NCBI GenBank assembly: GCA_029258795.1 | Contig: JAPDKB010000009.1 | Location: 1-64,000, forward strand | Direction of reading: 5' to 3' | Origin: an archaeon | Lineage (GTDB): Archaea > EX4484-52 > WAPT01 | Length of the DNA stretch: 64,000 nt | Shown here: one piece after another, positions 1 through 64,000 of the stretch | How the letters are laid out: the number at the start of each line of letters is the position of its first letter | Position numbering within the stretch: the stretch's first letter is position 1 | Translations under genes and position numbers: made by a program | The notes under the pieces: model-generated | Database searches by the model: none | What the model was told of the DNA's origin: nothing | Seen by the model: the letters and a program-made list of their open reading frames with translations, nothing else

Positions 1-208
1 ACAGTATTCCCCCTCCTGTAGGGCCAACATACTCCTTCAGTATTTTGAGCACCTCTGCCATGAAGTAGTCGGCACCCATCAGCACCAATCTCTTACCATT
101 CACTATAAAGTTACCGTTGGTATCGCCGTGTGCCTTCAGGCCCACAAGCCTCTTGAACTCACCATCCCTTATCTTTTCCATTTTTTTGATATCAAGCTGA
201 ACATCCAC
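1..208 (-). CDS. V4R/XylR-N-like protein, partial (runs off window start)
   Basis: GAGGTGA RBS then GTG; translation VDVQLDIKKMEKIRDGEFKRLVGLKAHGDTNGNFIVNGKRLVLMGADYF...EYVGPTGGGIL resembles the N-terminus of the neighbouring V4R protein. Confidence 0.6.
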   Translation of the reverse strand, partial: MDVQLDIKKMEKIRDGEFKRLVGLKAHGDTNGNFIVNGKRLVLMGADYFMAEVLKILKEYVGPTGGGIL

Positions 209-224
209 TTTTATCACCTCATAT

Positions 225-899
225 CTAAGCTTCAGGAGCTGTTACTATGAACTCACAGTATTTATCACCCTTCGCACGGCACTTAACCTCTCTGGCGATC
301 ACCTCTTTTCCATGAAGTGCCATATATGCCCCTGCGACAATTCCTGTCATAAAGTGACACACGGGTTCAGAGGTTTTTATGTTCTCATCCACATAGTAAG
401 CACTTTCGAAGGTGTTATCCATAACTACTCTAACGAATACAGGATTATGACTATCATGTGTGATTTCGGAATTTCCTATCCATCCAGCGTACTTACCATA
501 TCCAAATATCTTTGCGATTATTTCGAGAGGATCATCACCCTTGAGCTTGCCTAAAAACTTTGCGTCTGCTCCGCTGAAGACCCCTTTAAGTGCCAGAAGG
601 GGGGAACTGGAGGACTTGAACATTTTCACGATGTCTTTTGCTGCATTCACTCCAAAATCATAGAAAAATTTCTTGGCTATTCCCGGACCAACCATTTTCT
701 TTGTTAATTCAACGACTTTTCCAAAAACTTTATAATTTACAAGCACTAATCTTCTATCCTTGGCACTAATCTTACCATCCTTATCTGCAGTGATGGTTAC
801 TAACTTTGGTGCGACCTTAAACATCGCCTCTCTAATTTCGATAAGATCCTTCATTTTTTCTTCAGGTATCTCACCAATCAGTTCCACCATATGCCTCAC
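225..899 (-). CDS. V4R domain protein
   Basis: PVCHFMTGIVAG and EVKCRAKGDKYCEF V4R motifs. Confidence 0.9.
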   Translation of the reverse strand: MRHMVELIGEIPEEKMKDLIEIREAMFKVAPKLVTITADKDGKISAKDRRLVLVNYKVFGKVVELTKKMVGPGIAKKFFYDFGVNAAKDIVKMFKSSSSPLLALKGVFSGADAKFLGKLKGDDPLEIIAKIFGYGKYAGWIGNSEITHDSHNPVFVRVVMDNTFESAYYVDENIKTSEPVCHFMTGIVAGAYMALHGKEVIAREVKCRAKGDKYCEFIVTAPEA

Positions 900-971
900 A
901 CCATCACGCTTTTTTGAGCGTTCGACACCGGTTTAACTATTAGACAAATGTTGTATATAAAATTTGTGTTT

Positions 972-3323
972 TCACTTCTGAGTTACGGTTATATGGGTGG
1001 CATTAAACAGGAACCCTCGATTTAGAAGCTGAAGAAGATGTTTGCCCTCGTGCAAAATAAATCTGTTATCGATTCTCATATTCTCGGGCAGTGTTAATAT
1101 AATTCTCAATATCCAGTAATCCTTCAGATTGTATCCAAAGTTTGCGTTCTCTGATTCAAACATTCCAGATCTAGTCCACCCGAGTCTTTCAACAACTCTT
1201 TTTTCGTTATCGTTGGTGAATATTACATATACTTTGTGGTTTTTGATATCATCGACACTCTTTATGAAATTTGACCCGTTCGATCCAAAGATGTGGATGC
1301 CCGAACAGAAATCTATGCCTGCAATTGAGGTATTGATTACCCCAATTACTCCGCACTCCGTTTTTGTGGTGCTATTGAAGTTTCCTTCAATCGATATCGT
1401 GATGTTTCCCACGGTCATTTTTACTCCGCTTGCAATCGTGATTAATGTCTCATTGAAGCCGTAAAGCAGCGAGTTGTTCCACACCTCCACACGTAAGATG
1501 TGTGTACCTCCTCCCAGTGACGAGGAAGGGATGTGTGTTGAGTACACGCCTGCATCCACTTCTCTCAAATTGATTCTGAAGAGCTGAGAAACATTCACAT
1601 CGTTATCTTTAAAAACAAAGCTATTTATGGAAAGCCCGCTAGTTCTTTGGGAGTTATTCTCCACAACTATCAATAAATATATTGTATCCTCCAGACCGAA
1701 AACATCAACTTTATTTGCTATACAATCATTCCAGAAATAGCGCTCTTCATTAGAAACGCAAACATTCACGTTATAACTAACAACGTTCAATTTGGCTGTG
1801 GGAGCAGGAACAACCTCTCTTAATTCGGAACCATTTGACAGAGTTGAACTTGCATGGAAAATGAGGAGATAACTTCCAGGCACAATCTCTGAAAACAGGG
1901 AATCAATGCTAATGAGGGAGTGCCACCACCCTTCAGAGTTTCGAGAACTCGTGTTTTCAAGATACACAACCGCATGCTCATTGGACGGAGAAATCATCTC
2001 GACCCATACAGAGCTAATGTCGGCATCTCTGTTCCTGTAAACATAACAGCTTATATTGATTCTGGGGTCAGCCTTAACAGCGCTTAATGGGGATGATGTT
2101 GCACTACCAGCCAAAAATATACCGCTGGCGTTTTCAATCCCTATTCTCACAACAAACCCACTCTCATTCCACCCATAATCCCCGTTTTCATCCCACACCT
2201 CCACACTCAAAACATGCGTCCCAGCATCACGTGGAGCAATGAAGGAATAATTGTACTTCCCGGCATCATCGGTTGTGGTGAAAACACTCTCGCTTCCAAT
2301 GCTAACAACAGCAGGTTCAACGTCCACAACCTTCCTTAAGAACACATCATCGAAGTAGGAGCTATAGGCCGACGAGAAAAACACGCTGATCGTTAAACCC
2401 AAACCCACGCTGTGGTATCCGGAGCTAACACTGAACTTGGCCACACCACCATAAAGACCAGCACCGCTATAACTCTGGCTGAAAACCACATTTCCATCCA
2501 CATTAACAACAGTGTTCACAGTACTCAAAAACCCGGGTGCATCGTTCCTGTACTTGAAAACGAGTTCATAGTTCCCTCCATCCAGATAGATGGAGTGCTG
2601 ACTCAACGCCTGACAGGAGGAAAACCACCCAGCTCTAGCTCTAACCTCCATCGAGTAAGGATGCGAGCTGTAATACGCTGTACTCACTTCATTCCATGCA
2701 TTACCACAATCATGACTTAAACTCCACCCGTCAAGCAAGCCATCATCAAAGTCATCATAAAAAACAAACACGGCAGAAGCATTGCTTCTGCTGGTAGCGT
2801 TAGCATTACCATAAACCATAAATATCTCGGTCCCCTTGCTGGCTGAGATGAACGGGACCTTAACCCAGATAACCGTACTTACGCTACCACACCCACTCTC
2901 AACCCAGTAATCAAGCAGCTTTCCACTCCTATCCACAAACCTGATATCACCACAATCACTTCTCATCTTTCCAGCGGAAATTAAGCTTGAAGTATCAACC
3001 ACAACCCGAATGGTGTAGTTCCACACATCAACACTGCCGCCACTAACATTTATGCTCCTCCAGAATTTCCATAACCCGTTCTCACCCTTCAAATACCCTC
3101 CATCTCCAACCATTTCAGCAAGACCACCATCCAGCTTGAAATGCAACGGCACCCTGCCAACAACCTTTCCACTTGAATTGACAACATGTCCACTCACGCT
3201 CACCTTCTCATACGGATTCACCATCGTGGCATTCAGCCCAACACTCACGTTCAGTGCTACACACAAATGTATGTAAAGAGGCAGGGGCAACAGGAATCCC
3301 AGAATTAAATACCGCTTTACCAT
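972..3323 (-). CDS. DUF2341-domain secreted/surface protein of the pilus locus
   Basis: N-terminal signal peptide; GKMRSDCGDIRFVD...LDYWVE...IWVKVP...YGN...FVFYDDFDDG DUF2341 signature; many NxS/T sequons. Confidence 0.85.
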   Translation of the reverse strand: MVKRYLILGFLLPLPLYIHLCVALNVSVGLNATMVNPYEKVSVSGHVVNSSGKVVGRVPLHFKLDGGLAEMVGDGGYLKGENGLWKFWRSINVSGGSVDVWNYTIRVVVDTSSLISAGKMRSDCGDIRFVDRSGKLLDYWVESGCGSVSTVIWVKVPFISASKGTEIFMVYGNANATSRSNASAVFVFYDDFDDGLLDGWSLSHDCGNAWNEVSTAYYSSHPYSMEVRARAGWFSSCQALSQHSIYLDGGNYELVFKYRNDAPGFLSTVNTVVNVDGNVVFSQSYSGAGLYGGVAKFSVSSGYHSVGLGLTISVFFSSAYSSYFDDVFLRKVVDVEPAVVSIGSESVFTTTDDAGKYNYSFIAPRDAGTHVLSVEVWDENGDYGWNESGFVVRIGIENASGIFLAGSATSSPLSAVKADPRINISCYVYRNRDADISSVWVEMISPSNEHAVVYLENTSSRNSEGWWHSLISIDSLFSEIVPGSYLLIFHASSTLSNGSELREVVPAPTAKLNVVSYNVNVCVSNEERYFWNDCIANKVDVFGLEDTIYLLIVVENNSQRTSGLSINSFVFKDNDVNVSQLFRINLREVDAGVYSTHIPSSSLGGGTHILRVEVWNNSLLYGFNETLITIASGVKMTVGNITISIEGNFNSTTKTECGVIGVINTSIAGIDFCSGIHIFGSNGSNFIKSVDDIKNHKVYVIFTNDNEKRVVERLGWTRSGMFESENANFGYNLKDYWILRIILTLPENMRIDNRFILHEGKHLLQLLNRGFLFNATHITVTQK

Positions 3324-3338
3324 GAATTCTTGTTGTGT

Positions 3339-3809
3339 TTACTGAATTATAAAATAATCTCTCTCCACACTGACTGCATTCATACCGCATCTTCGCGGCA
3401 CCACTCTAACTTCTTTAACCGAAGGAGGAACACCATCCAGAACTATATAACCGATATCTCCCGGAGAGAGTGTCCCAAGAGAGAAATTTGCACCGTTACG
3501 ATACACCGCTATATCGTAACTCTCGTTCACAACCACCACTTTATCTATGTTCACGCTTCTTGTACCGCTCGCACGAACTCTAACTATCATCCTCTTTTCA
3601 GCAGCAGAATAAACTACCTCATCGACGTTTATGGTGGCGTAGGAACAACCTATCTCGCTTGTATCTGCCAGTTCTTCGGTTTGTTGCTTGGCGATGAATT
3701 TCATCCATCCGCCTATAAATCCCGCTAAACCCACGACTATTACAACAAGTAAAACCGACGCAAGCAATGGTGAGATACCACACCTATTCCTCACGTACAC
3801 ACCCTCCAT
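3339..3809 (-). CDS. archaeal type IV pilin (class III signal peptide)
   Basis: RNRCG|ISPLLASVLLVVIVVGLAG processing site and hydrophobic N-domain; start may be the GTG at 3794. Confidence 0.85.
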   Translation of the reverse strand: MEGVYVRNRCGISPLLASVLLVVIVVGLAGFIGGWMKFIAKQQTEELADTSEIGCSYATINVDEVVYSAAEKRMIVRVRASGTRSVNIDKVVVVNESYDIAVYRNGANFSLGTLSPGDIGYIVLDGVPPSVKEVRVVPRRCGMNAVSVERDYFIIQ

Positions 3810-3812
3810 AAC

Positions 3813-4355
3813 TCATATTAATGGTTGTTCACCTTTATATGTGAAAAAGCTCCATCCTAAAGGAGGCCTTTTTGCTATTGCCGTTACTTCCACACATTTA
3901 TCGAATATTTTAACGATTTCAGGACCACCATCTGCACCCGCATGCTCACCATTTTCACCAAAGAATTCACTAACATTGATGTAGATGTAAGCAGAGGAGC
4001 CCCTCGGTATGGTTATTTTTGTTTCATTTAATCTTTTTTCAATCTTCGAATCCCCAACACTCACGATAATCAGCGAGGGTTCGATTTCACGCAATCCTGT
4101 GTTTTGAATGTAAACTGCAAAAACATGCGATTTTGGATCATACTGGCTGTACACCTCCCTTATTTCAAAGGATTTGTGAAGACAGCTCTCATTAACTTTT
4201 TCAGCTCTCGGAGTTGTTATCATCCTTCCAGATACAAGTATGACCGCAACTCCAATCACGACCAGCACAAGTATTACTGTTATTTTTTTCTCGTTAAAGG
4301 AGGATAATACCATGAGTTTAATTGTGTTTTTTTCACATTTATATCTGTTTTTCAT
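3813..4355 (-). CDS. membrane-anchored pilus-associated hypothetical protein
   Basis: single N-terminal TM helix, 'VYIQNTG' Ig-like strand, overlaps upstream TadC-like gene by 4 nt. Confidence 0.65.
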   Translation of the reverse strand: MKNRYKCEKNTIKLMVLSSFNEKKITVILVLVVIGVAVILVSGRMITTPRAEKVNESCLHKSFEIREVYSQYDPKSHVFAVYIQNTGLREIEPSLIIVSVGDSKIEKRLNETKITIPRGSSAYIYINVSEFFGENGEHAGADGGPEIVKIFDKCVEVTAIAKRPPLGWSFFTYKGEQPLI

Positions 4356-5260
4356 GAAAATATCCCGTGTCCTATCACCATTAACAAGTACCCTGTGATG
4401 GATAATACTAAAGAATGCTTCAGTCCATCAGTAAATGTGCCTTCAGCAAGTTTTCCTATAGCCAGTCCTGAAAAGAATCCCTGTATCAGAACCATTCTTA
4501 GAAAAAGTTTGTGATATTCCTCCAAGCTTATGCCAGAACCCATAACTGCCATACCTCCTCCCATAAATGTTGCTGCTTTACCTCCGAGTTCTGTTGCACC
4601 ACCACCGAGAAGAGAAGGCAAGAGAAAATCTTGCAATGCTATCATTATGCCTATAAAGATAAAGAATATGAGATAGCCCTGTGTCCTCTGACTGGATATC
4701 ATGGACCTTCTTTCATCCTTTATTTTTTCAACTTCGACTGTGGCTTTGGTAACAGAATCTATGGCTTCAGCCAGTTCTCCACCACTTCTATGTGCTTCTA
4801 TTATTACTGACACCGCTCTCGCTATCACTCTGCTTCTTGTGGCTTTCATGAACTCTTTCAAGGCGGTTTCAAAGGGCACGCCCCATGAAATCTGCGCCAC
4901 CATTCTTTTAACCAGTGGGTTAAGCGCTCCATAATCCGCTTTTGAAGCATATTTTAAGGATAGGGGTAAGCTCATTCCACCACGTAGACCCTCAACAACT
5001 TCTCTCATGAAGTCCGGGAAGCGCTCCTCCATCTCCTTTATCCTCCTGTACTTCATGTATCTCATCATGGCCGGAGGTACAATCACCACTACTAACGCTA
5101 CAGCATTGAGCACATTGCTCAAAAGAGCCATCCCGGGAATGCGAGAAATATACAATACGTTGAAGATATAGATAAATACACCTCCGATAAGCGATGCTAC
5201 AAGCATATATATCTCTTCTTTCTCGATGTTGGCTTCCTCCAAAAACTTGTTGAAATCCAT
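4352..5260 (-). CDS. type II secretion F / TadC-ArlJ platform protein
   Basis: EERFPDFMREVVEGLRGGMSL, YGALN, SGGEL, QGFFSGLAIGKL motifs. Confidence 0.9.
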   Translation of the reverse strand: MDFNKFLEEANIEKEEIYMLVASLIGGVFIYIFNVLYISRIPGMALLSNVLNAVALVVVIVPPAMMRYMKYRRIKEMEERFPDFMREVVEGLRGGMSLPLSLKYASKADYGALNPLVKRMVAQISWGVPFETALKEFMKATRSRVIARAVSVIIEAHRSGGELAEAIDSVTKATVEVEKIKDERRSMISSQRTQGYLIFFIFIGIMIALQDFLLPSLLGGGATELGGKAATFMGGGMAVMGSGISLEEYHKLFLRMVLIQGFFSGLAIGKLAEGTFTDGLKHSLVLSITGYLLMVIGHGIFS

Positions 5261-5270
5261 AATTATTACC

Positions 5271-6347
5271 TCACACTTCTGGTTGAGATACAGACAGCAT
5301 CAACAGGAATATGAAATTCAGAGATGGCAGCACGAAATAGATTCCGAGTTTCATGAGAGTCAATAGGTCAAAACCCATAAACCCGCCTTTTGATGGTAGA
5401 ACGCTCATTATTGCGAAAACCGTAACCATGAGTAGGGGTGCGATTATCAATAACGCAGTATACATGTCCGCAAAGGTGGACAGATTTTCTATATACTTCT
5501 TTCTTTCCAGCCTGTAATTGAAAAGCGCCCTTTCTGCCATCTCATTCAGATATTCCCTGAGATTTCCACCACTCTCTATTATGGATAGCATACCGAATAG
5601 TAATTCTTTCAGCTTTTGTGAAGACGTCCTTCTGGCAACATAACGTATGGCTGTGGTTATATCCTCACCAAATATTTTTACTCTCTCCACAATTCTTCTG
5701 GATTCTTCAGATATGCCGCCATATTCTGTAAATTCACTCAGCATCTCAAAGGTTTTGTCAGGAGGTACTCCCGATGTTGTTATGGCAGCCATGTGGCTTA
5801 AAGCGAAGGTCAGATTGGCATCTATACTGGATTTCATTCTCGATATTTTATTAACCGGGTAAAAATAAAATAACAGGAAAGTGATAGTAGCGGCTCCTAC
5901 CGATGCAGCGAGTAAAACGAGGATGAGCTTGAGTCCGGTGATTTTGAGTAAGGATACTATGGGATATACTACTATAAAACCAGAGATTCCAACGAAAAAG
6001 GACACGCCAACTGCCGTCGAGAAATACGTTTCTGGGAGTACTCTCATGGACGCCATTTCCAGATTTCTGGACATTTTTTTATAGATGCCGGGGCAGTAAT
6101 TTGCAATTTTTCCAAATACTGCATTGAAGAATATCGAGCTATTTTTGGAGTAGTAAGCATCTCCTATGATTTCCATTAAATTCTTCACAGAATCGCTTAC
6201 CTTTGGCGTTTTGAATTTTTTCTTTTCCTTCTTTTCCTCCGTTATCAATCCAGCTTTCTTTAACTTTTCTATAATTTCTTCTTTATTTTTGTTCATTTTT
6301 CTTCTTTTTGGATGAAAAAAAAGCAATTTTGCTTTCATGATTCTCAC
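5271..6347 (-). CDS. type II secretion F / TadC-ArlJ platform protein
   Basis: IDANLTFALSHMAA..SGVPP, YGGISEE, GEDITTAI, SGGNL motifs. Confidence 0.9.
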   Translation of the reverse strand: MRIMKAKLLFFHPKRRKMNKNKEEIIEKLKKAGLITEEKKEKKKFKTPKVSDSVKNLMEIIGDAYYSKNSSIFFNAVFGKIANYCPGIYKKMSRNLEMASMRVLPETYFSTAVGVSFFVGISGFIVVYPIVSLLKITGLKLILVLLAASVGAATITFLLFYFYPVNKISRMKSSIDANLTFALSHMAAITTSGVPPDKTFEMLSEFTEYGGISEESRRIVERVKIFGEDITTAIRYVARRTSSQKLKELLFGMLSIIESGGNLREYLNEMAERALFNYRLERKKYIENLSTFADMYTALLIIAPLLMVTVFAIMSVLPSKGGFMGFDLLTLMKLGIYFVLPSLNFIFLLMLSVSQPEV

Positions 6348-7096
6348 TCAATGGTCACGAACACCTCCTCATGCGGGTATATTACCATCCCATTAGGAGT
6401 TATTTTAATGGGATGAACTTTGGAAGAATGGTTCGTTCTTCTCATTTTCCTTATAATTATCACTCTTACATATTCTGTCTGCGCGAGTATGTAGTATAGC
6501 AGGATTATTCCGTCACACACGAACTCTTCCACATCAAACCTGCTCAGCTTCCTGAGATTGTCGGACGGTATCTCTGACGTTAAGAGAGCAACGGCCTGAT
6601 GTTCAAAAATAAGGTCCTGAATGTCCATCAAGCACTTTCGAATCTCTCTTACATCTCGAAGGTAGAGGTTCATAGCGCTTATAGAGTCAATCACGACACG
6701 TTTTGCTCCCATTTCTCTAACGTTTGAGGCAAGTATGTCAAAGATGTTTTCATACTTGTAGGGGTCGTATTTTATTATGCGTATCATATCTTGGGACATT
6801 AACTCCTCCATATTCCATCCAAACTGCTTACAGGTTCGAAGTACTGCGGACTCTCTCTCCTCAAGGCTCAGATAGAACCCCTTTTCTCCGTTTAGCGCAC
6901 CCCTATAAAGAAACTCAAGGGCGAACATCGTTTTTCCACTACCTGCAGGTCCGGCAAGCAATACTGTGTTACCAGCTGGGATTCCACCATCCACAAGCTC
7001 ATCCGCGCCCTCTATTCCAATCTTTATTCTGGGCATGTTATCTTCTCCAGTGTCTGTTGTGGCCGTCATGAAATCCATACTGCTCATCTTTTTCAC
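6344..7096 (-). CDS. KaiC/RAD55-like ATPase
   Basis: Walker A GPAGSGKT, RVVIDS, VEEFVCDGII, IRKMRRTNHS. Confidence 0.92.
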   Translation of the reverse strand: MKKMSSMDFMTATTDTGEDNMPRIKIGIEGADELVDGGIPAGNTVLLAGPAGSGKTMFALEFLYRGALNGEKGFYLSLEERESAVLRTCKQFGWNMEELMSQDMIRIIKYDPYKYENIFDILASNVREMGAKRVVIDSISAMNLYLRDVREIRKCLMDIQDLIFEHQAVALLTSEIPSDNLRKLSRFDVEEFVCDGIILLYYILAQTEYVRVIIIRKMRRTNHSSKVHPIKITPNGMVIYPHEEVFVTIE

Positions 7097-7155
7097 CCGT
7101 GTTAAGATTCTTTTTGATAACTATAAATTAGTGTGCAACACCATAATATATTTTT

Positions 7156-8847
7156 TCAGGTGTTTGCGCTCAGCTCATTTGAATTACTTTGTTCAGCACT
7201 TTGGATGTTTATGCTCGTTTTATTCATACTTTTGTTCTCCTCCATCATTTTTATGGCTCTTTTCTTGTCTTTATAATAAAGAGATATGAGCTTGCTTACT
7301 TCATTGAAGTCAAATATTTTGTTGTTATAAATCCATTCAAGATATTTCCTCCTGGTGTCTATCTCTTTTTCGATTTGATGGGGGGGCATCCCTATTTCTA
7401 CCGATATTACGTCAAGAACGTAACTCCTTTTCTTTGCAAACTTATCGAAAGCAGGATCCCATGTGAACACCTTGTTTATTCTGGCTTTTCCTGTGCCAGG
7501 ATCTATCGTCTCGAGCTCCACTATCTCCTTTATTCTCCTAGCCGATTTACCTAGATGCGGGGTCTTATGCATAATTATAATTATATCTAGTGTCTCAAGT
7601 AGAGACGGAGGAAGTTCGATGGGAGGTGTTTGCATTCTTTTGATTATATCATCCACACTACCACCGTGAATCGTGCTTAAAGCCGTGTGACCAGAAGCCA
7701 TACCCTGAAATAGGACTGTGGCTTCCCTACCCCTAACCTCGCCCACTATAATGTAATCAGGATTCTGCCTAAAGCTCGCTTTCAGCAGATCAAACATGCT
7801 GACTTCCCCATATTTGGTAGCGGATTCAGTAACTCCAAATCCTGTTCTGGACACTGCTGGAATCCAGTTATCGTGGTAAAGATTAAGCTCTCTCGTATCT
7901 TCTATGCTGACTATTTTAGCTTCCGGCGGTATGAAGGACACCACAGCATTCATAATACTCGTTTTACCTGCTCCGGTACCTCCCGCAATTAGTATGTTCT
8001 TTCCATGCTCCACCGTGAACCAAAGATACGCTAACACTTCTGAAGATGCTGTGCCGAGTCGCATCATATCTATGGGGCTGTATGGTGTGGCTCTAAATTT
8101 TCTTATGGAGAATGTAGGACCCCTCGTTGTCACATCACTTGCCAGAGTTGCGTTGACTCTGGAGCCATCGGGCAAGCTTCCGTCCAGTAAGGGCTCCGCA
8201 TAAGATATGTAACGACCGCATCTTTCCGCAAGCTTGATAACGAATTCTTGAAGCTCACGCTTGTCATCAAAAATAACATTGGATTTTATGTTCCCGAATT
8301 TCTTATGTGTTATGTAGAGGGGGACGCTGACACCATCACACCCTATATCCTCAATGTATTCGTCGTGCATGAGCGGTTCTAGCTTGTTCAGTCCCACGAA
8401 GTCACGATAAACGTAATAGAAAATTTTGGTGAACTGTCCCGGCTTTATATTGAGGCGAAGCTCTTTTATTATTTTCAAGCTTTTGGATTTGAGGTATTCG
8501 AGCAGCTTTTCTGGATCGCCTGCCTCATCAAAATCTATATCTATAACTTTCACCAAACTCTCTTTCAATTTGTTGAAGATTTCTTTTTCCTCCTCGCTTA
8601 ATTTTGGCTCTATCACTTCATAAACAAGCTCTTTATTTTCCTCATCCCATCTTATTCTTGCATAAGCAAAAGGGTGAATTAACGGATACCTGACATCTGT
8701 TTGTGAAACGTCCTTTATTACGGGAAGAACGACATATTTTTTCTTCAGACCTATTCTGAACATCTCTATTTCTCTCTCTATGGTTTTGAGCTCTTCTTTT
8801 GCTTCAAGATAGCGCTTTCTTAACCATCCTCTTAATTGCAATCCCAT
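7156..8847 (-). CDS. type IV pilus assembly ATPase (VirB11/ArlI family)
   Basis: LPDGSRVNAT, FSIRKF, GGTGAGKT, SIEDTRE, RQNPDYIIVGEVRG. Confidence 0.95.
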   Translation of the reverse strand: MGLQLRGWLRKRYLEAKEELKTIEREIEMFRIGLKKKYVVLPVIKDVSQTDVRYPLIHPFAYARIRWDEENKELVYEVIEPKLSEEEKEIFNKLKESLVKVIDIDFDEAGDPEKLLEYLKSKSLKIIKELRLNIKPGQFTKIFYYVYRDFVGLNKLEPLMHDEYIEDIGCDGVSVPLYITHKKFGNIKSNVIFDDKRELQEFVIKLAERCGRYISYAEPLLDGSLPDGSRVNATLASDVTTRGPTFSIRKFRATPYSPIDMMRLGTASSEVLAYLWFTVEHGKNILIAGGTGAGKTSIMNAVVSFIPPEAKIVSIEDTRELNLYHDNWIPAVSRTGFGVTESATKYGEVSMFDLLKASFRQNPDYIIVGEVRGREATVLFQGMASGHTALSTIHGGSVDDIIKRMQTPPIELPPSLLETLDIIIIMHKTPHLGKSARRIKEIVELETIDPGTGKARINKVFTWDPAFDKFAKKRSYVLDVISVEIGMPPHQIEKEIDTRRKYLEWIYNNKIFDFNEVSKLISLYYKDKKRAIKMMEENKSMNKTSINIQSAEQSNSNELSANT

Positions 8848-8930
8848 ACTATTCTGTTTTTATTTTCTGGCATTTATATTTTTGCGCGAGAGAAGGAACA
8901 ATTAAAAAGTTTTGGGAAAGAATATCTTCC

Positions 8931-9929
8931 ATGGACATGGAGGACATTCTTCGAGAGGCGGAAAAGTACAAGGAAAGGCTTGAGGGAGAGCTTAAGAATA
9001 CCATACCATCCGAGGGAATAAAAAATTTTCATGATGCGATGCACTACCATCTATCCACAGGCGGGAAAAGGTTAAGACCTATACTGGCACTTCTGACCGC
9101 AAGAGCCCTTGGAGTGGATGAGGAAAAAGTCATGCCCTTTGCCGTAGCGTGTGAGCTTCTCCACAACTGGCTCTTAATTCATGATGACATCGAGGATGGA
9201 GATACCGTAAGGCGGGGTAAGCCTGCGGTATGGGTGAAGTATGGACTTGCTCACGGAGTAAATGTTGGGGATGGGATGGCACATTACGCCATTAAATCTG
9301 TTTTGAGGTGTTACGAGAAGGGAGTACCAGCCGAAACCGTTTTCCGCCTTTTGGAAGTTTACGCTGATACAGCAATTAAAACTGCGGAGGGGCAGGCGTT
9401 GGAGATAAATCTTAGGAACAATGATCATCCAACGGAAGAGGAATACATGAGAATGGTGACGGGTAAAACCGCTTATTATTTGACCATTCCGATGGTGGGA
9501 GCAGCGGTAATTGCAGGGATGGATGATAACTTTGTGAATAGAATAGTGGAATATGGCAAATGTGTAGGACCAGCGTTTCAAATAAGGGATGATGTGATTG
9601 ATCTCACCGAGGGGAAAGGCAGGGACGATATAGGTAATGACATAAAGGAAGGCAAGAGGAGCATACTGGTTGTTTATGCACTTGAGGCTGCTTCGGAAGA
9701 AGAAAAGAATAAGTTGATTGAGATACTCAACAAGCCCCGTGAAGAAACCACAAGAGAGGATGTGCTGTGGGTAGTTGAGTTGTTCCGCAAGACAGGAGCA
9801 ATTGAGCGTGCAAATCAAAAAGCAGAAGAGCTGGTAAATAAAGCAAAAGAAGTGATTTCCCCGCTTCCAGACCAGCTTAAAGAAATACTGGAAGCGATGG
9901 CAGATTACATGATTAAAAGAAAAACCTGA
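8931..9929 (+). CDS. idsA: polyprenyl (geranylgeranyl) diphosphate synthase
   Basis: GGKRLRP, FARM HDDIED..RRGKP, SARM QIRDD, DIKEGK; start placed at ATG 8931. Confidence 0.88.
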   Translation: MDMEDILREAEKYKERLEGELKNTIPSEGIKNFHDAMHYHLSTGGKRLRPILALLTARALGVDEEKVMPFAVACELLHNWLLIHDDIEDGDTVRRGKPAVWVKYGLAHGVNVGDGMAHYAIKSVLRCYEKGVPAETVFRLLEVYADTAIKTAEGQALEINLRNNDHPTEEEYMRMVTGKTAYYLTIPMVGAAVIAGMDDNFVNRIVEYGKCVGPAFQIRDDVIDLTEGKGRDDIGNDIKEGKRSILVVYALEAASEEEKNKLIEILNKPREETTREDVLWVVELFRKTGAIERANQKAEELVNKAKEVISPLPDQLKEILEAMADYMIKRKT

Positions 9930-9950
9930 AAAATAAGGGGGTGATGTTCT

Positions 9951-10211
9951 ATTCCAAAAAGAGGGCCTGCTTACAAAAGAGGATGGGATGCTCCATCTAG
10001 CAGGGGGCATGCTCCGACCGTTGAGTGTAGCTATTGCGGTAGAATCGTGCCAAAATACAAATGTTTCGTTGTGTATAGGGGCTTCAGAATAAACGACCCG
10101 AGCTTGAGGAGAGAAATAGATCCGAGGTTTGCTTCCTCCACAGTTCAGAAGATGTACGCATGTCCCAAATGTGCCAGATTCCACGGCATAGTGCAGAAGA
10201 AGAAAAAATGA
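9951..10211 (+). CDS. rps26e: 30S ribosomal protein eS26, apparent ATT start
   Basis: (I/M)PKRGPAYKRGWDAPSSRGHAPTVECSYCGRIVPKYK...YACPKCARFHGIV: two CxxC pairs and eS26 layout; GGTGA RBS 6 nt before ATT; in-frame TGA at 9942-9944. Confidence 0.8.
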   Translation: MPKRGPAYKRGWDAPSSRGHAPTVECSYCGRIVPKYKCFVVYRGFRINDPSLRREIDPRFASSTVQKMYACPKCARFHGIVQKKKK

Positions 10212-10248
10212 AAATTTTTATATGGTGGTGTGAGCCAGATAAAATTTC

Positions 10249-11091
10249 ATGGTATTGGAATTAGTGATCAATAGCACCATCAAAAGAAACGAGAAATATT
10301 TGATTGTTTACTCGTTCATTGTCACGTCCATCGCGCTCTTTGTATCTTACTACATATTTCCGACAGCATCCTCTATTGTTTCCCTTTTTTTCATAACCAT
10401 AACCATGATGCCCGCATTTTACAGGCTTCTTATAGAGGAGGAGGAAACGCTGGAAAGGTTGTGTTGGGGTAAAAAGACAAAAAAACATCTCGTGTTGGAG
10501 AGCACACTTTCTCTTTTCGAACGGAACAGAAAAGTTATAATGGCATATGCATATCTTTTCGTCGGAGTTGCATTTTCGATGACCTTCTGGTATACTATAC
10601 TTCCACAAGATTACGTTACTCATCTCTTTTCTTTCCAGGAAAAGACGATTCAGGCAATAAGGGGTATGGCCACCACCCCGTTTCAAGATTTCCTTATAAT
10701 ATTCTTCAATAATTTGAGAGTCTCTTTCGTTGCTTTCATGTTATCGTTCTTTTTTGGCACCGGCGCTTTATTCGTTATAACGTGGAACGCAAGCGTTGTG
10801 GCTGTATTTTTCGGAAATATAGCGAGAGATTTGATCAATGCCGGGTTGAGTAAGGGACTGGCAGCTTTGCTTGCGTTTTTCTTGGGCAGCTCATCAATCT
10901 TTCTCCACGCTGTGCCTGAAATCACCGCTTACTTCCTTGCAGGAATTGCAGGGGGTGTGCTTTCCATAGGCGTGTATCGTGGCAGATACACAACTCAAAT
11001 AGTAGAAGATGCTCTCACCATCTACCTCTGTTCCGTTGCAGTGCTTCTATTTGCGGCGTTTATAGAAGCATATATAACGCCCGCGCTATAA
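10249..11091 (+). CDS. SpoIIM/DUF95 family membrane protein
   Basis: IFFNNL...WNAS...HAVPEITAYFLAGIAG motif, multiple TM helices. Confidence 0.85.
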   Translation: MVLELVINSTIKRNEKYLIVYSFIVTSIALFVSYYIFPTASSIVSLFFITITMMPAFYRLLIEEEETLERLCWGKKTKKHLVLESTLSLFERNRKVIMAYAYLFVGVAFSMTFWYTILPQDYVTHLFSFQEKTIQAIRGMATTPFQDFLIIFFNNLRVSFVAFMLSFFFGTGALFVITWNASVVAVFFGNIARDLINAGLSKGLAALLAFFLGSSSIFLHAVPEITAYFLAGIAGGVLSIGVYRGRYTTQIVEDALTIYLCSVAVLLFAAFIEAYITPAL

Positions 11092-11093
11092 CT

Positions 11094-11816
11094 TCACTCC
11101 ACCTCTATTATTCTCCATCCAGAAGGTGTTATTTCAAACGGGTATATGAGGGTGGAGTGATTTGTCCTTCTCATCTTCCTTATGGTTATGGTACGTTTGA
11201 ACTCCTCAGATACAGGCACGAAATCGAGCTTTATGACTGAGTCCGCAAGGTATTCTATTATGCCTGATCCGCTTAACCCCTCTCCCGTTTCTGGAACTTC
11301 TCCAGTCATTACGGTGGTGACATTCAGCTCTCTCAACTTCTCCATCAAGTTCATGATCGCGACTCTGGCTAGGTATTTGTCGTGGATGAACATCTCCAGC
11401 ACGGATATGGAATCAAGCACAAGGCGCCTTGCTCCGATTTCCACAACAGCATTGTAAAGATTCTGATAGATATCGAGGATGTAGTTTTTTGTAATTCTTG
11501 CTATATCACTATCTATTGGTTTCTCAGGAAACAGGGGTTTGAGCGTAACGAATTTCACGAGTCCCTGCTGTTCAAGCATATCGAAATCCCATCCGAACAT
11601 GTTTCGCATATCTTCCTTTATGTCTGTAACCCTCTCTTCTGTGGTCGCATACACTCCGGGCTCGCCAAGCTGCGCTCCAGCATAAATGAAAGAGCACGAG
11701 AATTGAGTTTTTCCGGTTCCCGTTTTACCAACAACAAGATTAACGGAGCCCTTAACAAAACCCCCCTCCATTTTATCATCAAGCCCGGGAATGCCGGTGG
11801 TTACTCTTTCGACCAT
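11094..11816 (-). CDS. KaiC/RAD55-like ATPase
   Basis: TGIPGLD, GKTGTGKT, RLVLDS, IEYLADSVI, RKMRRTNHS. Confidence 0.92.
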   Translation of the reverse strand: MVERVTTGIPGLDDKMEGGFVKGSVNLVVGKTGTGKTQFSCSFIYAGAQLGEPGVYATTEERVTDIKEDMRNMFGWDFDMLEQQGLVKFVTLKPLFPEKPIDSDIARITKNYILDIYQNLYNAVVEIGARRLVLDSISVLEMFIHDKYLARVAIMNLMEKLRELNVTTVMTGEVPETGEGLSGSGIIEYLADSVIKLDFVPVSEEFKRTITIRKMRRTNHSTLIYPFEITPSGWRIIEVE

Positions 11817-14800
11817 TCTTTTCTCACCTTTTCAAGCCGTTTCTTAATATCCTTTATCCTTTTCTCAACCTCCTCCAACTTCACAGTTTCTCGTTTTTGG
11901 GGTAAAGCTTTAAGTGCTTCAACCTTTTCTTTTCTCGGTTTTCTTATTATGAACGAACCCCTAACTTTATTTAACATCTCCTCTATATTAAACTTTTTCT
12001 CACCACTTTTTGGTACGGCGGTTTTTTCCTTTTCTTTCATTTTCTTTTTCTCACGCTCTTTTTCGGCTTTCCTCTTTGCACGGTATTCCATCACATGGAG
12101 GTGAAGAAGCATTCCTTTGTCTTCCTCAAGCTCTTTTATCTCGGCTCTTGTTCTGAGCACCTTTTCCTGTATCTCACTTATCATTTTGTTGAATGTGGCT
12201 TCATCCAACTCTCTTTTGAAATACTGCTTCTGTATGCTCTTTCTTGTTTCTACCAGTGTGTTTAGCTTTTCTTTCGCTTCGGAAAGTTTTCTGTTGATCC
12301 TTATCAACGGCAATAATAGAAGTTCTGTAAGAATCGCCATGATGGCGGCAAGTAGAAGCGCCAGCATTATCTCCTTCCTGTATTCATGAACGAATATCCT
12401 CACTCTGGCCATGAATATTCTGTTTTCTATTCCTTCTATTTTCTGGGCTATTATCTCATTCACTTCCTTAAGACATTGCTCATCATTCTTCAATATACAA
12501 TCACTATGTGCTTTCTTTATCAATCCATCTATATCTTTCAGCTCCTTTTCATAAAGGTGTGTTTGATTCACACTCTTCAAAAATCTGACGAGTTTGTTGT
12601 AACTGTTCACTAGCGACCTCAGGTTTTTAACCTCCTCGCTTTCTATCACTTTGACAGTTAGTGGGAGGGATTTTGAAACATTCTCATAGCTGTATTGAAC
12701 CACTAAAAGATATTCGCCTGCTTGCAGATAGAGGGGTGCACTTATCTCTATCAGCACCGTTCTTTCTTCTTTTGGAGAAAGGTATATAACTTTTGGTGCA
12801 GACGCTTGTAATTCACCCTCAACATCTACACCACCCAATAAAACGATTTCGACAGGATTCGGATTTATGAGAATTAGTGCTACTGAACCATCCTTTCCTT
12901 GCTCTATCTCCACAACATCTTTCGTCAGCCTCATCTGGAATTCCTCGATTTTTATCGGGAGGGTGGTGAAGTTCCCAGCCATTCCTCCGGTTGCTCCGCC
13001 CTTTTCACCACCTCCGCCACCCTCACCTGCCTGAGCTAACACTTCCTGTCCTATCACAACATTTCTTACCACACTTTTCTCATTTCTATTTACATCACTT
13101 ACGTAAACCATCACCTTCGCTTCTTCAACTCCGACAAAGGGACTGAAGGCCTGAAGATTCGCATACCTGCCTAGTTGACCAGCATAGACAAGGGTGGCGT
13201 ATGGATATCTCGTTTGCGGATTGGAGCATCCATCTAAGCACCACGCTTCCGCACCGGAAATCCAAGTTACTGGCTGACCTCTGGCGTTTTTAACTTCTAT
13301 GACCAGCGGAATGTACTGTAAGTACTCGTGAGAGGACGCGGGCTCAATTACGGTCACGTTGAACTCCCTGTAAACTCTGATCACAAAGCTCCTGTTCATA
13401 GCAACATTTCCATCCTTTTCAACCCAGACCGTCACGTTATAGGTTAGAAAGCTCTGATTTTCCAATATTGGAGGATCATACATCTCTATTCTGTAGAGCA
13501 GAGTGTTCACACTCGAGCTTCCAGTACCTGAGAGTTCAATCACTTTTATACCGGACATGTTTATGATCGCATGATATGTAAAGTCATTTACAGTGTTGTT
13601 GTTAACATCTCTCACATCAAAGATAGCTCTTATGTACTCTCCTTTGTTGTAGGAGTAGTATGCTGGCTCAACATTAAAGTAGGGATAAACGTCTGTTGCA
13701 TTAAAGGAGTCATAAGGAGACACGGCCACATTATTTCCCGCGTCTTTGGCGAATATCCTAACCCAATATACACCGGTTACGGGTATGTTCTGATACGTAG
13801 CTTGGAAGTGTGTGGCGTTAAACCTTACCATGGTTATGTTCAGTGCTGTTCCGTTTGGCAGTGTTATCTCCGCCACAACACTCTCTACTAGAGTCTCATG
13901 ATCGATCACTTTGGTTGTGATTGTTACAGGACTCATCAAATTTGTATAATTTGGCTTTATATCGACCATCTCGATGGATGGCGCGACATCATCTGTAGGT
14001 ATCACGGTCAGATTTATCACCGAAAAATTGAAGTTCTTTGAAGTGTTTATGGTGACGTTGATGAGTGTTGAACCCGTGCTGTTTAACGTGATGTTCCATC
14101 CCACAAGCAAACCGTTCGGATTGTCCTCATAGTAGATGTGGTCAAATCTTTTGCTTCCGTTCTCTCCTTGTGCAAGATAAGCAACACTTGTGTTTTCTAT
14201 TGTTATGTTGAGTGTCACATTTTGGAGGTCGCCATTCTTTATCAGCACGATCCAAGTCATGTTGTGGTGGAGAGCCGTTAACGGCAATTTTACTGTACCA
14301 GAGTAAGTTTCCGCATAAATAATCTCGCCCACACCATAATCGACAAAGAACCAAGAATGATTTGCTGCAGAGCCGATGGTGTCGGATACAGTGACATTAA
14401 TGCTGTAGTTTCCGGATTGCGTCACTCCATAATAAGTTCCACAGTAAACGAAGAAATCACCAGTTGTGTTGCAGAATTCCAAGTGAAGCGTTTCTGATGA
14501 GCCTCTGGGCTTGGTGACATTTACGCTAACGGAGCTTATCTCCGTTATGTTCCCTTTAACCCAAACCGAGATGTTAAGTGGACTTTCTATTGTGGAGATC
14601 TTGGCATTCCTGACGTCCACGATCATCTTTAGCACGCGGAAGGTCATGTTCACACTCTCATTTATGTAATTTCCTGCATCATCTTCAGCATAGATGGACA
14701 GTATCGTATAGTTCCCCACCTGACTTGTGTTCGTTATGGAGAAAAGCCATACTCCATAGTTCCCACTTCCATTCACGATTTCAACTTCACCATCTTGCTT

Positions 14801-17800
14801 CTTAACGTAAAGCTTTGAGGAGTTGACATCAACATTGTCCACAATCCATGCTACGAAACGAACAACATCACCAGCATAATATTCCGTTCGGTTATCCTCG
14901 AACCAATAGCCCAATATGGTTGGCGGAGTCGTGTCGTTTACCGTTACATTGATACCTCTTTCCAGTATTGATGTACCGTTCTCCATCACCCTTGTTAGGA
15001 ATGTGTAATTGCCTGCGTTTTCTACGGTTACGTTCCACACCACCAATCCCGTGGTATTTGGAGCTATGTTCCCTAGATGTTGGATGAACTCTGGGGTGAT
15101 GGTGATGTTGCAGTAGTTGTTGTAACATTCTGGAGGCACAAGCTCGATACTTACGTTTATGGCTGTACCGCTATGATTGGCATCGAGCAGGTTGGTTACA
15201 TTCAGCACCAGCTGAAATGTCTCGTTCTGAGCGAAATGGGTTCTGGCTGGAGAGGTGTTGAGCTCAGCAACCATATTGGATATGCGAAGCAAAGTGTCAT
15301 CCCTATAGCTACCAGAAGAGAAACATGCATACCATCTTTCCACGATGTCCTGAGCTGAAACTTTCTCTCCGAAAAGATAACCTTCAACACCGCAGTAGTT
15401 TGTTGGATTGGTTATGTTAACGTTCCATCCAAGGAGAGAATCACCATCTGTAATAGGAGTAAGATTACACGCCTCGGTTAATGATGTGTAATTGATTATT
15501 GTGTAAGCAGGAGCGCCATTTAAGATTCCGCACGTAGATGGAGGGATCATGAAGCTAAGCTCGCCTCTATCCACGGTTTTATTGAAAGTGAAGTTGAGGA
15601 TGAAAGGTGACACCACCCAGTAGTTGGATTCGTTTGTTCCATTTATCAGCACTCTTAGCTCGGGTTTAACAACAAAGAACGTAAGCCCCAATTTTGTAGT
15701 GTTTGCATGACCGAACACATCAGCAAGCTGGAGCGATGTTATGTTATACTTACCAAGGGTATCTCCAGCTACAGCCACCCTCCACACTCCAAGAGTGTTC
15801 GTGCCCTCAAGAAGATAAGCATAAACAACCTTCTCCGTGCCGTTCGGTAGGGTAACGTTAGCTTTAACACCTGCCACTCCGGCCGTGTCATTTACTCCCA
15901 CATCCAAGTAGAAAACCTCGCCCTCGAATATTCTCACATCTCCATAGATCGCATCACTTCCGGGTGTTGTGTTCACGCTAATGATCTCCGGGGGCTTCTC
16001 GTCAACATAATATTTCAAAGCGTACATTTTCGTGTTTCCAGCTATATCGCTAACCCAAACATTCAGGATGTGCCATCCGTCTCCGCTGAGATGGGGAGAG
16101 AAAGCCACCCCGTTACCTATCGTTACATTCGTGCCGTTCTCTAGCTCAACCACGCCTGTATTGTTCGTGGTTCCATAATAATCGAAGTTATCCTCCCATT
16201 CAAAGGTTAGCGGTGTGGTGTTAAGAATAACCGAGAGGTTTTGAGGAGTAACACTCGTGAGCTCGGGTGGTGTGTAATCTGTGGAGAAGGTGAAGGTTCT
16301 GGTTGAGGTCAGGTTAGCACCGTTTTTAGCAGTTATGGTGATTTTGCACTCTCCGTATCCTTCACTCATACAGTACTCTGGCAGCACAACCTCCAGTTTT
16401 GAACAATCAAAAACACCATTTACATATTCAGTTGTGTAATTGCATTCGACCACATCGCTGTGCGCATCGGTGATTGAAAGCGTAATATTGAAGGTTTTGC
16501 CGTGCCACGAGTTTTGAGGAGGACTCACTAGCTCCATTTCTGGGGGGGAGTTATCGACCTGCAGATAAACGGTGGTGTGATTAACATTTCCAGCTTTATC
16601 AGCAGCTGTAAGCTTTATTCCGCATTCTGGAGTGTTTGAATCCTGACACAGAGAAGTGAAGAACTCCACCACCTGATGAGATCCGCACGACACATCAGCT
16701 AGCTTTTGCCACGATGCGGTCGAGTTTTTGCGATAATAGATTGTGACATCATCACAATTAATATCGTTGACTGTGTAATTGATTGAGATGGTGTTGCTCA
16801 CCAAGGAGCTGTTTTCGGGGGAGTGTATCGCGACGGTTGGTGGTGTGGTATCTATTATGAATTGTGAAAAGACCGCAGACATGTGTCCCGCGGTATCACT
16901 TACGTTGAACTGGATGGTGTAGACGTCATCTCGGTATGCTGAGAAATCAAGTGTTTCGTTGAACTCGCATGTTGTTGCACCACCCACAGTGGTGTTCATC
17001 CCGCTAAAAATAACACTTCCCGTACTGTTCGTTACCGTGTAGTTGCAGCTTGACAGTCCCGTGCCCTTCTCTCCAACCAGATAAATCTGTATGTGAGTCG
17101 TGTTGTGATAGGAATCGCGCTCCGGCAGCAGGATCATGGCGGATGGGTAAGTGTTATCAATGTTAATCTTCACCATTACTTCTCCCACGTTTCCCGCGAT
17201 GTCCGTCGCATTTACGATAATGTAGTGGGTGCCGTTATAGGCCGAGGAGTTCCACGTGGCTGTGTAATCGTTAGCGGAACTGAGCTCCCCACTTTCAATC
17301 AGGTTCCAGGTGGAGTTGAAAATGTAGTAGAAAGCGCTCCCTTCTGCACCGCTTCCTTTATCGGAGAGCTGCACCTTTATCGTTACATTTCCGCTCTGAA
17401 CGGAGTTGTTTTCTGGGCTCAGGACTAGAATTGTGGGTGGCGCCCTGTCTATGGATATGTTTGCCGCGGCTTCTTTTATGCTTTCTTCATGTCCCGCAGC
17501 ATCCACGGAGTAGTATCTCAGGTAATAGGTGCAGGCTTCTCCCTCCGGACAGCCAGTTAAAACGGGAGTTGTGTACTCATTTTCTGGATCGCATGCTGGC
17601 GAAGCACTCAAACAATAATATGTCCTGTAGCATCCTGAAGCGGCGTCATCGCAGCTCAGCTCTATGGCTATATTATGGCTGAGCCAGCTCCATCCGTTGG
17701 CTTGGATGTAAGCGCTATAGTTATCGGTGGTTGTGGGCGGGTTAACGTCAAGGAGGTAATGTATCCTCGTGTGATTGGTGTTGTTGAATAGATCGAAAAT

Positions 17801-20503
17801 CCAAACATCAAGCCAGACATCACCCTCATCACTTTCATTCCAGCCCGGATAGAACGGGTAGTTGATAGCGAAAGTTAAGTTGGTGCCATTGCCGTTGTTT
17901 CTTATGCCTGTCGAGTTGAGACCTGCGTTTCTTTCTTCAGGCATGTCGATAGCAGAGATATTTATCCAGTTCTCGAGCGTGATGATGGAGTTGTTAACAG
18001 GATCTATATTACTGATAATGGGGGGGTCAACATCCGCAAAAAACCTCAGAGTTGTGGCGTTAACGTTTCCAGCATTATCCCACACCCAGACCTTCAGGCT
18101 GTGCCATCCTGATGTTTCAAACTCAACCTGGAATGGTACGCCATTTTGGACTGTTATGTTCGTGCCGTCAAGCTCAACTATGCCTGTGTCATTTGTACCG
18201 CTTCTGTATTTAGTTCCCACGTTATCGATCCAGGAAACGGGATCGTCCCAAGTAAGGTTAATATTCAATCTTTTCCATACCACGGAATTGTTTTCGGGTA
18301 TGGATGCTATAACCGGTGGTTTCGTATCCAGCTTGTAAGTTAGATCGGTTACGTTTGTATTTCCAGCCTCGTCCCAGCAGAAAATTTTCAGGGTGTATGT
18401 TCCGTCCTTCAGTCCTTCAAATGGCAGGAATTCGGTTCCATTCTCCGTTAAGTTATGTTTAACCAGCTGATCAGATGTGTTGTAAATATAGTAGTGTACA
18501 TCACCTTTTGCTTTCCAGTCGTCATAAACCAGAACCGTAAATCTCGAGCTCGGACTGACCCAGCTGTTTTCTGAAGGTGTGATGGTGAACCACGGTGGTG
18601 TGGTGTCGTAAACGACCCAGTTGTAGTTCGGCTTGCCGCTGAGATCATACGCTATATTTCCCGCTTTGTCCCTAAACCTGAAATACACGGTCCTGTTTCC
18701 CTCAGAACTGGAACAGCCCGCTGCAGCGCTGGTTATATCAACCTCAACGAGTTTGTAGAAGTTGTAATCCTGACCGTTAGACTCCTCGCCATCCTGCAAA
18801 TCCGACCATGCTATCCACCCCGACCAGCTGGAGTTATCGCACGAATAAGAAACGTAAGCTGGCAGATCCGTGATTTCAAATACACTTGCGGCGCTTTCTC
18901 GGTACCGATAGTAGAGTTTAAACTCGGCCGTTTCGGTATTCACAAAATGTTGACCCGCAACAACATACGGAGTTTGTGGACGCGTTTTATCTACAACCAG
19001 AGTTAAATTAGCAAATCCACCCCAATCATTCTCGCTATCCTGACATCTCACGCCTACATTATAGGTGCCGTCAGGAAGGTCGCTTACGTTGATATAAGTT
19101 GAAAAGTTGTTGTAGTAGTAGGAGTAGTAATAATCAGTAGTGAGCTGAACGGGTAGTTTGTAATCCTCACTGTAAACAAAGCCTCCCGTCTTTGAGATCG
19201 AAGAATAATTCACAACATACTGCCATGAATCCAGTTTAGAGAGTTGGTCAGGGTCGTATTTCCATCTGCAGGTTTCAACCCACGACAATTCAGACCATGA
19301 CCATACATAATAGCACACATATCTCATATACCAAGGATCCTTTCTTAACTCACAAACCCCTTCTATTTGTGGATATCCGCTGTACTCACAGTATGAATCA
19401 AGCGGGTCGCATGTTACATTTCTATCCAGAACTACTTTTATTGCGCGAGGCTCCGTCAAAAAGCCGATAACCCTACGCATGATCTCTAACCTTTTCAGAT
19501 CATCCTCAATGGTTGCCCATTCAAAACCAAAGAGAACGACTTTGTAGGAATTTGTGCCGTTGTCATGAGTTATTGCGGTAACACCATTAAAAGGTTCTTG
19601 AGTACCTAGGTATCCCCCCACACATTCATACAAGTAAAGCCGCACTCTTCGTTCACATGGGTAGTACGTGTTGCCAAATATGTCCTCTTGAGCTTCTCCT
19701 GGATCAAGACAAACAAAATTTAATGCAGAATTATCATCTATAAATTCTAACGAATAAATATAAGGAGAAGAAGAATTTAGAATAGTGATATTGATCTGAC
19801 TCCACTCACCATAACACCTGCCCCTCCATAGGGATCCATCACAGATATATCCTGTGATGCTACCCTCAAAAATACCTTCATGATAAAAAATATTCGGAGC
19901 TGTTTGAGAAAGACTGATAGGATCATCCTCGTAGTCATCTCCTATAAACGTGTTTGGCTTGCCCACAATATTTGCATCCACGTATGGACTGTTCGACTTG
20001 CACAGTTTGATGTGTAAATAGTTTTTAAGGAAATCAAGATCCTCAATACTTTCCATCCAGTTCTCTCCACTCAAAAAAAGTTTTCCCCCAGAAGCAAGAT
20101 ATTCTTTGAGATTATTAATATCTGTCTCTTTTAGCGCTTCGTCGCTTAGATCCGTTCCAGTGAACCAGATCACTATATCAAAATTCATAAGATCTTCGGA
20201 TGTGAGTGGTAAAGCGTTAGAGGCATGAGTGTTATAATAACAAAACTCTCCAGGTTTAAGTTCGACCCACCCGTTTTCTGAAATACAAGACCCACGATCG
20301 TTAAACCCTAGAGCACTCAGCGTGGTTTTATATTTATCTAACATTTCAGAAGGATTAATAAGTGTGGGGTCGATTGCATCATAAACCAGCAAAATTTTCG
20401 GTAGTGGTGTTTCAGCAGCATGCACAAGCTGAGAAGCAGAGCTAATGGTAATCAGCGTTACTGTAAATGCTGTTAAAACCAGCAAAATTTTGGCTAACCG
20501 CAT
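11801..20503 (-). CDS. giant cell-surface protein with Ig-like repeats and C-terminal TM anchor (~2900 aa)
   Basis: signal peptide MRLAKILLVL; repeated D(T/K)TPP...D(K/I)AGN Ig-like modules; abundant NxT/S; Gly-rich linker, coiled coil, TM helix, charged cytoplasmic tail. Confidence 0.85.
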   Translation of the reverse strand: MRLAKILLVLTAFTVTLITISSASQLVHAAETPLPKILLVYDAIDPTLINPSEMLDKYKTTLSALGFNDRGSCISENGWVELKPGEFCYYNTHASNALPLTSEDLMNFDIVIWFTGTDLSDEALKETDINNLKEYLASGGKLFLSGENWMESIEDLDFLKNYLHIKLCKSNSPYVDANIVGKPNTFIGDDYEDDPISLSQTAPNIFYHEGIFEGSITGYICDGSLWRGRCYGEWSQINITILNSSSPYIYSLEFIDDNSALNFVCLDPGEAQEDIFGNTYYPCERRVRLYLYECVGGYLGTQEPFNGVTAITHDNGTNSYKVVLFGFEWATIEDDLKRLEIMRRVIGFLTEPRAIKVVLDRNVTCDPLDSYCEYSGYPQIEGVCELRKDPWYMRYVCYYVWSWSELSWVETCRWKYDPDQLSKLDSWQYVVNYSSISKTGGFVYSEDYKLPVQLTTDYYYSYYYNNFSTYINVSDLPDGTYNVGVRCQDSENDWGGFANLTLVVDKTRPQTPYVVAGQHFVNTETAEFKLYYRYRESAASVFEITDLPAYVSYSCDNSSWSGWIAWSDLQDGEESNGQDYNFYKLVEVDITSAAAGCSSSEGNRTVYFRFRDKAGNIAYDLSGKPNYNWVVYDTTPPWFTITPSENSWVSPSSRFTVLVYDDWKAKGDVHYYIYNTSDQLVKHNLTENGTEFLPFEGLKDGTYTLKIFCWDEAGNTNVTDLTYKLDTKPPVIASIPENNSVVWKRLNINLTWDDPVSWIDNVGTKYRSGTNDTGIVELDGTNITVQNGVPFQVEFETSGWHSLKVWVWDNAGNVNATTLRFFADVDPPIISNIDPVNNSIITLENWINISAIDMPEERNAGLNSTGIRNNGNGTNLTFAINYPFYPGWNESDEGDVWLDVWIFDLFNNTNHTRIHYLLDVNPPTTTDNYSAYIQANGWSWLSHNIAIELSCDDAASGCYRTYYCLSASPACDPENEYTTPVLTGCPEGEACTYYLRYYSVDAAGHEESIKEAAANISIDRAPPTILVLSPENNSVQSGNVTIKVQLSDKGSGAEGSAFYYIFNSTWNLIESGELSSANDYTATWNSSAYNGTHYIIVNATDIAGNVGEVMVKINIDNTYPSAMILLPERDSYHNTTHIQIYLVGEKGTGLSSCNYTVTNSTGSVIFSGMNTTVGGATTCEFNETLDFSAYRDDVYTIQFNVSDTAGHMSAVFSQFIIDTTPPTVAIHSPENSSLVSNTISINYTVNDINCDDVTIYYRKNSTASWQKLADVSCGSHQVVEFFTSLCQDSNTPECGIKLTAADKAGNVNHTTVYLQVDNSPPEMELVSPPQNSWHGKTFNITLSITDAHSDVVECNYTTEYVNGVFDCSKLEVVLPEYCMSEGYGECKITITAKNGANLTSTRTFTFSTDYTPPELTSVTPQNLSVILNTTPLTFEWEDNFDYYGTTNNTGVVELENGTNVTIGNGVAFSPHLSGDGWHILNVWVSDIAGNTKMYALKYYVDEKPPEIISVNTTPGSDAIYGDVRIFEGEVFYLDVGVNDTAGVAGVKANVTLPNGTEKVVYAYLLEGTNTLGVWRVAVAGDTLGKYNITSLQLADVFGHANTTKLGLTFFVVKPELRVLINGTNESNYWVVSPFILNFTFNKTVDRGELSFMIPPSTCGILNGAPAYTIINYTSLTEACNLTPITDGDSLLGWNVNITNPTNYCGVEGYLFGEKVSAQDIVERWYACFSSGSYRDDTLLRISNMVAELNTSPARTHFAQNETFQLVLNVTNLLDANHSGTAINVSIELVPPECYNNYCNITITPEFIQHLGNIAPNTTGLVVWNVTVENAGNYTFLTRVMENGTSILERGINVTVNDTTPPTILGYWFEDNRTEYYAGDVVRFVAWIVDNVDVNSSKLYVKKQDGEVEIVNGSGNYGVWLFSITNTSQVGNYTILSIYAEDDAGNYINESVNMTFRVLKMIVDVRNAKISTIESPLNISVWVKGNITEISSVSVNVTKPRGSSETLHLEFCNTTGDFFVYCGTYYGVTQSGNYSINVTVSDTIGSAANHSWFFVDYGVGEIIYAETYSGTVKLPLTALHHNMTWIVLIKNGDLQNVTLNITIENTSVAYLAQGENGSKRFDHIYYEDNPNGLLVGWNITLNSTGSTLINVTINTSKNFNFSVINLTVIPTDDVAPSIEMVDIKPNYTNLMSPVTITTKVIDHETLVESVVAEITLPNGTALNITMVRFNATHFQATYQNIPVTGVYWVRIFAKDAGNNVAVSPYDSFNATDVYPYFNVEPAYYSYNKGEYIRAIFDVRDVNNNTVNDFTYHAIINMSGIKVIELSGTGSSSVNTLLYRIEMYDPPILENQSFLTYNVTVWVEKDGNVAMNRSFVIRVYREFNVTVIEPASSHEYLQYIPLVIEVKNARGQPVTWISGAEAWCLDGCSNPQTRYPYATLVYAGQLGRYANLQAFSPFVGVEEAKVMVYVSDVNRNEKSVVRNVVIGQEVLAQAGEGGGGGEKGGATGGMAGNFTTLPIKIEEFQMRLTKDVVEIEQGKDGSVALILINPNPVEIVLLGGVDVEGELQASAPKVIYLSPKEERTVLIEISAPLYLQAGEYLLVVQYSYENVSKSLPLTVKVIESEEVKNLRSLVNSYNKLVRFLKSVNQTHLYEKELKDIDGLIKKAHSDCILKNDEQCLKEVNEIIAQKIEGIENRIFMARVRIFVHEYRKEIMLALLLAAIMAILTELLLLPLIRINRKLSEAKEKLNTLVETRKSIQKQYFKRELDEATFNKMISEIQEKVLRTRAEIKELEEDKGMLLHLHVMEYRAKRKAEKEREKKKMKEKEKTAVPKSGEKKFNIEEMLNKVRGSFIIRKPRKEKVEALKALPQKRETVKLEEVEKRIKDIKKRLEKVRKEWSKE

Positions 20504-20544
20504 CTTAATCAAAACATGCAATCTAATCTTAATATGGTTTACTC

Positions 20545-22266
20545 TCACATTTTTTCCATGACCTCAATACCCAGCAGCCCAAGCCCCGTCTTTATAATGA
20601 TGGAAACTGCTTCCACGAGCTTTAACCTGCTGAGCAGCACATCCTCGCTTTCAGCTTTTAAAACCGGGATGTTCTGGTAAAAGCTGTTGAAGTCGTGCGC
20701 AAGTTCGATCAGGTAAGAAGCTATCCTGTGGGGCTCGTAATGTATGGCAGCCTCCTTAATCACTTCGGGGAAGAAAAGCAACCGCTTAACAATATTTTTT
20801 TCTACCTCACTCTCAAGCACAACACTCTCCAGCTTTCTTGCGCGCTCACAAAGCTCCCCTCCAGCCTTCTCAAGTATGGATTTAGCCCTAACATATGTGT
20901 ACTGGAGGTAAGGGCCAGTATCTCCCTCAAAGCTTATCATCTTGTCCCAATCAAAAACAACATCCTTGATTCTGTTCTGGCTTAAATCAGCGAATTTTAT
21001 GGCCGCCACACCCACTTTTTTCGCAATATTCTCCAATTCCTTTCCCTTTATCTCCGGATTCTTTTCCAGAATTATTTTCTTTGCTCTCTCGATAGCTTCC
21101 TTAATCACATCCTCAAGAAAGATCACTCTGCCCTTCCTGGTGCTCATCTTCCCCTCCGGAAGTCGTACAAGCCCGAAATCCACATGCACCAGCTTGTCAT
21201 GAGAAGCATAACCGAGGAGTTCCGCAGCTTTAAACACCTGCTGGAAATAAAGTTTTTGTTCACCTCCCACAACATAAAGTATCTTGTACGGATTGAGTTC
21301 AGACATGCGGTATTTTATGGCAGCGAGGTCTCGTGTCGAATAAAGTGTGGATTCATCCGATTTCCGTATCACGAGATTGGGTAGCCCGTACTTTTCAAGC
21401 TCCACCACCACAGCACCGCTCTCATCTTGTTTGGCTATGCCTTTTTCCAGAGCATCGTTGATCACATCACCACACATCCCAACGTAAAAGCTTTCTCCCA
21501 GCCATAAATCAAATTCCACACCAAGAAGTGCATAGATGCGCTTGAACTCATTCAAGCTTATTTCAACAAACCATTCCCAGAGTTTTCTGTTCTCCTTATC
21601 ACCCTTCTCCAGCTTCGCAAACTCTTCTCTTGCCCTTTCTTCAAGCTCGGGATCACTTTCTGCTTCTCTATGAAACTTAACATAGAGCTCGAGCAGGGCT
21701 TTGACACCACCCTTCTCCACTTCCTCCTTTTTCCCCCAGGTTTTGTAAGCGTAAAGAAGCTTGCCAAATTGCGTACCCCAATCTCCTAAGTGGTTGTCTT
21801 TGATAACTTCATAACCCAAAAATGAGAAGATTCTAGCAATGGCATCCCCAATTATTGTTGATCTTAGGTGGCCGACGCTCATGGGCTTTGCTATGTTCGG
21901 AGAGGACATATCAACAATTATTTTCTTACCATTACCCACATTAGAAGAACCATAGCTATCTTTGCACTCCTCAATTTCCTTCAACAGCTTACAAGCAAGT
22001 ACATTCCAATCAACATAAAAGTTGATGTAACCCCCCTCAGCCCCTATCTCGTCGAAAATTTCGGATTTCGCATCTTTTATTTGGCTTACAGCATCTTCAG
22101 CTATGTTTTGCGGGGATTTTCGGAATTCTTTAGCATACTTGAAACAGGGAACGGCAAATATGGCTTTTACATGTTCCGGAGGAATTTCGATTTCTGGATT
22201 TTTGAGACCCGCATCTTCAACCAGCTTCATTATCGTGTTTCTAATCTCCTCTATTACATAGTTCAT
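20545..22266 (-). CDS. argS: arginyl-tRNA synthetase
   Basis: SSPNIAKPMSVGHLRSTIIGD, GDWGTQFG, KMSTRKG, GPYLQY. Confidence 0.97.
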   Translation of the reverse strand: MNYVIEEIRNTIMKLVEDAGLKNPEIEIPPEHVKAIFAVPCFKYAKEFRKSPQNIAEDAVSQIKDAKSEIFDEIGAEGGYINFYVDWNVLACKLLKEIEECKDSYGSSNVGNGKKIIVDMSSPNIAKPMSVGHLRSTIIGDAIARIFSFLGYEVIKDNHLGDWGTQFGKLLYAYKTWGKKEEVEKGGVKALLELYVKFHREAESDPELEERAREEFAKLEKGDKENRKLWEWFVEISLNEFKRIYALLGVEFDLWLGESFYVGMCGDVINDALEKGIAKQDESGAVVVELEKYGLPNLVIRKSDESTLYSTRDLAAIKYRMSELNPYKILYVVGGEQKLYFQQVFKAAELLGYASHDKLVHVDFGLVRLPEGKMSTRKGRVIFLEDVIKEAIERAKKIILEKNPEIKGKELENIAKKVGVAAIKFADLSQNRIKDVVFDWDKMISFEGDTGPYLQYTYVRAKSILEKAGGELCERARKLESVVLESEVEKNIVKRLLFFPEVIKEAAIHYEPHRIASYLIELAHDFNSFYQNIPVLKAESEDVLLSRLKLVEAVSIIIKTGLGLLGIEVMEKM

Positions 22267-22291
22267 CCCATCACCTGAAGAAGAATTGTGA

Positions 22292-22359
22292 ACCGGCTCA
22301 GGGGGTGTTCACCTCATGCATCTTTTTCCTTAGCTGACGATCTTCACATCATCGCCGGT
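22292..22359 (-). ncRNA. C/D box guide sRNA (predicted 23S Cm1920 and Um2552)
   Basis: terminal stem ACCGGC/GCCGGT, C box ATGATG, D' CTAA, D CTGA; guides AAGATCGTCAG and GGTGAACACCCC are antisense to this genome's 23S at 25716-25726 and 25086-25097. Confidence 0.88.
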
Positions 22360-22381
22360 AAAAATTATCTAAACCTCAAAA

Positions 22382-23248
22382 TTAAAAAATCCCTCTCATT
22401 GCAAGCAATTTCCTTAGATGTTTTATATCGTCTTCATAACCTTTCTCTATCTTGCTCTTTTTACCTATTGACTTCATCAACAACTCGTAGTTCGTGGTGG
22501 AAATCTCCATTATTATCGTTTCTGGAACCTTCAACTTCTCAAATATCTTGCGGTAGTTGATGTGTCCAACACTCAACGGAAGGTGAAAATCTCCTCGAAG
22601 CTTTACGAAAGCAGAGCCGAGGTCTCCCTTGAGCAGGTAAACCAGCGAGCTCCAGGCAGAAGCATGCCTGAAATAAGTGTTGCTTATGTGGAGGTGATCG
22701 GGATTGAGATGCTCCACCCATTCGTACACCTCGTGTTGTTTGTTTGCTTCAACAGCATAGAGAAACATGTGGGGTATGTCAAGCGTAAATCCCAGCCCGT
22801 GTTTTCTTGCCATTTCCTCAACTTTAAAGGGGCTGGCAAGAGACGTGTTTTCGATGGTTATGGTAATTGAATATTTGTCTGGCTTTACAGCAAGCACACC
22901 GTCTTCATCTTTTTTCTGGTGGAACACTATTTTAAGAGCGTTTATTTCCTCGGCAACTTCCAGGCAAGCGTCGATCTTTCGCAGTTCTACATCTACAGGT
23001 TTATAAGGAAAGATGAGCGAGATGTCATCAAAGGAATGAGCAGTGAATTTGAAGTTATAAGATGATGCGAAATCCAAAAACCAGGAAAGCAGATTTTTAT
23101 CGATCTTTCCATGAGGTGTGACAAAGCAATAGACGGGAATTTCCAGAAGTTTGACCTTTCCATCAAGCACTCCGAACTTGTTCTCTACGTATTCCTTAGA
23201 AAATTTACGCCCTTCCACATCAAAGCCATAAAGAATGGTGGAGGACAT
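22382..23248 (-). CDS. AP endonuclease 2 / xylose isomerase-like TIM barrel protein
   Basis: IVFH, IENT, TLDIPH, HLHISN, DFHLPL..GHINY, IIMEI motifs. Confidence 0.75.
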   Translation of the reverse strand: MSSTILYGFDVEGRKFSKEYVENKFGVLDGKVKLLEIPVYCFVTPHGKIDKNLLSWFLDFASSYNFKFTAHSFDDISLIFPYKPVDVELRKIDACLEVAEEINALKIVFHQKKDEDGVLAVKPDKYSITITIENTSLASPFKVEEMARKHGLGFTLDIPHMFLYAVEANKQHEVYEWVEHLNPDHLHISNTYFRHASAWSSLVYLLKGDLGSAFVKLRGDFHLPLSVGHINYRKIFEKLKVPETIIMEISTTNYELLMKSIGKKSKIEKGYEDDIKHLRKLLAMRGIF

Positions 23249-23284
23249 ACTTTTCAATTGTTCAGCACATTAAAAAATTTTGAA

Positions 23285-23410
23285 TGGCGAGCCCGGGGGG
23301 ATTTGAACCCCCGACCTACAGGTTAGAAGCCTGCCGCTCTTTCCGGACCGGAAAGCCGGAAACGCAGGAAAGCCCAGCTTTCCGAGGTGTCCAGGCTGAG
23401 CTACGGGCCC
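23285..23410 (-). tRNA. tRNA-Arg(TCT) with ~48-nt D-loop intron (23341-23388)
   Basis: cloverleaf with CT-TCT-AA loop and encoded CCA; extra D-loop sequence folds into relaxed BHB (CTGG:CCGG). Confidence 0.88.
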
Positions 23411-23413
23411 GCG

Positions 23414-23569
23414 CTACAGCAATCTGATGATTATTTCCAGTGCTGCTATGCCTGCTCCAGCATAAACAATATATTCTGGCTTGATCTGGAACTTTTCCTT
23501 ATACTCATCGAAATACCTTACAAGCCCTGCCGTGCTCAAAGGCATGGAAACTTTCTTATCCTTTGCCAT
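23414..23569 (-). CDS. secG: preprotein translocase Sec61beta/SecG
   Basis: MPLSTAGLVRYFDEYKEKFQIKPE plus one TM helix. Confidence 0.9.
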   Translation of the reverse strand: MAKDKKVSMPLSTAGLVRYFDEYKEKFQIKPEYIVYAGAGIAALEIIIRLL

Positions 23570-23595
23570 GTTCTTTACCTCATTTGTTTTTGTTA

Positions 23596-23920
23596 CGGGA
23601 GGGTGGAGTAAGCCCCCTTCTGTTACGCGCGTCATGGCAGCTCCACGAAATTGCTGGAAGGAGCCACCACCTGATGCGCGCGGAGCATTAGACTGAGCGG
23701 GCACAAAACCCTTGCACCTGAGGTGGCGCGTTTCACCCCGCATGAGTGACCTCAGCTCCATGCATCATCGCATTTCCTCATGCGGGTGTCGTTTCTGCTC
23801 CACCCTCATGCCCTTCCGGCACGGCTCTCTCGAGCCAGCTAACCTGCCTTGTGGCAGGCGGTGGGGGGACTTTCCTCACGCAGCAGATAATGCTGCGCGA
23901 TAGCTCCGCACACCCTCCCG
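23596..23920 (-). ncRNA. rnpB: RNase P RNA
   Basis: P1 CGGGAGGGTG/CACCCTCCCG, GAGGAAAGTCC, GCAGAAACG, GTGAAACG, AACAGAAGGGGGCTTA. Confidence 0.93.
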
Positions 23921-23974
23921 CAAAATAGATATATTTGCTTTGGTTTTTTAAACTTTACTCTCAATTCAGAAGCA

Positions 23975-24319
23975 TCAGTAAGCCGACTCAACGATTTTGT
24001 TGAATCTCCAGAGCGAGTATGCGATCAGGATACCTGAAGGCAGTACTGAGAAAACCGTCAGAAAAGAATACACAAAATAATTTGAGGAATAATAGAATGC
24101 TGCAAGAGTAAAAATTGCTATGATGATTGCACCGAGTCCCATAAGCATAAAGATATTTCTTCCTTGGTTGAACAGGGTTATCGCCCCGAGTTTGGGATTT
24201 ATTTTTATTTTCTTGAGAAGTTCTCTAGTATAATAAGCACATATCACAGCCAGCATTGCATCAATTAACAGCATTGCTGCTATGACGTTTGTATTTTGGA
24301 TTATTCCTTCACCGAACAT
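23975..24319 (-). CDS. small 3-TM membrane protein
   Basis: hydrophobic ORF, GAGGTG RBS, similar layout to upstream ORF. Confidence 0.6.
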   Translation of the reverse strand: MFGEGIIQNTNVIAAMLLIDAMLAVICAYYTRELLKKIKINPKLGAITLFNQGRNIFMLMGLGAIIIAIFTLAAFYYSSNYFVYSFLTVFSVLPSGILIAYSLWRFNKIVESAY

Positions 24320-24322
24320 TTC

Positions 24323-24664
24323 TCACACCTTTTTGAGGTTTCTGCCTAAGGTTATGAAGCACATGGCTATCAGGATTGTACTAGCCATCATGATGGGTAC
24401 ATACAGTATCATAACCCACAACGGAAAAACAGGGTTTATGAGATAAGCTGCTAGGAACTCAATCATAAGAAAAATCACTGCAAGCACCATTCCCCAGAAA
24501 AGATAGTTGAAAGAGTTGAGCAGGATTTCTGGTTTATTAATGAGTGTCACGAGATACTCTTTTTTAACTGTAACTAGACGTATCGAATACCAAGTAATCA
24601 GAAGGAAAAATATCCCTACGAGTATGAAAGAAAATGTCTCCGGATTGATGGTGAACATTGCCAT
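24323..24664 (-). CDS. small 3-TM membrane protein
   Basis: three hydrophobic segments; start placed at ATG 24664. Confidence 0.6.
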   Translation of the reverse strand: MAMFTINPETFSFILVGIFFLLITWYSIRLVTVKKEYLVTLINKPEILLNSFNYLFWGMVLAVIFLMIEFLAAYLINPVFPLWVMILYVPIMMASTILIAMCFITLGRNLKKV

Positions 24665-24764
24665 AAACCAATATTTTGGGCCGTCCTTTATATTATTTAT
24701 AGAAGAAAGCACATATGTATTCGTTTTTTAACGACCCCAGAGGTACTGCCGTTTAGCATGGGCC

Positions 24765-27705
<2,941 letters not shown>

Positions 27706-27768
27706 GCCCATTTTGCTGCGGCAGCACCTCTGGGGGATCATTGGGAAGCATGAAAAACTTCCCTACCC

Positions 27769-27802
27769 TCAGTCCCCGAGACGATGGCTCGGGAACATCA
27801 TC
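27769..27802 (-). other. C/D-like kink-turn hairpin in the ITS
   Basis: GATGATG-TTCCCGAG-loop-CTCGGGGA-CTGA; such L7Ae-binding motifs are known in archaeal pre-rRNA spacers. Confidence 0.6.
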
Positions 27803-27864
27803 TTGGTTTTATTTACCTGTTGAAAGGGAAAGTAAAGGAAGTGTTGTGTGGCCCTTAGATGGGA

Positions 27865-27938
27865 TGGACCCTGAGGGATTTGAACCCTCGGCCTCCGCCT
27901 TGCAAGGGCGGCGATCTTCCAGGCTGATCTAAGGGCCC
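27865..27938 (-). tRNA. tRNA-Ala(TGC), spacer tRNA, no intron
   Basis: uninterrupted cloverleaf, CT-TGC-AA loop, between 16S and 23S. Confidence 0.95.
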
Positions 27939-28024
27939 TTAAAAATGGCGTTTATTTTTCATCGGGGAGAATTTAGTGCTCCGCCAGTGTCCGTGCCATG
28001 CCCGCCACTTTTTGACGGGCGTCG

Positions 28025-28068
<44 letters not shown>

Positions 28069-28150
28069 AACTTAGCCCCCCTCGCGGAGCCCTAGTTCCA
28101 CCCTCCCGGAAAGAGAGGACTTCACTAGGACCCCACTCGGGTGGCTTGAT

Positions 28151-28182
<32 letters not shown>

Positions 28183-28472
28183 GCCGAACGATGCTAACGT
28201 TCGGCTACTAGGGATTCCGCCGTCACGACGGCGAGTTGCAGCCGTCGATCTGTACTGAGACCGGGTTTCGAGGATTAGCTTCCCCTTTCGGGGTCGCATC
28301 CCATTGTCCCGGCCATTGTTGCCCGCGTGTAGCCCGGGGGATTCGGACCATACAGACCTGCCGTCGCCCGCTCCTTCCTCCCGCTTGGCGCGGGCAGTCC
28401 CCCATGAGTGCCGGTGCCACAAGCGTGACACCGTCGCAACATGGGGCGCGGGTCTCGCTCGTTACCTGACTT

Positions 28473-28557
<85 letters not shown>

Positions 28558-28667
28558 ATACCTCTCAGCGCGTCAGGTAAGCCCTTCAGGCTGACCGTCA
28601 TCCTGCTGTCACCCCCGGTGAGGTTCCCGGCGTTGAATCCCATTAAACCGCAGGCCTCACCCCTTGT

Positions 28668-28724
<57 letters not shown>

Positions 28725-28777
28725 CCGCTTAACGGCTTCCCTACGGCACGGCCGAAGCTCGAGACTTCGGCCATACC

Positions 28778-28833
<56 letters not shown>

Positions 28834-28909
28834 TGGCTTTCGCCCCTCACCGTCGGACCCGTTCTAGCCGAGCGCCTTCGCCACAGGTGGTCCCCCCGGG
28901 ATTACAGGA

Positions 28910-28955
28910 ATGTGCTTGCGCAAGCAAGCACATTAAAGCGAGCTTGCTCGCGAAA
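28910..28955 (-). other. 16S insertion/intron in h23 at ~696/697 (46 nt)
   Basis: removal restores GGTGAAATCCTG; relaxed BHB GTGA:GCAC with 10-bp stem GCGAGCAAGC:GCTTGCTTGC. Confidence 0.75.
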
Positions 28956-29948
28956 TTTCACCCCTACCCCGGGAGTACCCTCGGCTCCTCCCGGTCCCAA
29001 GGTGGGCAGTTTGTCCGGCAAGCCCTGCAGTTTTCTGCAGGATTTCACCGGACACTTACCCACCCGGCTACGGGCGCTTTAGGCCCAGTAATCGCGGCCG
29101 CCACTTGCGGGTCCGCTATTACCGCGGCGGCTGCCAGCGGTATTGCCCCCCGCTTATTCCCGGAGCTGTTTAGGCTCCGGAAAAGCCTGCACCCGAAGCG
29201 AGCGCAGGCACTTCGGCTGACTCCGTCACGGTTGCCCGCATTGCGGAAGTTTCGCGACTGCTGCGCCCCGTAGGGCCTGGGGTCGTGTCTCAGACCCCAT
29301 GTGGGGGCTCCTGCTCTCACAGCCCCTACGGATTATCGGCACGTCAGGTATTTACCCTGACGTCAACCTAATCCGCCGCACCCCCACCCTCGGGCGCTTA
29401 CGCTTTCGGGGATGGATCCTTCCAGACCTCATCCCCTATGGGGGATTAGCCTCAGTTTCCCGAGGTTATCCCCCACCCGAGGACAGGTTAGGTACGTGTT
29501 ACTCACCCGTCCGCCGGTGCTCTCGGCCTAGAAAGGCCAAGAGCCCCAGACTCGCATGTCTTAGTCCCAGCCGAATAGCAGCGGCCTCTGGCAGGATCAA
29601 CCAGAATTGGCGGGGCGAGAGCACACGCTCTCGTCCCTGCTCCGGCACTGGAGCACTGGCGGAGTTTCACCATCTCCCCTCATTTAGACCTACTCATCCG
29701 AGCAGGTCCACATCGATTTGGGGTACGGTGGATAGCATCTATCATCGTTTGCGGAGCACGATTATTTGCTCCGCATACTCGGATGCTAACGCCCCATACC
29801 CCGAAGGTTGATGCTCTACAGCTCGAGCACCCGGTGCTTGCGCGCAAGCACCACGTATCATGAATCTCATCCAAAATAAGAATCGATTCACTCATCCGTG
29901 CAAGGTAACATAAATCATTACATAAAACATTTAAATACTTTGTGGTAG

Positions 29949-30065
29949 GGTGGGGGCCGGGATTTTCGGGATGTGTGTTGATTTTGGTGAGGAATTTTAC
30001 ACTTTCGAACCCGGGTCAGAGGCTCCACAGGCCTCCATTCTAGACCAGGCTAAACTACCCCCACC
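29949..30065 (-). tRNA. tRNA-His(GTG) with encoded G-1 and 41-nt intron at 59/60 (29963-30003)
   Basis: CT-GTG-GA loop; TTCG AA|A...CGAA AA|T BHB. Confidence 0.9.
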
Positions 30066-30107
30066 ACAGAAACATAGTTTAAATTGGGAGGCATTTTTAA
30101 AAGTTTT

Positions 30108-31172
30108 TTAGGATTTTCTGATGACGAACTCGCAGAACTCATCACCCATGGCAATGCATTTCGTTTCTTCAGTGGAACATTCCTCACCGAAAAATAGATT
30201 GCCCCAACCCATCATGTAACCTCTAACGGCATCACAAACGGGCTTTGAAGTTTTCACACCCTTTTCAATATAAGTTTCAGCAAAGCCAGAATTGAAGAGA
30301 CGTACTATTATTTCATTCTTATCCATGGTTATAATTTTTGCGATGCCGAAACCCCAGATTCTGGAATAATATTGATCAAGGAATTTCTGCCACATTTTTC
30401 GCTTAGTTGAAAAAGTTGTGAACTCTTTCAAAATGAAGATATATAGTTGGAGGAGTTTGGATACTTTTTTGTACCATTCGGATGCCGATAATGAAATGAT
30501 TCCTGTGATGGAATCACCCATGATTTTCTTTCCTTCCTCCCTTATTGTGAAGTAAAAGCTTGACGGAACTATCAGCTCGGGCCAGCCCTTAAGCATATAA
30601 AATCCTTTATTGGTGTCCAGCTTCACCCCTCCGTAAGGCACCAAATTTCCTGATTGTTTTGGATGCGGTTTCTCGTCAAAATCCCAATTGGATGGGCTAT
30701 CCTCAATCTCAATTGAGAATCTGCATTTATCATCACCACGCGTAACGCATGAAATTTCCACACATCTGCTTTTCCGCCTAGTAGAGCGCTCAGCCAAACC
30801 CTCCAGCACACCTGCGATGTAATGACAGAATGGTGTTTTACGCTTTCCGAATTTTTTAACGAACCCTGTGGAGAAAGGTGTCTCGCGCGCCTCTACTATT
30901 ATCCTGTTCTTATTTTCCTTCTTTAAAGTATATTTTCCCAGCCCAAGCCATGTTAGGGATTCCACACTACTTTCCAACGAGCCGTTTTCAACAGGAACTA
31001 TGAGCGAGGCATCTTTACCTGCTTTGTGGAAGAGAAATCCAGCGGAGGCACCAACCAACCTTTCCATTTCTCTCTTCATGCTCTGAAAAATGTACGCATG
31101 CCTCAGCAGCACTCTGAATCCATTTACATATATCGCGCCCTTTTCCGGGTTGACTAGAATGTCCACGCTCAT
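30108..31172 (-). CDS. tandem V4R domain protein
   Basis: two V4R motifs (PFCHYIAG..EISCVTRGDDKCRF; PVCDAVRG..ETKCIAMGDEFCEF). Confidence 0.88.
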   Translation of the reverse strand: MSVDILVNPEKGAIYVNGFRVLLRHAYIFQSMKREMERLVGASAGFLFHKAGKDASLIVPVENGSLESSVESLTWLGLGKYTLKKENKNRIIVEARETPFSTGFVKKFGKRKTPFCHYIAGVLEGLAERSTRRKSRCVEISCVTRGDDKCRFSIEIEDSPSNWDFDEKPHPKQSGNLVPYGGVKLDTNKGFYMLKGWPELIVPSSFYFTIREEGKKIMGDSITGIISLSASEWYKKVSKLLQLYIFILKEFTTFSTKRKMWQKFLDQYYSRIWGFGIAKIITMDKNEIIVRLFNSGFAETYIEKGVKTSKPVCDAVRGYMMGWGNLFFGEECSTEETKCIAMGDEFCEFVIRKS

Positions 31173-31264
31173 GGTTACCTTATCTAGGTTAAAGCCATAT
31201 ATAAAAATTTTCGTTTTTTGTCGAATAAAAACGGGTAGGTGGAACAAAACTATTTTTAGAATGA

Positions 31265-31400
31265 TGGTGCGGGGGGTGGGACTTTCAGCTGCGAAGCCTC
31301 CAGCAATTATTCAGCTTTCTCCGCAGCATTCGAACCCACGAAGGCACTGAGCCACGGGACCCTGAATCCCGCGCCTTTGGCCAGGCTCGGCAACCCCCGC
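31265..31400 (-). tRNA. tRNA-Leu(CAG) with 47-nt intron at 59/60 (31282-31328)
   Basis: long variable arm, TT-CAG-GG loop, encoded CCA; BHB TTCG:TGAA. Confidence 0.92.
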
Positions 31401-31467
31401 ACTTCAAGCAAAGAACATGAATTAATTGCGCGCAAAAGTTAAAAATGATAGCACAAAGCTCCTTGAT

Positions 31468-31956
31468 ATGGGTGAGAGAAACGATAGAGAGCTCTTGCTA
31501 ATTTCCGCCTGTCTTTTTGGTCTGGATACCAATTACAAAGGAGAGAACAAAAGGCTTGAGAAGCTAGAAGAACTGCTGAAAGATTATATTTTGATTCCTG
31601 TTTGTCCAGAGCAGCTTGGCGGGCTGGAAACTCCAAGAGTTAGCGCGGAAATAGAAACCGGTAAAATCGGAAATGATGTGCTTGAAGGTAAAGCAAGGGT
31701 GATGAGAGAAGATGGTAAGGATGTTACGGAAAACTTCGTGAGAGGGGCTCAGCAAACTTTGACCATCTGTAAGATTCTTGGGATAAAAAAGGCATTGCTA
31801 AAAGAAAGGAGCCCATCCTGCGGTGTGAATGTAATCTATGATGGAACATTCAGCAGGAAGCTTAAGAAAGGAGAGGGTGTCACCACAGCGTTGCTCAGGC
31901 AACACAGCGTAGAGGTTTTCAGCGAGGAAGAGCTAGATAAACTCTTACGGTGTTGA
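31468..31956 (+). CDS. DUF523 / 2-thiouracil desulfurase family Fe-S protein
   Basis: ISACL, PVCPEQLGGLETPR, LKERSPSCG, GEGVTTALL. Confidence 0.9.
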   Translation: MGERNDRELLLISACLFGLDTNYKGENKRLEKLEELLKDYILIPVCPEQLGGLETPRVSAEIETGKIGNDVLEGKARVMREDGKDVTENFVRGAQQTLTICKILGIKKALLKERSPSCGVNVIYDGTFSRKLKKGEGVTTALLRQHSVEVFSEEELDKLLRC

Positions 31957-33387
31957 AGCAGGATTCGATATTTTCCTCCATCTTACACCGCGCGGCGTGT
32001 CGAAAACAAGCACACCTCTCTTTCTCAGCTCATCTCTTATCCTATCTGCTTCCTCAAACCTCCTTTCCTTTCTCAGCTTTTCCCTTTCTTCAATCATCTT
32101 CATTTCTTCCACGTCCAGCCCTTCACTCCTCTCAAAATCCTCAAAAATGCCGAGCACGCTTGCAAGCTTCAGGAACTGGTCAAGCATGTGCTCCATAGCT
32201 CTTCTACTTTTTCTTTCTTCAGAATTAACGTACTTGTTGATAAAGCTGGCGAATTCAACCAGCACTCTTGTTGCTCTTGAGGCATCAAAATCATCATCCA
32301 TAGCTTCCTCAAACTCCTTAACAAATCTGTCAACTTCCCTTATTGCATCTTCATCAACCCATCCATCATCTTCTGTTGCGTTAATTTCAGCATCGAGCAT
32401 TTCCAAAGCGTTCTCAAGTTTTCTGTAAAGCTTCTCAGAGTCCTTTATTGCCTTTTCATCGAAATCCACAGGGTCTCTGTAATGCACGCTTGCCAAGAAG
32501 AATCTCAGCACACGAGCATCATATTTCTGTAGGAGCTCCCTCATCGTCACTATGTTTCCCAAGCTCTTGCTCATTTTCTCTCCTTTTATTGTGACGAACT
32601 CGTTGTGCATCCAGTAACGCACAAAGGTCTTGCCCGTTGCTGCCTCGCTCTGAGCTATCTCATTTTCGTGATGCGGGAAGATGAGGTCCTTTCCCCCGCC
32701 ATGAATGTCCAGCGTCTCTCCTAGATACTTCATGCTCATGGCTGAACATTCTATATGCCATCCGGGCCTTCCCTTCCCCCAGGGCGAATCAAACACACTG
32801 CCAACTTTATAATCTTCATCCTTAGCGGCCTTCCACAAAGCAAAGTCCCTCACATCTCTTTTGCGCGAGTCTGGCTCTATTCTGTGGCGCTTCAGCTCTT
32901 CAAGATTCTGTTTGCTCAGCTTGCCATAGTCCTTGAAGGAAGGCACATGGAAATACACGGTGCCATCATCAAGCACGTAAGCGTGACCTCTCTCAATTAT
33001 CTTTTCAATCAACTCAACGATCTCCTTTATGTGCTCCGTGACCTTCGGATAGTGATGCGCTTTCTTTATGTTCAGGGGCTCCACTATATCCTCAAAGAAC
33101 GCCTTAATGAAGAATTCCGAAACTTCCTTGAAGCTTTTCCCCTCTTTCAGAGCACGATTTATTATTTTATCATCCACATCAGTGAAGTTCTGCACAAAAA
33201 CAACTTCGTATCCTCTGTATTCCAGCCATCTCCTTATAACATCGAATGCAACACAACTTCTAGCATGCCCTATGTGACTGTAGTCGTAAGGAGTTATACC
33301 ACACACATACATCCTTACCTTTCCTCCCTCAAGCGGAACGAATTCTTCCTTCTTTCTCGTCATGGTGTTATATATCTTAATGGGCAT
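31945..33387 (-). CDS. cysS: cysteinyl-tRNA synthetase
   Basis: MYVCGITPYD..HIGH, GRPGWHIECSAM, DLIFPHHENE, KMSKS. Confidence 0.97.
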   Translation of the reverse strand: MPIKIYNTMTRKKEEFVPLEGGKVRMYVCGITPYDYSHIGHARSCVAFDVIRRWLEYRGYEVVFVQNFTDVDDKIINRALKEGKSFKEVSEFFIKAFFEDIVEPLNIKKAHHYPKVTEHIKEIVELIEKIIERGHAYVLDDGTVYFHVPSFKDYGKLSKQNLEELKRHRIEPDSRKRDVRDFALWKAAKDEDYKVGSVFDSPWGKGRPGWHIECSAMSMKYLGETLDIHGGGKDLIFPHHENEIAQSEAATGKTFVRYWMHNEFVTIKGEKMSKSLGNIVTMRELLQKYDARVLRFFLASVHYRDPVDFDEKAIKDSEKLYRKLENALEMLDAEINATEDDGWVDEDAIREVDRFVKEFEEAMDDDFDASRATRVLVEFASFINKYVNSEERKSRRAMEHMLDQFLKLASVLGIFEDFERSEGLDVEEMKMIEEREKLRKERRFEEADRIRDELRKRGVLVFDTPRGVRWRKISNPASTP

Positions 33388-33441
33388 AAAAGCTGATTTT
33401 GAAAGGAAATTATAAAAGAATTGTTCTTCTCCACCTTCTCC

Positions 33442-33951
33442 ATGGAGTTCTTCTCCCACATCTATGAAAGCTGGCGCGAAATGCAATATGAAAAGTACGA
33501 AGCAATTTTTCGCGAGCTTGAGAGTGCTAACGCGAGTGTGCGGGGAAAAACCGTTGTGGATGTTGGATCTGCACAGGGCTTCCTAATCGATTTTATGAGG
33601 GGGCAGGGAATACAAACCAAGCTGTATGTGGGAGTGGATGTTGATAAAAGCGCGATACGAAAGCTGAATTCCCAGCTCAAAATTTTGGCGAGCGCGGAAG
33701 CATTGCCGTTTAAAGAAGAGGTGTTTGATGTGATGTTCTGTATAGATGTGATTCACCTTTTGAAGGATAAGCTTGATCTTTCTCCGGTGAAGGAGGATGG
33801 GGTGGTTGTGGTTGCTCTACCATCCAGACATGAGAGCAAGTTGCAGAGGTTTGTGGAAGATATGAGCGCTGAAGGAATGGAAATGTTGAGCTCTTTTTCA
33901 ATAGAAGGAAAAGAAAGGGAGTGTGTGGTGGTGCTGAGGAAGAAGCACTAG
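33442..33951 (+). CDS. class I SAM-dependent methyltransferase
   Basis: VVDVGSAQG motif I, GVDVD, AEALPF..EVFD. Confidence 0.8.
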   Translation: MEFFSHIYESWREMQYEKYEAIFRELESANASVRGKTVVDVGSAQGFLIDFMRGQGIQTKLYVGVDVDKSAIRKLNSQLKILASAEALPFKEEVFDVMFCIDVIHLLKDKLDLSPVKEDGVVVVALPSRHESKLQRFVEDMSAEGMEMLSSFSIEGKERECVVVLRKKH

Positions 33952-34259
33952 CATTGTTGCTGGAGTTTTGTTGCGATTTCTCTTAGCTCTGCAGGGCTGT
34001 AGCTCTCATTCCTGTCCAGAAGCCTGGAGTAAACCTCCTCCAGCCTGCTGACCACGCTGTGCTCGCCCCTGTAGAACGAGTTCCAGAGCTTACCCGCTTC
34101 CCTGTAGTTCTCCAGTGTGCGCTTCAGCTTTTCCACATCCACACCAACCCTCTCCAGAACATGTCCATCGTTTTCAAGCAGGGTTTCGATGCTGTTTAAC
34201 AAGTCCGCGTACGAGAAAAAGCTATACTTCTTGGCTCTTTCCGAGGATAAATCCATCAC
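33948..34259 (-). CDS. hypothetical protein
   Basis: 103-aa helical ORF with purine-rich RBS region. Confidence 0.55.
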   Translation of the reverse strand: MMDLSSERAKKYSFFSYADLLNSIETLLENDGHVLERVGVDVEKLKRTLENYREAGKLWNSFYRGEHSVVSRLEEVYSRLLDRNESYSPAELREIATKLQQQC

Positions 34260-34331
34260 CCTTCATCCCACTCACCCCCTCCAGATTTTCTCGACAGGTT
34301 GAGATGTTAGGAAAAAGAAGTTTATAAAGTT

Positions 34332-34757
34332 TTATCCACGCGCAAAAGGCAGATTCTTCATGATGCATACGCATCTGTACAGCTGCTCCAGCAGGACTAT
34401 TCTTGCAAGTTGATGTGAGAATGTTAATCTAGAGAGTGAAAGTGTGGAAGAGGCAAGCTCCTTTATACTTTCATCCACGCCGTGTTTACCACCTATGATG
34501 AATGTTATATCACTGTTCAGCTTTTCTTTCAAAAACTCGCAGAAGTCGTGAGAGTTGAACTCCTCACCCCTCTCATCCAGCAAAACAACATAACCTTTAA
34601 GGTATTTCTTTATTTTTTCCGCTTCCTCCTCCACACTCCTGCCTTCCTTGAGCTCAACGATTTCAATCTTGAGGTGGGGCTGGAGAAGCGCCAGATAATG
34701 TCCCTGAGCATCCCGAAAATGGGATTTTAACTTACCCACACAAACAATTCTGGTCAT
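34332..34757 (-). CDS. rlmH: 23S rRNA (pseudouridine1915-N3)-methyltransferase RlmH
   Basis: VCVGKLK, LDERGEEFNS, FIIGGKHG, SLSRLTFSHQLARIVLLEQLYR. Confidence 0.9.
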   Translation of the reverse strand: MTRIVCVGKLKSHFRDAQGHYLALLQPHLKIEIVELKEGRSVEEEAEKIKKYLKGYVVLLDERGEEFNSHDFCEFLKEKLNSDITFIIGGKHGVDESIKELASSTLSLSRLTFSHQLARIVLLEQLYRCVCIMKNLPFARG

Positions 34758-34780
34758 TCAGAAACACCACAAAAACTGTT

Positions 34781-34899
34781 TGGTGCCCCCGCCGGGATTT
34801 TCAGCCGCTTATTCTCTCTCGAAGTAGAGCATGACGGCATTTGAACCCGGGTCATCGGCTCGAGAGGCCGATATCCTTGCCTGGCTAGACTACGGGGGC
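34781..34899 (-). tRNA. tRNA-Glu(CTC) with 42-nt intron at 59/60 (34798-34839)
   Basis: CT-CTC-GA loop, CCA; strict BHB TTCA:TGAA with GCCGT:GCGGC. Confidence 0.93.
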
Positions 34900-34946
34900 A
34901 CAATAACTTGTATTAAAAAAGCAGGAGAATTTTAAATGTTTCGTCT

Positions 34947-35174
34947 TCACTTCTTACCTCTGCTCTCCGCCGGAAGCAAGAATCTGCGGTACAACGCTAT
35001 CTCATCAATGAAGTCCTTATGGGTTATCATCAAACTTCTGCAGCAATACCTTGTTATTCCGAGTTCGTCCAGCACTTTAGAAGGATGCTTTCCCTTCTTG
35101 ACTTCCTGCTGAAACTTTTCCCATTTGTCAGCAAGCACCTTCCCACAGGAGATGCATCTTATGGGTATGATCAC
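34947..35174 (-). CDS. rpoN: RNA polymerase subunit Rpo10 (N)
   Basis: IIPIRCISCGK...RYCCR. Confidence 0.96.
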   Translation of the reverse strand: MIIPIRCISCGKVLADKWEKFQQEVKKGKHPSKVLDELGITRYCCRSLMITHKDFIDEIALYRRFLLPAESRGKK

Positions 35175-35227
35175 GATATCTCACCTCACAGATTAAAGGT
35201 GTAAATAGGGGGATGGAAATATCCCCA

Positions 35228-35635
35228 TCATCTGTAGCTGGTCTGTTTGATTCTTCTCGGACCCTTCTTTGACCTTGATGGTTTGTGGGGCTCTGTTCTT
35301 CTCGGATCGTAAACAAGCATACCCCTGTCATATTCGAGGAACTTCTTCTTCAAGCTCTCGCTTTTGGTCAGTCTGACCAAAGCCCTCGCTATCGCCATCC
35401 TTATCGCTTCAGCTTGAGCATTAATCCCACCGCCTTTCACCACAATATCCATGTCCACCTTCTTTATCTTATCCTCTCCAGCTATTATTATGGGCTCCAT
35501 GATCTTCAGCTTCAGCATTTCGGGCTTGTAAATATCAAGCAACATCTTGTTTATTCTTATGGTTCCACTCCCCTCCCTAACATACGCTCTTGCTACAGCC
35601 GTCTTTCTCTTACCTGTTGTAACAAAAGGTTTCAT
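35228..35635 (-). CDS. rps9: ribosomal protein uS9
   Basis: GKRKTAVARA, GGG..QAEAIR, C-terminal QTSYR. Confidence 0.96.
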   Translation of the reverse strand: MKPFVTTGKRKTAVARAYVREGSGTIRINKMLLDIYKPEMLKLKIMEPIIIAGEDKIKKVDMDIVVKGGGINAQAEAIRMAIARALVRLTKSESLKKKFLEYDRGMLVYDPRRTEPHKPSRSKKGPRRIKQTSYR

Positions 35636-35639
35636 AGTA

Positions 35640-36056
35640 TCACCACCTTGCACCCAACCATCTTGCAATGTCCTCAATTCTCACGAACTTCCTATCTCTG
35701 AGCTTGTCTGCGGTCCATTCGAGCTTGATCTTCTCAGCATCCTTATACTCGTCAGGTACGCCGATAAAGACCTTCACCCTTTTATATGCCTCTTTGCCGC
35801 GTGTTGTTTTGTATGGAAGCATCCCGCGTATTGCTCTTCTCACAATCCTATCGGGCATTCTGGGGAAAAACGGACCCTTGTATCTGTCTCCCACATCCCT
35901 TCTGGTTTTGTACTTATCTTTTATGTTCTCTTCATTCCCGCTTATTATGGCTTTTTCAGCATTAACTATAACGATTGTCTCTCCCTCCAGAGCTTTCTTC
36001 GCCACAAATGATGCCATCCTTCCCAAAATGGTGTCTGTAGCGTCTATAACCATCAT
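35640..36056 (-). CDS. rpl13: ribosomal protein uL13
   Basis: IDA..ILGRMAS, GPFFPRMPD..RGMLP. Confidence 0.96.
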   Translation of the reverse strand: MMVIDATDTILGRMASFVAKKALEGETIVIVNAEKAIISGNEENIKDKYKTRRDVGDRYKGPFFPRMPDRIVRRAIRGMLPYKTTRGKEAYKRVKVFIGVPDEYKDAEKIKLEWTADKLRDRKFVRIEDIARWLGARW

Positions 36057-36063
36057 TTTTCAT

Positions 36064-36432
36064 TCACCCTTTCATCAACCTTACTCCGCTTCCATTAGGG
36101 TTCTGTTCCAACAGGTCTCTTATAGGGAGCCACTTTCCTCCCGCTTCCTCAACTTTTTTTATGGCCGAAGGTGAAGCATCAAGTGATGCAACCACAAGTT
36201 TTTTGGTGAGATTCCCACCACCAAGCAGCTTGCCTGCCACAACAACAATCTCTCCTTCATTGCAGTACCTTTCCAGCTTTCCAACGTTTACGGGCTTCTT
36301 AATCCTTCTTGGCCTCTCAAGCTCATCTGCAAGCGCTCTCCACACCGGAGCTTTATTCTTCACGCTTGCTTTCCTCAATACCCTTATCAGCTCCCTCAAC
36401 ACAGGGTTGGTAGGGCCGGTCGGTTTCATCAT
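36064..36432 (-). CDS. rpl18e: ribosomal protein eL18
   Basis: TGPTNP, VNVGKL, VVAGKLLGGG. Confidence 0.95.
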   Translation of the reverse strand: MMKPTGPTNPVLRELIRVLRKASVKNKAPVWRALADELERPRRIKKPVNVGKLERYCNEGEIVVVAGKLLGGGNLTKKLVVASLDASPSAIKKVEEAGGKWLPIRDLLEQNPNGSGVRLMKG

Positions 36433-36450
36433 GCCACCTCCATAGCTGTA

Positions 36451-36570
36451 TGGTGCAGGGGGTGGGATTTCCACGCTTCCGTGCAATTATCGGAAGCGGT
36501 TCGAACCCACGACGGGCCTGCGCCCACCGGATCTTAAGTCCGGCGCCTTTGACCTCTCGGCCACCCCTGC
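36451..36570 (-). tRNA. tRNA-Leu(TAA) with 32-nt intron at 59/60 (36468-36499)
   Basis: CT-TAA-GA loop, variable arm, CCA; intron stem CGCTTCCG:CGGAAGCG. Confidence 0.92.
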
Positions 36571-36611
36571 ACAGCCCAGCAATCTTCACTTTTTGTGTAT
36601 GATTTTTAAAT

Positions 36612-37421
36612 TCATTTAAGCTGAGCTTTAACCTTCTCCTCAAACTCGTTTATTCTTTCAATCACACCTTGCACAGCATTCATCACTATCTGTGCAGGGG
36701 TCAGGCCGGAAACGCTTTCAACGTTGAATATGATGTGTGAAGAGTCTCCACGCACCTTTATCTTGCCTTCCGATCTCTCCTCACACAGTCCGCAGAGATC
36801 ACAGAGATAAGGATCTTTCAACACAGCTTTTCCGTCCTTGATTTCCAGAGCTCCTCTCGGGCAGAGCTTTTTAGCATCCACCTTTCCATCGAGCTTTTCG
36901 CTCTCCACAACAGGGAAGTACTGATAACCAACGACAGCGCTCTGCCATCTCGCATGTCTCGTTGCCTTGTCGAGTATTGCAACGGCTTCCAGCTCAATCT
37001 CCTGTCCTTCAAGCAGCTTGACTATTATCTCATCTCCATAGACGGGAGCAACATCCGGATTGTTCGACACAAGGTCTTTAGCATAGACCACACAGGGCCC
37101 CTTTTTCTTGAGCAGGAGCTTTGCGGTACATTTCATACAACCTTCTTCCTTGTTGCAATCACACTTCTCTCTCGGCACGTAGCGAAGCGGATCGAATTTT
37201 AGAGGGATAAGTCCTATTCTGTGTGCAAGAAGCTCGTTGTAAAGAGCGGAAGTGTTCTTGATAATGTCCACAAACTCCACTGCCATCACATAAACCTCGC
37301 TGTACATGGCTCTCCTTATAGCGTTCGCTATTGCAGGATTTATTCCCTTAACCTCAAACCTGATCTTCTCACCATCATCCTCAAGAATTTTAACATCAAA
37401 TCCGCTCTTGGCTTTTACCAT
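36612..37421 (-). CDS. rpoD: RNA polymerase subunit Rpo3 (D) with ferredoxin-like domain
   Basis: ANAIRR, ELLAHRIGLIP, HARWQ, CPRGAL...CDLCGLC. Confidence 0.96.
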   Translation of the reverse strand: MVKAKSGFDVKILEDDGEKIRFEVKGINPAIANAIRRAMYSEVYVMAVEFVDIIKNTSALYNELLAHRIGLIPLKFDPLRYVPREKCDCNKEEGCMKCTAKLLLKKKGPCVVYAKDLVSNNPDVAPVYGDEIIVKLLEGQEIELEAVAILDKATRHARWQSAVVGYQYFPVVESEKLDGKVDAKKLCPRGALEIKDGKAVLKDPYLCDLCGLCEERSEGKIKVRGDSSHIIFNVESVSGLTPAQIVMNAVQGVIERINEFEEKVKAQLK

Positions 37422-37426
37422 TCACA

Positions 37427-37840
37427 TCACACTCTCCTTCCTCTTCTTCCGCCGGGCTTTCTGGTTCTGTCGTGCGGAATGGGAGTCACATCCTCAATCT
37501 TACCGATCTTCAATCCTGCCTGAATAAGGGCTCTTATTGCTGGCTGAGCTCCCGGACCGGGTATTTTGGAGAGATGGCCTCCCGGAGCCCTGACGCGCAC
37601 GTGCACAGCAGTTATTCCCTTTTCAAGCGCTTCTTCAGCAGCCCTCTTGGCAGCGAGCATGGCCTGGTATGGTGCACCCTTCAACCTGCCCTTATCGGTA
37701 ACAAATCCACCCGAAACACGGGAAATCGTGTATGCTCCAGTAATGTCGGTTATGTGAACTATGGTGTTGTTAAAGCTGCTGTAGATGTGAGCTATTCCCC
37801 ACCTTTCCTGCTTTTCTTTTGTTGTCTTAGCTTTAGCCAT
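37427..37840 (-). CDS. rps11: ribosomal protein uS11
   Basis: [33 protein letters not shown]. Confidence 0.97.
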
Positions 37841-37860
37841 CCACCATCACCACTTTTTCA

Positions 37861-38412
37861 TCAGCTGCCTTCTCCACCGGCTTGTTCACCACCGCTTTTC
37901 TGCTCCGCAAAAAGACCGAAACCCTTCTCATACATCTCCTTAACAGAGGAATTCGGATGGAAATCTATCGAGTTTTCCTTATCTATGTTCACGATGTATC
38001 CCGGAGAGACAACACGCTGTCCATCCACAACTATGTGTCCATGAACTATGAACTGCCTTGCCTGCTTTATGGTTCTGGCAAGACCCTTTCTGTAAACAAG
38101 TGTCTGCAACCTTCTTTCAAGCAGGTCCTTGACGGTTATATCCAGAATGTCGTCAAGTGTTGCATCCTCTTTTACAAGACCCATCTCATAAGCTTTCCTT
38201 ATAAGAATCTTCTCTGCTTCCTCGTCAGGATTTGCGATGAGCTGCCTTGCTCTCCTTCTGAGCTTTCTCACTAGCTCTTCGGCTCTCCTTATCTCCTTCT
38301 TCCTTCTGAGCCCGTATATCCTCATCAACTTCCTTTCTTCTCTAATCCTTTCAGCATCCCATCTTTTGCGCGGGGATTTCCACTTTCTCTTCAGCTTGCG
38401 CGGATCACCCAT
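37861..38412 (-). CDS. rps4: ribosomal protein uS4
   Basis: [22 protein letters not shown]. Confidence 0.97.
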
Positions 38413-38426
38413 ATATCAACACCACA

Positions 38427-38885
38427 TCACTTCTTCTTTCTCTGCACACCAACAGTCATACCCTTCCTGAATCCGGTTCTCGTGCGCTGCCCTCTTACAG
38501 GCAGACCCATCTGGTGTCTCACTCCTCTGTAGCACTTAATTCTCATGAGTCGTGTTATGTCTTCCTTAACCCTCAGGTCGAGGTCAACTCCAACCAGATG
38601 CTCGTCCTTTCCTGTCTCTCTATCCTTCCTCCTGTTGAGCATCCATACGGGCATGCCATACTTGAGAGGGTCTTTAAGAGCATCCTCGATCTTCTTTATT
38701 TCCTCCTCGCTAAGCTCCTTCAGTTTCTTCTTCTCATCTATACCCAGAAGCCTGACCAACGCTCTTGCGAAATTGTAGCCAACACCCTTTATTCCCTGCA
38801 GAGCCATGTAAACATACCTATTTCCATCCAGATCCGTACCAGCAATACGTACGACCTCTTCAGCTCTTATTTCCTTTGCAGCCAT
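38427..38885 (-). CDS. rps13: ribosomal protein uS13
   Basis: IKGVG, YRGVRH..GLPVRGQRT. Confidence 0.97.
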   Translation of the reverse strand: MAAKEIRAEEVVRIAGTDLDGNRYVYMALQGIKGVGYNFARALVRLLGIDEKKKLKELSEEEIKKIEDALKDPLKYGMPVWMLNRRKDRETGKDEHLVGVDLDLRVKEDITRLMRIKCYRGVRHQMGLPVRGQRTRTGFRKGMTVGVQRKKK

Positions 38886-38894
38886 CTTCACACC

Positions 38895-38978
38895 TCGCGA
38901 AACCCAACGAGTTCTTCCCGCCAGAAACGACCCGGATTTATGCCCCCGCAGCTTTTTCCCGGAGGCAACCGGGCCACG
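38895..38978 (-). promoter_or_regulatory. GC-rich structured 5' leader of the uS13 operon
   Basis: CCCGG-TTGCCT-CCGGG hairpin with alternative pairing to downstream CCGGGTC; GC-rich island next to AT-rich DNA. Confidence 0.45.
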
Positions 38979-39145
38979 AAAATAACTTCCTCAATTTTAA
39001 TTCAAAAACGTGACAATTTATACTCACATAAAATTTAAAAAGGTTTTCAAATGTTCAAGCTGAAATTCCGGACAGAGGATGTTTTTCTTTATTAATGCCT
39101 TATTAATGATAAAAGTTTAAAAATATGCCAATACAAATGTGCCGC

Positions 39146-39730
39146 ATGAAACTTGCGCCTAAAAATTTTGATGATGTTGAAATTGTCAAGGAATGCTTGA
39201 TCACGAGTTATAATCTTCACCATACCATCGAGATTGAGGGGAAAGCAGTAGGGGTTGCCGATTATTGGCCCAATATCAGAGAAAACATAGAGAGATTTTC
39301 CAAGTTTCTTTTTGAAACGGATAGGGGCGAGGGAACTATAATTTCGTGTAGCGAGTTGTATGATGGTGTGCGTGAGATAGTTATGCTCACAGAAATCAGG
39401 GAGATAACGGGTTTGACACCAAACTCAACCATTTATTTCGGAGGAAAAGCGGAGTTCCACCCAACGTTGGAGAAAATTTCTGCATCCTATAATCCTTACC
39501 CTCCCACCGTGCCAAGATACTCGTGGTGCGTGCTGGAATACATAATCCCTCCGGCAGATTCAACCTTCATCCTTACATCATCGAAAAAATTGGACGAAAT
39601 TTCGGAGAAAGAGTTGGAAGGGTTTGAGCGACAGCTGGAAATAAAGGATGAATTGTTGAAAAAACTCCAGGAAACATACATAAAAAAGAAGGAGCGCGTT
39701 AACTTTGAAATCAACAAACTTTATGTATAG
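39146..39730 (+). CDS. hypothetical protein
   Basis: open ORF downstream of TTTAAAA box; no recognised family. Confidence 0.6.
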   Translation: MKLAPKNFDDVEIVKECLITSYNLHHTIEIEGKAVGVADYWPNIRENIERFSKFLFETDRGEGTIISCSELYDGVREIVMLTEIREITGLTPNSTIYFGGKAEFHPTLEKISASYNPYPPTVPRYSWCVLEYIIPPADSTFILTSSKKLDEISEKELEGFERQLEIKDELLKKLQETYIKKKERVNFEINKLYV

Positions 39731-39852
39731 ATAAAAGTTTGGCACCGCGGGCAAACCCAAGGAACCGCCAGCAGGGCCCCTCTCCCCATACGAGGTTTGC
39801 AATTTACTCTTTAGGTTCTAGGGCTGAAGAACTTTATAAAGTTTGTTCTGAG

Positions 39853-40410
39853 TCATAAATCTCCGAATCTAAAAACTTCCAACTTCCGTTCCTTCAGATC
39901 CATTAGAAAAAACTTGAAATCATCGGATATGGTGATTTCAAAGAGGGATTTGTTTCTGCGCATCCAATCAACAAATTTCCTATCCGTTGTAAGAAACCCA
40001 TCAAGCCGGTTAGATACTGCTGTCAGCAGATGAAGAAGATCGTAGGTTTTCACGTTCTTTGTTAGCATTCCGAGAATCTTTTTATTCGCGAAAAGAAACA
40101 TCACATCACTCTCAACACCAACCCTTTCAAACCTGCTGAGGAAACTGGCAAATTCCTTTCCGAATTTTCTGAAGAAGGCTTCCGCTCTTTTCTTGGGATC
40201 TTCTATTACATCTCCGCAGAATTTCTTTATTATTTCCTTCTCCTTTTTCTTATAAAGAATCGTGAAGAAGAACTCTTCAAGCGTGAAGGGAGAGATACAG
40301 AAGGCCACATCTGCTTCCTTACCGAGCTCTTTTTCGATAATCTTCCATCCTTCTTGGGAGAAGAGAGCCATAAAGCCAGAAGTATCCAGATAAACTCTCA
40401 CACCGCTCAC
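39853..40410 (-). CDS. PIN domain (VapC-like) ribonuclease
   Basis: VYLDTS, SPFTLEE, YDLLHL, FLTTDRKF. Confidence 0.85.
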   Translation of the reverse strand: MSGVRVYLDTSGFMALFSQEGWKIIEKELGKEADVAFCISPFTLEEFFFTILYKKKEKEIIKKFCGDVIEDPKKRAEAFFRKFGKEFASFLSRFERVGVESDVMFLFANKKILGMLTKNVKTYDLLHLLTAVSNRLDGFLTTDRKFVDWMRRNKSLFEITISDDFKFFLMDLKERKLEVFRFGDL

Positions 40411-41099
40411 CGTCCTACCATGACGGGGATCCTCTCAGCATATTCCTTAAGTTCAACTACACCTCCCCTTCCGGGAGAGAACAGGTGAATGAATGTATGG
40501 AATATTCCTGTCAGCCGAGAAAGCTGCATGAGATTCATTCTCCTGTAACCACGGAAAGCAAGGTATAAAGCTATTATCGGCGCTTCGAAGATTATTATCT
40601 TTTCAGGGAACTTCTCAAATCCTTCTTCTGCCAGGGACAGATATTTCTCCTTCTTCATTTTTCTCAGTAGTTCGTAATCCATTCTTATCATTTTCGGATA
40701 CTCCTCGAGAACAGAGGCGAGATAGTATGATAGCGGATATATATCATCGGTTCTTCTGATCATTCCCTCAATTTTCTTCAGCTTTTCCTCAAAATCCCTG
40801 AACTCCCTCTCAGAAATTTCAACTGCTTTTATTGCTGTGTAATTCTTCCTCATTTTTTCCATGGTTTCCTCAGCATACTCTCTGAGCATCCCCCTATAAT
40901 CGGGAGAGTTCAGAATTTCGAATATTCTGGAGAGGTGAACCTCTATCTTATTCAGAGCCATTTCAGTTTCCTTAGATCTTCTTGCAGATTTCATATACCC
41001 AAGTCTGAATATCTCTGTGGGATACTCTCCCATTTTCTCTTTTAGCAAAGGCCTGTAAGCAAGAATCGAAGCAATTGCAACTTCTTGAACTTTCATCAT
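40407..41099 (-). CDS. hypothetical helical protein coupled to the PIN gene (putative antitoxin/partner)
   Basis: GTGA overlap with PIN gene; start placed at ATG 41099 downstream of TATATA box. Confidence 0.6.
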   Translation of the reverse strand: MMKVQEVAIASILAYRPLLKEKMGEYPTEIFRLGYMKSARRSKETEMALNKIEVHLSRIFEILNSPDYRGMLREYAEETMEKMRKNYTAIKAVEISEREFRDFEEKLKKIEGMIRRTDDIYPLSYYLASVLEEYPKMIRMDYELLRKMKKEKYLSLAEEGFEKFPEKIIIFEAPIIALYLAFRGYRRMNLMQLSRLTGIFHTFIHLFSPGRGGVVELKEYAERIPVMVGR

Positions 41100-41304
41100 G
41101 AATATTGTTAGGAACAAAAGTAATATATATGTATTTGGCAAATCCAAATTCTTGCTCTCATCGAAGAAGTTTATAATGTTTGGCATTTCTCGGTGGGAGG
41201 TCGAGCTACCATCATATAACTTCTTAATACCCTTCAATTTATCCTGAGTACGGTGTGTTCATACCACCAAATCCAAAAACCTTTCCAAATAAATTATTAT
41301 ATTG

Positions 41305-41469
41305 TTAGAACTCTCTATCATGAAAAAAGCGTTCTTTTGAGCAAGGAAGAAATTTTATCTCCAGAATTTCTCCTATGAGCTGTTTGTTTCTTTCAGAAAT
41401 GTTCGAACCCCTCAGAAGCTTGAGAGCATGTTCGTATCTTCTCCCGTATCCGTGAATGTCCTCGTTCAT
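41305..41469 (-). pseudogene. N-terminal fragment of an archaeal tyrosine integrase
   Basis: MNEDIHGYGRRYEHALKLLRGSNISERNKQLI resembles the DIHxY...ISERNK N-termini of archaeal site-specific integrases; stops after 54 aa; adjacent to tRNA 3' end. Confidence 0.6.
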
Positions 41470-41522
41470 ACATAATGGAGTTTCCCTGGTCATAGATTGG
41501 GGGAGGCTCCGCTGGTTGCAAT

Positions 41523-41643
41523 TGGCGCCGCGGGCAGGATTTTCAGATGCGGGAAAATCAAAGTCCCACAACCTTCGAACCTGCGCGCCCTTACGGGCAC
41601 CGGCTCTCAAGGCCGGCGCACTACCAGGCTATGCGACCGCGGC
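41523..41643 (-). tRNA. tRNA-Ser(TGA) with 34-nt intron at 59/60 (41540-41573)
   Basis: CT-TGA-GA loop, variable arm, G73, CCA; TTCG:TGAA BHB. Confidence 0.92.
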
Positions 41644-41697
41644 GCGGAAAAGACATGCTTGGCAGAGTTAAAAATAGCGCGAGAGCTTTTAAATTTT

Positions 41698-42303
41698 TTA
41701 GCCGAAGGGAGAATGCCTTAAATCCTTCTCTTTATATCCTAACCGTTTACCCACCTCGTTGGCTATAATCTCACCGCAAATGGTGGCTTTGAATTCGAAA
41801 GATGATCCCATGGACTTGTAGATTGGCGATTCTCCACTGTTGTTGTATTTATCGGAATGAGCTTTAAGCAAGAGATAAATGTCGGATAGCTCAGCCACAG
41901 GCGAATCAGGATTGCCCACTATGGAAGAGACGTAAATGTCGTGTTCTTTTGCTATGCGAATATCTTCCACAACCTTCCTCGTTTTCCCGCTTCCTGAAAC
42001 AGCCAGCATCACATCATTATCGCTCACTGGCGGATGGGTGTAAGTGTTATCCGATGTGACAACAACTCTCTTACCCATCTGAGCTAAGCGCATACCACTA
42101 TACTTACTACTTTCCAAACTTCTTCCCGTGGCGTTGAGCCAGATTGTATTTGCTTCATACATTTTATCCACAATCCTTCCAAAAACATCTGCCTGCCCTT
42201 CCAGTTCATGCTGCAGTTCATCTAGAATTTTTTTGTAAAAATTAATAGGTCCTGCTATGTCAATTTTACAAGAAATCAGCGACTCTCTATTTAATAAGGG
42301 CAT
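41698..42303 (-). CDS. SIS-domain protein, 6-phospho-3-hexuloisomerase-like
   Basis: GRS..MRLAQMG, AVSGSGKT, SPVAELSD, MGSSFE. Confidence 0.8.
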   Translation of the reverse strand: MPLLNRESLISCKIDIAGPINFYKKILDELQHELEGQADVFGRIVDKMYEANTIWLNATGRSLESSKYSGMRLAQMGKRVVVTSDNTYTHPPVSDNDVMLAVSGSGKTRKVVEDIRIAKEHDIYVSSIVGNPDSPVAELSDIYLLLKAHSDKYNNSGESPIYKSMGSSFEFKATICGEIIANEVGKRLGYKEKDLRHSPFG

Positions 42304-42354
42304 GATGCCCTACCACCCTCTAAAAAAAATTAGTACTCAAAATTTAAATTTCCT

Positions 42355-42561
42355 TCAAAGCTTGAGATTATGTTTAAAGTTGGCTTTTTCGGCTTTTTCC
42401 AGCTCCCATGCATCCTCAAGCAGCATATCAGGAACATCACCATCAAGCACCGGAAATGCAAGCCTGCAGTTCTCGCAAACTATGAACATGCCCTTCTCAA
42501 CAACATCTCCCTTGCATTTGGGGCAAGCCAAAATTTCCAGCAGCTTTTTATCCACACCCAT
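42355..42561 (-). CDS. Trm112-like protein
   Basis: [28 protein letters not shown]. Confidence 0.88.
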
Positions 42562-42597
42562 GTGCCGCACCTCAAACTTTCATTCTTTCAAGGATTT

Positions 42598-43560
42598 TTA
42601 TTTCTTTTTCTTCCAGAGCTTCGGATAAACGCCCTTTTCCATGACCACTCTGTTTATCGTGCATGCAACACCGCTCCTTCTTCCAGCCATCTCTTCAGCA
42701 TTCATTTCTGCCCTGCCCAAGGCAACGAGCTCGCCCTTCAAGCTCAGGATTGCCACAACGTCACCTTTCTTTACACTCTTTTCCACCTTGGAAATCCCGC
42801 CCACATGAAGCTGCGCACCATAACAAATTGCTGAGATAGCACTGTCTTTCACCAAAACCTTCTTCACATCTTTGAGCAGGTATTCCACAGGCAGCACAAC
42901 CTCCCTGAGCTTCGCATCTTTCCCTTCCTCTTTCCATATTGCATAAGCGTCAACAACATCTTGAAGGTAGCATGCTTTATCCTCAGTTATGCTGCCCACA
43001 GCGGTCCTCCTCAGCTCCTGAAGATGGGCATTCACACCCATGGCTCTACCCATATCCACACACAGCTTTCTTATGTAGGTGCCTGCTTCACATCTAACGC
43101 GGAAGAGCACATATCTCCCCTCAATCTCCAACACCTCGATGGAATAAATCTTCCTTTTTCTCGGCTTTCTCGCAACAGCACTCCTCAAGGGTGGAACCTG
43201 CGTTATCGTGCCCTCAAAATTCTTCATCACTTCCCTTATCCTGCTTTCCTCAACATCCCCATGCAACTTCATTAACGCAACATATTCCTTATCGCTTCTC
43301 GCAAGAAGCTGGGTAAGCTTGGTGGCGTGGTTCAATAGGATGACAAGCACACCGGTGGCATTCGGGTCAAGCGTTCCGGTCTGACCCGCTTTCCTCACTT
43401 CCAGAATATCTTTAAGCCATGCCACCACCTGGTGACTTGTTGGGCCGCGCGGCTTATCAACGATAACAGCGCCATACTTCAAAAGCTCTTCCACGGGTCT
43501 TTCGTGAGGATAATACCCATGTTCTGGAGAAGTTTCTGCCTCCTCTCTCACAATCCACAT
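42598..43560 (-). CDS. cbf5: H/ACA RNA-guided pseudouridine synthase Cbf5
   Basis: DKPRGPTSHQV, GTLDP, CEAGTYIRKLC, PUA domain. Confidence 0.96.
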   Translation of the reverse strand: MWIVREEAETSPEHGYYPHERPVEELLKYGAVIVDKPRGPTSHQVVAWLKDILEVRKAGQTGTLDPNATGVLVILLNHATKLTQLLARSDKEYVALMKLHGDVEESRIREVMKNFEGTITQVPPLRSAVARKPRKRKIYSIEVLEIEGRYVLFRVRCEAGTYIRKLCVDMGRAMGVNAHLQELRRTAVGSITEDKACYLQDVVDAYAIWKEEGKDAKLREVVLPVEYLLKDVKKVLVKDSAISAICYGAQLHVGGISKVEKSVKKGDVVAILSLKGELVALGRAEMNAEEMAGRRSGVACTINRVVMEKGVYPKLWKKKK

Positions 43561-43596
43561 GGAAGAAAAAGTATGGGGGAGCTTTTAATAATCTTT

Positions 43597-43881
43597 TTAC
43601 AGCTGAATTCCTACCCTCTTGCTCATAACCTCTTCAAGCTTGGCTTCCTTAATCGCATTGAGAACTTCCTCATCGCTGGCATTCTTCTTTATCTTCACCT
43701 TGTGAGGTGTTGGCTCCAGGTGCTTAATGTTGCATTTTTTCCTCCTTGCTCCTGTCAAAGATTTTGGCCCGGTGACCATCACGAAATTGTCATCCAGCAC
43801 ATCTATCACAACACAAAAGCATCCTGCATCTCTTCCAGCATTTTTCACGCAGACCCTACCAACTTCAAGCATCACGCTCAC
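43597..43881 (-). CDS. rpl14e: ribosomal protein eL14
   Basis: EVGRVCVKNAGRDAG, CNIKHLEPT. Confidence 0.95.
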   Translation of the reverse strand: MSVMLEVGRVCVKNAGRDAGCFCVVIDVLDDNFVMVTGPKSLTGARRKKCNIKHLEPTPHKVKIKKNASDEEVLNAIKEAKLEEVMSKRVGIQL

Positions 43882-43891
43882 CCCTTTACCA

Positions 43892-44158
43892 TCACTGCTT
43901 CATTTTCACCACAGCTTCTGCTATCTTTTTCCTCAAACATGAAGGGCAGAGCACACCACCATACATCCTTTCAGGCCTTTTCTTTGTCTTCGCCATACTT
44001 TTAAGCTTGTAAGCTTTAACTCTGGGAACTCCAGCCAGTGGGGTTCCACACACTCCACACTTTGCAAAGTTGACTTTCTTCTCAACTTTATGGATAACAA
44101 GTTTGCCTCCCGGCGTTCTGACGCGCTTCCACTTCTTACCTCGCAACGATGGTCTCAT
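43892..44158 (-). CDS. rpl34e: ribosomal protein eL34
   Basis: RTPGG, CGVCG..L, RPERMYGGVLC. Confidence 0.95.
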   Translation of the reverse strand: MRPSLRGKKWKRVRTPGGKLVIHKVEKKVNFAKCGVCGTPLAGVPRVKAYKLKSMAKTKKRPERMYGGVLCPSCLRKKIAEAVVKMKQ

Positions 44159-44168
44159 ACTCGTCACC

Positions 44169-44624
44169 TCAATCAACACGAAGCAGCTTCCTGAAAAAGA
44201 TGGAAGCCGGAATGGAAATTATTATGTACAGGCCTATTATGCCAACGGTATCGCCAACAAAAGGCAATGGGAAGGGCAGCTTGAAAGTTGCGCCGTTGTA
44301 AAGCTTTTTGAGCAGCGGGAACATGATAAGGATTATGAGCATGGTGTAGATGAGCTGCTTCTGGGTTAGGGTCATCTGCTCCTTCAGCAGGTGCATATTC
44401 TTTTCCCATAAATCTTTTAATTCTTTCTCATCCCCTCGCTTTCTCGCATCGTCCATCCTTTTCTTGTATTCCTTCGCTTTTCTCCTGAGATGCTTGGCTT
44501 TCTCCACATCTATGGTGATGAGGTAAACCAGCGGGAAAAGGAATGCCATGAGGATTGAAAAAAGGGTCACACCTATCAGCGGATCAAGATTTGCGAGCAT
44601 TTCAACAACCATGACTCCCACCAT
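44169..44624 (-). CDS. DUF106 / EMC3-TMCO1-like membrane insertase
   Basis: TM-coiled coil-TM-TM topology, conserved position after secY. Confidence 0.85.
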   Translation of the reverse strand: MVGVMVVEMLANLDPLIGVTLFSILMAFLFPLVYLITIDVEKAKHLRRKAKEYKKRMDDARKRGDEKELKDLWEKNMHLLKEQMTLTQKQLIYTMLIILIMFPLLKKLYNGATFKLPFPLPFVGDTVGIIGLYIIISIPASIFFRKLLRVD

Positions 44625-44625
44625 A

Positions 44626-46008
44626 TCATCCTTTCATCTTACCCATGAGCTTCCTTACCATCGGATGCGCGTCCTCCAGCTGCTGTACTGCCAGCATCTC
44701 GTACATATTATATATGATCATCACCGCCAGAAGTATGGCTGTACCTCTAACCAACGCTCCCAGCAAATCGGCAAGAGCCGCAAGCAATCCTACAAAAGCC
44801 CCACCCATAATTGCAAGAGGAGTTATGTACCTCTCCAGTACCTTCTCAATGACACGCGGGTCCTTTCTGAATCCCGGAATTTGCAGGCTTGCTGACTGAA
44901 TCTGTCTTGCAACGCTCTTGGCATCCATGCCTGCAGTTGTTACCCAGAAGAGGGAGAATATGGCTGTGCCCACAACCATCACTATCAGATAAGTTATGGC
45001 TCTCACCACCTCCCTTCCTGTGAGTCCTCCATAGAGCAAATAGTAGATGAAAGATCTTGGCGGGGTCATGTAGTAAACCAACCCGCTTTTGGGTCTGCCA
45101 TCCGCGTCAAAACAACCAAGCACTCCACATTTAAGGTTGGTATCCACATCATGAGCTACCATCCTTCCTGCCATTTCTATGTTTATGATGAGGGCCGTCA
45201 CCAAAATCACGGGGATGACGTTTGTGTAGATAAAGCGGAGAGGCCATTTTCTGCCGAAGCCGCGCAACGTTCCAAAAGCAAGAGGTATCTCAACACGCAT
45301 CGATTGAGCATAAACAGCTATCACAAATATCACAATTGTGGTGATGATTGGTACGAGCATTTTCACATCTGGAGTGCCGTCCAAAACCGTTTGAATGAAA
45401 GCCAGCAACCTGCCAGCATAGTATTCTCCCGCTGTCTGGAAGTTGAAAAGCTGGATGAATATCTGCCTTGAGATTCCAGCAACTATGAACAGCGAGATGC
45501 CGCTACCAAAACCCCACTTGCTCACAACTTCATCCATGAAGATGACAAGCCACCCTCCAATACAGAGCTGAAGCACCACGATGGCAACGTTGAAAAAAGA
45601 ATAGGTAGCGGGCTGTATCGGACCAAAAAGAACCCATGCAACTGCCTGCACAAAAGTTATAACAAACGCAAGGAATTTTTGAGCGCCCTGAAACATTATT
45701 CTGCCGTGCCTCGTGTTAAGATCCCAGTTTATTATTCTTGCACCCACAAGCATCTGCAGGATGATGGATGCGGTGACTATCGGACCTATACCCAGCGTCA
45801 TCAAGCTGCCGGTTTTTGCTCCCAGAAGCATTTCCCATTCAGCAAATCTGGCCGCAACCTCCTCCTTTATCCCGTAAACCCGTATCTCGGTCAAAATGTA
45901 ATATAGAATCAGAATTATTCCCGTCCACTTCAACCTCTCATTTAGTGTTAGCCTTCTCTTTGGAGCTTCCACACCCGGCAGAAGCTCGAAAAACTTTTCC
46001 AGGTTCAT
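44626..46008 (-). CDS. secY: preprotein translocase SecY
   Basis: LGIGPIVTASII, KWGFGSGISLFI, QIPGFR. Confidence 0.97.
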   Translation of the reverse strand: MNLEKFFELLPGVEAPKRRLTLNERLKWTGIILILYYILTEIRVYGIKEEVAARFAEWEMLLGAKTGSLMTLGIGPIVTASIILQMLVGARIINWDLNTRHGRIMFQGAQKFLAFVITFVQAVAWVLFGPIQPATYSFFNVAIVVLQLCIGGWLVIFMDEVVSKWGFGSGISLFIVAGISRQIFIQLFNFQTAGEYYAGRLLAFIQTVLDGTPDVKMLVPIITTIVIFVIAVYAQSMRVEIPLAFGTLRGFGRKWPLRFIYTNVIPVILVTALIINIEMAGRMVAHDVDTNLKCGVLGCFDADGRPKSGLVYYMTPPRSFIYYLLYGGLTGREVVRAITYLIVMVVGTAIFSLFWVTTAGMDAKSVARQIQSASLQIPGFRKDPRVIEKVLERYITPLAIMGGAFVGLLAALADLLGALVRGTAILLAVMIIYNMYEMLAVQQLEDAHPMVRKLMGKMKG

Positions 46009-46009
46009 T

Positions 46010-46492
46010 TTAACTGCCCTCCTCCGCTGCTGCAGCAGCCAAAACAACCTTTCCGCCAGCACTCTCTATCTTTTCAATTGCCTTTTGGGTGGCTTCAGCA
46101 ACTCTAACCTCCACAGGCAGGTTTATTTTTCCGGCACCGAGCAGCTTATCGTAGCCGGCCTTCTCAAGATCAACAACGTAAGGCTTATCTTTCTTTTCCG
46201 CCACCCCCATCGCAACCCATCTTTCAATATAACGCTCAATATCTCCAACATTTATGCAATTTTTCTCTCTCACTATTGATTTGTGTCTTTTGAAACCCTT
46301 CCTTCCCCTTCCAAGAGGAAGTTTGCCTTCAGCATAAAGCATCGTTAGCTTCTGCTGTCCTCTCTTACCCATTCCTGCTTTACCCTTTCCACCTTTCGAA
46401 CCCTTACCTCTGTGCTTCTTCTTAGAACCCCATCCGTAGGTTTTCGAACCCCTGAGCTTGTTGACTTTCCTCTTCCTCTTTCTTACGACCAT
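46010..46492 (-). CDS. rpl15: ribosomal protein uL15
   Basis: RGSKTYGWG..RGKG..GG.G.AG, KLLGAG. Confidence 0.95.
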   Translation of the reverse strand: MVVRKRKRKVNKLRGSKTYGWGSKKKHRGKGSKGGKGKAGMGKRGQQKLTMLYAEGKLPLGRGRKGFKRHKSIVREKNCINVGDIERYIERWVAMGVAEKKDKPYVVDLEKAGYDKLLGAGKINLPVEVRVAEATQKAIEKIESAGGKVVLAAAAAEEGS

Positions 46493-46503
46493 GACCTACA
46501 CCT

Positions 46504-46938
46504 TCATATCATTCTTTTTATGAGGTCGTTGATCTTCTCTCCCCTGTAACCGAGTGCTCCTCCAACCGTGAAGTGCTTCTTTATACCTTTTCTCTCATAA
46601 CCCTTTCTCGGAGGAGCAAGCCGAAACACGGGCTTCAATCCGGCTTTTTTAAGCCCCACTTCCTTGATTTTCTTCACATACTCATCGACTTTCTCTGCTG
46701 GTATTTTTCCACCACCTTCAAGCTCCCCTCTTTTTTCCACAAGAAGCTTGAGGACTTCATCACTAACCTCTCCCCACGTAACATAATCCTTGACCTTGAA
46801 AATCATACCCTTGTATGAGTCATTTTCAGGCACAACCGTGCAGTGGTGTGGCTTGTTCAGATTCAGAAGTTTAAGTGTTCTTTCAACTTCCTCCCTTACA
46901 CCAACAGTACCTCTTACTCTCACCACCGCGTACATCAC
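46504..46938 (-). CDS. rpl30: ribosomal protein uL30
   Basis: AVVRVRG, VTWGE, FRLAPPRKG, GYRGEKIN. Confidence 0.95.
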   Translation of the reverse strand: MMYAVVRVRGTVGVREEVERTLKLLNLNKPHHCTVVPENDSYKGMIFKVKDYVTWGEVSDEVLKLLVEKRGELEGGGKIPAEKVDEYVKKIKEVGLKKAGLKPVFRLAPPRKGYERKGIKKHFTVGGALGYRGEKINDLIKRMI

Positions 46939-47645
46939 ACAGCACCCTGAACCATACCAGTTCTCTTGATTTCTTCCTCGCCAACCTTCATTTTGTTGAG
47001 GTTTCTGAAAGCATCAATGGCCGCTCCCACAAAATTAAGTCGGGTTCTCGTGTCTCCAAAGGACTGAGACCACACATCCTTAATACCAGCCAGCCTCATA
47101 ACTTTCTTTAGTTCCTCTCCAACCACGAGTCCCACTCCTTTCGGAGCGGGCATCAGCACAACTCTGACGCTACCCATCTTACCCATGACTCTGAAAGGTA
47201 TGGAGTGATGACCCCTGCATCCACACTCCCAGGATCCACACCCTCTCCTTATGGGGAATATGTTCAGTTTGGCTTTTCTTATTGCTTTCTCTATAACCTC
47301 TCTGGCACTCTTACCTCTTGCCACACCAAATCCTATCAGCCCGTTCTCGTTTCCAACGATAGCAGCAGCATGAAGGGTCCTTCTCCTTCCTGACTTGTGC
47401 ATCCTCACGGTGGATCTTATGGGTACTCTTCTCTTACCACCACCCTTACCGCTCACACCACCTATGTTTATGAGCTCTTCCTTCAAATCGGGCACGAGAT
47501 AATCAACTATTTCCGGCTCTTTTATAACATAACCTCTAGCAAAAATCTCCTCTATTGACTTTATCTCTCCTTCTTTAACCATCCTTCCGAGTTCCGTCCT
47601 CGGTACCCAATCCTCCAGTGAGGTTTTCACGGCCATGTTAATCAC
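46935..47645 (-). CDS. rps5: ribosomal protein uS5
   Basis: WVPRTELG, RRGCGSWEC, PAPKGVG. Confidence 0.96.
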   Translation of the reverse strand: MINMAVKTSLEDWVPRTELGRMVKEGEIKSIEEIFARGYVIKEPEIVDYLVPDLKEELINIGGVSGKGGGKRRVPIRSTVRMHKSGRRRTLHAAAIVGNENGLIGFGVARGKSAREVIEKAIRKAKLNIFPIRRGCGSWECGCRGHHSIPFRVMGKMGSVRVVLMPAPKGVGLVVGEELKKVMRLAGIKDVWSQSFGDTRTRLNFVGAAIDAFRNLNKMKVGEEEIKRTGMVQGAV

Positions 47646-48202
47646 TCATCATGGGATTTCTTCTTTTTACCGGATTTTTTGGATTCGCCACTTTTAGCAG
47701 AGAACACCTTATCAATATTTTCCTTAACCTTTTTGAAGGTTTCCACAACCTTCCTGCTTATGTGCTCACCCATTATCCTACTCTCATCCGGAACCTTGTC
47801 TGGAGAGTGAGGGATGTTCAATCCAGCATCCACCGCTCCTTTGAGCACAGCGAATATTCTGGCTCCTTTGGTTGAAGTGTGTCTCCCTATGTCGAGTATG
47901 GCTTCATTTATACCTTCTTTCAAGGCCATCTTGCCGATGAGGTATCCGGTTAGGTAAGCTGCGGGCGTGTTTTTGAAGGATGTGATATCCCATCCATACT
48001 CCGCAAGCTTTTTGGAAGTAACCATGACTTTAGTAACATCTCCCTTAGGGTTGAACTCTCTTATGTGGGCTATTATCTGCGTGTTCGTCCTTCTGACAGT
48101 AAGTATTGGCTTGCCGCTCTTAACAAGAGCCAGCCTTTTCTTGTAATCAGTTTTTCCTTCCCTTCTCCTCCTGAATTTCATTAAGTAACCGCGTTTCCCC
48201 AT
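47642..48202 (-). CDS. rpl18: ribosomal protein uL18
   Basis: RRRREGKTDY, AAYLTG, LKGAVDAG. Confidence 0.96.
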   Translation of the reverse strand: MGKRGYLMKFRRRREGKTDYKKRLALVKSGKPILTVRRTNTQIIAHIREFNPKGDVTKVMVTSKKLAEYGWDITSFKNTPAAYLTGYLIGKMALKEGINEAILDIGRHTSTKGARIFAVLKGAVDAGLNIPHSPDKVPDESRIMGEHISRKVVETFKKVKENIDKVFSAKSGESKKSGKKKKSHDE

Positions 48203-48208
48203 AATTCA

Positions 48209-48673
48209 TCACGTTTCTGCCTGTTTTTCTCTCATTTCCTTTAGCTTTTCAACCCTCTGAAGGAGGTGGGCTTTCGTTCTGAACATACCTCCTTTTGCAT
48301 GAGCATAAAGCATTCTGTATTCTGTTTGAGTAATCTCTCCCTTATCACGCAGCTCTCTGAGCAGCTTTCGCAGAGCCCTTATCCTTATCATCCATGCAAG
48401 TTTCCTTGGCATCCTTGCCGTCTTTTTACCCTTCCTTGAGCCGTGGCCCTTTCTCCTTCCCTTCTTCTTCTGCATCTTTATGTGCTTGGCTCTCGCGGTG
48501 CTCACCCCAACCTTCGGGAGTACCGCTATCTTACCCTCCCTAATCAGCCTCCTTATATCCTCCCTGGTTATGGCTTGAGCTACCTCATCAACATGAGCAG
48601 GATCTATCCACACTCTGTGAACTCCGCATTTCAGTATCTGTGCGGCCATCCTTTTCTGGGTTCTTAAATTCAT
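48209..48673 (-). CDS. rpl19e: ribosomal protein eL19
   Basis: QKRMAA..RVWIDP, GSRKG, WMIRIR. Confidence 0.96.
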   Translation of the reverse strand: MNLRTQKRMAAQILKCGVHRVWIDPAHVDEVAQAITREDIRRLIREGKIAVLPKVGVSTARAKHIKMQKKKGRRKGHGSRKGKKTARMPRKLAWMIRIRALRKLLRELRDKGEITQTEYRMLYAHAKGGMFRTKAHLLQRVEKLKEMREKQAET

Positions 48674-48685
48674 ATCCCATCACCG

Positions 48686-48868
48686 TTAATTGTTTGCAGG
48701 CAGTATCTCTTTTTGATGAGCTACGACCACAACCTCTCTGGTGTATTTCATTCCACACCTTTTACAGGAATAAACTTTTATGCCCTGCACCTTCATGGTT
48801 TCGGCGCGAGCCCCGCACGCAGGGCATATTTCCTCATGAAAGTGAACAAATGGAACATCGATGAACAT
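48686..48868 (-). CDS. small zinc-ribbon protein inside the spc operon
   Basis: CPAC...CKRC; AGGTG RBS; fills the gap between eL32 and eL19. Confidence 0.7.
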   Translation of the reverse strand: MFIDVPFVHFHEEICPACGARAETMKVQGIKVYSCKRCGMKYTREVVVVAHQKEILPANN

Positions 48869-48880
48869 AACTCATCCACC

Positions 48881-49573
48881 TTACTTTTTGCTTTTGGTGG
48901 TTGATTTTTTGGTGGTCTTGGAAGAGCTCTTACTTTTTGCTTTTGAACTGCCTGTGGCTTTTTTGGTTTTACCTTCCACTTTTTCCTTTTTCTTAACCTC
49001 TTTCTTCCTCTCATCACCCTTCTTCTCAGCCGTCTTCTTTTCCGCTTTTTTGGCTTTCTCCTTTACAGCTTTCTTCTCCTCAGCTTCCTCCTCTTCCTTT
49101 GTTTCCTCAACCTTCTTCTCTTCCTTCGCCTTTTCCTCCTTCTCTTTCTTTTTCTTCTCCTCTCTTGCCTTCAATTCAAGATATGAACGCCTCTTTATCC
49201 TTGGATTGAGCACTTTGATGCCAAGTTCTTCAGCTTTCTTCAGGATTTCAAGCTTCTTCTTTGTGCCCACACATGAAGCAACTCTAACAGCTTCCTCTTC
49301 CCTGTTAACCCTTTCAAGATCGGTAGGGTTGTAAACAATCACCTCCCTATAACCAGAAGGATGAAGGTGTCTCGCTTCTTTAGGACCGCCATATCCGGAG
49401 CAAGGCATTTTTGGCTTTCCGAATATTCTTTTCCTCATTTTGTTGTGAATTCCCTTCGGTTTTCTGTAGCCACTCCTGCTTATCTTCTTTATTCTATCTC
49501 CTAAATACCTCCTGAATTTGGGCTTCCTCTTCTTTACTTCCTCTCTGAGCTTTACAAGCTCCTTCATTGCCAT
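48881..49573 (-). CDS. rpl32e: ribosomal protein eL32 with long charged C-terminal tail
   Basis: RKPKG..NKMR, GYG..RHLHPSG, KVLNP followed by ~95-aa K/E tail. Confidence 0.95.
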   Translation of the reverse strand: MAMKELVKLREEVKKRKPKFRRYLGDRIKKISRSGYRKPKGIHNKMRKRIFGKPKMPCSGYGGPKEARHLHPSGYREVIVYNPTDLERVNREEEAVRVASCVGTKKKLEILKKAEELGIKVLNPRIKRRSYLELKAREEKKKKEKEEKAKEEKKVEETKEEEEAEEKKAVKEKAKKAEKKTAEKKGDERKKEVKKKEKVEGKTKKATGSSKAKSKSSSKTTKKSTTKSKK

Positions 49574-50139
49574 AGATCCTCACTCCTCTTCGGCTTCTTG
49601 TAAATATAAATACCATCGAAGAATATTCGCGGATCTCTTCCTGCACGATATTTGCATGCTTGCTCCATGTTGGCTGCCGTTTGCCCCACATCTTCGATGT
49701 TTATGCCTTCCACCACAATCTCTTCCTTATCTATCTTGACCTTGACATCTCCCACTATCTTTGCCTTTCTAGCACCCTTCTCTCCCATGAAATTGCTTAT
49801 GACTATGTAATCTCCTTCCTGCTTCACAGTCATCGGGAAGTGGGTGTAAACTATCTTTAACCGGGCTTCAAAGCCCCTGGCAACACCATACATCATGTTT
49901 TTGATGTGAGACACCCATGTACCGACTATGGCTTTATCCTTTCTCTTTTTGGACTCGGTCCTGACTTTAACAACACCATCATCAACCATAACCTTCACGC
50001 GGGGGTGGGAGAACATTCTTCTTAACTCTCCCTTCTCTCCTTTAACAATGAGAGTATCGCCTTCCAAGCTTACCTCTATTCCTTCCGGAATCTTTACTTC
50101 CCTTTCAATCACCGTTTGCATCTGCTCTTGCTGGCTCAT
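49564..50139 (-). CDS. rpl6: ribosomal protein uL6
   Basis: VYTHFPM, NFMGE, VGQTAA, DPRIFFDGIY. Confidence 0.96.
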   Translation of the reverse strand: MSQQEQMQTVIEREVKIPEGIEVSLEGDTLIVKGEKGELRRMFSHPRVKVMVDDGVVKVRTESKKRKDKAIVGTWVSHIKNMMYGVARGFEARLKIVYTHFPMTVKQEGDYIVISNFMGEKGARKAKIVGDVKVKIDKEEIVVEGINIEDVGQTAANMEQACKYRAGRDPRIFFDGIYIYKKPKRSEDLWQ

Positions 50140-50167
50140 CTCATCTCACCATCAAAAATCACGCAGT

Positions 50168-50551
50168 TCAGTAAACATAAGCAAGCAAAGCCCCACCCTT
50201 TCTTCCCTTAACTTTCGTGTGTGCGACCACACCTTCGTCGGTGGTGATTATGAGCAATCCGACTCCTGCTGCAGGCAAATACTGCTTCTCCCACTCATCA
50301 AACTCATCCTTTTTAACATAAAATCTTGGCCTTATGGCGTTGCAGTTATTGATTCTGCCTTTAAGTTCTATTCTGAATTTTCCGCCCTTACCATCATCGA
50401 TGTACTCGAAGTTTCCTATGTATCCGTACTCCTGCATAACCTTGAGCACATCCCTGACTAACCTTGAGGCGGGAACAACACACTCCTTCTTTCCAACCTT
50501 CTCAGCGTTCTTGATGATTGACATGACATCTGACAGCAAATCGTGCCTCAT
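50168..50551 (-). CDS. rps8: ribosomal protein uS8
   Basis: IKNAEK, GYIGNFE..DDGKGG, GGALLAYVY. Confidence 0.96.
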   Translation of the reverse strand: MRHDLLSDVMSIIKNAEKVGKKECVVPASRLVRDVLKVMQEYGYIGNFEYIDDGKGGKFRIELKGRINNCNAIRPRFYVKKDEFDEWEKQYLPAAGVGLLIITTDEGVVAHTKVKGRKGGALLAYVY

Positions 50552-50562
50552 GATTCACACCT

Positions 50563-50799
50563 TTATTCCAGCTTTTTCCACCCCATCTCTTTGGCTACCT
50601 CCCTGAAGCATCTTCTGCAGATGTTGAGATCATATTTCCTTATCAAGCTCCTGCCCATGTTGCCGCATCTTATGCATCTAACCTTTCCATATCCGGTCGT
50701 TCTCTCCTTCCTTGTATTGTGTTTTAACACCTTCTTCATCTTTCCCGGCTTGTTCTGGTATATTTTCAGGGATTTTCTGAAGTCACCCATAACCATCAC
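50563..50799 (-). CDS. rps14: ribosomal protein uS14 with N-terminal extension
   Basis: CIRCG..IRKY.L..CRRCFRE. Confidence 0.94.
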   Translation of the reverse strand: MMVMGDFRKSLKIYQNKPGKMKKVLKHNTRKERTTGYGKVRCIRCGNMGRSLIRKYDLNICRRCFREVAKEMGWKKLE

Positions 50800-51353
50800 C
50801 CTTCCACAACCTCAACACCAAATTTCTCTTTCATGAATTGGATTGCCTCTTCTCTTTTTATTCTGTGGCTCCTGCCCACCTTCGTTTTTCTTAGCTTCCT
50901 TCTTTTGACCCTAAAACCGGGTCTTTCCAGTTGAATTGCCACATCCATACCAAAAATACCAATGCTGGGATCATATTTTATGCCGGGAATGTCCAGATAT
51001 TCCTTTATTCCAAAATTGACGTTACCTTCATTATCAAAACAGCTCATTCTTAACTTCTTATCCACTGCCTGCAACAGCTTCTCGGCAAGCTCTTCAGCAT
51101 CCTTGCCACGCAGAGTAACTTTAACACCGATCGGCAATCCTCGCCTTATACCAAAAGTTCTGGCCTTTCGTGTGGCTTTCGTCTTCACCGGCTTTTTACC
51201 TGTGAGCTTTTCAAGCAATCTGTATGCTTTTTCCACTTCAGCAACAGGATCCTTCGTGCCTATATTCAGGACTAGCTTACCTATTCTTATTTCCCTCATG
51301 GGATTTGTCTTCGCTTCCTTACCTTTCTGAGCTTGAGTTGTGTTCTCGGCCAT
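50796..51353 (-). CDS. rpl5: ribosomal protein uL5
   Basis: NPMR, FGIRRG.PIG.KVTLRG, YDPSIGIFGMD. Confidence 0.96.
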   Translation of the reverse strand: MAENTTQAQKGKEAKTNPMREIRIGKLVLNIGTKDPVAEVEKAYRLLEKLTGKKPVKTKATRKARTFGIRRGLPIGVKVTLRGKDAEELAEKLLQAVDKKLRMSCFDNEGNVNFGIKEYLDIPGIKYDPSIGIFGMDVAIQLERPGFRVKRRKLRKTKVGRSHRIKREEAIQFMKEKFGVEVVEG

Positions 51354-51378
51354 CCACACTCACCATCAAAAAGCATGA

Positions 51379-52101
51379 CTAATGTACGGTTATTTCGGGC
51401 GCGTCATCGCCCACCACAAAAACATAATCAGCAAGCGTAGTAACTTTCTTATCACCTACCTTCAGAGTTATTCTGTTGGGGTCAAAACCCTTTATTATCT
51501 CAATCTGCTCCACCTTACCGAGTTCGCCAGCCAACTTACCTCTGTAAATCTGTGCAACCTTTCCAACTTCCATCTTTATGTGCTTGAGGATCTTCTGATC
51601 AGGCAAGCTTATGAGCAGGGAGTCCATGGTTTTGTAAACATCCTCCTTCGGATTGCAGGGATCCTTAACCTTGATAAGTATGTTCCTGCCATCGTGAAGG
51701 TTGAGCTGGATGTGACCGCCCTTAACCACGGTCTTGTTCATTATCCTGCAGAGCTTCATGTTCGCTTCCTTTTCCGGGATTTCGACCAGCACAAACCTCT
51801 CCTTCTTTGGAACGACTCTGTAGTGCTTGCCAGCATCAGGTAGGGATATGACATCCATCACTCCGACTCCAAAGCGGTCATCCTTGCGCACAACACCATC
51901 CACAACAACCTTTCCGGCAGCCACAATTTTCTTGGCTTCTCTTGCGTTTCTTGCGTAACCGAGCATGTCTCGCAACACTATTCTTAAAGGTATTGCTCTA
52001 TCATGCGGATGTCCGCCCCCCTTCACAACAGGAGCAAATTTGCTAACCTTGACTGGTATGCTGTAAACCTTTGGTGCAGCATATCTTTTTAGATGTGCCA
52101 T
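51379..52101 (-). CDS. rps4e: ribosomal protein eS4
   Basis: HLKRYAAP, VGVMDV, QLNLHDGRN. Confidence 0.96.
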   Translation of the reverse strand: MAHLKRYAAPKVYSIPVKVSKFAPVVKGGGHPHDRAIPLRIVLRDMLGYARNAREAKKIVAAGKVVVDGVVRKDDRFGVGVMDVISLPDAGKHYRVVPKKERFVLVEIPEKEANMKLCRIMNKTVVKGGHIQLNLHDGRNILIKVKDPCNPKEDVYKTMDSLLISLPDQKILKHIKMEVGKVAQIYRGKLAGELGKVEQIEIIKGFDPNRITLKVGDKKVTTLADYVFVVGDDAPEITVH

Positions 52102-52520
52102 CAGCTGCTCACCTCTTCTTTAGCAGATTCACCACTTTTTCTTGCAATCTTTTTAATTCTTTTCTCATCTTCCGTGTTCAACTCCACGATCTGAAGGTTG
52201 GATGGGTGGAGGGGTACAAGCACCTCACTACCATCCGTCTTCTTCCTCTTGACATTTTCAACATAAACGCGTCCTTTCTTTAGATTAACTCTTGTAACCT
52301 TACCCTCAACACCCTTAAATGAACCCCTCAACACCCGTACGACATCTCCTGTTCTTACAACAACATTTCTCCTTCCGTATTTCTTTCGTAGCTCTTTTGA
52401 GAGGTTGACTGAGAGGAATTTCCTCCTTATGTGGAGAGGAGCATTAGCTATGTATTTCCTCTGTTTTCTCGGGCTTTTGCTGCGCACCCAGTTCCTTGAA
52501 AACTTGACCTTCATAACCAT
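52101..52520 (-). CDS. rpl24: ribosomal protein uL24
   Basis: [24 protein letters not shown]. Confidence 0.96.
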
Positions 52521-52528
52521 TCACCCCT

Positions 52529-52927
52529 TCACATCACTATGCTTGCTATTTTACCCACAGCCGGAAACCTTTCCACCGCCTCTTTTGCTACAACACCCTT
52601 TATTTCCCTTCCTCTTGGCTCCATCCTTTCATTTATGAGCACCGCAGCATTATCCTCAAAACAGACAAACATACCGTTTCTTCTCCTGTATTTTCTTCTC
52701 TGCCTGACCACCACCGCATGCACAACTTCATTCCTTATCTTTTCATTACCCTTTATAACGGTGCAGATCACAACATCTCCCACTCCTGCTCTTGCAATCC
52801 TCCTTCTCGTGCCTTTGTAACCCTTGACACCTATCACTTTGAGTAGCTTAGCTCCAGTATTATCTATACATTTCAGTACTGTACCTATCTGCACGGCTTT
52901 TATCGGTTTGACGCTTATGGCTTTCAT
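52529..52927 (-). CDS. rpl14: ribosomal protein uL14
   Basis: DNTGAK, AGVGD, FEDNAAV. Confidence 0.96.
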   Translation of the reverse strand: MKAISVKPIKAVQIGTVLKCIDNTGAKLLKVIGVKGYKGTRRRIARAGVGDVVICTVIKGNEKIRNEVVHAVVVRQRRKYRRRNGMFVCFEDNAAVLINERMEPRGREIKGVVAKEAVERFPAVGKIASIVM

Positions 52928-52939
52928 ATGCGGCACCCG

Positions 52940-53356
52940 TTACGCTTCTTTCACCACTTCTATCACAACAAAGCTCTTGGTTTTGCTTAGCGGCTTACAC
53001 TCCGCAATTCTAACGATATCTCCTTCTTTAGCGTTTATGCATGGCGGGTTGTGTGCAGCCACTTTCGTTCTGCAGCGCATGTATCTCTTCAGCTTTTTGA
53101 TTTTTCTCAAGTATTCCCAACCAACAACAACTGTCTTATCCATTTTGGCTGAAAGCACCACACCCTGAAAAATCTTACCCCTTATCTTGAGGTGACCATG
53201 ATAAGGACATTTTTCATCATTACAAACCTTCTTTGGCGGGTTTTTAACCTCAATACCTATATCCCTTATTTTTATTTTCACTTCTTTTTTCTTCTCAGCA
53301 GTCTTCTTACCACTACTTTCGCTCTTCTTTCCTTTTTGGGCTGTTTTCTCAGCCAT
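52940..53356 (-). CDS. rps17: ribosomal protein uS17 with charged N-terminal extension
   Basis: CNDEKCPYHG, AHNPPC, ECKPLSKTK. Confidence 0.96.
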   Translation of the reverse strand: MAEKTAQKGKKSESSGKKTAEKKKEVKIKIRDIGIEVKNPPKKVCNDEKCPYHGHLKIRGKIFQGVVLSAKMDKTVVVGWEYLRKIKKLKRYMRCRTKVAAHNPPCINAKEGDIVRIAECKPLSKTKSFVVIEVVKEA

Positions 53357-53654
53357 TCAATCCACCCCATATTTTTCGTGGAAACCTTTTCTTTATCCTA
53401 TCTTCGGGCCTGCCCTGAATCACCTTACCATCCACTTCCACCACGCTCCCATCCGGAAGCGTGAAGTGGAACACACAGTTCTTCTTTTCAACCCTGATCT
53501 CCCTGCCATCTCGCTTTCTTATCACAAGCGTGTTTTTCGTTTCATTTATGACTTGCCCTTCAACCCCCACAAGCGTGGGGTCACTGCTTTTTACTATTTT
53601 AACATCGAGGCCTATGAGCTCATGCCTGACGAGGTTCTCTGGCTTTATTGGCAT
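53349..53654 (-). CDS. rnp1: RNase P protein Rpp29
   Basis: HELIGL, G.VINETKN, GRPEDR. Confidence 0.93.
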   Translation of the reverse strand: MPIKPENLVRHELIGLDVKIVKSSDPTLVGVEGQVINETKNTLVIRKRDGREIRVEKKNCVFHFTLPDGSVVEVDGKVIQGRPEDRIKKRFPRKIWGGLNG

Positions 53655-53658
53655 CGGC

Positions 53659-53964
53659 TCACTCCACTATCGAGCTTTCCGGAAAGCCCTCCTCGATGAG
53701 CATCTTTTTGACCTTCAGGCGATGATCTCCCTGCAGTTCTATCTTACCGTCCTTGTAGGTACCACCACATGCAAGTTTTTTCTTGAACTTCTTGAGCAGT
53801 GATTTGATGTCTATGCTCTTTTCATCAAGCCCTTCTATAATCGTTATGGTTTTGCCGAATTTCCTCTTTTCCACATAAATTTTAATTTTCTGCTTTTCCC
53901 TCGCTATGGTTTCGCAGATGCACAGGTCTTTTGGAAGACCACAAACATTACATATCTCCGTCAT
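53659..53964 (-). CDS. sui1: translation initiation factor aIF1/SUI1
   Basis: [23 protein letters not shown]. Confidence 0.95.
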
Positions 53965-54179
53965 TTCTTACTAAGCACCTCTTTTTCCCTTTTTATGGTC
54001 AATATCCTTGCTATAGTTCTTTTTATCTCTCTGACCTTACCTGGATTGTCCGGCACGCCTCCCACCTTTGCCTTTGCTCTTTCTTTCATCAGCTCCATTC
54101 TCAAATCTGCGAGTTTCTTCTCAAGTTCTTCGTCACTCATGTCTCTTATCTGTGTTGCCTTGAGTATTGCCATGATCAT
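53961..54179 (-). CDS. rpl29: ribosomal protein uL29
   Basis: [24 protein letters not shown]. Confidence 0.95.
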
Positions 54180-55066
54180 TCACCACTTTTCTTTTCCTCA
54201 TTTTTCTTCACAGAGCCCGAAGCATCAGCATCGGATTTCTTTCCCTTATCCATACCTTCCTTTTTCTTGACCTCTTTCTTCCTCTCATCACCCTTCTTCT
54301 CAGCCGTCTTCTTTTCCGCTTTTTTTGCCTTCTCCTTTACAGCGTTCTTCTCATCACTCCCTTCCTTTGTTTCCTCAACCTTTTCCTCCTCCTTCTCAGC
54401 TTCCTCCTCTTCCTTATCCTCTTCTTTCTTTACCGCGAACTTCTTAATGATGTCCTCACTTATTTCTACTTCTCCCCGCGCAACTCTCTTTTCAAGTTCC
54501 ATCTCAGGAGGCATAAAAGGCATTATTTCGACCTTTACTCCGATAACTCCCGGCTTGAGCACGGCTTGTTCCTTCGCAACATCCACGTATTCCTGAGCTG
54601 GATGTCCGCATTTCATGACATAACCAGCAACATACTTTTCTGTTCTGTGTCTCTCTCCCGTGAGCTTCCCGCTTACATCTATTTCAACACCAACCGCTCC
54701 AGCTTCCATGATCCTGTTGAGATACATGGTGACTACGCGCTTATAGTGCAAGCCCCTTTCAAGAGCGAATTTTATGCGTTTGGCAACCACCTTTGCATCA
54801 AGATAAGGATTATCAACACCTTTAACCTCTATCTGCGGGTTCTCTATGCCAAACTCCTCCTTCATTTTTTCCTGAATCTTGGCTATTCTTTCTCCACCCC
54901 TACCTATGACAAGTGCGGGTCTTCCAGCATATATAACTATTCTGGTTGCCAGAGGAGTCCTCTTAATCTCACACCGGCTGTACTCCGCTCTATCCAGCTC
55001 TTTATCCAAAAATTCAGCTATCTTCATGTTCACTATTCCTTCCTGAACGAACTTTCTCTCTATCAT
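54176..55066 (-). CDS. rps3: ribosomal protein uS3 with long charged C-terminal tail
   Basis: P.LVIGRGG KH motif, SGKL, GVIGVKV; ~85-aa K/E tail. Confidence 0.96.
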
Positions 55067-55073
55067 CCTTCCT

Positions 55074-55505
55074 TCACCTTTGCTCCAAAACTACTGAGAT
55101 GTGCACGCTCTTTCTTTTCTGCCCTCTGAGGGGTGAGCGCCTTGGCCTGTAAAATGTGGGGGCTTTCATCACCAAAAATGATTTGATGAAGAGCTTTGAA
55201 ACATCAAGTCCCTGATTCTCAGCGTTTTTCACAGCACTGTTGATGAGATCAAGTATTTCCTTTGCAGCGTTAACTGGATACCTTCCAGCCCCGATACCTG
55301 GCTTGTGAGCCACATCTCTGTTGAACCTGCCGAATGGCACAGCTCTCTTCATCTCAATGACATCCTGAAGGAAGCGCCTTGCTTTCTCAACGTTCATTCC
55401 CTTTATAGCTTTTCCTATTTCCACAGAGGCTTTCCATGAAATCCTTACATACCTTTTGCATGCTCTTGCCATTCTTGAAGGATCGTAATCCTGCACGTTA
55501 TACAT
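55074..55505 (-). CDS. rpl22: ribosomal protein uL22
   Basis: IKGM, AVPF.RF, GRYPV..A, NAE..GL. Confidence 0.95.
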   Translation of the reverse strand: MYNVQDYDPSRMARACKRYVRISWKASVEIGKAIKGMNVEKARRFLQDVIEMKRAVPFGRFNRDVAHKPGIGAGRYPVNAAKEILDLINSAVKNAENQGLDVSKLFIKSFLVMKAPTFYRPRRSPLRGQKRKSVHISVVLEQR

Positions 55506-55517
55506 CTCGGCTCACCT

Positions 55518-55907
55518 TCACTTCCTACCTACGTGCTTTGTTGATTTGGATGCACCTATACCTGGACCGCTGTGCTGCACGGGCTTTCTGGTTAGAGCAA
55601 ATTCTCCCAACCTGTGCCCTATCATTTCAGCGGTTATGGTGACGGGCACAAACTCTTTACCATTGTGGACGCCTATAGTGCGCCCCACCATTTCGGGCAG
55701 GATGATCATGTCTCTGCAGTGAGTTTTTATGAACTTGTCCTTGGAGGTTTTCCTTATTTTTTGAAGCAGCTTCTTCTCAGCTTCAGTGAGCCCTCTCTTC
55801 AAGTGTCTCCTAGCCCTTGCTGTCAGTAATTCAGCTAACTCTTCCAAGCTCATCTTCTGCAATTCTTCAAGCGTGTAACCTCTGAACCTGAACTCCTTTC
55901 GAGCCAT
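55518..55907 (-). CDS. rps19: ribosomal protein uS19
   Basis: [21 protein letters not shown]. Confidence 0.96.
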
Positions 55908-55914
55908 TTACCAT

Positions 55915-56628
55915 TCACCTCTTCCTTCTACCGGTTCTTCTCGCGGCTATGCTACCCACCTTTCTGCCGGGCGGTGCACGCCTGCTAACAGTTTTGGGCA
56001 CACCAAAGCTCTTACCACCGAACTTGTGATCACATGCGTTCATGGCTTTAGCCCTCGTTCTCGGGTACTTCTTACCTCTCGCATGCATCGCGTGCCACTT
56101 ATTGCCAGCTTTCACAAATGGCTTTTTCGGCCTCTCTCCACCTGCAACTATACCTATTGTGGCTCTGCAGTTCGGATTGAGCCCCTTGGTTTTTCTTGAT
56201 GGGAATTGCACTGTGACTTTATCAACATCTCTTGAAAGGACTATGGCATAACCACCGCTTGCCCTCACGAGCTTTCCACCATCGCCAGGAACAACCTCTA
56301 TGTTAAACACGGGTGTACCTTCAGGTATGTCTTTAAGGGGCAGCACATTCCCTATCTTTAGCTGTGCTCCCTCTCCAACTTCCACAACGTCTCCCGTCTT
56401 CACACCTTCACTTGCAATGAAATACCATTTCTCACTCGTGCCATCGAATTTAACGAGTGCAAGAGGAGCTGTTCTGCCTGGATCATCCACTATATCTATT
56501 ATCTTACCTTTAAGGTTGCCCTTCTGAAGGGGAGGATATTTAACATCAGCAACGTAGTTGAAGCTTGGCACTAAGTAGGTTTTGGATACGCCCCTTCCAC
56601 GGCGCTGAGCGATTATTCTTGTACCCAT
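55915..56628 (-). CDS. rpl2: ribosomal protein uL2
   Basis: QRRGRG, DPGRTAP, PGDGG, AMNACDH. Confidence 0.96.
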   Translation of the reverse strand: MGTRIIAQRRGRGVSKTYLVPSFNYVADVKYPPLQKGNLKGKIIDIVDDPGRTAPLALVKFDGTSEKWYFIASEGVKTGDVVEVGEGAQLKIGNVLPLKDIPEGTPVFNIEVVPGDGGKLVRASGGYAIVLSRDVDKVTVQFPSRKTKGLNPNCRATIGIVAGGERPKKPFVKAGNKWHAMHARGKKYPRTRAKAMNACDHKFGGKSFGVPKTVSRRAPPGRKVGSIAARRTGRRKR

Positions 56629-56643
56629 ACATCACCACCATCA

Positions 56644-56922
56644 TCAGATTATGCCTAATTTAGCAGCTATGTCTGTAGCATTGTAATCCTTGCTTACGGC
56701 TATGTATGCCTTCTTCCTGCCCTTCGCATCTATCAACGTTCTAACCTTTCTGACCTTAACCTTAAACATGTTTTCAAAAGCTTTCTTTATCTTTTCCTTG
56801 TTAGCTCTTCTATCCACTATAAATGTTATGGTGTTCTCCCTCTCTATGAGAGAGATTGCCTTTTCTGTAAGCACGGGATAAAGCAACACTTCAAATGGGT
56901 CGTTAACCTTAACTTCAGCCAT
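56644..56922 (-). CDS. rpl23: ribosomal protein uL23
   Basis: TEKA, NTITFIV, KKAYI. Confidence 0.95.
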   Translation of the reverse strand: MAEVKVNDPFEVLLYPVLTEKAISLIERENTITFIVDRRANKEKIKKAFENMFKVKVRKVRTLIDAKGRKKAYIAVSKDYNATDIAAKLGII

Positions 56923-56923
56923 T

Positions 56924-57751
56924 TCAGCTCACCGCGAAAAGCTTTTTCTCCTCCAGCTCTTTTATGGCATTCTCACTCCAGATGCTCAACCTTCCTGCAT
57001 GACCACCCGGAGCCAGCATCTCCACGTTGAGATCCTTCACAAGGCAGACATCAACACCGGGTATGTTTCTTGCTGCCTTGAATATTCCATCATCCTTACT
57101 CACCACTATGAGGGGGCCTTTCCTCTTCTTGTATCTCCTTCCTCTCATCTTACCCTTTCCGGCCCTGTATCTTTTCTCGCGCACCCTTTCCAGCTCTTCC
57201 TCCAGACCCAGCTTTTTGAGCAGGTTTTCAAGCTCTTTTGTCTTCTTCACACTTTCAAGCTCGCTAACAACGACTATTGGTAGCTTTTCAACTTTATCCG
57301 CTCTGTGTCCTCTCTTAAGCACGAGGGTTTTCCTTGCAAGAGCGGCTATGGCAGCAAGTATAGCTTTCCTCCTCTCCTTCTTGTTTATCTTCTGCTCCCA
57401 CTTCTTCTCAGCTTTTGGTGGATGAGCTTTCCTACCCTTGACAGCATGTGGCACAAACCTCACAACTCCGGTCATGTGGCCTGAACCAACTCTTATGCGT
57501 GGCAGCCTCGCTATACCTCTGTTTATCCAGGCCCCGTAAGCGCCTCTTCTTCCTCTGTAATCAGCACTAGTTCTCTTTCCTGCCAGAGGATCAGCTCCAT
57601 AGGGCTGCCTCCTGTGGCTCATGATGGCAAGGAAAGCTCTGATTATGAGATCATGCCTTACCTCCTCGCTGAAGTGCTCGGGGAGAGTGATCTCGCCCTT
57701 CTTGCTTCCGTCCAGACCATAAACAGGAACTTTCAACTCAGCCATAGCCAT
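56924..57751 (-). CDS. rpl4: ribosomal protein uL4
   Basis: RQPYG, AHPPK, RAGKGKMRGRRY, LAPGG. Confidence 0.96.
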   Translation of the reverse strand: MAMAELKVPVYGLDGSKKGEITLPEHFSEEVRHDLIIRAFLAIMSHRRQPYGADPLAGKRTSADYRGRRGAYGAWINRGIARLPRIRVGSGHMTGVVRFVPHAVKGRKAHPPKAEKKWEQKINKKERRKAILAAIAALARKTLVLKRGHRADKVEKLPIVVVSELESVKKTKELENLLKKLGLEEELERVREKRYRAGKGKMRGRRYKKRKGPLIVVSKDDGIFKAARNIPGVDVCLVKDLNVEMLAPGGHAGRLSIWSENAIKELEEKKLFAVS

Positions 57752-57752
57752 T

Positions 57753-58760
57753 TCACCATATCAGCTGCTTGATCTCGGGAGGTTCTGTTGGGGGCTCATG
57801 AGACCTTATAGCATATCTTATCCTCACCAATCTCTTTGATGGCCCAGGAACAGAACCATGGATAATTATATAATCTGATTTCACAACACCATAGTGTTTC
57901 CAGCCACCGGGTCTTGCAACACGGGAAGCGTCATTTCCAACCTCCATAATCCACTTGTTGTACTCGGTCCTTGTGTGATACCCCATCTGACCCATCTGAG
58001 GAACGGTCCACATAGTTCTTGCAGGGTGCCATGGACCGAGAGTTCCAGCTTTTCTCCTTACCTTCCTTGCCTTGTGGTGCAGAAGCTTCACACCAAATCT
58101 CTTTACGGAGCCCTGGAATCCCTTACCCTTGGTAACGGCCGTGACATCAACAAAAACACCGGGAGAAAAGACATCGGAAATGCGAAGTTCCTTGCCGAGA
58201 AGGGAGGAAACCTCATCGAGAACAGCAGAAAGGGAATCAGAAGCAGAATCGGAAGAAGCGTCGTTTACCCAGTTTGTGGGGAAATAGTGAATCTCAAAGA
58301 TCTCAGGTGTCTTCTTTCCTATTCCTGCAAGCTTCGGCTGCGTTGCAACAATCAGCTTAACCTTATCAAAACCATTTTTGACCTTATCAAGCACAGCATT
58401 TTTATCCTTGTTCGGCTTTATTCCGGTTATTTTTCGTGCAACCTCCTTGTCTATCTTCTCACTCCACAGTTCTGTTATTGCTTCGTATCCATATGGTGTC
58501 TTTTTATAGAAGCGAGCAGCAAGAACCTTGAGAGGTGGTGTTTCTATCAGGGTTGCGGGCTCCACAATTTCCTTGTTCTTGAACATACCCTCCCTTTTTT
58601 CTATGTAATCAACCTGAAGCATCCCTACTTTGTATCCGGCAAATTCCACCACATTCTTGCCATCAACAGCAGGAACATGCCTGACTCTAGCATAAATGCG
58701 CTTAGCCCTAACTCTGGGGGAAAACTGCAATGATCCTCTCCTCGGGTGGTAATAGCTCAT
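57753..58760 (-). CDS. rpl3: ribosomal protein uL3
   Basis: PRRGSL, GYKVGM, TKGKGFQG, GQMGYHTRTE. Confidence 0.96.
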   Translation of the reverse strand: MSYYHPRRGSLQFSPRVRAKRIYARVRHVPAVDGKNVVEFAGYKVGMLQVDYIEKREGMFKNKEIVEPATLIETPPLKVLAARFYKKTPYGYEAITELWSEKIDKEVARKITGIKPNKDKNAVLDKVKNGFDKVKLIVATQPKLAGIGKKTPEIFEIHYFPTNWVNDASSDSASDSLSAVLDEVSSLLGKELRISDVFSPGVFVDVTAVTKGKGFQGSVKRFGVKLLHHKARKVRRKAGTLGPWHPARTMWTVPQMGQMGYHTRTEYNKWIMEVGNDASRVARPGGWKHYGVVKSDYIIIHGSVPGPSKRLVRIRYAIRSHEPPTEPPEIKQLIW

Positions 58761-59003
58761 TTCCACACACCACGCAGCATATTCATGGCTCGTAGCTTGT
58801 GTTCACAAGATTTGTAATCATGAAAATGATAACATTTAAATATTTTGGTGATATCTGGCTGGAGGCAACAACCTATACATACCCTCATACAAAAAAAGCG
58901 ACAGCTTTTAATCAAACACCAAAATTTTTAAACGTTGTTATTCTCGCCTTCACGACTTTAAAGAAAAAATATTTTTAAAGTAGCGTCGGCAATAAAATAC
59001 CCA

Positions 59004-59603
59004 ATGACTGAAAAACTCAGCGAAAAGGTGAAGAAATTCCTTGTAGTGAAAAAGAAAGTAAAACTGGAGGAAATATCCAGCTATAAAACTCAGATTCTCA
59101 TAATAGGGTCAACGATTTCCTTCCTTCTCGGAGGTTTTGACCTCTTACTTCCTTTTCTTCTTGCATGGTTTTCATACTTTATATTTGAGAGTTACGCATG
59201 GGAATTTGGTTTGGATAATCTTGGGGTGGAGCTCATAACACTGGCATGTGTGCTCGTGGGGATGAAATTCGAACCAGCATTTTCCTTCATTTACGCGTAT
59301 GTTACAATAGGCACAATGTCATCCATAGCAAAGTTTGTTGATCCCGACTCCGATGAGATATCAAATCCATTCGGAAGCTATGCTTTTGGGTATGGTGTTG
59401 CTGCGCTTTCAGCATCTTATCTAGCAGGCAACCTACCTTTCCCAGAACTTCTGGTTGCTTCTGCCATACTTGCCAATCTCGCGAGATTTGCTTTTGACCT
59501 CTTGGTTTACAGAAGTATTGATGATATTATATGGAGGGTGGGTAATATTTTCTTTAACTGCATTATTGCAATGTTCTTTTCATTTCTCAGCATGGTTATC
59601 TAG
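59004..59603 (+). CDS. multi-pass membrane protein
   Basis: several hydrophobic helices; no recognised family. Confidence 0.6.
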   Translation: MTEKLSEKVKKFLVVKKKVKLEEISSYKTQILIIGSTISFLLGGFDLLLPFLLAWFSYFIFESYAWEFGLDNLGVELITLACVLVGMKFEPAFSFIYAYVTIGTMSSIAKFVDPDSDEISNPFGSYAFGYGVAALSASYLAGNLPFPELLVASAILANLARFAFDLLVYRSIDDIIWRVGNIFFNCIIAMFFSFLSMVI

Positions 59604-60080
59604 GGTTTTTCGCAATCTTGTGTAGATGGGCGTGTATTTTCGTTTCTCGTAAAATCTGATCGAGTTGTGATTTCCAACGTAAGCGTCAAGCTCAACAATT
59701 TTGATGTCCATCTCATGCGCTTTCTTCTCGGCTGCTGAAAGCAATGCACTCCCCACCCCTTTGGAACGCCACTCTTCAACCACATAGATATTATCTACAT
59801 ACAACACCTTTTCCCGCCTATAGATTCCAGCATAAGTTATGACTCTCCCGCTCACCACACCGATAATCTTCCCATCCTCACTCTCAGCCACGAGCAACAA
59901 TTTCGTACCCTTTTTCATACCTCTAATACAAGAGTTAACGTAGTTCTTCAGGCTACCCTCACAATCATCTCCACTTTTGAGAAGGGGATCGTAATACCTC
60001 TCCTCTTCCTGCATCAGCTTGAAAAGTCGCAGTATATGGTCCGAGTCATCATCTTCGGCTTCCCTTATTTCCGCATGCAT
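59580..60080 (-). CDS. GNAT family acetyltransferase
   Basis: IYVVEEWRSKGVGSALL, N..SIRFYEK. Confidence 0.9.
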   Translation of the reverse strand: MHAEIREAEDDDSDHILRLFKLMQEEERYYDPLLKSGDDCEGSLKNYVNSCIRGMKKGTKLLLVAESEDGKIIGVVSGRVITYAGIYRREKVLYVDNIYVVEEWRSKGVGSALLSAAEKKAHEMDIKIVELDAYVGNHNSIRFYEKRKYTPIYTRLRKTLDNHAEK

Positions 60081-60110
60081 GAAGGGATCACACCATCAAA
60101 CAAAAATCTA

Positions 60111-60228
60111 TGGGCCGGCCAGGATTTTCAGCTGCGGAGTTCCAGCATATTCAGCTTTGCTCCGCAGCAATCGAACCTGGGACCTCTCCCGCGTCAGGGG
60201 AGCGTCATAACCCCTAGACCACCGGCCC
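60111..60228 (-). tRNA. tRNA-Val(GAC) with 45-nt intron at 59/60 (60125-60169)
   Basis: CT-GAC-GC loop; BHB TTCG:TGAA with GCTGCGGAG:CTCCGCAGC. Confidence 0.92.
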
Positions 60229-60398
60229 GTGAAATGCAAAAATGATTGGTGGAATAATTTTTTAACTTTTTGGAGCTGCACGGAATTGAAAGAAATATGT
60301 GAAAATAATAAGGTTGTATTTCGAAATTTCATTACTTCGATCTAATTAATCATCATGTGATGATAAAATTTAAAAAATTAAAGTATAAATATAATTGC

Positions 60399-61061
60399 AT
60401 GACATATTATTCTTGGATCGGATATAATCGAAAGTTTGAAAAGGTATCGAAAAGCATAAATAGAACGTTAGAAATTTGGAATTTTATAGAAAAATTGGAA
60501 AAATCTGGTGTTTCATCTGAAGAAATTAGAGAAATTAAGGAGTTAGCCAAACTATATGAAGAAATTGAAACTGAAGCCGAGGAACTTAGAACTAAATTTT
60601 ATGAGACTGTGGAGGAGTGGGGCTTATATTTGGGAGGTATCCGCTATATTCCTTCATATGATTCCTTGTGGTTTGAGATTTGGTCAGAACAAAACGCACA
60701 CAACCCCAGTACGTTGGTTCCTCTGTATGACGTTTTAAGGCAAAAGGAATTATACCATGATGAGGAAACAGGTGTCAGGAAAGGTTTGGGTCATGTGAAT
60801 CCCATTAGCGATGGTTATCTAGGATGGTGGAAATTCATACACGAAGTGATAAGGAATGGATACGATGGTAACAAAAAGGACATAGAAATTGTGAGAGAAT
60901 TTTTCCAAAAAAATCCAGATTTCAATGAAAAATTCAAAACACAAAGATATGGGAGCGGGTGGAGCCCACATACTTCGTTCATATTTGACTTACCTTTGGA
61001 GTTAGAGGAACCTGTGAAGAATCATTTTGAGAGTGTAGATAAGTATCTCGAGAAATCTTAA
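60399..61061 (+). CDS. AT-rich hypothetical protein
   Basis: long ORF, visibly lower GC than flanks, TATAAATA upstream. Confidence 0.6.
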   Translation: MTYYSWIGYNRKFEKVSKSINRTLEIWNFIEKLEKSGVSSEEIREIKELAKLYEEIETEAEELRTKFYETVEEWGLYLGGIRYIPSYDSLWFEIWSEQNAHNPSTLVPLYDVLRQKELYHDEETGVRKGLGHVNPISDGYLGWWKFIHEVIRNGYDGNKKDIEIVREFFQKNPDFNEKFKTQRYGSGWSPHTSFIFDLPLELEEPVKNHFESVDKYLEKS

Positions 61062-61095
61062 ACACAATTTAAATTTTTGAAAAATTTCCTTTCTA

Positions 61096-62718
61096 TCAGA
61101 ACAGCTCAACCTTCTCAATCTTTCTTAGAAGGATCTCAGGTCTCTTTATTTCATGTCCCTCCTCCAGCTTTCTTCCACACAGTTTCCAGCTAATCTCGTT
61201 TATGTTCATGATGTCAAGCGCTTTTCCACATGTGTGGGGTATAACTGGGTAGAGCATCAGGCATATGTCCTTAGCGAGGTTTAGAGAGTGAGATAGCACC
61301 TTATGTGCCATCTTTTTATCTTCCTTCACGAGCTTCCACGGCTCGTGCTGCTGGAAGTAGGAGTTACCTATTGAAGCCAGCTTATCTATGGTCTCTACAG
61401 CACCTTTAATGTTCCACTTTTCATAACTTTCCCTCGCTTTTTCAATAAGTCCCATTACTTCCCTGAACTCCTCCTGTTCGTACGTCTCCACTCCTATCGT
61501 TTTACCCTCAAAATTCTTGTGAAGGAAGCTCAACACACGATAAACGAAGTTAATCATGTTACCCACAAGCACGTTGTTTATGGCAGCCATGAAAGCTTCC
61601 CTGCTCAGATCTATGTCCGTTATGTTATTTGATGTGTGGTAAGCAAAATAAAACCTCAGATATTCCGGATTCCCAACCTTTTCCAGATAATCCTTGGCGG
61701 TTATGAAGGTGCCCCTGCTTTTACTCATCTTTTCTCCTTCAACCGTAAGGAAACCGTGAGTGTGAAGGTAATCTGGCAGTCTAAAGCCAGATGCCATCAG
61801 CATGGCAGGCCAGAAGAGGTAATGGAAATAGATTATATCCTTTCCTATCACATGCACAATTGAATGGCTTTCACCTTTCCATATTTTTTTCCAATCACAC
61901 CCAGCTTTTTTGCAGTAGTTTGCGGTTGAGGCAATGTATCCTATTGGCGCGTCCCACCACACGTAAAAATACTTGTTTTCCTCCTCCGGAATCTTGAATC
62001 CGAAGTAAGGTCCATCTCTCGATATGCACCAGTCCTCAAGCCCCTTTTCCAACCATTCCTTGATGTAGTTCTTGACCTCTTCTTGGAGGGGGGCTTCCTC
62101 CATCCAGTGCTTTAGCTTCTCCTCAAACGCGCTGAGCTTGAAGAAATAATGCTTGCTTTTTTTCACCACAGGCATGCTTCCACATATTGCGCATCTCGGG
62201 TTTTTGAGGTTGAAGGGCGTGTATGTTGCACCACACTTTTCACACACATCCCCGTACTGGTCTTCTGCTCCACACTTAGGACATGTGCCCTTAACATACC
62301 TGTCCGGCAGAAATCTCTCGCATTTCTCACAGTAAAGAAGCTCTACTTCCTTCGTGTAAATGTATCCCTTTTCCCTTGCATTTTCAAACATCTCTACCGC
62401 TATCTTTTCATTCTCATCGCTGTGTGTGATGTGGTAGTTGTCAACGCTTATCATGAACTCGTCCAGCACCTTTTTGAACTTCTCATGGTTTTCCATCACG
62501 AAGCTCAGCGGGTCTTTTCCCGCTTTTCTCGCGTTGATTTCTATGGGGGTGCCGTGCGCATCTGTAGCACAAACATAAATGACGCGCTTCCCAACCATTC
62601 TGTAGAACCTAGCTATTATGTCTGTTATTATGAACTCGTACAAGTGACCGAAGTGCGGTTCGCCATTTCCGTAGGGAAGAGCCGATGTCATGAGCAAGTT
62701 TTCTTTGAGTTTCATCAC
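61096..62718 (-). CDS. metG: methionyl-tRNA synthetase (no C-terminal Trbp111 domain)
   Basis: TSALPYGNG..HFGH, Zn knuckles, IGKDI, KMSKSRG. Confidence 0.96.
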   Translation of the reverse strand: MMKLKENLLMTSALPYGNGEPHFGHLYEFIITDIIARFYRMVGKRVIYVCATDAHGTPIEINARKAGKDPLSFVMENHEKFKKVLDEFMISVDNYHITHSDENEKIAVEMFENAREKGYIYTKEVELLYCEKCERFLPDRYVKGTCPKCGAEDQYGDVCEKCGATYTPFNLKNPRCAICGSMPVVKKSKHYFFKLSAFEEKLKHWMEEAPLQEEVKNYIKEWLEKGLEDWCISRDGPYFGFKIPEEENKYFYVWWDAPIGYIASTANYCKKAGCDWKKIWKGESHSIVHVIGKDIIYFHYLFWPAMLMASGFRLPDYLHTHGFLTVEGEKMSKSRGTFITAKDYLEKVGNPEYLRFYFAYHTSNNITDIDLSREAFMAAINNVLVGNMINFVYRVLSFLHKNFEGKTIGVETYEQEEFREVMGLIEKARESYEKWNIKGAVETIDKLASIGNSYFQQHEPWKLVKEDKKMAHKVLSHSLNLAKDICLMLYPVIPHTCGKALDIMNINEISWKLCGRKLEEGHEIKRPEILLRKIEKVELF

Positions 62719-63880
62719 CCTTCACCAGAGTTTTTCTTGTGGTTGTGGCAACATCTTTTATGAATGATTCGGCACTTTTTAATATGTTTTCTACCTTGTT
62801 CAGGGAGCGCACACCCTTTGGCAGGAAAGATGGTTTGTTTATCTCCCCGTTTTCCATCAACATCTTCACCACTTCAAAATATTGGTGCGTGACTCTTCCG
62901 GCATAAAGCACGTGTAATGATTTCCCTTTCTTTGCAACTTTTTGAATCTCCATGAAACCCTTGAGGTAAAGGTAATCTTTGGTGAATCCGCCCCCTCTGA
63001 AGCTCCTGAAGGTTAGAGTCCATGCCATCTCATCATCAAACCCCCATTCCTTCATTTTATGAAAAACTTCGGAAAAACTCAGCCCTTCAAGCATGTAATG
63101 GATGCTCAGAACACGACCGGCATAATCTCTCAGCTTGTCGCTCTCTAACATACCCGTGAGCTTTTCCATGTACACAGCCAGACCCTCTTCCGTTTCTGTG
63201 TTGCGCGGAAATCCGGAAAGAAATATATCAAGTGGTTGGGTATGGCCATTCTGCGCTCTTAAGACATGCACACCTATTTCATGCACAACAAGCCGTTTCA
63301 TTTCATTCCTGCTAAATGTTCTGTTGGCAGGAACCAGAATTTTCCTTTCGATGGGCATGACTGTGGTCAGAGTTTTGGTGGAATATTCAACCACCCATCC
63401 CTTTATACCATAGCTTTCCAGCGCCTTTTCAAACACGGCTTTTGCTTCACGCTCCGTCATTCCCGCAACTTGTGTTTTTCTTTTGCTTCCCTTATAGCGT
63501 TTGAGGATTCTTTCCGCTTCACCGATCAAGCTTGAGGATGGTCTTCCATAAACTTTCAAACTGTACTCGATCACCTCATCTTTTCCTCTGTTGGCTATTA
63601 TGTGCGCAATGTTTGCAAGCTCTTCAACCTTCTGGTGGTAGAGATCATAAAGCTCGCCTTCAGGAATTTGGAGGGATGCAAGACTTTTCGCAATCTCCTT
63701 TGGGCTGAAAAAAACCACAGGGTAACGAAATTTCGGTTCCTTACCTTCACGAAAGAACCTTTCCTTCTCTTCTTTTAAATTGACAGGTTCTATTGCTCGA
63801 AGCACACCCACACTCAATTTTCTGTGTTCCTTCAATGCCAAATCAACCGCCCTGTACTTCTCAACCACACTGCCCTTCAT
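62609..63880 (-). CDS. DUF1704 / QEGLA-motif metallopeptidase-like protein
   Basis: HEIGVH..R..NG, TEEGLAVYME, R..RGGGFTKDYLYL. Confidence 0.85.
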   Translation of the reverse strand: MKGSVVEKYRAVDLALKEHRKLSVGVLRAIEPVNLKEEKERFFREGKEPKFRYPVVFFSPKEIAKSLASLQIPEGELYDLYHQKVEELANIAHIIANRGKDEVIEYSLKVYGRPSSSLIGEAERILKRYKGSKRKTQVAGMTEREAKAVFEKALESYGIKGWVVEYSTKTLTTVMPIERKILVPANRTFSRNEMKRLVVHEIGVHVLRAQNGHTQPLDIFLSGFPRNTETEEGLAVYMEKLTGMLESDKLRDYAGRVLSIHYMLEGLSFSEVFHKMKEWGFDDEMAWTLTFRSFRGGGFTKDYLYLKGFMEIQKVAKKGKSLHVLYAGRVTHQYFEVVKMLMENGEINKPSFLPKGVRSLNKVENILKSAESFIKDVATTTRKTLVKGDETQRKLAHDIGSSLRKWRTALRSLVRVHNNRHNS

Positions 63881-63881
63881 T

Positions 63882-64000
63882 CTACTCCCTCACAATTTTC
63901 ATGAACCTTAGCGCGTCATCATACATCTCGTAGTTGTTGAACATAACGTACGCGCTTTTATCCCCCTTAATTTTCTCCATAACCTTTTCTTTTAGAATTG
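63882..64000 (-). CDS. DUF72 family protein, C-terminal part
   Basis: ...AYVMFNNYEMYDDALRF resembles the DUF72 C-terminus. Confidence 0.6.
   Translation of the reverse strand, partial: ILKEKVMEKIKGDKSAYVMFNNYEMYDDALRFMKIVRE

Follow-up and report, generated by a model that had tools for sequence, protein, structure and literature searches.

Position 59/60, in the T-loop, is the dominant but not the exclusive intron site in the tRNA genes of this uncultured archaeon, whose named relatives carry the label Nanobdellati (DPANN). The explanation that we regard as best overall, and as probably correct, is that these introns are spliced by EndA and RtcB and that one site came to dominate through copying of an intron family within the lineage.

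T-loop introns in six tRNA genes of the window

The initial annotation of the window (the 64,000-nt stretch of DNA analysed here) had reported six unrelated tRNA genes with a bulge-helix-bulge (BHB) intron at the same T-loop position. We read the minus strand of these genes directly and placed their coordinates by hand, and found a BHB intron of 32-47 nt at 59/60 in all six. They share one layout (6/6 genes), the one first reported, in which the T-stem is followed by TTCR and A-N, then by an intron that ends in YGRA and A-R, and then by T and the second strand of the T-stem. The tRNA-His(GUG) gene (29949..30065, minus strand, as are all those that follow) has G-1 and no encoded CCA, and its 41-nt intron occupies 29963..30003. 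The tRNA-Leu(CAG) gene (31265..31400) contains a 47-nt intron (31282..31328) identical to that of tRNA-Leu(CAA) on contig C3, and the tRNA-Glu(CUC) gene (34781..34899) one of 42 nt (34798..34839). The intron of tRNA-Leu(UAA) (gene 36451..36570) is 32 nt long (36468..36499), and that of tRNA-Ser(UGA) (gene 41523..41643) is 34 nt long (41540..41573). CCA is encoded in these four genes and not in the tRNA-Val(GAC) gene (60111..60228), where 43 of the 45 intron nucleotides (60125..60169) match the intron of tRNA-Ala(CGC) on contig C3. The Leu-CAG and Val-GAC introns belong to a group of homologous introns, family A, described below.

After in-silico splicing ARAGORN accepted all six as tRNAs, four by strict scan and His (called as tRNA-His) and Ser by relaxed scans, in agreement with the earlier proposal that removal of these segments restores a 7-nt T-loop. 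Without splicing, ARAGORN recovered one of the six in the window, Leu-UAA, which it folded wrongly as a gene of 85 nt without an intron, and Rfam placed none of the six above its gathering score. None has a canonical 37/38 intron, as had been noted at the outset, and the rest of the genome contained no intron-less gene with one of these anticodons, a result that could have gone against the original reading. At Ser-UGA, contigs of sequencing runs X2 and X3 lack 34 nt at the intron site; these contigs probably come from relatives, since the short side of the match is only 20 nt.

A seventh intron-bearing tRNA gene in the window, absent from the first list and part of the same intron-rich tRNA set, is tRNA-Arg(UCU) (23285..23410, minus strand). 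It carries a D-loop intron of ~44-49 nt with approximate boundaries, and no 59/60 intron. Resembling D-loop inserts are present in Arg-CCU (contig C3) and Arg-UCG (contig C1).

Genome-wide distribution of tRNA introns

The genome is a 23-contig bin of 1.17 Mb, 96.3% complete. A 59/60 intron is present in 30 of 46 curated tRNA genes, a scale well beyond the six genes first seen, and these make up about two thirds of ~45 introns; the other introns lie at 37/38 (~9 genes), in the D-loop (4 genes) and in the variable region (1 gene). Sixteen genes have no 59/60 intron, with four tRNAs of contig C11 set apart, as this 9-kb contig has a bacterial-type tRNA cluster that is attributed to a bacterial-type contaminant. 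In the tally, Asp was added from a relaxed scan after a 1-nt register correction, and several anticodons in multi-intron genes were assigned by eye. In-silico splicing followed by ARAGORN resolved 28 of 30 candidates; of the other two, Arg-UCG resolved once its second (D-loop) intron had also been removed, and one was a false match in coding DNA. The pattern GGTTCRANN{18,46}NGRRAVTCC had 30 matches in the genome and its reversed control 3, and the bare motif GGTTCRA was not enriched (22 observed against 17.4 expected). When the unspliced genome was scanned with ARAGORN, 16 of the 46 tRNAs were found (contig C11 left out), some of them misfolded.

Misassembled or decayed tRNA genes might be suspected in a metagenome bin of 23 contigs that includes one such as C11. 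However, 30 needed tRNAs have no other gene in this genome, which is scored as nearly complete, the exons are almost invariant relative to the two congeners where the surrounding DNA is ~73-75% identical, independent genomes show this structure as well, and the DNA is present in independent runs. We consider an artefact of this kind extremely improbable. Judged by sequence and predicted fold, the inserts are real tRNA introns of the archaeal, protein-spliced type (EndA/RtcB), located at 59/60.

Geometry of the splice motif

In the six window introns the T-stem serves as the outer helix and T54-R57 as one half of the central 4-bp helix. All 30 introns genome-wide, which range from 24 to 52 nt, fit a 3-4-3 BHB register. 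The exon bases at the site are close to invariant (A58 in 30/30, A59 in 27/30, T60 in 30/30), the central helix has all four pairs in 26 introns and three of four in the other 4, and an inner helix of at least 3 bp directly adjoins it in 24 of 30. Minimum free energy (MFE) folding predicted the T-stem and the inner intron helix for all six window introns, and drew the central helix, which is weak and A/U-rich, for His only. The earlier claim that the T-loop itself forms the BHB helix is thus borne out in that the loop supplies half of the central helix. The His intron (UUCG/CGAA central helix) has a relaxed motif because four extra unpaired bases lie between its inner and central helices, and the inner helix of Ser-UGA has one mismatch.

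This geometry is exactly analogous to that of canonical 37/38 archaeal introns, with the T-arm in place of the anticodon arm: positions 54-57 correspond to 32-35, 58-59 to 36-37, and 60 to 38. At 37/38, anticodon bases, which vary between tRNAs, form part of the exon half of the central helix, whereas the exon half at 59/60 is invariant. In the pre-tRNA, T54-T55-C56-R57 would pair with the 3'-terminal YGRR of the intron to form the central helix, between the T-stem as the outer helix and an intron hairpin as the inner one. Two 3-nt bulges would result, one formed by A58, N59 and the first intron base and the other by the last two intron bases and U60. EndA would then cut both bulges, a step to which the geometry points, and RtcB would join 59 to 60, giving a normal 7-nt T-loop. 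The intron-less orthologs with matching exons in the congeners lend indirect support to such an excision.

The splicing enzymes

A single endA gene was found (G000:C6:35295-35885; one match each for PF01974, 90.6 bits, and PF02778, 60 bits), encoding a 197-aa protein with N- and C-terminal domains. RtcB is encoded at G000:C3:134423-135718 (582 bits). No beta-subunit paralog of EndA was found in a self-search at E <= 10, which gave a chance match only (E 0.096, to an 860-aa ORF) and which a very diverged paralog could escape. In the alignment with Methanocaldococcus jannaschii EndA (1a79) the Tyr, His and Lys columns, which we take to be the catalytic triad, are conserved. The protein has a C-terminal insert opposite a 7-aa gap in 1a79; the insert is present in the N. 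equitans EndA alpha subunit (3iey_A) and kept in 9 of 11 aligned EndAs. The EndA therefore most likely belongs to an alpha4-like type with the DPANN "L3" insert.

L3-bearing alpha4 EndAs of DPANN have been associated with a larger number of disrupted tRNA genes (Kaneta et al. 2018, PMC5829648). The L3 enzymes described there are likewise single genes with a C-terminal insert, whereas the available text of that paper gives no position-specific intron pattern of the kind seen here. The same insert is found in Nanohaloarchaea and Aenigmatarchaeota, whose genomes have only background counts of the 59/60 pattern. This suggests that the L3 insert is at most permissive.

A homologous intron family in unrelated tRNA genes

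Ten or 11 of the 59/60 introns are homologous to one another and make up family A, which spans eight amino-acid families of tRNAs. Its hosts are Pro-CGG, Pro-UGG, Gly-UCC, Gly-CCC, Cys, Glu-UUC, Ala-CGC, Val-GAC, Leu-CAG and Leu-CAA, with Met marginal; its members have a conserved 9-bp hairpin and are flanked by four different T-stems. Among 435 pairs of 59/60 introns, 51 are similar at z > 4. Of the nine paralogous pairs compared, eight show 81-100% identity and one, the two Pro-UGG copies, 58%, whereas orthologous introns are 40-74% identical to those of the congeners (n=8). BLAST searches with the introns gave 42 matches inside 59/60 introns, self-matches included, and one marginal match outside, so there are no free-standing copies; no reverse transcriptase was found in the genome. 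Significantly similar introns in tRNAs of different isotypes within one genome, such as Ala-CGC and Val-GAC, are the mark by which transposed introns are recognised, and comparison of the introns with one another shows a small family that has evidently spread by copying between tRNA genes of this lineage. The near-identical introns in unrelated tRNAs further suggest that copying may still be in progress, though gene conversion between pre-existing introns, rather than new insertion, could also be the source of the high paralog identity.

The dominance of one site would follow from the copying of such a small family between tRNA genes. Every tRNA offers an identical exon half (T-stem plus TTCRA), so a copy arriving at 59/60 would be splice-competent at once and would tend to survive, whereas exon sequence varies between tRNAs at most other positions. 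The copying step itself probably takes place in DNA, through short-patch recombination or through gene conversion between T-arms. Because the promoters of archaeal tRNA genes are external, an interruption of the T-loop carries no transcription cost.

The initial annotation had proposed that the conserved T-loop sequence was targeted repeatedly. Repeated use of the site stands, on the evidence of homologous introns in unrelated tRNAs, of the absence of some of them from close relatives and of different tRNA sets occupied elsewhere; the apparent targeting may instead be survivorship. A stronger version, in which family A is a site-specific mobile element of tRNA T-loops that is active now and able to colonise any tRNA gene, we rate at somewhat under an even chance. 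It rests on the 96-100% identical copies, the polymorphism among congeners and the different tRNA sets occupied in sister lineages; any tRNA gene would be open to such an element because it brings its own BHB half (ending YGAA-AA) and T54-R57 with the T-stem supply the other.

Occupancy of the site in relatives

The two congeners, G001 and G002, have about 8 introns at 59/60 each (8 and 8 pattern matches) against 30 here, and the rest of the phylum has 0-11 matches per genome, a count that does not capture introns above 52 nt or those with different letters at the junctions. Since the reversed control yields 0-5 matches per genome, a count of up to 3 is treated as noise. Rfam tRNA matches of at least 50 bits numbered 12 here (contig C11 left out) compared with 25 and 24 in the congeners. 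Presence or absence of the intron, a second mark of transposed introns, also differs between these close relatives: the Ser-UGA gene is intron-less in both congeners with near-identical exons, Leu-UAG is intron-less in G001, and the Glu-CUC ortholog is intron-less in G001 and has a 48-nt intron in G002. Conversely, 59/60 introns occur elsewhere in tRNAs that have none here (Gln-CUG in G004; Asn and Lys-CUU in G007).

These data also bear on an older origin, in which all the introns were present in the ancestor of the lineage, most were lost in the relatives, and family A was homogenised by gene conversion. Introns at 59/60 were seen in 7 of 8 sampled families of the phylum, the Leu-CAG, Ser-CGA, Ser-GGA, Ser-GCU and Leu-UAA genes are occupied both in this genome and in both congeners, and conversion would also be expected to give high paralog identity. 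However, the union of the tRNAs occupied in the various lineages would require an ancestor with nearly all tRNAs interrupted, followed by precise intron loss, many times independently, from essential genes present in one copy, in lineages whose occupancy is strongly different and with no reverse transcriptase found. Orthologous introns are moreover often unalignable (40-56% identity), which suggests replacement. We regard this origin as unlikely, and favour copying within the lineage.

Possible benefits of the introns

The introns might alternatively have been kept because they split the tRNA 3' half, which serves viral and plasmid integrases as attB; protection of this kind has been put forward in print for the introns of archaeal tRNAs and for split tRNAs (Randau and Soll 2008, cited in PMC4090602 and PMC4033280). 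The 59/60 site does break the T-arm, and the genome has only one tyrosine recombinase gene. Selfish copying of one intron family nevertheless accounts for the pattern without a protective benefit, and far fewer introns suffice in the congeners and in other relatives; selection for protection seems to us a doubtful explanation.

A function of the introns themselves, as modification guide RNAs, as regulatory circles or as a checkpoint that delays T-loop modification and folding, would fit the conserved family A hairpin and the C/D-box-like motifs seen by eye in canonical introns of Met, Leu-CAA and Trp. The box consensus sequences are RUGAUGA (C) and CUGA (D). No C box was seen by eye in the 59/60 introns, and a permissive Rfam scan of window positions 29600-64000 found no sRNA family inside the introns. 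Orthologous introns also diverge fast, vary in length over the full 24-52 nt, and are dispensable in the congeners, all of which makes such a function improbable.

Relation to known systems and significance

Non-canonical introns were known before, as the initial annotation had stated: in ARMAN-2 (Candidatus Micrarchaeum acidiphilum), with 56% of tRNA genes disrupted, introns at 59/60 have been described, and in-vitro cleavage at 59/60 was demonstrated for pre-tRNA-Cys with a 13-nt intron of relaxed hBH form (Fujishima et al. 2011, PMC3239211). The T-loop site, BHB-type junctions, a DPANN host and a high share of disrupted genes are common to both organisms. According to the same source, ARMAN-2 differs in having a three-unit epsilon2 EndA and introns over several positions, whereas here the EndA is a single alpha4-like enzyme, one site holds about two thirds of the introns, and these are 24-52 nt long and mostly of complete hBHBh' form. 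In Thermoproteales, similar introns across tRNA identities within one genome, as found here, have been taken as recent DNA-level gain (Fujishima et al. 2010, via PMC4033280 and PMC4090602). Those reports place them in Crenarchaeota with (alpha-beta)2 EndA and at canonical and various non-canonical positions; in contrast, the present family occupies one position with a universal exon context, in a DPANN lineage with an alpha4-like EndA. The 59/60 site, intron transposition, L3 EndAs and the attB-protection idea are thus already in print; the literature searched yielded no description of one non-canonical site that dominates through an intron family specific to the T-loop.

In this genome an alpha4-like EndA occurs together with tRNA genes whose non-canonical introns exceed the canonical ones ~3 to 1. 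Since most tRNAs of such genomes are missed by standard finders, inferences on genome completeness and codon usage in the lineage will be wrong without BHB-aware tools. The case bears on how archaeal tRNA introns are gained, a process for which transposition has been inferred in Thermoproteales. The problem is narrowed here to a single site, a single short family of introns and events that are very recent, and sister genomes supply orthologs with and without the intron, so that the copying step becomes testable. If family A is indeed a mobile element, this lineage would offer the first tractable setting in which to observe how archaeal tRNA introns transpose.

The T-arm insert forms a bulge-helix-bulge motif

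In the raw window, which also holds a 16S-tRNA-Ala-23S operon and an RNase P RNA, ARAGORN detected three tRNAs and Rfam placed two above its gathering score. Reading of the sequence identified six further tRNA genes on the minus strand (His-GUG, Leu-CAG, Glu-CUC, Leu-UAA, Ser-UGA and Val-GAC). Each has the order T-stem, TTCR-A-N, insert, T and complementary T-stem strand, with inserts of 32-47 nt that end in YGRA-A-R at the 3' side. This is exactly the arrangement described in the initial annotation, and after in silico splicing ARAGORN accepted all six as normal tRNAs. The 3' CCA is encoded in Leu-CAG, Glu-CUC, Leu-UAA and Ser-UGA, and is absent from His and Val.

The register between positions 59 and 60 is that of the canonical bulge-helix-bulge (BHB) motif of the anticodon arm, placed here in the T-arm instead. 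The outer helix is the T-stem, the inner helix is the intron hairpin, and the central helix pairs positions 54-57 with the YGRA of the intron. Two 3-nt bulges are made up of positions 58-59 with intron base 1, and of the last two intron bases with U60. MFE folding recovered the outer and inner helices in all six genes, and a weak central helix in His alone. The missing helix in the other five could be taken as evidence against the motif; we consider that it more probably reflects the limits of nearest-neighbour energies for A/U-rich 4-bp helices between bulges. The His-GUG motif is relaxed, as four extra unpaired bases adjoin the central helix, and the inner helix of the Ser-UGA intron carries one mismatch.

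Most tRNA genes of the genome carry a 59/60 intron

The host genome (G000, the GCA_029258795.1 bin) comprises 1,168,407 bases in 23 contigs, with scored completeness of 96.3% and contamination of 0%; the window covers the opening 64 kb of its contig C5. We scanned it for BHB registers, spliced the candidates in silico and submitted the products to ARAGORN. Strict criteria reduced 67,984 candidates to 31 matches, relaxed criteria reduced 1,602,578 candidates to 327 matches at 44 loci, and a T-loop-specific filter gave 30 candidates. This filtered list was used for counting, as two looser T-loop scans (2086 and 217 matches) were too permissive. ARAGORN resolved 28 of the 30; one of the list was a false match in coding DNA and one was a tRNA-Arg(UCG) with an additional D-loop intron. 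Asp entered the curated set after a 1-nt register correction.

In the curated set, 30 of 46 tRNA genes contain a 59/60 intron, so that the initial observation was right, and understated. This count sets apart a tight, intron-less Thr-Gly-Tyr-Thr cluster with high bacterial-style scores (C11:165-495, on a 9.3-kb contig), which is probably a bacterial contaminant despite the 0% contamination score of the bin. GC content is 41-45% in the large contigs (C1-C9) and 28-31% in C10, C12 and C17.

The 59/60 intron is the sole intron in 23 of the 30 genes. It is accompanied by a 37/38 intron in five (Trp, Ala-GGC, Ile-UAU, Met and Leu-CAA) and by another intron in two (Arg-UCG, D-loop; Leu-GAG, probably variable region), several of these multi-intron assignments being made by eye rather than with a dedicated tool. 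The remaining 16 genes are intron-less (nine), interrupted only in the anticodon loop (Tyr, Lys-CUU, Thr-UGU and one further gene at C3:58968-59096) or interrupted only in the D-loop (Arg-UCU, Arg-CCU and Val-CAC). Lys-UUU and Thr-CGU were not found in the genome-wide census. Introns at 59/60 represent about 30 of the 45 tRNA introns in the genome; this proportion of about two thirds differs from the 217 archaeal genomes for which PMC8450103 gives almost 70% of tRNA introns as canonical. The density of about 1 intron per tRNA gene compares with the Thermoproteales average of 0.84 in the same source.

The junctions of the 30 introns are constrained, with A58 and T60 in all 30 and A59 in 27; the 3' helix strand of the intron is TGAA in 15, the last two intron bases are AA in 24, and lengths range from 24 to 52 nt. 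The pattern GGTTCRANN{18,46}NGRRAVTCC gave 30 matches in G000 and 3 for the reversed control. Since Val was matched twice, these represent 29 distinct introns; the Asp intron escapes the pattern.

Homologous introns occur in unrelated tRNAs

Pairwise scoring of the introns, with their constrained ends left out, gave z > 4 against shuffles for 51 of 435 pairs. The main family, GCUGCGGAGCAA ... CUCCGCAGC-UGAA-AA, occupies Pro-CGG, one Pro-UGG copy, Gly-UCC, Gly-CCC, Cys, Glu-UUC, Ala-CGC, Val-GAC, Leu-CAG and Leu-CAA, and marginally Met. The T-stems of these genes are of four different sequences, so what they share is the intron rather than the arm. Ala-GGC, Thr-GGU and perhaps Asp are linked by another small family. 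The Ala-CGC and Val-GAC introns are identical at 43 of 45 nt, those of Leu-CAG and Leu-CAA at 47 of 47, and six further paralogous pairs are 81-87% identical; eight pairs of orthologous introns between G000 and its congeners are 40-74% identical. Whole introns were searched with BLAST instead of a 13-mer motif with 2 mismatches, which was unspecific. This gave 42 matches inside 59/60 introns, self-matches included, one marginal match outside, and no free-standing intron copies elsewhere in G000.

Two tRNA-Pro(UGG) copies lie 5.9 kb apart (C3:46230-46370 and 52090-52220). Their exons are near-identical and their 3' flanks identical, and their 59/60 introns, of 48 and 42 nt, are 58% identical. 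This suggests that, once the gene had been duplicated, the intron was replaced or turned over rapidly.

Occupancy of the T-loop differs between lineages

The same pattern gave 8 matches in each of the congeners G001 and G002 and 0-11 in the other 38 genomes, with at least one match in 36 of the 41 genomes sampled. The reversed control gave 0-5 per genome, and counts of 3 or fewer are therefore noise. Counts in the named genomes of Nanohaloarchaea, Aenigmatarchaeota, Iainarchaeum and Methanolobus did not exceed those of the control, and one or two of the cases there are plausible. Rfam tRNA matches of at least 50 bits numbered 12 in G000 (C11 left out) versus 25 and 24 in the congeners.

Of 36 match regions from seven relatives, 26 were resolved to a tRNA, and the occupied tRNAs vary by lineage within a phylum that, as sampled, consists of one order. 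G004 has 59/60 introns in Gln-CUG, Gly-CCC and Arg-GCG, and G007 in Asp, Glu-UUC, His, Pro-UGG, Ser-GCU, Asn, Arg-UCG, Lys-CUU and Gly-CCC; Gln-CUG, Asn and Lys-CUU have none in G000. Near-identical introns recur at several T-loops in G020 (four similar among four matches) and G032 (three among three). Lineage-specific occupancy together with these recurring introns indicates that 59/60 was colonised many times. The repeated use of one site proposed in the initial annotation is supported by this patchy occupancy and by the homologous copies across tRNAs.

Evidence for introns rather than decay

Interrupted tRNA genes could instead be pseudogenes or products of misassembly. We found no intron-less copies of the same anticodons elsewhere in G000; the interrupted genes are the only copies. 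The tRNA exons of G001 and G002 are almost identical to those of G000, unlike the flanking DNA, which is only ~73-75% identical. Orthologs precisely lacking the insert were present for Ser-UGA in both congeners, and for Glu-CUC and Leu-UAG in G001. Sole copies, near-invariant exons, precise absence in congeners and an encoded splicing machinery led us to reject pseudogenes and misassembly, and we infer that the 59/60 inserts are excised from RNA.

Comparison of the intron loci with four sets of DNA contigs gave mostly noise from relatives. At Ser-UGA, contigs from two independent sequencing runs (X2 and X3) skip 34 nt. The short side of this joint is only 20 nt, and the contigs probably represent an intron-less relative, not a population variant.

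Splicing machinery and a tyrosine recombinase

G000 encodes both an RtcB ligase and a splicing endonuclease. Profile and sequence matches identified a single endA gene of 197 aa (C6:35295-35885), with no paralog in G000 at E <= 10. It starts 37 bp downstream of an intron-less tRNA-Phe gene on the same strand (region C6:35182-35885). By EndA protein, the nearest of the named relatives carry the label 'Nanobdellati archaeon' (DPANN), followed by those labelled Nanohaloarchaea and Aenigmatarchaeota; all of these are metagenome bins. The EndA Tyr/His/Lys align with the M. jannaschii alpha4 enzyme, and a 7-residue insert (the VNPYKKGEKSPREH region) aligns with the N. equitans alpha subunit. This insert matches the 'L3' loop of DPANN alpha4-type EndAs, which is linked to more disrupted tRNA genes in the account of Kaneta et al. 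2018 (PMC5829648). The same insert occurs in EndAs of Nanohaloarchaea and Aenigmatarchaeota, whose genomes have no such intron burst; it is therefore permissive at most, and ruled out as a sufficient cause.

A search of the 96%-complete genome for RVT_1 reverse transcriptases found none. The only tyrosine recombinase (Phage_integrase; C7:47627-48121) lies between tRNA-Thr(UGU) (46502-46605) and tRNA-Gln(UUG) (about 49030-49140), and may encode either XerA or an element's integrase.

Other inserts in tRNA and rRNA genes

The tRNA-Arg(UCU) gene (window 23285-23410, minus strand) carries about 44-49 additional nt in its D-loop, and ARAGORN and Rfam give only a truncated 'gene' of 68-79 nt (23285-23363). 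Similar inserts occur in Arg-CCU (C3, about 79300-79420) and Arg-UCG (C1), with a D-loop intron also in Val-CAC (C2), and these appear to form another family of site-specific introns. In the 16S rRNA gene, GGGGUGAAA is followed by an insert of 46 nt (window 28910-28955, minus strand; at about position 636 of the Rfam model). This is possibly an rRNA mini-intron, with junctions that agree with a BHB register (3 of 4 pairs in the central helix, GGG/CCU as outer helix and about 11 bp in the inner helix). The gene is also extended by 16 nt close to position 70 of the model.

Long canonical 37/38 introns are present in tRNA-Met (74 nt; C2, minus strand), tRNA-Leu-CAA (55 nt; C3, about 113020-113230) and tRNA-Trp (59 nt; C2, about 24450-24650). 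By eye, these hold GUGAUGAG ... CUGA motifs resembling intron-embedded C/D-box guide RNAs; such guides were also considered inside the 59/60 introns, and rejected. The minor isoleucine tRNA, with both 37/38 and 59/60 introns (C2, about 124000-124190), seems to have the anticodon UAU rather than CAU.

A model for intron spread

Our interpretation is built on several observations: the geometry of the motif, the tRNAs restored by splicing in silico, the encoded machinery, orthologs that precisely lack the insert, the homologous copies and the patchy distribution of occupied tRNAs. EndA would cut both bulges and RtcB would seal 59 to 60. Introns would be copied from tRNA gene to tRNA gene; as no reverse transcriptase was seen, this copying would probably involve DNA directly. 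Copies would persist at 59/60, where every tRNA offers the same exon half of the BHB and a copy would therefore be spliceable on arrival. Archaeal tRNA promoters are external, which leaves the T-loop free to be interrupted.

Elements of this model have precedents. ARMAN-2 is reported to have 59/60 introns and an enzyme that cuts there in vitro (PMC3239211), and tRNA intron transposition has been described in Thermoproteales (Fujishima 2010, as cited in PMC4033280 and PMC4090602). The hypothetical rationale offered in the initial annotation, that the site may have been selected for breaking the tRNA 3' halves used by integrases as attB, is not new, as attB protection goes back to Randau and Soll 2008 (as cited in PMC4090602 and PMC4033280). 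In literature reached by terms other than '59/60', we found no published dominance of this site in any lineage. G000 harbours a T-loop-specific and probably recently expanding BHB intron family, and belongs to a DPANN lineage whose EndA is alpha4-like.

Follow-up and report, generated by a model that had tools for sequence, protein, structure and literature searches.

In the Thermoproteales (2010, Mol Biol Evol), near-identical BHB introns occur in different tRNA isotypes with unrelated tRNA bodies and were gained after speciation, according to the passages covered of PMC4033280 and PMC4090602. In ARMAN-2 (Candidatus Micrarchaeum acidiphilum), introns are found at tRNA positions 59/60, one of which was cut in vitro by its own epsilon2 endonuclease (PMC3239211), and Kaneta et al. 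2018 linked an alpha4-type EndA with an L3 loop in DPANN archaea to more tRNA gene disruption (PMC5829648). In Caldiarchaeum subterraneum, a tRNA-Thr gene is disrupted through a 1.8-kb mobile element that encodes a recombinase (PMC3293823). Asgard archaea have repeatedly gained tRNA introns at BHB-forming sites, as judged from compact orthologues, and the copying signal there is near nil (1.5% of 1,062 sequences versus 0.6% in shuffles); this 2026 census reports no general route of gain (preprint 10.64898/2026.10.13.758758). The mechanism of archaeal tRNA intron gain is called unknown in reviews (PMC4090602, PMC4033280). Our comparisons with these systems refer to the passages of each source that were covered.

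Here, we analyzed a 64,000-nucleotide stretch (the window) from the 1.17-Mb genome of a DPANN archaeon, in which a sequence-only reading had proposed that homologous introns of tRNA-Leu(CAG) and tRNA-Val(GAC) arose by a recent copy event between tRNA genes. The two introns are very probably paralogues within a family of short BHB introns that is specific to this lineage, is confined to the T-loop position 59/60 and was recently copied among tRNA genes. Copying itself is known from the Thermoproteales; here the lineage is a DPANN one, and the introns are copied to one universal site.

As in the Thermoproteales, near-identical BHB introns are present in different isotypes of one genome and were gained after speciation, and the fraction of introns with a partner at least 80% identical in another isotype is 8 of 29, compared with 28.3% in the Thermoproteales, the positive control of a study that used a different clustering method (preprint 10.64898/2026.10.13.758758). 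By sequence comparison, similar introns across isotypes and gain after the divergence of relatives thus both point to tRNA intron transposition of the Thermoproteales type. Another feature of that type, similar introns at several tRNA positions, was not found, as 11 of 11 family copies lie at 59/60. Unlike in the Thermoproteales, which belong to the Crenarchaeota and carry such introns at positions both canonical and non-canonical, the host is a DPANN archaeon, the motif is a strict 3-4-3 BHB in most copies, and a single short EndA gene replaces the heterotetramer type. Empty sites are available here within the same genus. The genome resembles that of ARMAN-2, also a small-genome DPANN archaeon in which disrupted tRNA genes are the majority and 59/60 introns occur, but its endonuclease is a single-unit protein of 197 aa rather than the three-unit type of 395 aa, and the covered passages on ARMAN-2 report no intron sequence families or copying (PMC3239211). 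A short EndA together with many non-canonical introns also recalls the DPANN cases of Kaneta et al., a likeness in EndA length and introns; site-specific intron families, found here, are not described in the passages covered (PMC5829648). The many independent gains at BHB-forming sites are shared with the Asgard archaea, whereas the strong copying signal is not. As in Caldiarchaeum, intron gain is visible as heterogeneity among close relatives, but neither remnants of an element nor signs of a transposase or recombinase were found here (PMC3293823). No description of a T-loop-specific intron family in DPANN archaea was found in the literature collection searched.

Introned tRNA genes were located by scripted removal of candidate introns followed by rerunning ARAGORN, and intron removal yielded an ARAGORN tRNA call in 29 cases. 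ARAGORN alone called 25 genes in the genome, including several erroneous ones, and the Rfam tRNA model matched 23 times. Since standard finders miss or mis-call most introned genes, the tRNA complements of such genomes will look incomplete. The features in the window are listed in Table 1.

Table 1. Interrupted tRNA genes of the window and their parts (nt, nucleotides).
Feature	Position	Strand	Intron length	Remark
tRNA-Leu(CAG) gene	31265..31400	(-)		ARAGORN Leu(cag) once intron removed
Leu(CAG) 5' exon	31329-31400	(-)
Leu(CAG) T-loop intron	31282-31328	(-)	47 nt
Leu(CAG) 3' exon	31265-31281	(-)		CCA encoded
tRNA-Val(GAC) gene	60111..60228	(-)		ARAGORN call once intron removed
Val(GAC) 5' exon	60170-60228	(-)
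Val(GAC) T-loop intron	60125-60169	(-)	45 nt
Val(GAC) 3' exon	60111-60124	(-)		CCA not encoded
tRNA-Leu(TAA) gene	36451..36570	(-)
Leu(TAA) T-loop intron	36468-36499	(-)	32 nt
tRNA-Glu(CTC) gene	34781..34899	(-)
Glu(CTC) T-loop intron	34798-34839	(-)	42 nt	strict BHB
tRNA-Ser(TGA) gene	41523..41643	(-)
Ser(TGA) T-loop intron	41540-41573	(-)	34 nt
Candidate tRNA-His(GTG) T-loop intron	29963..30003	(-)	41 nt	ARAGORN His(gtg) after removal

Both the Leu(CAG) and the Val(GAC) intron interrupt the tRNA between positions 59 and 60 rather than at the canonical 37/38. In both, the central helix TTCG:TGAA is complete (4/4), as is the outer helix formed by the T-stem (5/5), the inner helix has 9 bp, and the bulges are AAT/AGT and ATT/AAT; the Leu(CAG) intron forms a strict 3-4-3 BHB. 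Throughout the genome, the central helix is complete in 26 of 29 introns, and 21 of 29 are strict by our criteria. Thermodynamic folding of the six window introns drew the T-stem as well as the helix of the intron (for Leu(CAG), both are retained at z −3.9) but missed the 4-bp central helix in five of them, drawing it for His only; because this weak helix is not drawn by folding, the motif was scored by geometry instead. The genome encodes one splicing endonuclease EndA (a single PF01974 match of 90.6 bits in a 197-aa ORF), whose best solved relatives are the archaeal EndA enzymes of M. kandleri and M. jannaschii, as well as an RtcB ligase (582 bits). The motif, the restored tRNAs and the encoded EndA and RtcB identify these as archaeal BHB tRNA introns with predicted excision; a search for RNA runs covering the region returned none. 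As for self-splicing group I or II introns, the window has no Rfam match to them, and introns of 45–47 nt are far too short.

The anatomy and gene content suggest how splicing would proceed. In the pre-tRNA, the T-stem would serve as the outer helix, the 4-bp central helix would arise from pairing between UUCR, which is universal in T-loops, and the 3' tail of the intron (YGAA or YGGA), and the GC-rich hairpin of the intron would provide the inner helix, placing the splice sites in the two 3-nt bulges. The single EndA would then cut and RtcB would join the exons. Since the exon half of the motif is common to every tRNA, one intron would be spliceable in any tRNA gene, provided that it sits exactly at 59/60.

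The two intron sequences quoted by the sequence-only reading were found on the minus strand exactly where it had placed them, and its description of similar introns in dissimilar exons was borne out. With the BHB-fixed parts (the first base and the last six bases) left out, the intron cores match in 35 of 41 aligned columns (85%, score 26), compared with 46 of 87 positions (53%) for the exons. None of 5000 mononucleotide shuffles reached this score (maximum 7, z 9.6), nor did any of 5000 shuffles preserving the inner helix (maximum 14, z 7.9), the control on which the reading had said its claim would fall. The interrupted state of the Val gene was also seen in one other study, where contigs from two runs span the intron gap-free; of the 50 joints of the fragmented contigs, none of the 15 listed skips it.

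The similarity extends well beyond this pair. A 59/60 intron interrupts 30 of at least 44 tRNA genes of the genome, and 11 of these 30 introns belong to one sequence family of ~45–50 nt. In the all-against-all alignment that had been suggested as a check, 19 of 406 intron pairs scored at least 15, compared with none in 100 shuffled sets (maximum 13), and the introns grouped into one 11-member and one 2-member cluster. A profile search of the genome recovered the 11 members, all at 59/60, and nothing further at E<0.01; BLAST and profile searches of the genome located no member of the family elsewhere in a tRNA gene or beyond T-loops. In each of the five pairs tested, the introns are more alike (81–95%) than the exons (53–72%). 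The nearest partner of the Val intron is that of Ala(CGC) on another contig (37/39), and the introns of Leu(CAA) and Leu(CAG) are identical. The "recent copy event" of the sequence-only reading therefore stands as copying that postdates the divergence from both sampled congeners, but not as a private exchange between Leu and Val, which are two members of a family of 11; at 85% identity, theirs would not be the youngest copying event. On the other hand, 18 of the 30 T-loop introns have no recognizable relative within the genome, so copying does not account for all gains. An exact-pattern scan for the family frame across 185,579 species genomes returned a single record, from a congener, in a collection from which the source genome may be absent.

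The source genome was compared with two species of the same genus, G001 and G002, which are close to each other and so were counted as one sister lineage; all genomes are metagenome bins of 90–96% completeness. A single pattern detected 30 T-loop introns here (control 2), 8 in each congener and 0–11 in 38 other relatives, and 13 tRNA species interrupted here are uninterrupted in both congeners. Among the latter are Val(GAC), Ala(CGC), Cys(GCA) and Gly genes. The spliced Val(GAC) is identical to the uninterrupted Val(GAC) of G002 at 73 of 73 positions, so the insertion is exact, and comparison of filled with empty sites revealed no target duplication beyond a 1-base ambiguity. Outgroup states covered two genes, Val and Cys. 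Val-like matches, whose isoacceptor was assigned by identity alone, are contiguous over positions 1–73 in genomes of one outgroup family (f2), and in 12 outgroup genomes Cys(GCA) matches are contiguous, the source genome alone showing a break at the intron site. Three lines support copying between non-homologous tRNA genes: Val is uninterrupted in the congeners and outgroups (the presence/absence comparison that the earlier reading had also suggested), the introns are far more alike than the exons, and paralogous introns are more similar than orthologous ones. The comparison shows that the Leu(CAG) site was already filled in the common ancestor of the genus, and that the source lineage gained family copies in many more genes, among them Val(GAC), Ala(CGC), Cys(GCA), Gly(TCC) and Gly(CCC). 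Other gains at 59/60 ran beside this copying, leading to 30 interrupted genes compared with about 8 per congener. In other genera, ARAGORN left the host tRNA unnamed after intron removal at 9 of 14 introned loci, and 2 more look mis-spliced; only Gln(TTG) and Glu(CTC) of G020 and Arg(TCT) of G032 were named with a full-length intron.

Could the introns instead be ancestral at all sites and have been lost in the congeners and other relatives, without recent copying? At least one pattern match is present in 39 of the 41 genomes of the order, and intron presence varies even between G001 and G002, at Glu(CTC) and Ala(GGC), which means that turnover includes losses or replacements. Nevertheless, we consider this explanation very unlikely: it would need many parallel exact losses, it conflicts with the contiguous Val and Cys genes of the congeners and outgroup families, and it leaves unexplained why introns are 81–95% identical across isotypes but only 32–67% identical to their congener orthologues. 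The full range among own paralogues is 80–95%, and orthologues of G001 and G002 share 86–95%.

Duplication of whole intron-bearing tRNA genes, followed by a switch of identity (anticodon switch or remoulding), has an exceedingly small chance of explaining the family, although it fits Leu(CAG) and Leu(CAA), which are identical, intron included, along the 95 nt that begin in the anticodon stem and reach the 3' end, with a few differences at 5' positions. For the Val/Leu pair it is refuted by the Val exons, which match the uninterrupted orthologue. The exons of Val, Ala(CGC), Cys and Gly likewise differ at only 0–9 positions from their uninterrupted congener orthologues, and intron-sharing genes are too dissimilar in their exons. 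Convergence, in which the BHB motif and endonuclease preferences drive unrelated 59/60 introns to the same sequence, we regard as just as improbable. Some resemblance is indeed forced, as 29 of 29 introns end in a YGRA-type tail that pairs with TTCR, and a TGC...GCTGAAAA frame recurs. The constrained ends were, however, left out of the tests, helix-preserving shuffles never came near the observed scores, loops and not just helices are in common, and the 18 other introns at the same site, under equal constraints, are unrelated in sequence.

Within the preferred explanation, copying among tRNA genes, we lean only tentatively toward a DNA-level route, in which the short common flanks GGTTCRA and TCC would guide gene conversion or template switching. 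Selection on single-copy essential genes would then leave exact insertions only. Common flanks of just 7–8 and 3 bases would be unusual for this route, which should also sometimes co-convert flanking sequence; no co-conversion was seen in the filled/empty comparisons with the congeners. An RNA-level route, by reverse splicing, is a rival for the route only and not for copying itself; the sequence-only reading had named it beside gene conversion. Here, the YGAA tail of an excised intron would anneal to the T-loop of another mature tRNA, EndA and RtcB would splice it in by reversal, and the product would be copied back to DNA by RNA-templated repair. We find this rather doubtful, but it has several points in its favor. 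The insertions fall precisely on the splice site and leave recipient exons unchanged, every family copy occupies the single position that allows pairing with the tail, both enzymes are encoded, and the family occupies at least five different T-stems, so that the common flanks are just GGTTCRAW and TCC. Furthermore, among 11 filled/empty comparisons there are 4 with CCA encoded by the interrupted gene here but not by that of a congener (opposite in 1, unchanged in 6). This signal is weak, since an encoded CCA is the rule for tRNA genes in the genus (it is present in 10 of 13 own genes lacking a T-loop intron and in 21–23 of 27 in the congeners), and the CCA state also differs at Val(TAC), which is intron-free in every genome compared. 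No reverse transcriptase domain (RVT_1) was found in the 96% complete genome. To our knowledge, reverse action of archaeal splicing enzymes has never been demonstrated.

A bolder version of the RNA route, which we think unlikely, is that the family represents a "homing" BHB intron complete in itself: with a tail matching the universal T-loop, its excised RNA would invade any tRNA at 59/60 by reversal of EndA and RtcB and be fixed in DNA without a dedicated reverse transcriptase. If so, the genome would be caught mid-burst, with donors, filled sites and empty sites at hand, and the question of how introns arrive would be directly testable. A non-autonomous DNA transposon (MITE, IS200/IS605-type palindromic) was considered and rejected, as no cognate transposase, no copy outside T-loops and no target duplication beyond the 1-base ambiguity were found; searches of the same 96% complete genome gave no matches to the Y1 transposase (Y1_Tnp) or TnpB.

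A family that recently spread through many tRNA genes of one species is a natural case for studying archaeal tRNA intron gain. The material is clean: one family, one universal site, copies of 81–95% identity across unrelated tRNAs, exact empty sites in congeners and a one-gene endonuclease. It also suggests that 59/60 is a recurrent intron site in archaea because the T-loop itself provides the invariant exon half of the splicing motif.

The window contains four further interrupted genes or candidates. ARAGORN alone mis-places the Leu(TAA) gene at 36487-36571. The proposal that the Leu(TAA) intron shares a loop with that of Leu(CAG) is correct in that the 8-mer ATAATTGC is present in both, but this intron has a different sequence with only that 8-mer in common, and aligned globally the two score no higher than shuffled sequences do (z 0.4–0.9). 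A common 8-mer arose in 134 of 20000 shuffles of this one pair and is therefore not notable among 406 intron pairs; kinship through ATAATTGC was rejected. The His(GTG) candidate, with a complete central helix (TTCG:CGAA, 4/4) but a poor inner helix and a fold z of −2.0, is the weakest of the six window introns. The Ser(TGA) intron also has a complete central helix, with one mismatch before the inner helix that makes the motif relaxed; its orthologues are uninterrupted in G001 and G002, and the contigs of the other study contributed just loose ends from other conserved tRNAs in this region. For Glu(CTC), G001 has an uninterrupted orthologue, whereas that of G002 contains a T-loop intron of another kind.

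The intron sequences that the sequence-only reading had quoted for tRNA-Leu(CAG) and tRNA-Val(GAC) were recovered on the minus strand, within genes that both ARAGORN and the Rfam tRNA model had missed. Both introns lie in the T-loop, at 59/60, not at the canonical 37/38 site. The genome (1.17 Mb, 23 contigs, completeness rated at 96.3%) was scanned for every site with the 3-4-3 geometry of the bulge-helix-bulge (BHB) motif (214,586 candidates) and for every insert with a flanking T-stem; in both scans, the insert was cut out by script and ARAGORN was repeated on the spliced sequence. The Val gene and its intron are also covered by contigs that come from two runs of one other study, and no contig joint representing an intron-free Val allele was found among the matches listed. 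Contigs of a 2018 run from another study, labelled hydrothermal vent metagenome, partially cover 41400-60400 of the window, with 13 of 48 pieces at least 99% alike.

Coordinates of the features discussed (positions in the window, which is C5:1-64000, or on contigs C1, C2 and C3 of the same genome where so prefixed)
Feature	Position	Strand	Remarks
tRNA-Leu(CAG) gene	31265-31400	minus	intron 31282-31328, 47 nt, between T-loop positions 59 and 60
tRNA-Val(GAC) gene	60111-60228	minus	intron 60125-60169, 45 nt, between T-loop positions 59 and 60; 3' exon 60111-60124
Contig record 16	59926-60271		Val gene across intron, gap-free
Contig record 24	59830-60228		Val gene across intron, gap-free
16S rRNA	28025-29607	minus	Rfam
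tRNA-Ala(TGC)	27865-27938	minus	between 16S and 23S
23S rRNA	24767-27706	minus	Rfam
Archaeal RNase P RNA	23597-23919	minus	after 23S, then tRNA-Arg(TCT)
tRNA-Pro(TGG), two genes	C3:46239-46364; C3:52095-52214		6 kb apart
tRNA-Leu(CAA)	C3:113039-113230		canonical intron, 55 nt; T-loop intron
tRNA-Met(CAT)	C2:176500-176720		canonical intron, 74 nt; T-loop intron
tRNA-Arg(TCG)	C1:64100-64330	minus	D-loop and T-loop introns
tRNA-Leu(GAG)	C2:63832-64010		extra insert of ~39 nt between anticodon stem and variable arm

We compared intron cores, that is, introns trimmed by one base at the 5' end and six at the 3' end. The BHB fixes those bases, since pairing with the T-loop TTCR requires the tail YGAA. 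The Leu(CAG) and Val(GAC) cores match in 35 of 41 aligned columns (score 26). None of 5000 mononucleotide shuffles reached this score (top score 7), nor did any of 5000 shuffles preserving the 9-bp inner helix as pairs (top score 14). The two introns are thus alike beyond BHB-constrained shuffles, the test that the sequence-only reading had named, and the exons that it had called dissimilar are indeed identical at only 46 of 87 positions. Its further claim, that Leu(TAA) shares a loop with the Leu(CAG) intron, held only in part: the 8-mer is present, but the global alignment is not outstanding (z 0.4-0.9). The 8-mer is not a significant sign of kinship either: 134 of 20,000 shuffles of the pair also produced a shared 8-mer, in a genome that has 406 such pairs.

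Intron removal followed by ARAGORN located 59/60 introns in 29 tRNA genes, and a thirtieth, in Arg(TCG), was identified by eye. These 30 stand among at least 44 tRNA genes, a total that counts the multi-intron candidate Thr(CGT); 13 genes have no T-loop intron, excluding a four-tRNA cluster on contig C11. The window holds six of the 30 (His, Leu(CAG), Glu(CTC), Leu(TAA), Ser(TGA) and Val(GAC)). Two ARAGORN labels were revised manually, "Thr" to Ala(GGC), by G3:U70, and "Ala" to Leu(GAG); both Leu(GAG) and Arg(TCG) were mislabelled or missed by the program.

When all cores were aligned against one another, 19 of 406 pairs scored at least 15, a score reached by no pair in 100 sets of helix-keeping shuffles (maximum 13). 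Single linkage of these pairs produced a family of 11 (Leu(CAG), Leu(CAA), Val(GAC), Ala(CGC), Cys(GCA), Gly(CCC), Gly(TCC), Glu(TTC), Pro(TGG), Pro(CGG) and Met(CAT)) and a cluster of two (Ala(GGC) and Thr(GGT)). The nearest partner of the Val(GAC) intron is that of Ala(CGC) on contig C3 (37/39), and the Leu(CAA) intron, also on C3, equals that of Leu(CAG) (47/47). A search with the family profile at E<0.01 recovered the 11 members and no other sequence in this genome. All copies lie in tRNA genes, and the family is therefore exclusive to T-loops. For 18 of the 30 introns the genome contains no relative, which implies that there are further intron sources.

The five pairs tested all show higher conservation in the intron core than in the exons: 85% against 53% for Val/Leu(CAG), 95% against 72% for Val/Ala(CGC), 83% against 60% for Ala(CGC)/Leu(CAG), 84% against 68% for Cys/Gly(CCC), and 81% against 72% for Gly(TCC)/Glu(TTC). 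The exception is Leu(CAG)/Leu(CAA), near-identical isoacceptor genes in which 95 nt including the intron are identical, as can be explained by duplication or conversion of the whole gene. The copying between tRNA genes that the sequence-only reading had proposed is supported in kind, and its extent is much broader than the Leu-Val pair. Separately, the two Pro(TGG) genes have exons that look nearly identical and T-loop introns that are unrelated, one of 48 nt belonging to the family and the other of 42 nt without a close relative, suggesting that after duplication an intron was replaced or gained independently.

When were the copies made? The comparison set comprised the 40 nearest genomes, namely two congeners (G001 and G002), whose tRNA loci were extracted and typed, and relatives from seven other families of the same order; a query widened to the phylum likewise yielded genomes of this order alone. 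The 59/60 site is filled here and empty in both congeners in Val(GAC), Ala(CGC), Cys(GCA), Gly(TCC), Gly(CCC), Gln(TTG), Thr(GGT), Pro(GGG), Ser(TGA), Leu(TAG), Trp(CCA), Arg(TCG) and the Met(CAT) gene with the long canonical intron. Pro(CGG) is empty in G001, the sole congener in which the gene was found; Glu(CTC) has an intron in G002 and none in G001, and Ala(GGC) has one in G001, unrelated to that here, and none in G002. Insertion was exact: the spliced Val(GAC) gene matches that of G002 at 73 of 73 positions, the Cys exons differ from the congeners by one or two bases, none in the T-arm, and the Gly(CCC) exons by one, also outside the T-arm. An intron-free Val query gave contiguous matches over positions 1-73 (79-86% identity) in genomes of another family, f2, and was split at the intron only in the present genome. 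Similarly, a Cys(GCA) query matched without a break in both congeners and in 12 outgroup genomes representing four families, and was split at position 61 only here.

A single degenerate pattern for 59/60 introns matched 30 times in this genome (2 for the reversed-pattern control), 8 times in each congener and 0-11 times in the other 38 relatives. The only named record carrying the family frame was a congener contig, from a Nanobdellati (DPANN) archaeon. Orthologous T-loop introns are 86-95% identical between G001 and G002, whereas those of the present genome are only 32-67% identical to their congener orthologues, with Leu(CAG) the best at 62-67%. Paralogous introns within the genome are 80-95% identical, so the copying postdates the split from the sampled congeners. 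A related intron occupies the Leu(CAG) site in all three genomes of the genus, and this site is likely the old member of the family.

Could the universal T-loop explain why the family keeps to one site? The exon half of the 59/60 motif, the T-stem and TTCR, would be common to every tRNA, and the other half would be supplied by the intron tail; such an intron would therefore be spliceable in any tRNA, but only at 59/60. At 37/38, the pairing partner is the tRNA-specific anticodon loop. In Leu(CAG) and Val(GAC), the outer helix is the 5-bp T-stem, the central helix pairs the T-loop TTCG with TGAA near the intron 3' end (three Watson-Crick pairs and one G-U), the bulges are AAT/AGT and ATT/AAT, respectively, and the GC-rich inner helix has 9 bp (GCTGCGGAG/CTYCGCAGC). 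Thermodynamic folding formed the T-stem and intron helix in both genes (z -3.9 for Leu(CAG) and -4.3 for Val(GAC)) and left the weak central helix open. Of 29 introns, 26 have that helix complete (4/4), and a YGRA-type tail is present in every one. The genome encodes RtcB ligase and one splicing endonuclease gene, a 197-aa ORF (90.6 bits on PF01974) whose nearest solved structures are the M. kandleri (E 6e-38) and M. jannaschii (E 5e-31) enzymes, and we infer that both introns are excised.

The T-stems of the family are of at least five kinds (GTGGG, CCAGG, CCGGG, CCCGG and GGGGG), so donor and recipient have only GGTTCRAW and TCC as common flanks. We tentatively favor copying at the DNA level through such short shared flanks, with selection purging inexact events in single-copy essential genes. 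Apart from a one-base ambiguity, the insertions show no duplicated target bases, and in Val, Ala(CGC), Cys, Gly(CCC), Gln and Pro(GGG) the T-arm gives no sign of co-conversion. Reverse splicing at the RNA level appears less likely than a DNA-level copy. A newly encoded CCA, expected of a retro-copy, counts four changes for it, one against and six unchanged, in a genus where most genes encode CCA anyway, and the genome gave no match to an RVT_1 reverse transcriptase. Nor did it match a Y1 transposase or a TnpB-type protein. Routes of some other kind take up the remaining probability. As for individual genes, Val(GAC) has no encoded CCA here and has one in both congeners; Gln(TTG), Thr(GGT), Pro(CGG) and Glu(CTC) encode it here and not in a congener.

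Similar introns in different tRNAs of Thermoproteales are interpreted as transposition in reviews and a preprint (PMC4033280, PMC4090602, 10.64898/2026.10.13.758758). ARMAN-2, also of DPANN, has 59/60 introns and heavily disrupted tRNA genes, and in vitro such an intron is cleaved by its own three-unit endonuclease (PMC3239211); short alpha4-type endonucleases in other DPANN lineages are linked to more disrupted tRNA genes (PMC5829648); and a 2026 Asgard census reports many intron gains and almost no copying signal (10.64898/2026.10.13.758758). The present case differs in that the family keeps to a single universal site, a DPANN archaeon with a one-gene endonuclease hosts it, the burst is restricted to this species among its congeners, and exact empty sites are available. 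No T-loop-specific intron family in DPANN was described in the literature searched. In G020, which belongs to a different family of the order, the T-loop introns of Gln(TTG) and Glu(CTC), 46 nt each, resemble each other, and therefore introns may have spread at 59/60 more than once in the order.

T-loop introns from several genera of the order (G005, G013, G014, G016, G020 and G032), and the Cys, Gly(CCC) and Pro introns here, have a recurring motif in their 3' half, (A)TTTCC(A/G)G or CTTTTCAA; in genus g3, it forms one hairpin arm. Common descent or a functional role could account for it. The canonical introns of Leu(CAA) and Met(CAT) contain box C/D-like motifs (TGATGA ... CTGA), suggesting, by analogy with the known tRNA-Trp case, that they may be methylation guides. 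The cluster on contig C11 consists of four intron-free tRNA genes within ~330 nt, duplicates of isoacceptors that also occur elsewhere in the genome, and contigs C10, C12 and C17 have 28-31% G+C compared with 41-45% in the main contigs; all four contigs are possibly foreign or mobile DNA within the bin. Finally, the window, from an archaeon, has a 16S-tRNA-Ala-23S operon, in which the 16S rRNA match spans 1583 nt against a 1478-position model, and the gene may hold an insertion.

Follow-up and report, generated by a model that had tools for sequence, protein, structure and literature searches.

The window analysed here, a stretch of 64,000 nucleotides, carries the genes for the ribosomal proteins eL32 and uS3 on its minus strand, and the C-terminal tails of both are encoded in part by the same tract of DNA, which we refer to as the cassette. 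The relevant features are as follows.

48881..49573, minus strand: eL32 gene, 230 aa (ORF list; PF01655, E 2.1e-36)
48983..49078, minus strand: eL32 copy of the cassette, in the tail (protein residues 166-197); weaker similarity reaches 49166
49079..49114, minus strand: upstream common blocks of eL32, EEEEAE (49079-49099) and KVEETKE (49094-49114), from blastn and alignment
53289..53308, minus strand: 19/20-nt match within the N-terminal extension of uS17, taken as native or chance sequence outside the cassette
54176..55066, minus strand: uS3 gene, 296 aa (ORF list; Pfam)
54257..54352, minus strand: uS3 copy of the cassette, in the tail (protein residues 239-270); weaker similarity reaches 54430
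54362..54415, minus strand: upstream common blocks of uS3, KVEETKE (54362-54382, colinear) and EEEEAE (54395-54415, displaced), from blastn and alignment

The Pfam cores cover residues 17-123 of eL32 (PF01655) and 15-181 of uS3 (KH_2 and S3_C), and the identity of uS17 is likewise confirmed. The eL32 and uS3 cores are unrelated, and BLASTP matches between the two proteins are confined to the tails. On realignment, the near-identity described in the initial annotation is reproduced, with 92 of 96 nt the same between 48983-49078 and 54257-54352; over the slightly longer interval 48983-49082 versus 54257-54356 the count is 95 of 100, and the two are identical without interruption for up to 56 nt. 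They form a direct repeat with a spacing of 5274 nt, and each copy is read in the frame of its gene. Three of the differences in the cassette are synonymous (48995/54269, 49052/54326 and 49055/54329), and the only nonsynonymous one (49070/54344) is a Lys/Asn change. Similarity continues upstream of the cassette, with 90% identity over 145 nt and 85% over 184 nt in gapped blastn alignments. The additional blocks in this region had been described as permuted, which is correct for EEEEAE (21 nt, exact), found on opposite sides in the two genes, but not for KVEETKE, which is colinear with the cassette in both.

There are 26 ORFs with K/E-rich segments in the genome, and weak matches of 60-75% between tails are common, as might be expected if the likeness were a chance or convergent product of two low-complexity K/E-coding stretches. 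However, the identity extends to synonymous sites, and the tails align with a score of 223, where codon shuffles give 32 +/- 5 (z 37) and pairs from different families reach at most 70. We regard chance as refuted and its probability as negligible.

A search of the whole genome (1,168,407 bases) finds the cassette at just two places, the eL32 and uS3 copies (E 4.6e-46), and the next-best match is the 19/20-nt segment of uS17 (E 0.02). The uS17 N-terminus had been put forward as a third carrier, a suggestion that we set aside: the 20-nt match is not above noise, because nearly equal scores are obtained at unrelated genomic sites (E 0.04). The local alignment score of uS17 against the cassette is 35, and the motif has an orthologous counterpart in uS17 of the two congeneric genomes, G001 and G002. 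No other matching protein was found for eL32 residues 146-200 among 1850 candidates drawn from a database of 5.8 billion proteins, and scans for exact 28-mers of the cassette gave no matches in metagenome and genome contig collections, which may omit the window's own records. Protein-based scans returned the two congeners, along with a pair of short metagenome contigs that end before eL32, and nothing else.

These searches bear on whether both tails received foreign DNA or a miniature in-frame repeat, mobile or hairpin-forming (REP/MITE-like). We consider this very improbable, given the presence of two genomic copies only and the empty 28-mer scans, together with the absence of inverted repeats from the cassette and its modest predicted folding energies (-1.1 to -3.3 kcal/mol, z-scores -0.4 to -1.0). 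No Rfam family is found in the cassette, and the sole match is a sub-threshold Histone3 hit at 53920-53965.

The host genome is metagenome-assembled, in 23 contigs, with both cassette copies internal to one contig of 104,676 nt. An assembler can duplicate a repeat or place it chimerically, and k-mer contigs from two studies (X1 and X2) do break inside the repeat, at the same offset in each copy (49025 and 54299). The breaks fall within the 56-nt exact core, so the linkage of left and right parts inside each copy rests on assembly. Against an artefact, the copies differ at four sites, each keeps the frame of its gene and has gene-specific sequence on both sides, and the X1 and X2 contigs enter each copy from unique flanks on both sides. 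Of the eight sites by which the copies can be told apart, X2, from the second study and about 0.5% diverged from the window, shows no difference from the window at seven and possibly at all eight, although the remaining one may be an unlisted difference. Because both copies, with private variants and unique flanks, are present in contigs of two studies, they do not represent a misassembly, and an artefact of this kind is to our minds extremely unlikely.

It is logically sound, as first proposed, that direct repeats with a 56-nt exact core could delete the intervening segment of about 5 kb of essential genes. The corresponding joint (49025 to 54299) was not found in the contigs, which is uninformative as contigs drop rare variants. 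Three other joints in the contigs (48995>53123, 48998>49082 and 54427>49140) were rejected as noise, having short sides or a depth unlike that of the organism.

Both congeners have K/E-rich tails on uS3 and on eL32, with uS3 being 257 and 265 aa long compared with 296 aa in the window. Neither G001 nor G002 has a clear common uS3-eL32 tract (the best match is 12-16 nt), and the cassette is absent from the uS3 tail of a further relative (L078). All eight codon-shuffle tests of the cassette DNA against the congener tails gave p>0.05 by local alignment. Synonymous divergence between the cassette copies (pS = 3/16.3 = 0.18) is far below that between orthologues of the host genome (G000) and G001 (pS 0.81-0.86, saturated), such that the tract is closer within the genome than to the sister-species orthologues; dS between G001 and G002 is 0.11-0.19. 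With a copy divergence of about 0.2, saturated orthologues, and congeners that lack the tract, we conclude that the copy was made on this lineage. The claim that tail DNA was copied between a small-subunit and a large-subunit protein is thus upheld by the near-identity at synonymous sites and by the absence of the tract from both congeners, which places the copying at the DNA level. As for its direction, the eight tests favour neither gene, and eL32 is by a narrow margin the likelier candidate for donor: length and colinearity point this way, and the closer resemblance of the GDERKKEV part to the congeners' uS3 tail points the other.

The same pair of tails carries a cassette elsewhere in the order, where the survey covered metagenome-assembled genomes that are related to one another and in many cases fragmented. 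One example is G005, from another family, in which uS3 and eL32 have a different 160-nt cassette that is 97.5% identical between the genes, these being on short separate contigs. A second is G021, from a third family, where a decayed cassette has 113 identical positions over about 155 nt (76%) and is in frame. Within-genome uS3-eL32 tail scores of 300 and 223 compare with a between-family null (1026 pairs) that has a mean of 31, and its maximum is exceeded in five of 36 genomes; tested against codon shuffles, the DNA match reaches p<=0.01 in six of 35. The weaker cases (G003, G001, G018, G027, G033 and G007) could reflect compositional gradients that are common to the tails and lost on shuffling. 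Matches to uL24 tails in G034, G027 and G026 (41-66 nt, 74-88%) were judged compositional, and a 143-nt repeat in G006 lies outside the tails. Homogenisation by conversion had been offered as an alternative to simple copying, and it gains from the finding of other cassettes in the same tail pair in other families. It does not hold as a continuous process: G001 and G002 share nothing clear, and X2 is unchanged at seven, possibly all eight, of the distinguishing sites, so that exchange is episodic.

The eL32 tail is 107 aa long with 37% K and 21% E (58% K+E) and is encoded by DNA that is 80% purine; the uS3 tail is about 99 aa and 55% K+E. Compositionally biased tails of 23-151 aa are also present outside the Pfam core in the orthologues, across 36 genomes of the order, with no alignability beyond composition, and strains differ within the tails by indels of 9 nt and 6 nt that preserve the frame. 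In AlphaFold2 (AF2) models eL32 has a helix at residues 124-179, with pLDDT falling from 86 to 53, followed by a disordered lysine-rich end, and uS3 has a helix at 204-238 (pLDDT 56-62). The cassette straddles the predicted end of the helix and the start of the disordered end in eL32, and in uS3 it is in a low-confidence, non-helical part (pLDDT 32-43). The earlier description of a disordered tail therefore fits most of the cassette itself but not the proximal tail of each protein, which is predicted to be helical. On these models, the tails may be charged appendages on the ribosome surface, each with a helix followed by a flexible lysine-rich end. A link to RimK was also considered, as uS3 ends in Gly-Glu in seven of 35 extracted tails and a RimK-like ligase is encoded near the window, but as 37 of 42 genomes of the order have RimK, its presence or absence is non-discriminating.

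Nonsynonymous sites make up about 83% of the total, yet only one of the four differences alters the peptide (about p 0.02, a binomial estimate from site counts), which hints at purifying selection on the cassette peptide. Such selection would be compatible with a functional module, for example a nucleic-acid coat or binding tag, in which selection keeps the cassette alike on both proteins and conversion merely serves selection; the net charge of the cassette (+7 to +8) and the occurrence of cassettes common to uS3 and eL32 in at least two other families are in keeping with it. However, both congeners, and the further relative likewise, have kept their tails without any common tract, G000, G005 and G021 each have a cassette of different sequence, the tails are alike across the order in composition only, and no structure is confidently predicted for the cassette in eL32 or in uS3. 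We therefore consider a functional module unlikely.

The reading that we strongly favour is that the tract is a recent copy between the eL32 and uS3 tails, made by non-reciprocal ectopic recombination of a kind that recurs in the order. The host is a small vent DPANN (Nanobdellati) archaeon, with the two non-homologous genes on the same strand 5.27 kb apart in its main ribosomal-protein operon. The purine-rich, low-complexity DNA of the C-terminal K/E tails may recombine ectopically, either in a gene-conversion-like manner or by template switching, and about 100-185 nt of one tail would have been copied in frame into the other following the split from the two sequenced congeners and before the strains of the two studies diverged. 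Such a copy would be tolerated because what is constrained in the tails is their composition and reading frame, not the exact sequence. This pair of tails has been hit independently in other families too, with occasional exchange of a module and subsequent drift apart.

A broader and more tentative possibility is that the charged tails of DPANN ribosomal proteins constitute a common pool of exchangeable low-complexity modules, moved in frame between non-homologous proteins of the small and large subunits by recombination of purine-rich tail DNA and kept by selection on charge pattern, perhaps for a common partner. Were this so, tail sequence would mirror exchange at the level of the genome and not descent at the level of the gene, and the process would be a prokaryotic parallel to exon shuffling, acting within essential operons. 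There are also practical consequences of ectopic tail copying. Ribosomal-protein tails can mislead homology calls and are best trimmed from DPANN marker-gene phylogenies; repeats in tails break k-mer assemblies inside the most-used marker operon; and the tail copies place direct repeats around about 5 kb of essential genes. They also provide natural 'tail-swap' variants for probing the role of lineage-typical tails.

A search of the accessible literature found no description of DNA tracts common to the tails of different ribosomal proteins. Histone-H1-like, lysine-rich tails on mosquito RpS6 and RpL23a were described by Zhai & Fallon 2005 (PMC548281) and reportedly by Hernandez and Fallon in 2007. 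They are, as here, lysine-rich low-complexity C-terminal extensions that resemble each other and another protein; the resemblances are ascribed to convergent or independent evolution, whereas identity at synonymous sites in eL32 and uS3 indicates direct copying. Archaeal S3 is among the proteins richest in low-complexity regions, for which slippage and recombination are possible origins, and A/E/K-rich regions are common in prokaryotic ribosomal proteins (Ntountoumi et al. 2019, PMC6821194); the accessible portion of that study contains no report of one DNA tract in two ribosomal proteins. ER/K-rich charged single alpha-helices are known as SAH domains (PMC5812594), and the proximal tails of eL32 (124-179) and uS3 (204-238) are similarly predicted to form long isolated K/E helices. 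They differ from the SAH domains described there in being a prediction (pLDDT 53-86), and most of the cassette falls in the disordered, lysine-rich segment that follows the helix.

In addition to slippage and point mutation, the low-complexity tails of essential single-copy genes thus appear to evolve by copy-and-paste between unrelated genes. The tufA/tufB genes and the rRNA operons are examples of concerted evolution in prokaryotes. Ectopic (non-allelic) gene conversion and the concerted evolution of duplicate genes in prokaryotes have been surveyed (PMC6053082), and there are three points of likeness: a tract at two loci of one genome is far more similar between them than to the orthologues, the transfer, here probably non-reciprocal, takes place on one chromosome, and different lineages show it repeatedly. 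Unlike the duplicated genes considered there, eL32 and uS3 are non-paralogous essential genes, in which the exchange involves the low-complexity tails only, extends over about 100-185 nt, and is followed by decay between events.

The operon that concerns us here is the main archaeal ribosomal protein operon, transcribed from the minus strand of the window and extending from uL3 to SecY. Three of its genes are relevant:

48881–49573, minus strand, eL32 (Pfam PF01655, residues 17–123 of 230)
52940–53356, minus strand, uS17 (Pfam match)
54176–55066, minus strand, uS3 (Pfam KH_2 and S3_C, residues 15–181 of 296)

Both eL32 and uS3 have C-terminal tails of ~100 residues that contain no Pfam domain and are rich in lysine and glutamate (37% K and 21% E in eL32, 29% K and 26% E in uS3), and the coding strand is 80–81% purine in the tails versus 62–64% in the cores. 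A near-identical segment in the two tails had been noted in the initial annotation, and positions 48983–49078 (eL32) and 54257–54352 (uS3) are indeed identical at 92 of 96 nt and in frame in both genes, with three of the four differences synonymous and the fourth exchanging lysine and asparagine. The longest stretch without a mismatch covers 56 nt, identity is 95% over 100 nt, and there is a colinear upstream extension through a KVEETKE block (90% over 145 nt with two gaps; 85% over 184 nt). Additional blocks were described as being in permuted order, but this is so only for EEEEAE, a separate 21-nt exact match on opposite sides in eL32 and uS3, whereas KVEETKE is colinear in both. Chance or convergence is ruled out by the identity at synonymous sites. 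A hairpin or mobile in-frame repeat was also rejected, with no inverted repeats, fold z-scores of −0.4 to −1.0, two copies only, and no Rfam family.

The near-identical segment (the cassette) is present in just two copies in the whole genome of this archaeon (G000; 23 contigs, 1,168,407 bases, 96% complete). When eL32 residues 146–200 were searched against 5.8 billion proteins, no matches other than the two from the window itself emerged from 1850 candidates (126–403 residues). The next-best genome match is 19/20 nt in the uS17 N-terminal extension at an E value of 0.02, beside unrelated places at 0.04, and an orthologous motif occurs at uS17 in the two congeners (G001 and G002, both 'Nanobdellati archaeon', i.e. 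DPANN); the proposed resemblance of uS17 is thus set aside.

Both copies are inside a single contig of 104,676 nt, each is flanked by gene-specific sequence, and they differ at four sites. The assembly was checked using k-mer contigs of public runs in place of raw reads. Two sets bear on it: X1, possibly the sample from which the genome came, and X2, from another study, whose strain differs at 7 positions over 1394 nt. Contigs of both sets enter each copy from unique sequence on both sides and stop at an equal repeat offset (49025 and 54299), the behaviour expected of a 56-nt exact core. X2 does not differ from the window at 7 of 8 copy-distinguishing sites, and possibly all eight, there being one unlisted difference on its 54299–54822 contig. 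The two copies are not joined by any contig, but contigs of this kind lose rare variants. The shared tract is not an assembly artefact. Among the sequencing sets, in-frame deletions occur in the eL32 tail in X4 (9 nt, 49060–49069) and in the N-terminal extension of uS17 in X2 and X3 (6 nt, 53266), which fit translated, frame-constrained sequence. Elsewhere in the assembly, the first 220 nt of the window (C5 1–220) match contig C1 187911–188130 and contig C6 1–394 matches the adjoining C1 187578–187971, both at 91–93% (joint span 187578–188130), so these contig ends carry a repeat, and window positions 24000–30000 have a G+C content of 53–61% versus ~44% elsewhere, probably representing the rRNA operon of a thermophile.

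The two congeners have the same operon, with uS3 tails of 57 and 65 aa and eL32 tails of 110 and 113 aa, and their best uS3–eL32 DNA match is only 12–16 nt; the uS3 tail of a further relative (L078, a metagenome contig) is different again. The synonymous difference between the G000 copies is 0.18 (3/16.3), compared with a saturated 0.81–0.86 between G000 and G001 orthologues (0.11–0.19 for G001 versus G002), which places the copying well after the split from the congeners. These comparisons point to a recent copy on the G000 lineage, made before the X2 strain diverged. The ratio of one nonsynonymous to three synonymous changes is a hint that the cassette is a selected common module in both proteins, although the congeners have no shared tract and cassettes differ from lineage to lineage.

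When either copy was aligned locally to the congener tails with codon shuffles, all eight tests gave p>0.05 (best 0.052, G001 uS3). The eL32 copy aligns to its orthologues colinearly and gap-free, and G000 uS3 is 31–39 residues longer than its congeners' uS3, both of which favour eL32 as the donor; the GDERKKEV part is closer to the congeners' uS3 tail than to their eL32 tail. We lean slightly towards eL32 having been the donor.

Copying between these tails recurs elsewhere in the order. Both tails were extracted from 36 of 42 genomes, the others having no uS3 match (G012, G013, G029, G040), uS3 cut by a contig end (G036), or a contig stopping before eL32 (G041). Within-genome uS3–eL32 local DNA scores are 300 in G005 and 223 in G000, relative to a null of 1026 between-family pairs (mean 31, sd 8, maximum 70) whose maximum is also exceeded by G027 (84), G021 (83) and G007 (75). 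In G005, from another family, the Pfam-confirmed uS3 and eL32 have 156/160 nt (97.5%) of a different cassette in common, with gene-specific sequence on both flanks (L063 1042–1201 and L064 135–294); the two genes sit on separate short contigs, C95 (L063) and C84 (L064). G021, from a third family, has 113 identical positions over ~155 nt (76%) in the same frame (L085/L086), and this looks like an older, decayed copy; in G006, the sole sister comparable for both tails, the score is at null level. Codon shuffling of both tails gave p≤0.01 in 6/35 genomes for DNA (G005, G000, G003, G021, G001, G018) and 5/35 for protein (G005, G000, G021, G033, G027), and because the genomes are related and shuffling removes any acidic-to-basic gradient that the two tails have in common, little weight attaches to cases with z near 3. 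G017 was excluded because its uS3 frame continues into a non-tail domain (L087, C46:10300–12400); this globular-looking extension runs 204 residues past the core with a DxG-type start, we take it to be HAD-hydrolase-like in appearance, and either a gene fusion or the loss of a stop codon could account for it.

Comparing the operon with itself in 19 genomes where it is on a single stretch revealed no comparable tract in other gene pairs. Of the suggestion that the tails are homogenised by conversion, the copying itself stands, recurring in other families, but it is not continuous; the sequences suggest episodic copying followed by decay. G006 has a 143-nt inverted-orientation repeat (89%; L071 2–138 and L072 380–522) on two contigs, with neither copy in a tail: the first follows SUI1 on its downstream side, and the second is partly within an ORF, presumably DUF192-like, and partly in the spacer downstream of eL32. 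The G014 operon stretch (L052, C62:1–8200) has short non-coding repeats (e.g. 2206–2315 and 5076–5187, 75%), and its uS3 and eL32 matches contain in-frame stop codons.

AlphaFold2 with order-wide alignments predicts a confident core for both proteins, followed in eL32 by a long helix (124–179, pLDDT falling from 86 to 53) and disorder at 180–230, and in uS3 by a helix (204–238, pLDDT 56–62) and disorder at 239–296. The cassette (eL32 166–197, uS3 239–270; net charge +7 to +8) is mostly in the predicted lysine-rich disordered part. The tails could act as a charged-helix spacer with a flexible basic end making non-specific contact with rRNA or other nucleic acid. In G000, eL31 (C2:45436–45987; L008 1074–1622; PF01198) likewise ends in ~95 K/E-rich residues, which lack the cassette, so charged tails of this length are a feature of the lineage. 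We note that uS3 ends in Gly-Glu in 7/35 extracted tails (G000, G001, G002, G005, G019, G022, G023) and that a RimK-like ligase is encoded just past the window's end (C5:64683–65246). RimK adds glutamates to the C-terminal glutamate of bacterial S6; it is present in 37/42 genomes of the order, so its co-occurrence with Gly-Glu ends is uninformative.

Among the papers searched, none was found to describe a DNA tract common to the tails of different ribosomal proteins. Concerted evolution of paralogues is documented in prokaryotes (PMC6053082). For charged tails themselves, published accounts describe A/E/K low-complexity regions as frequent in ribosomal proteins, including archaeal S3 (PMC6821194), and attribute the lysine-rich, H1-like tails of mosquito RpS6 to convergence (PMC548281).
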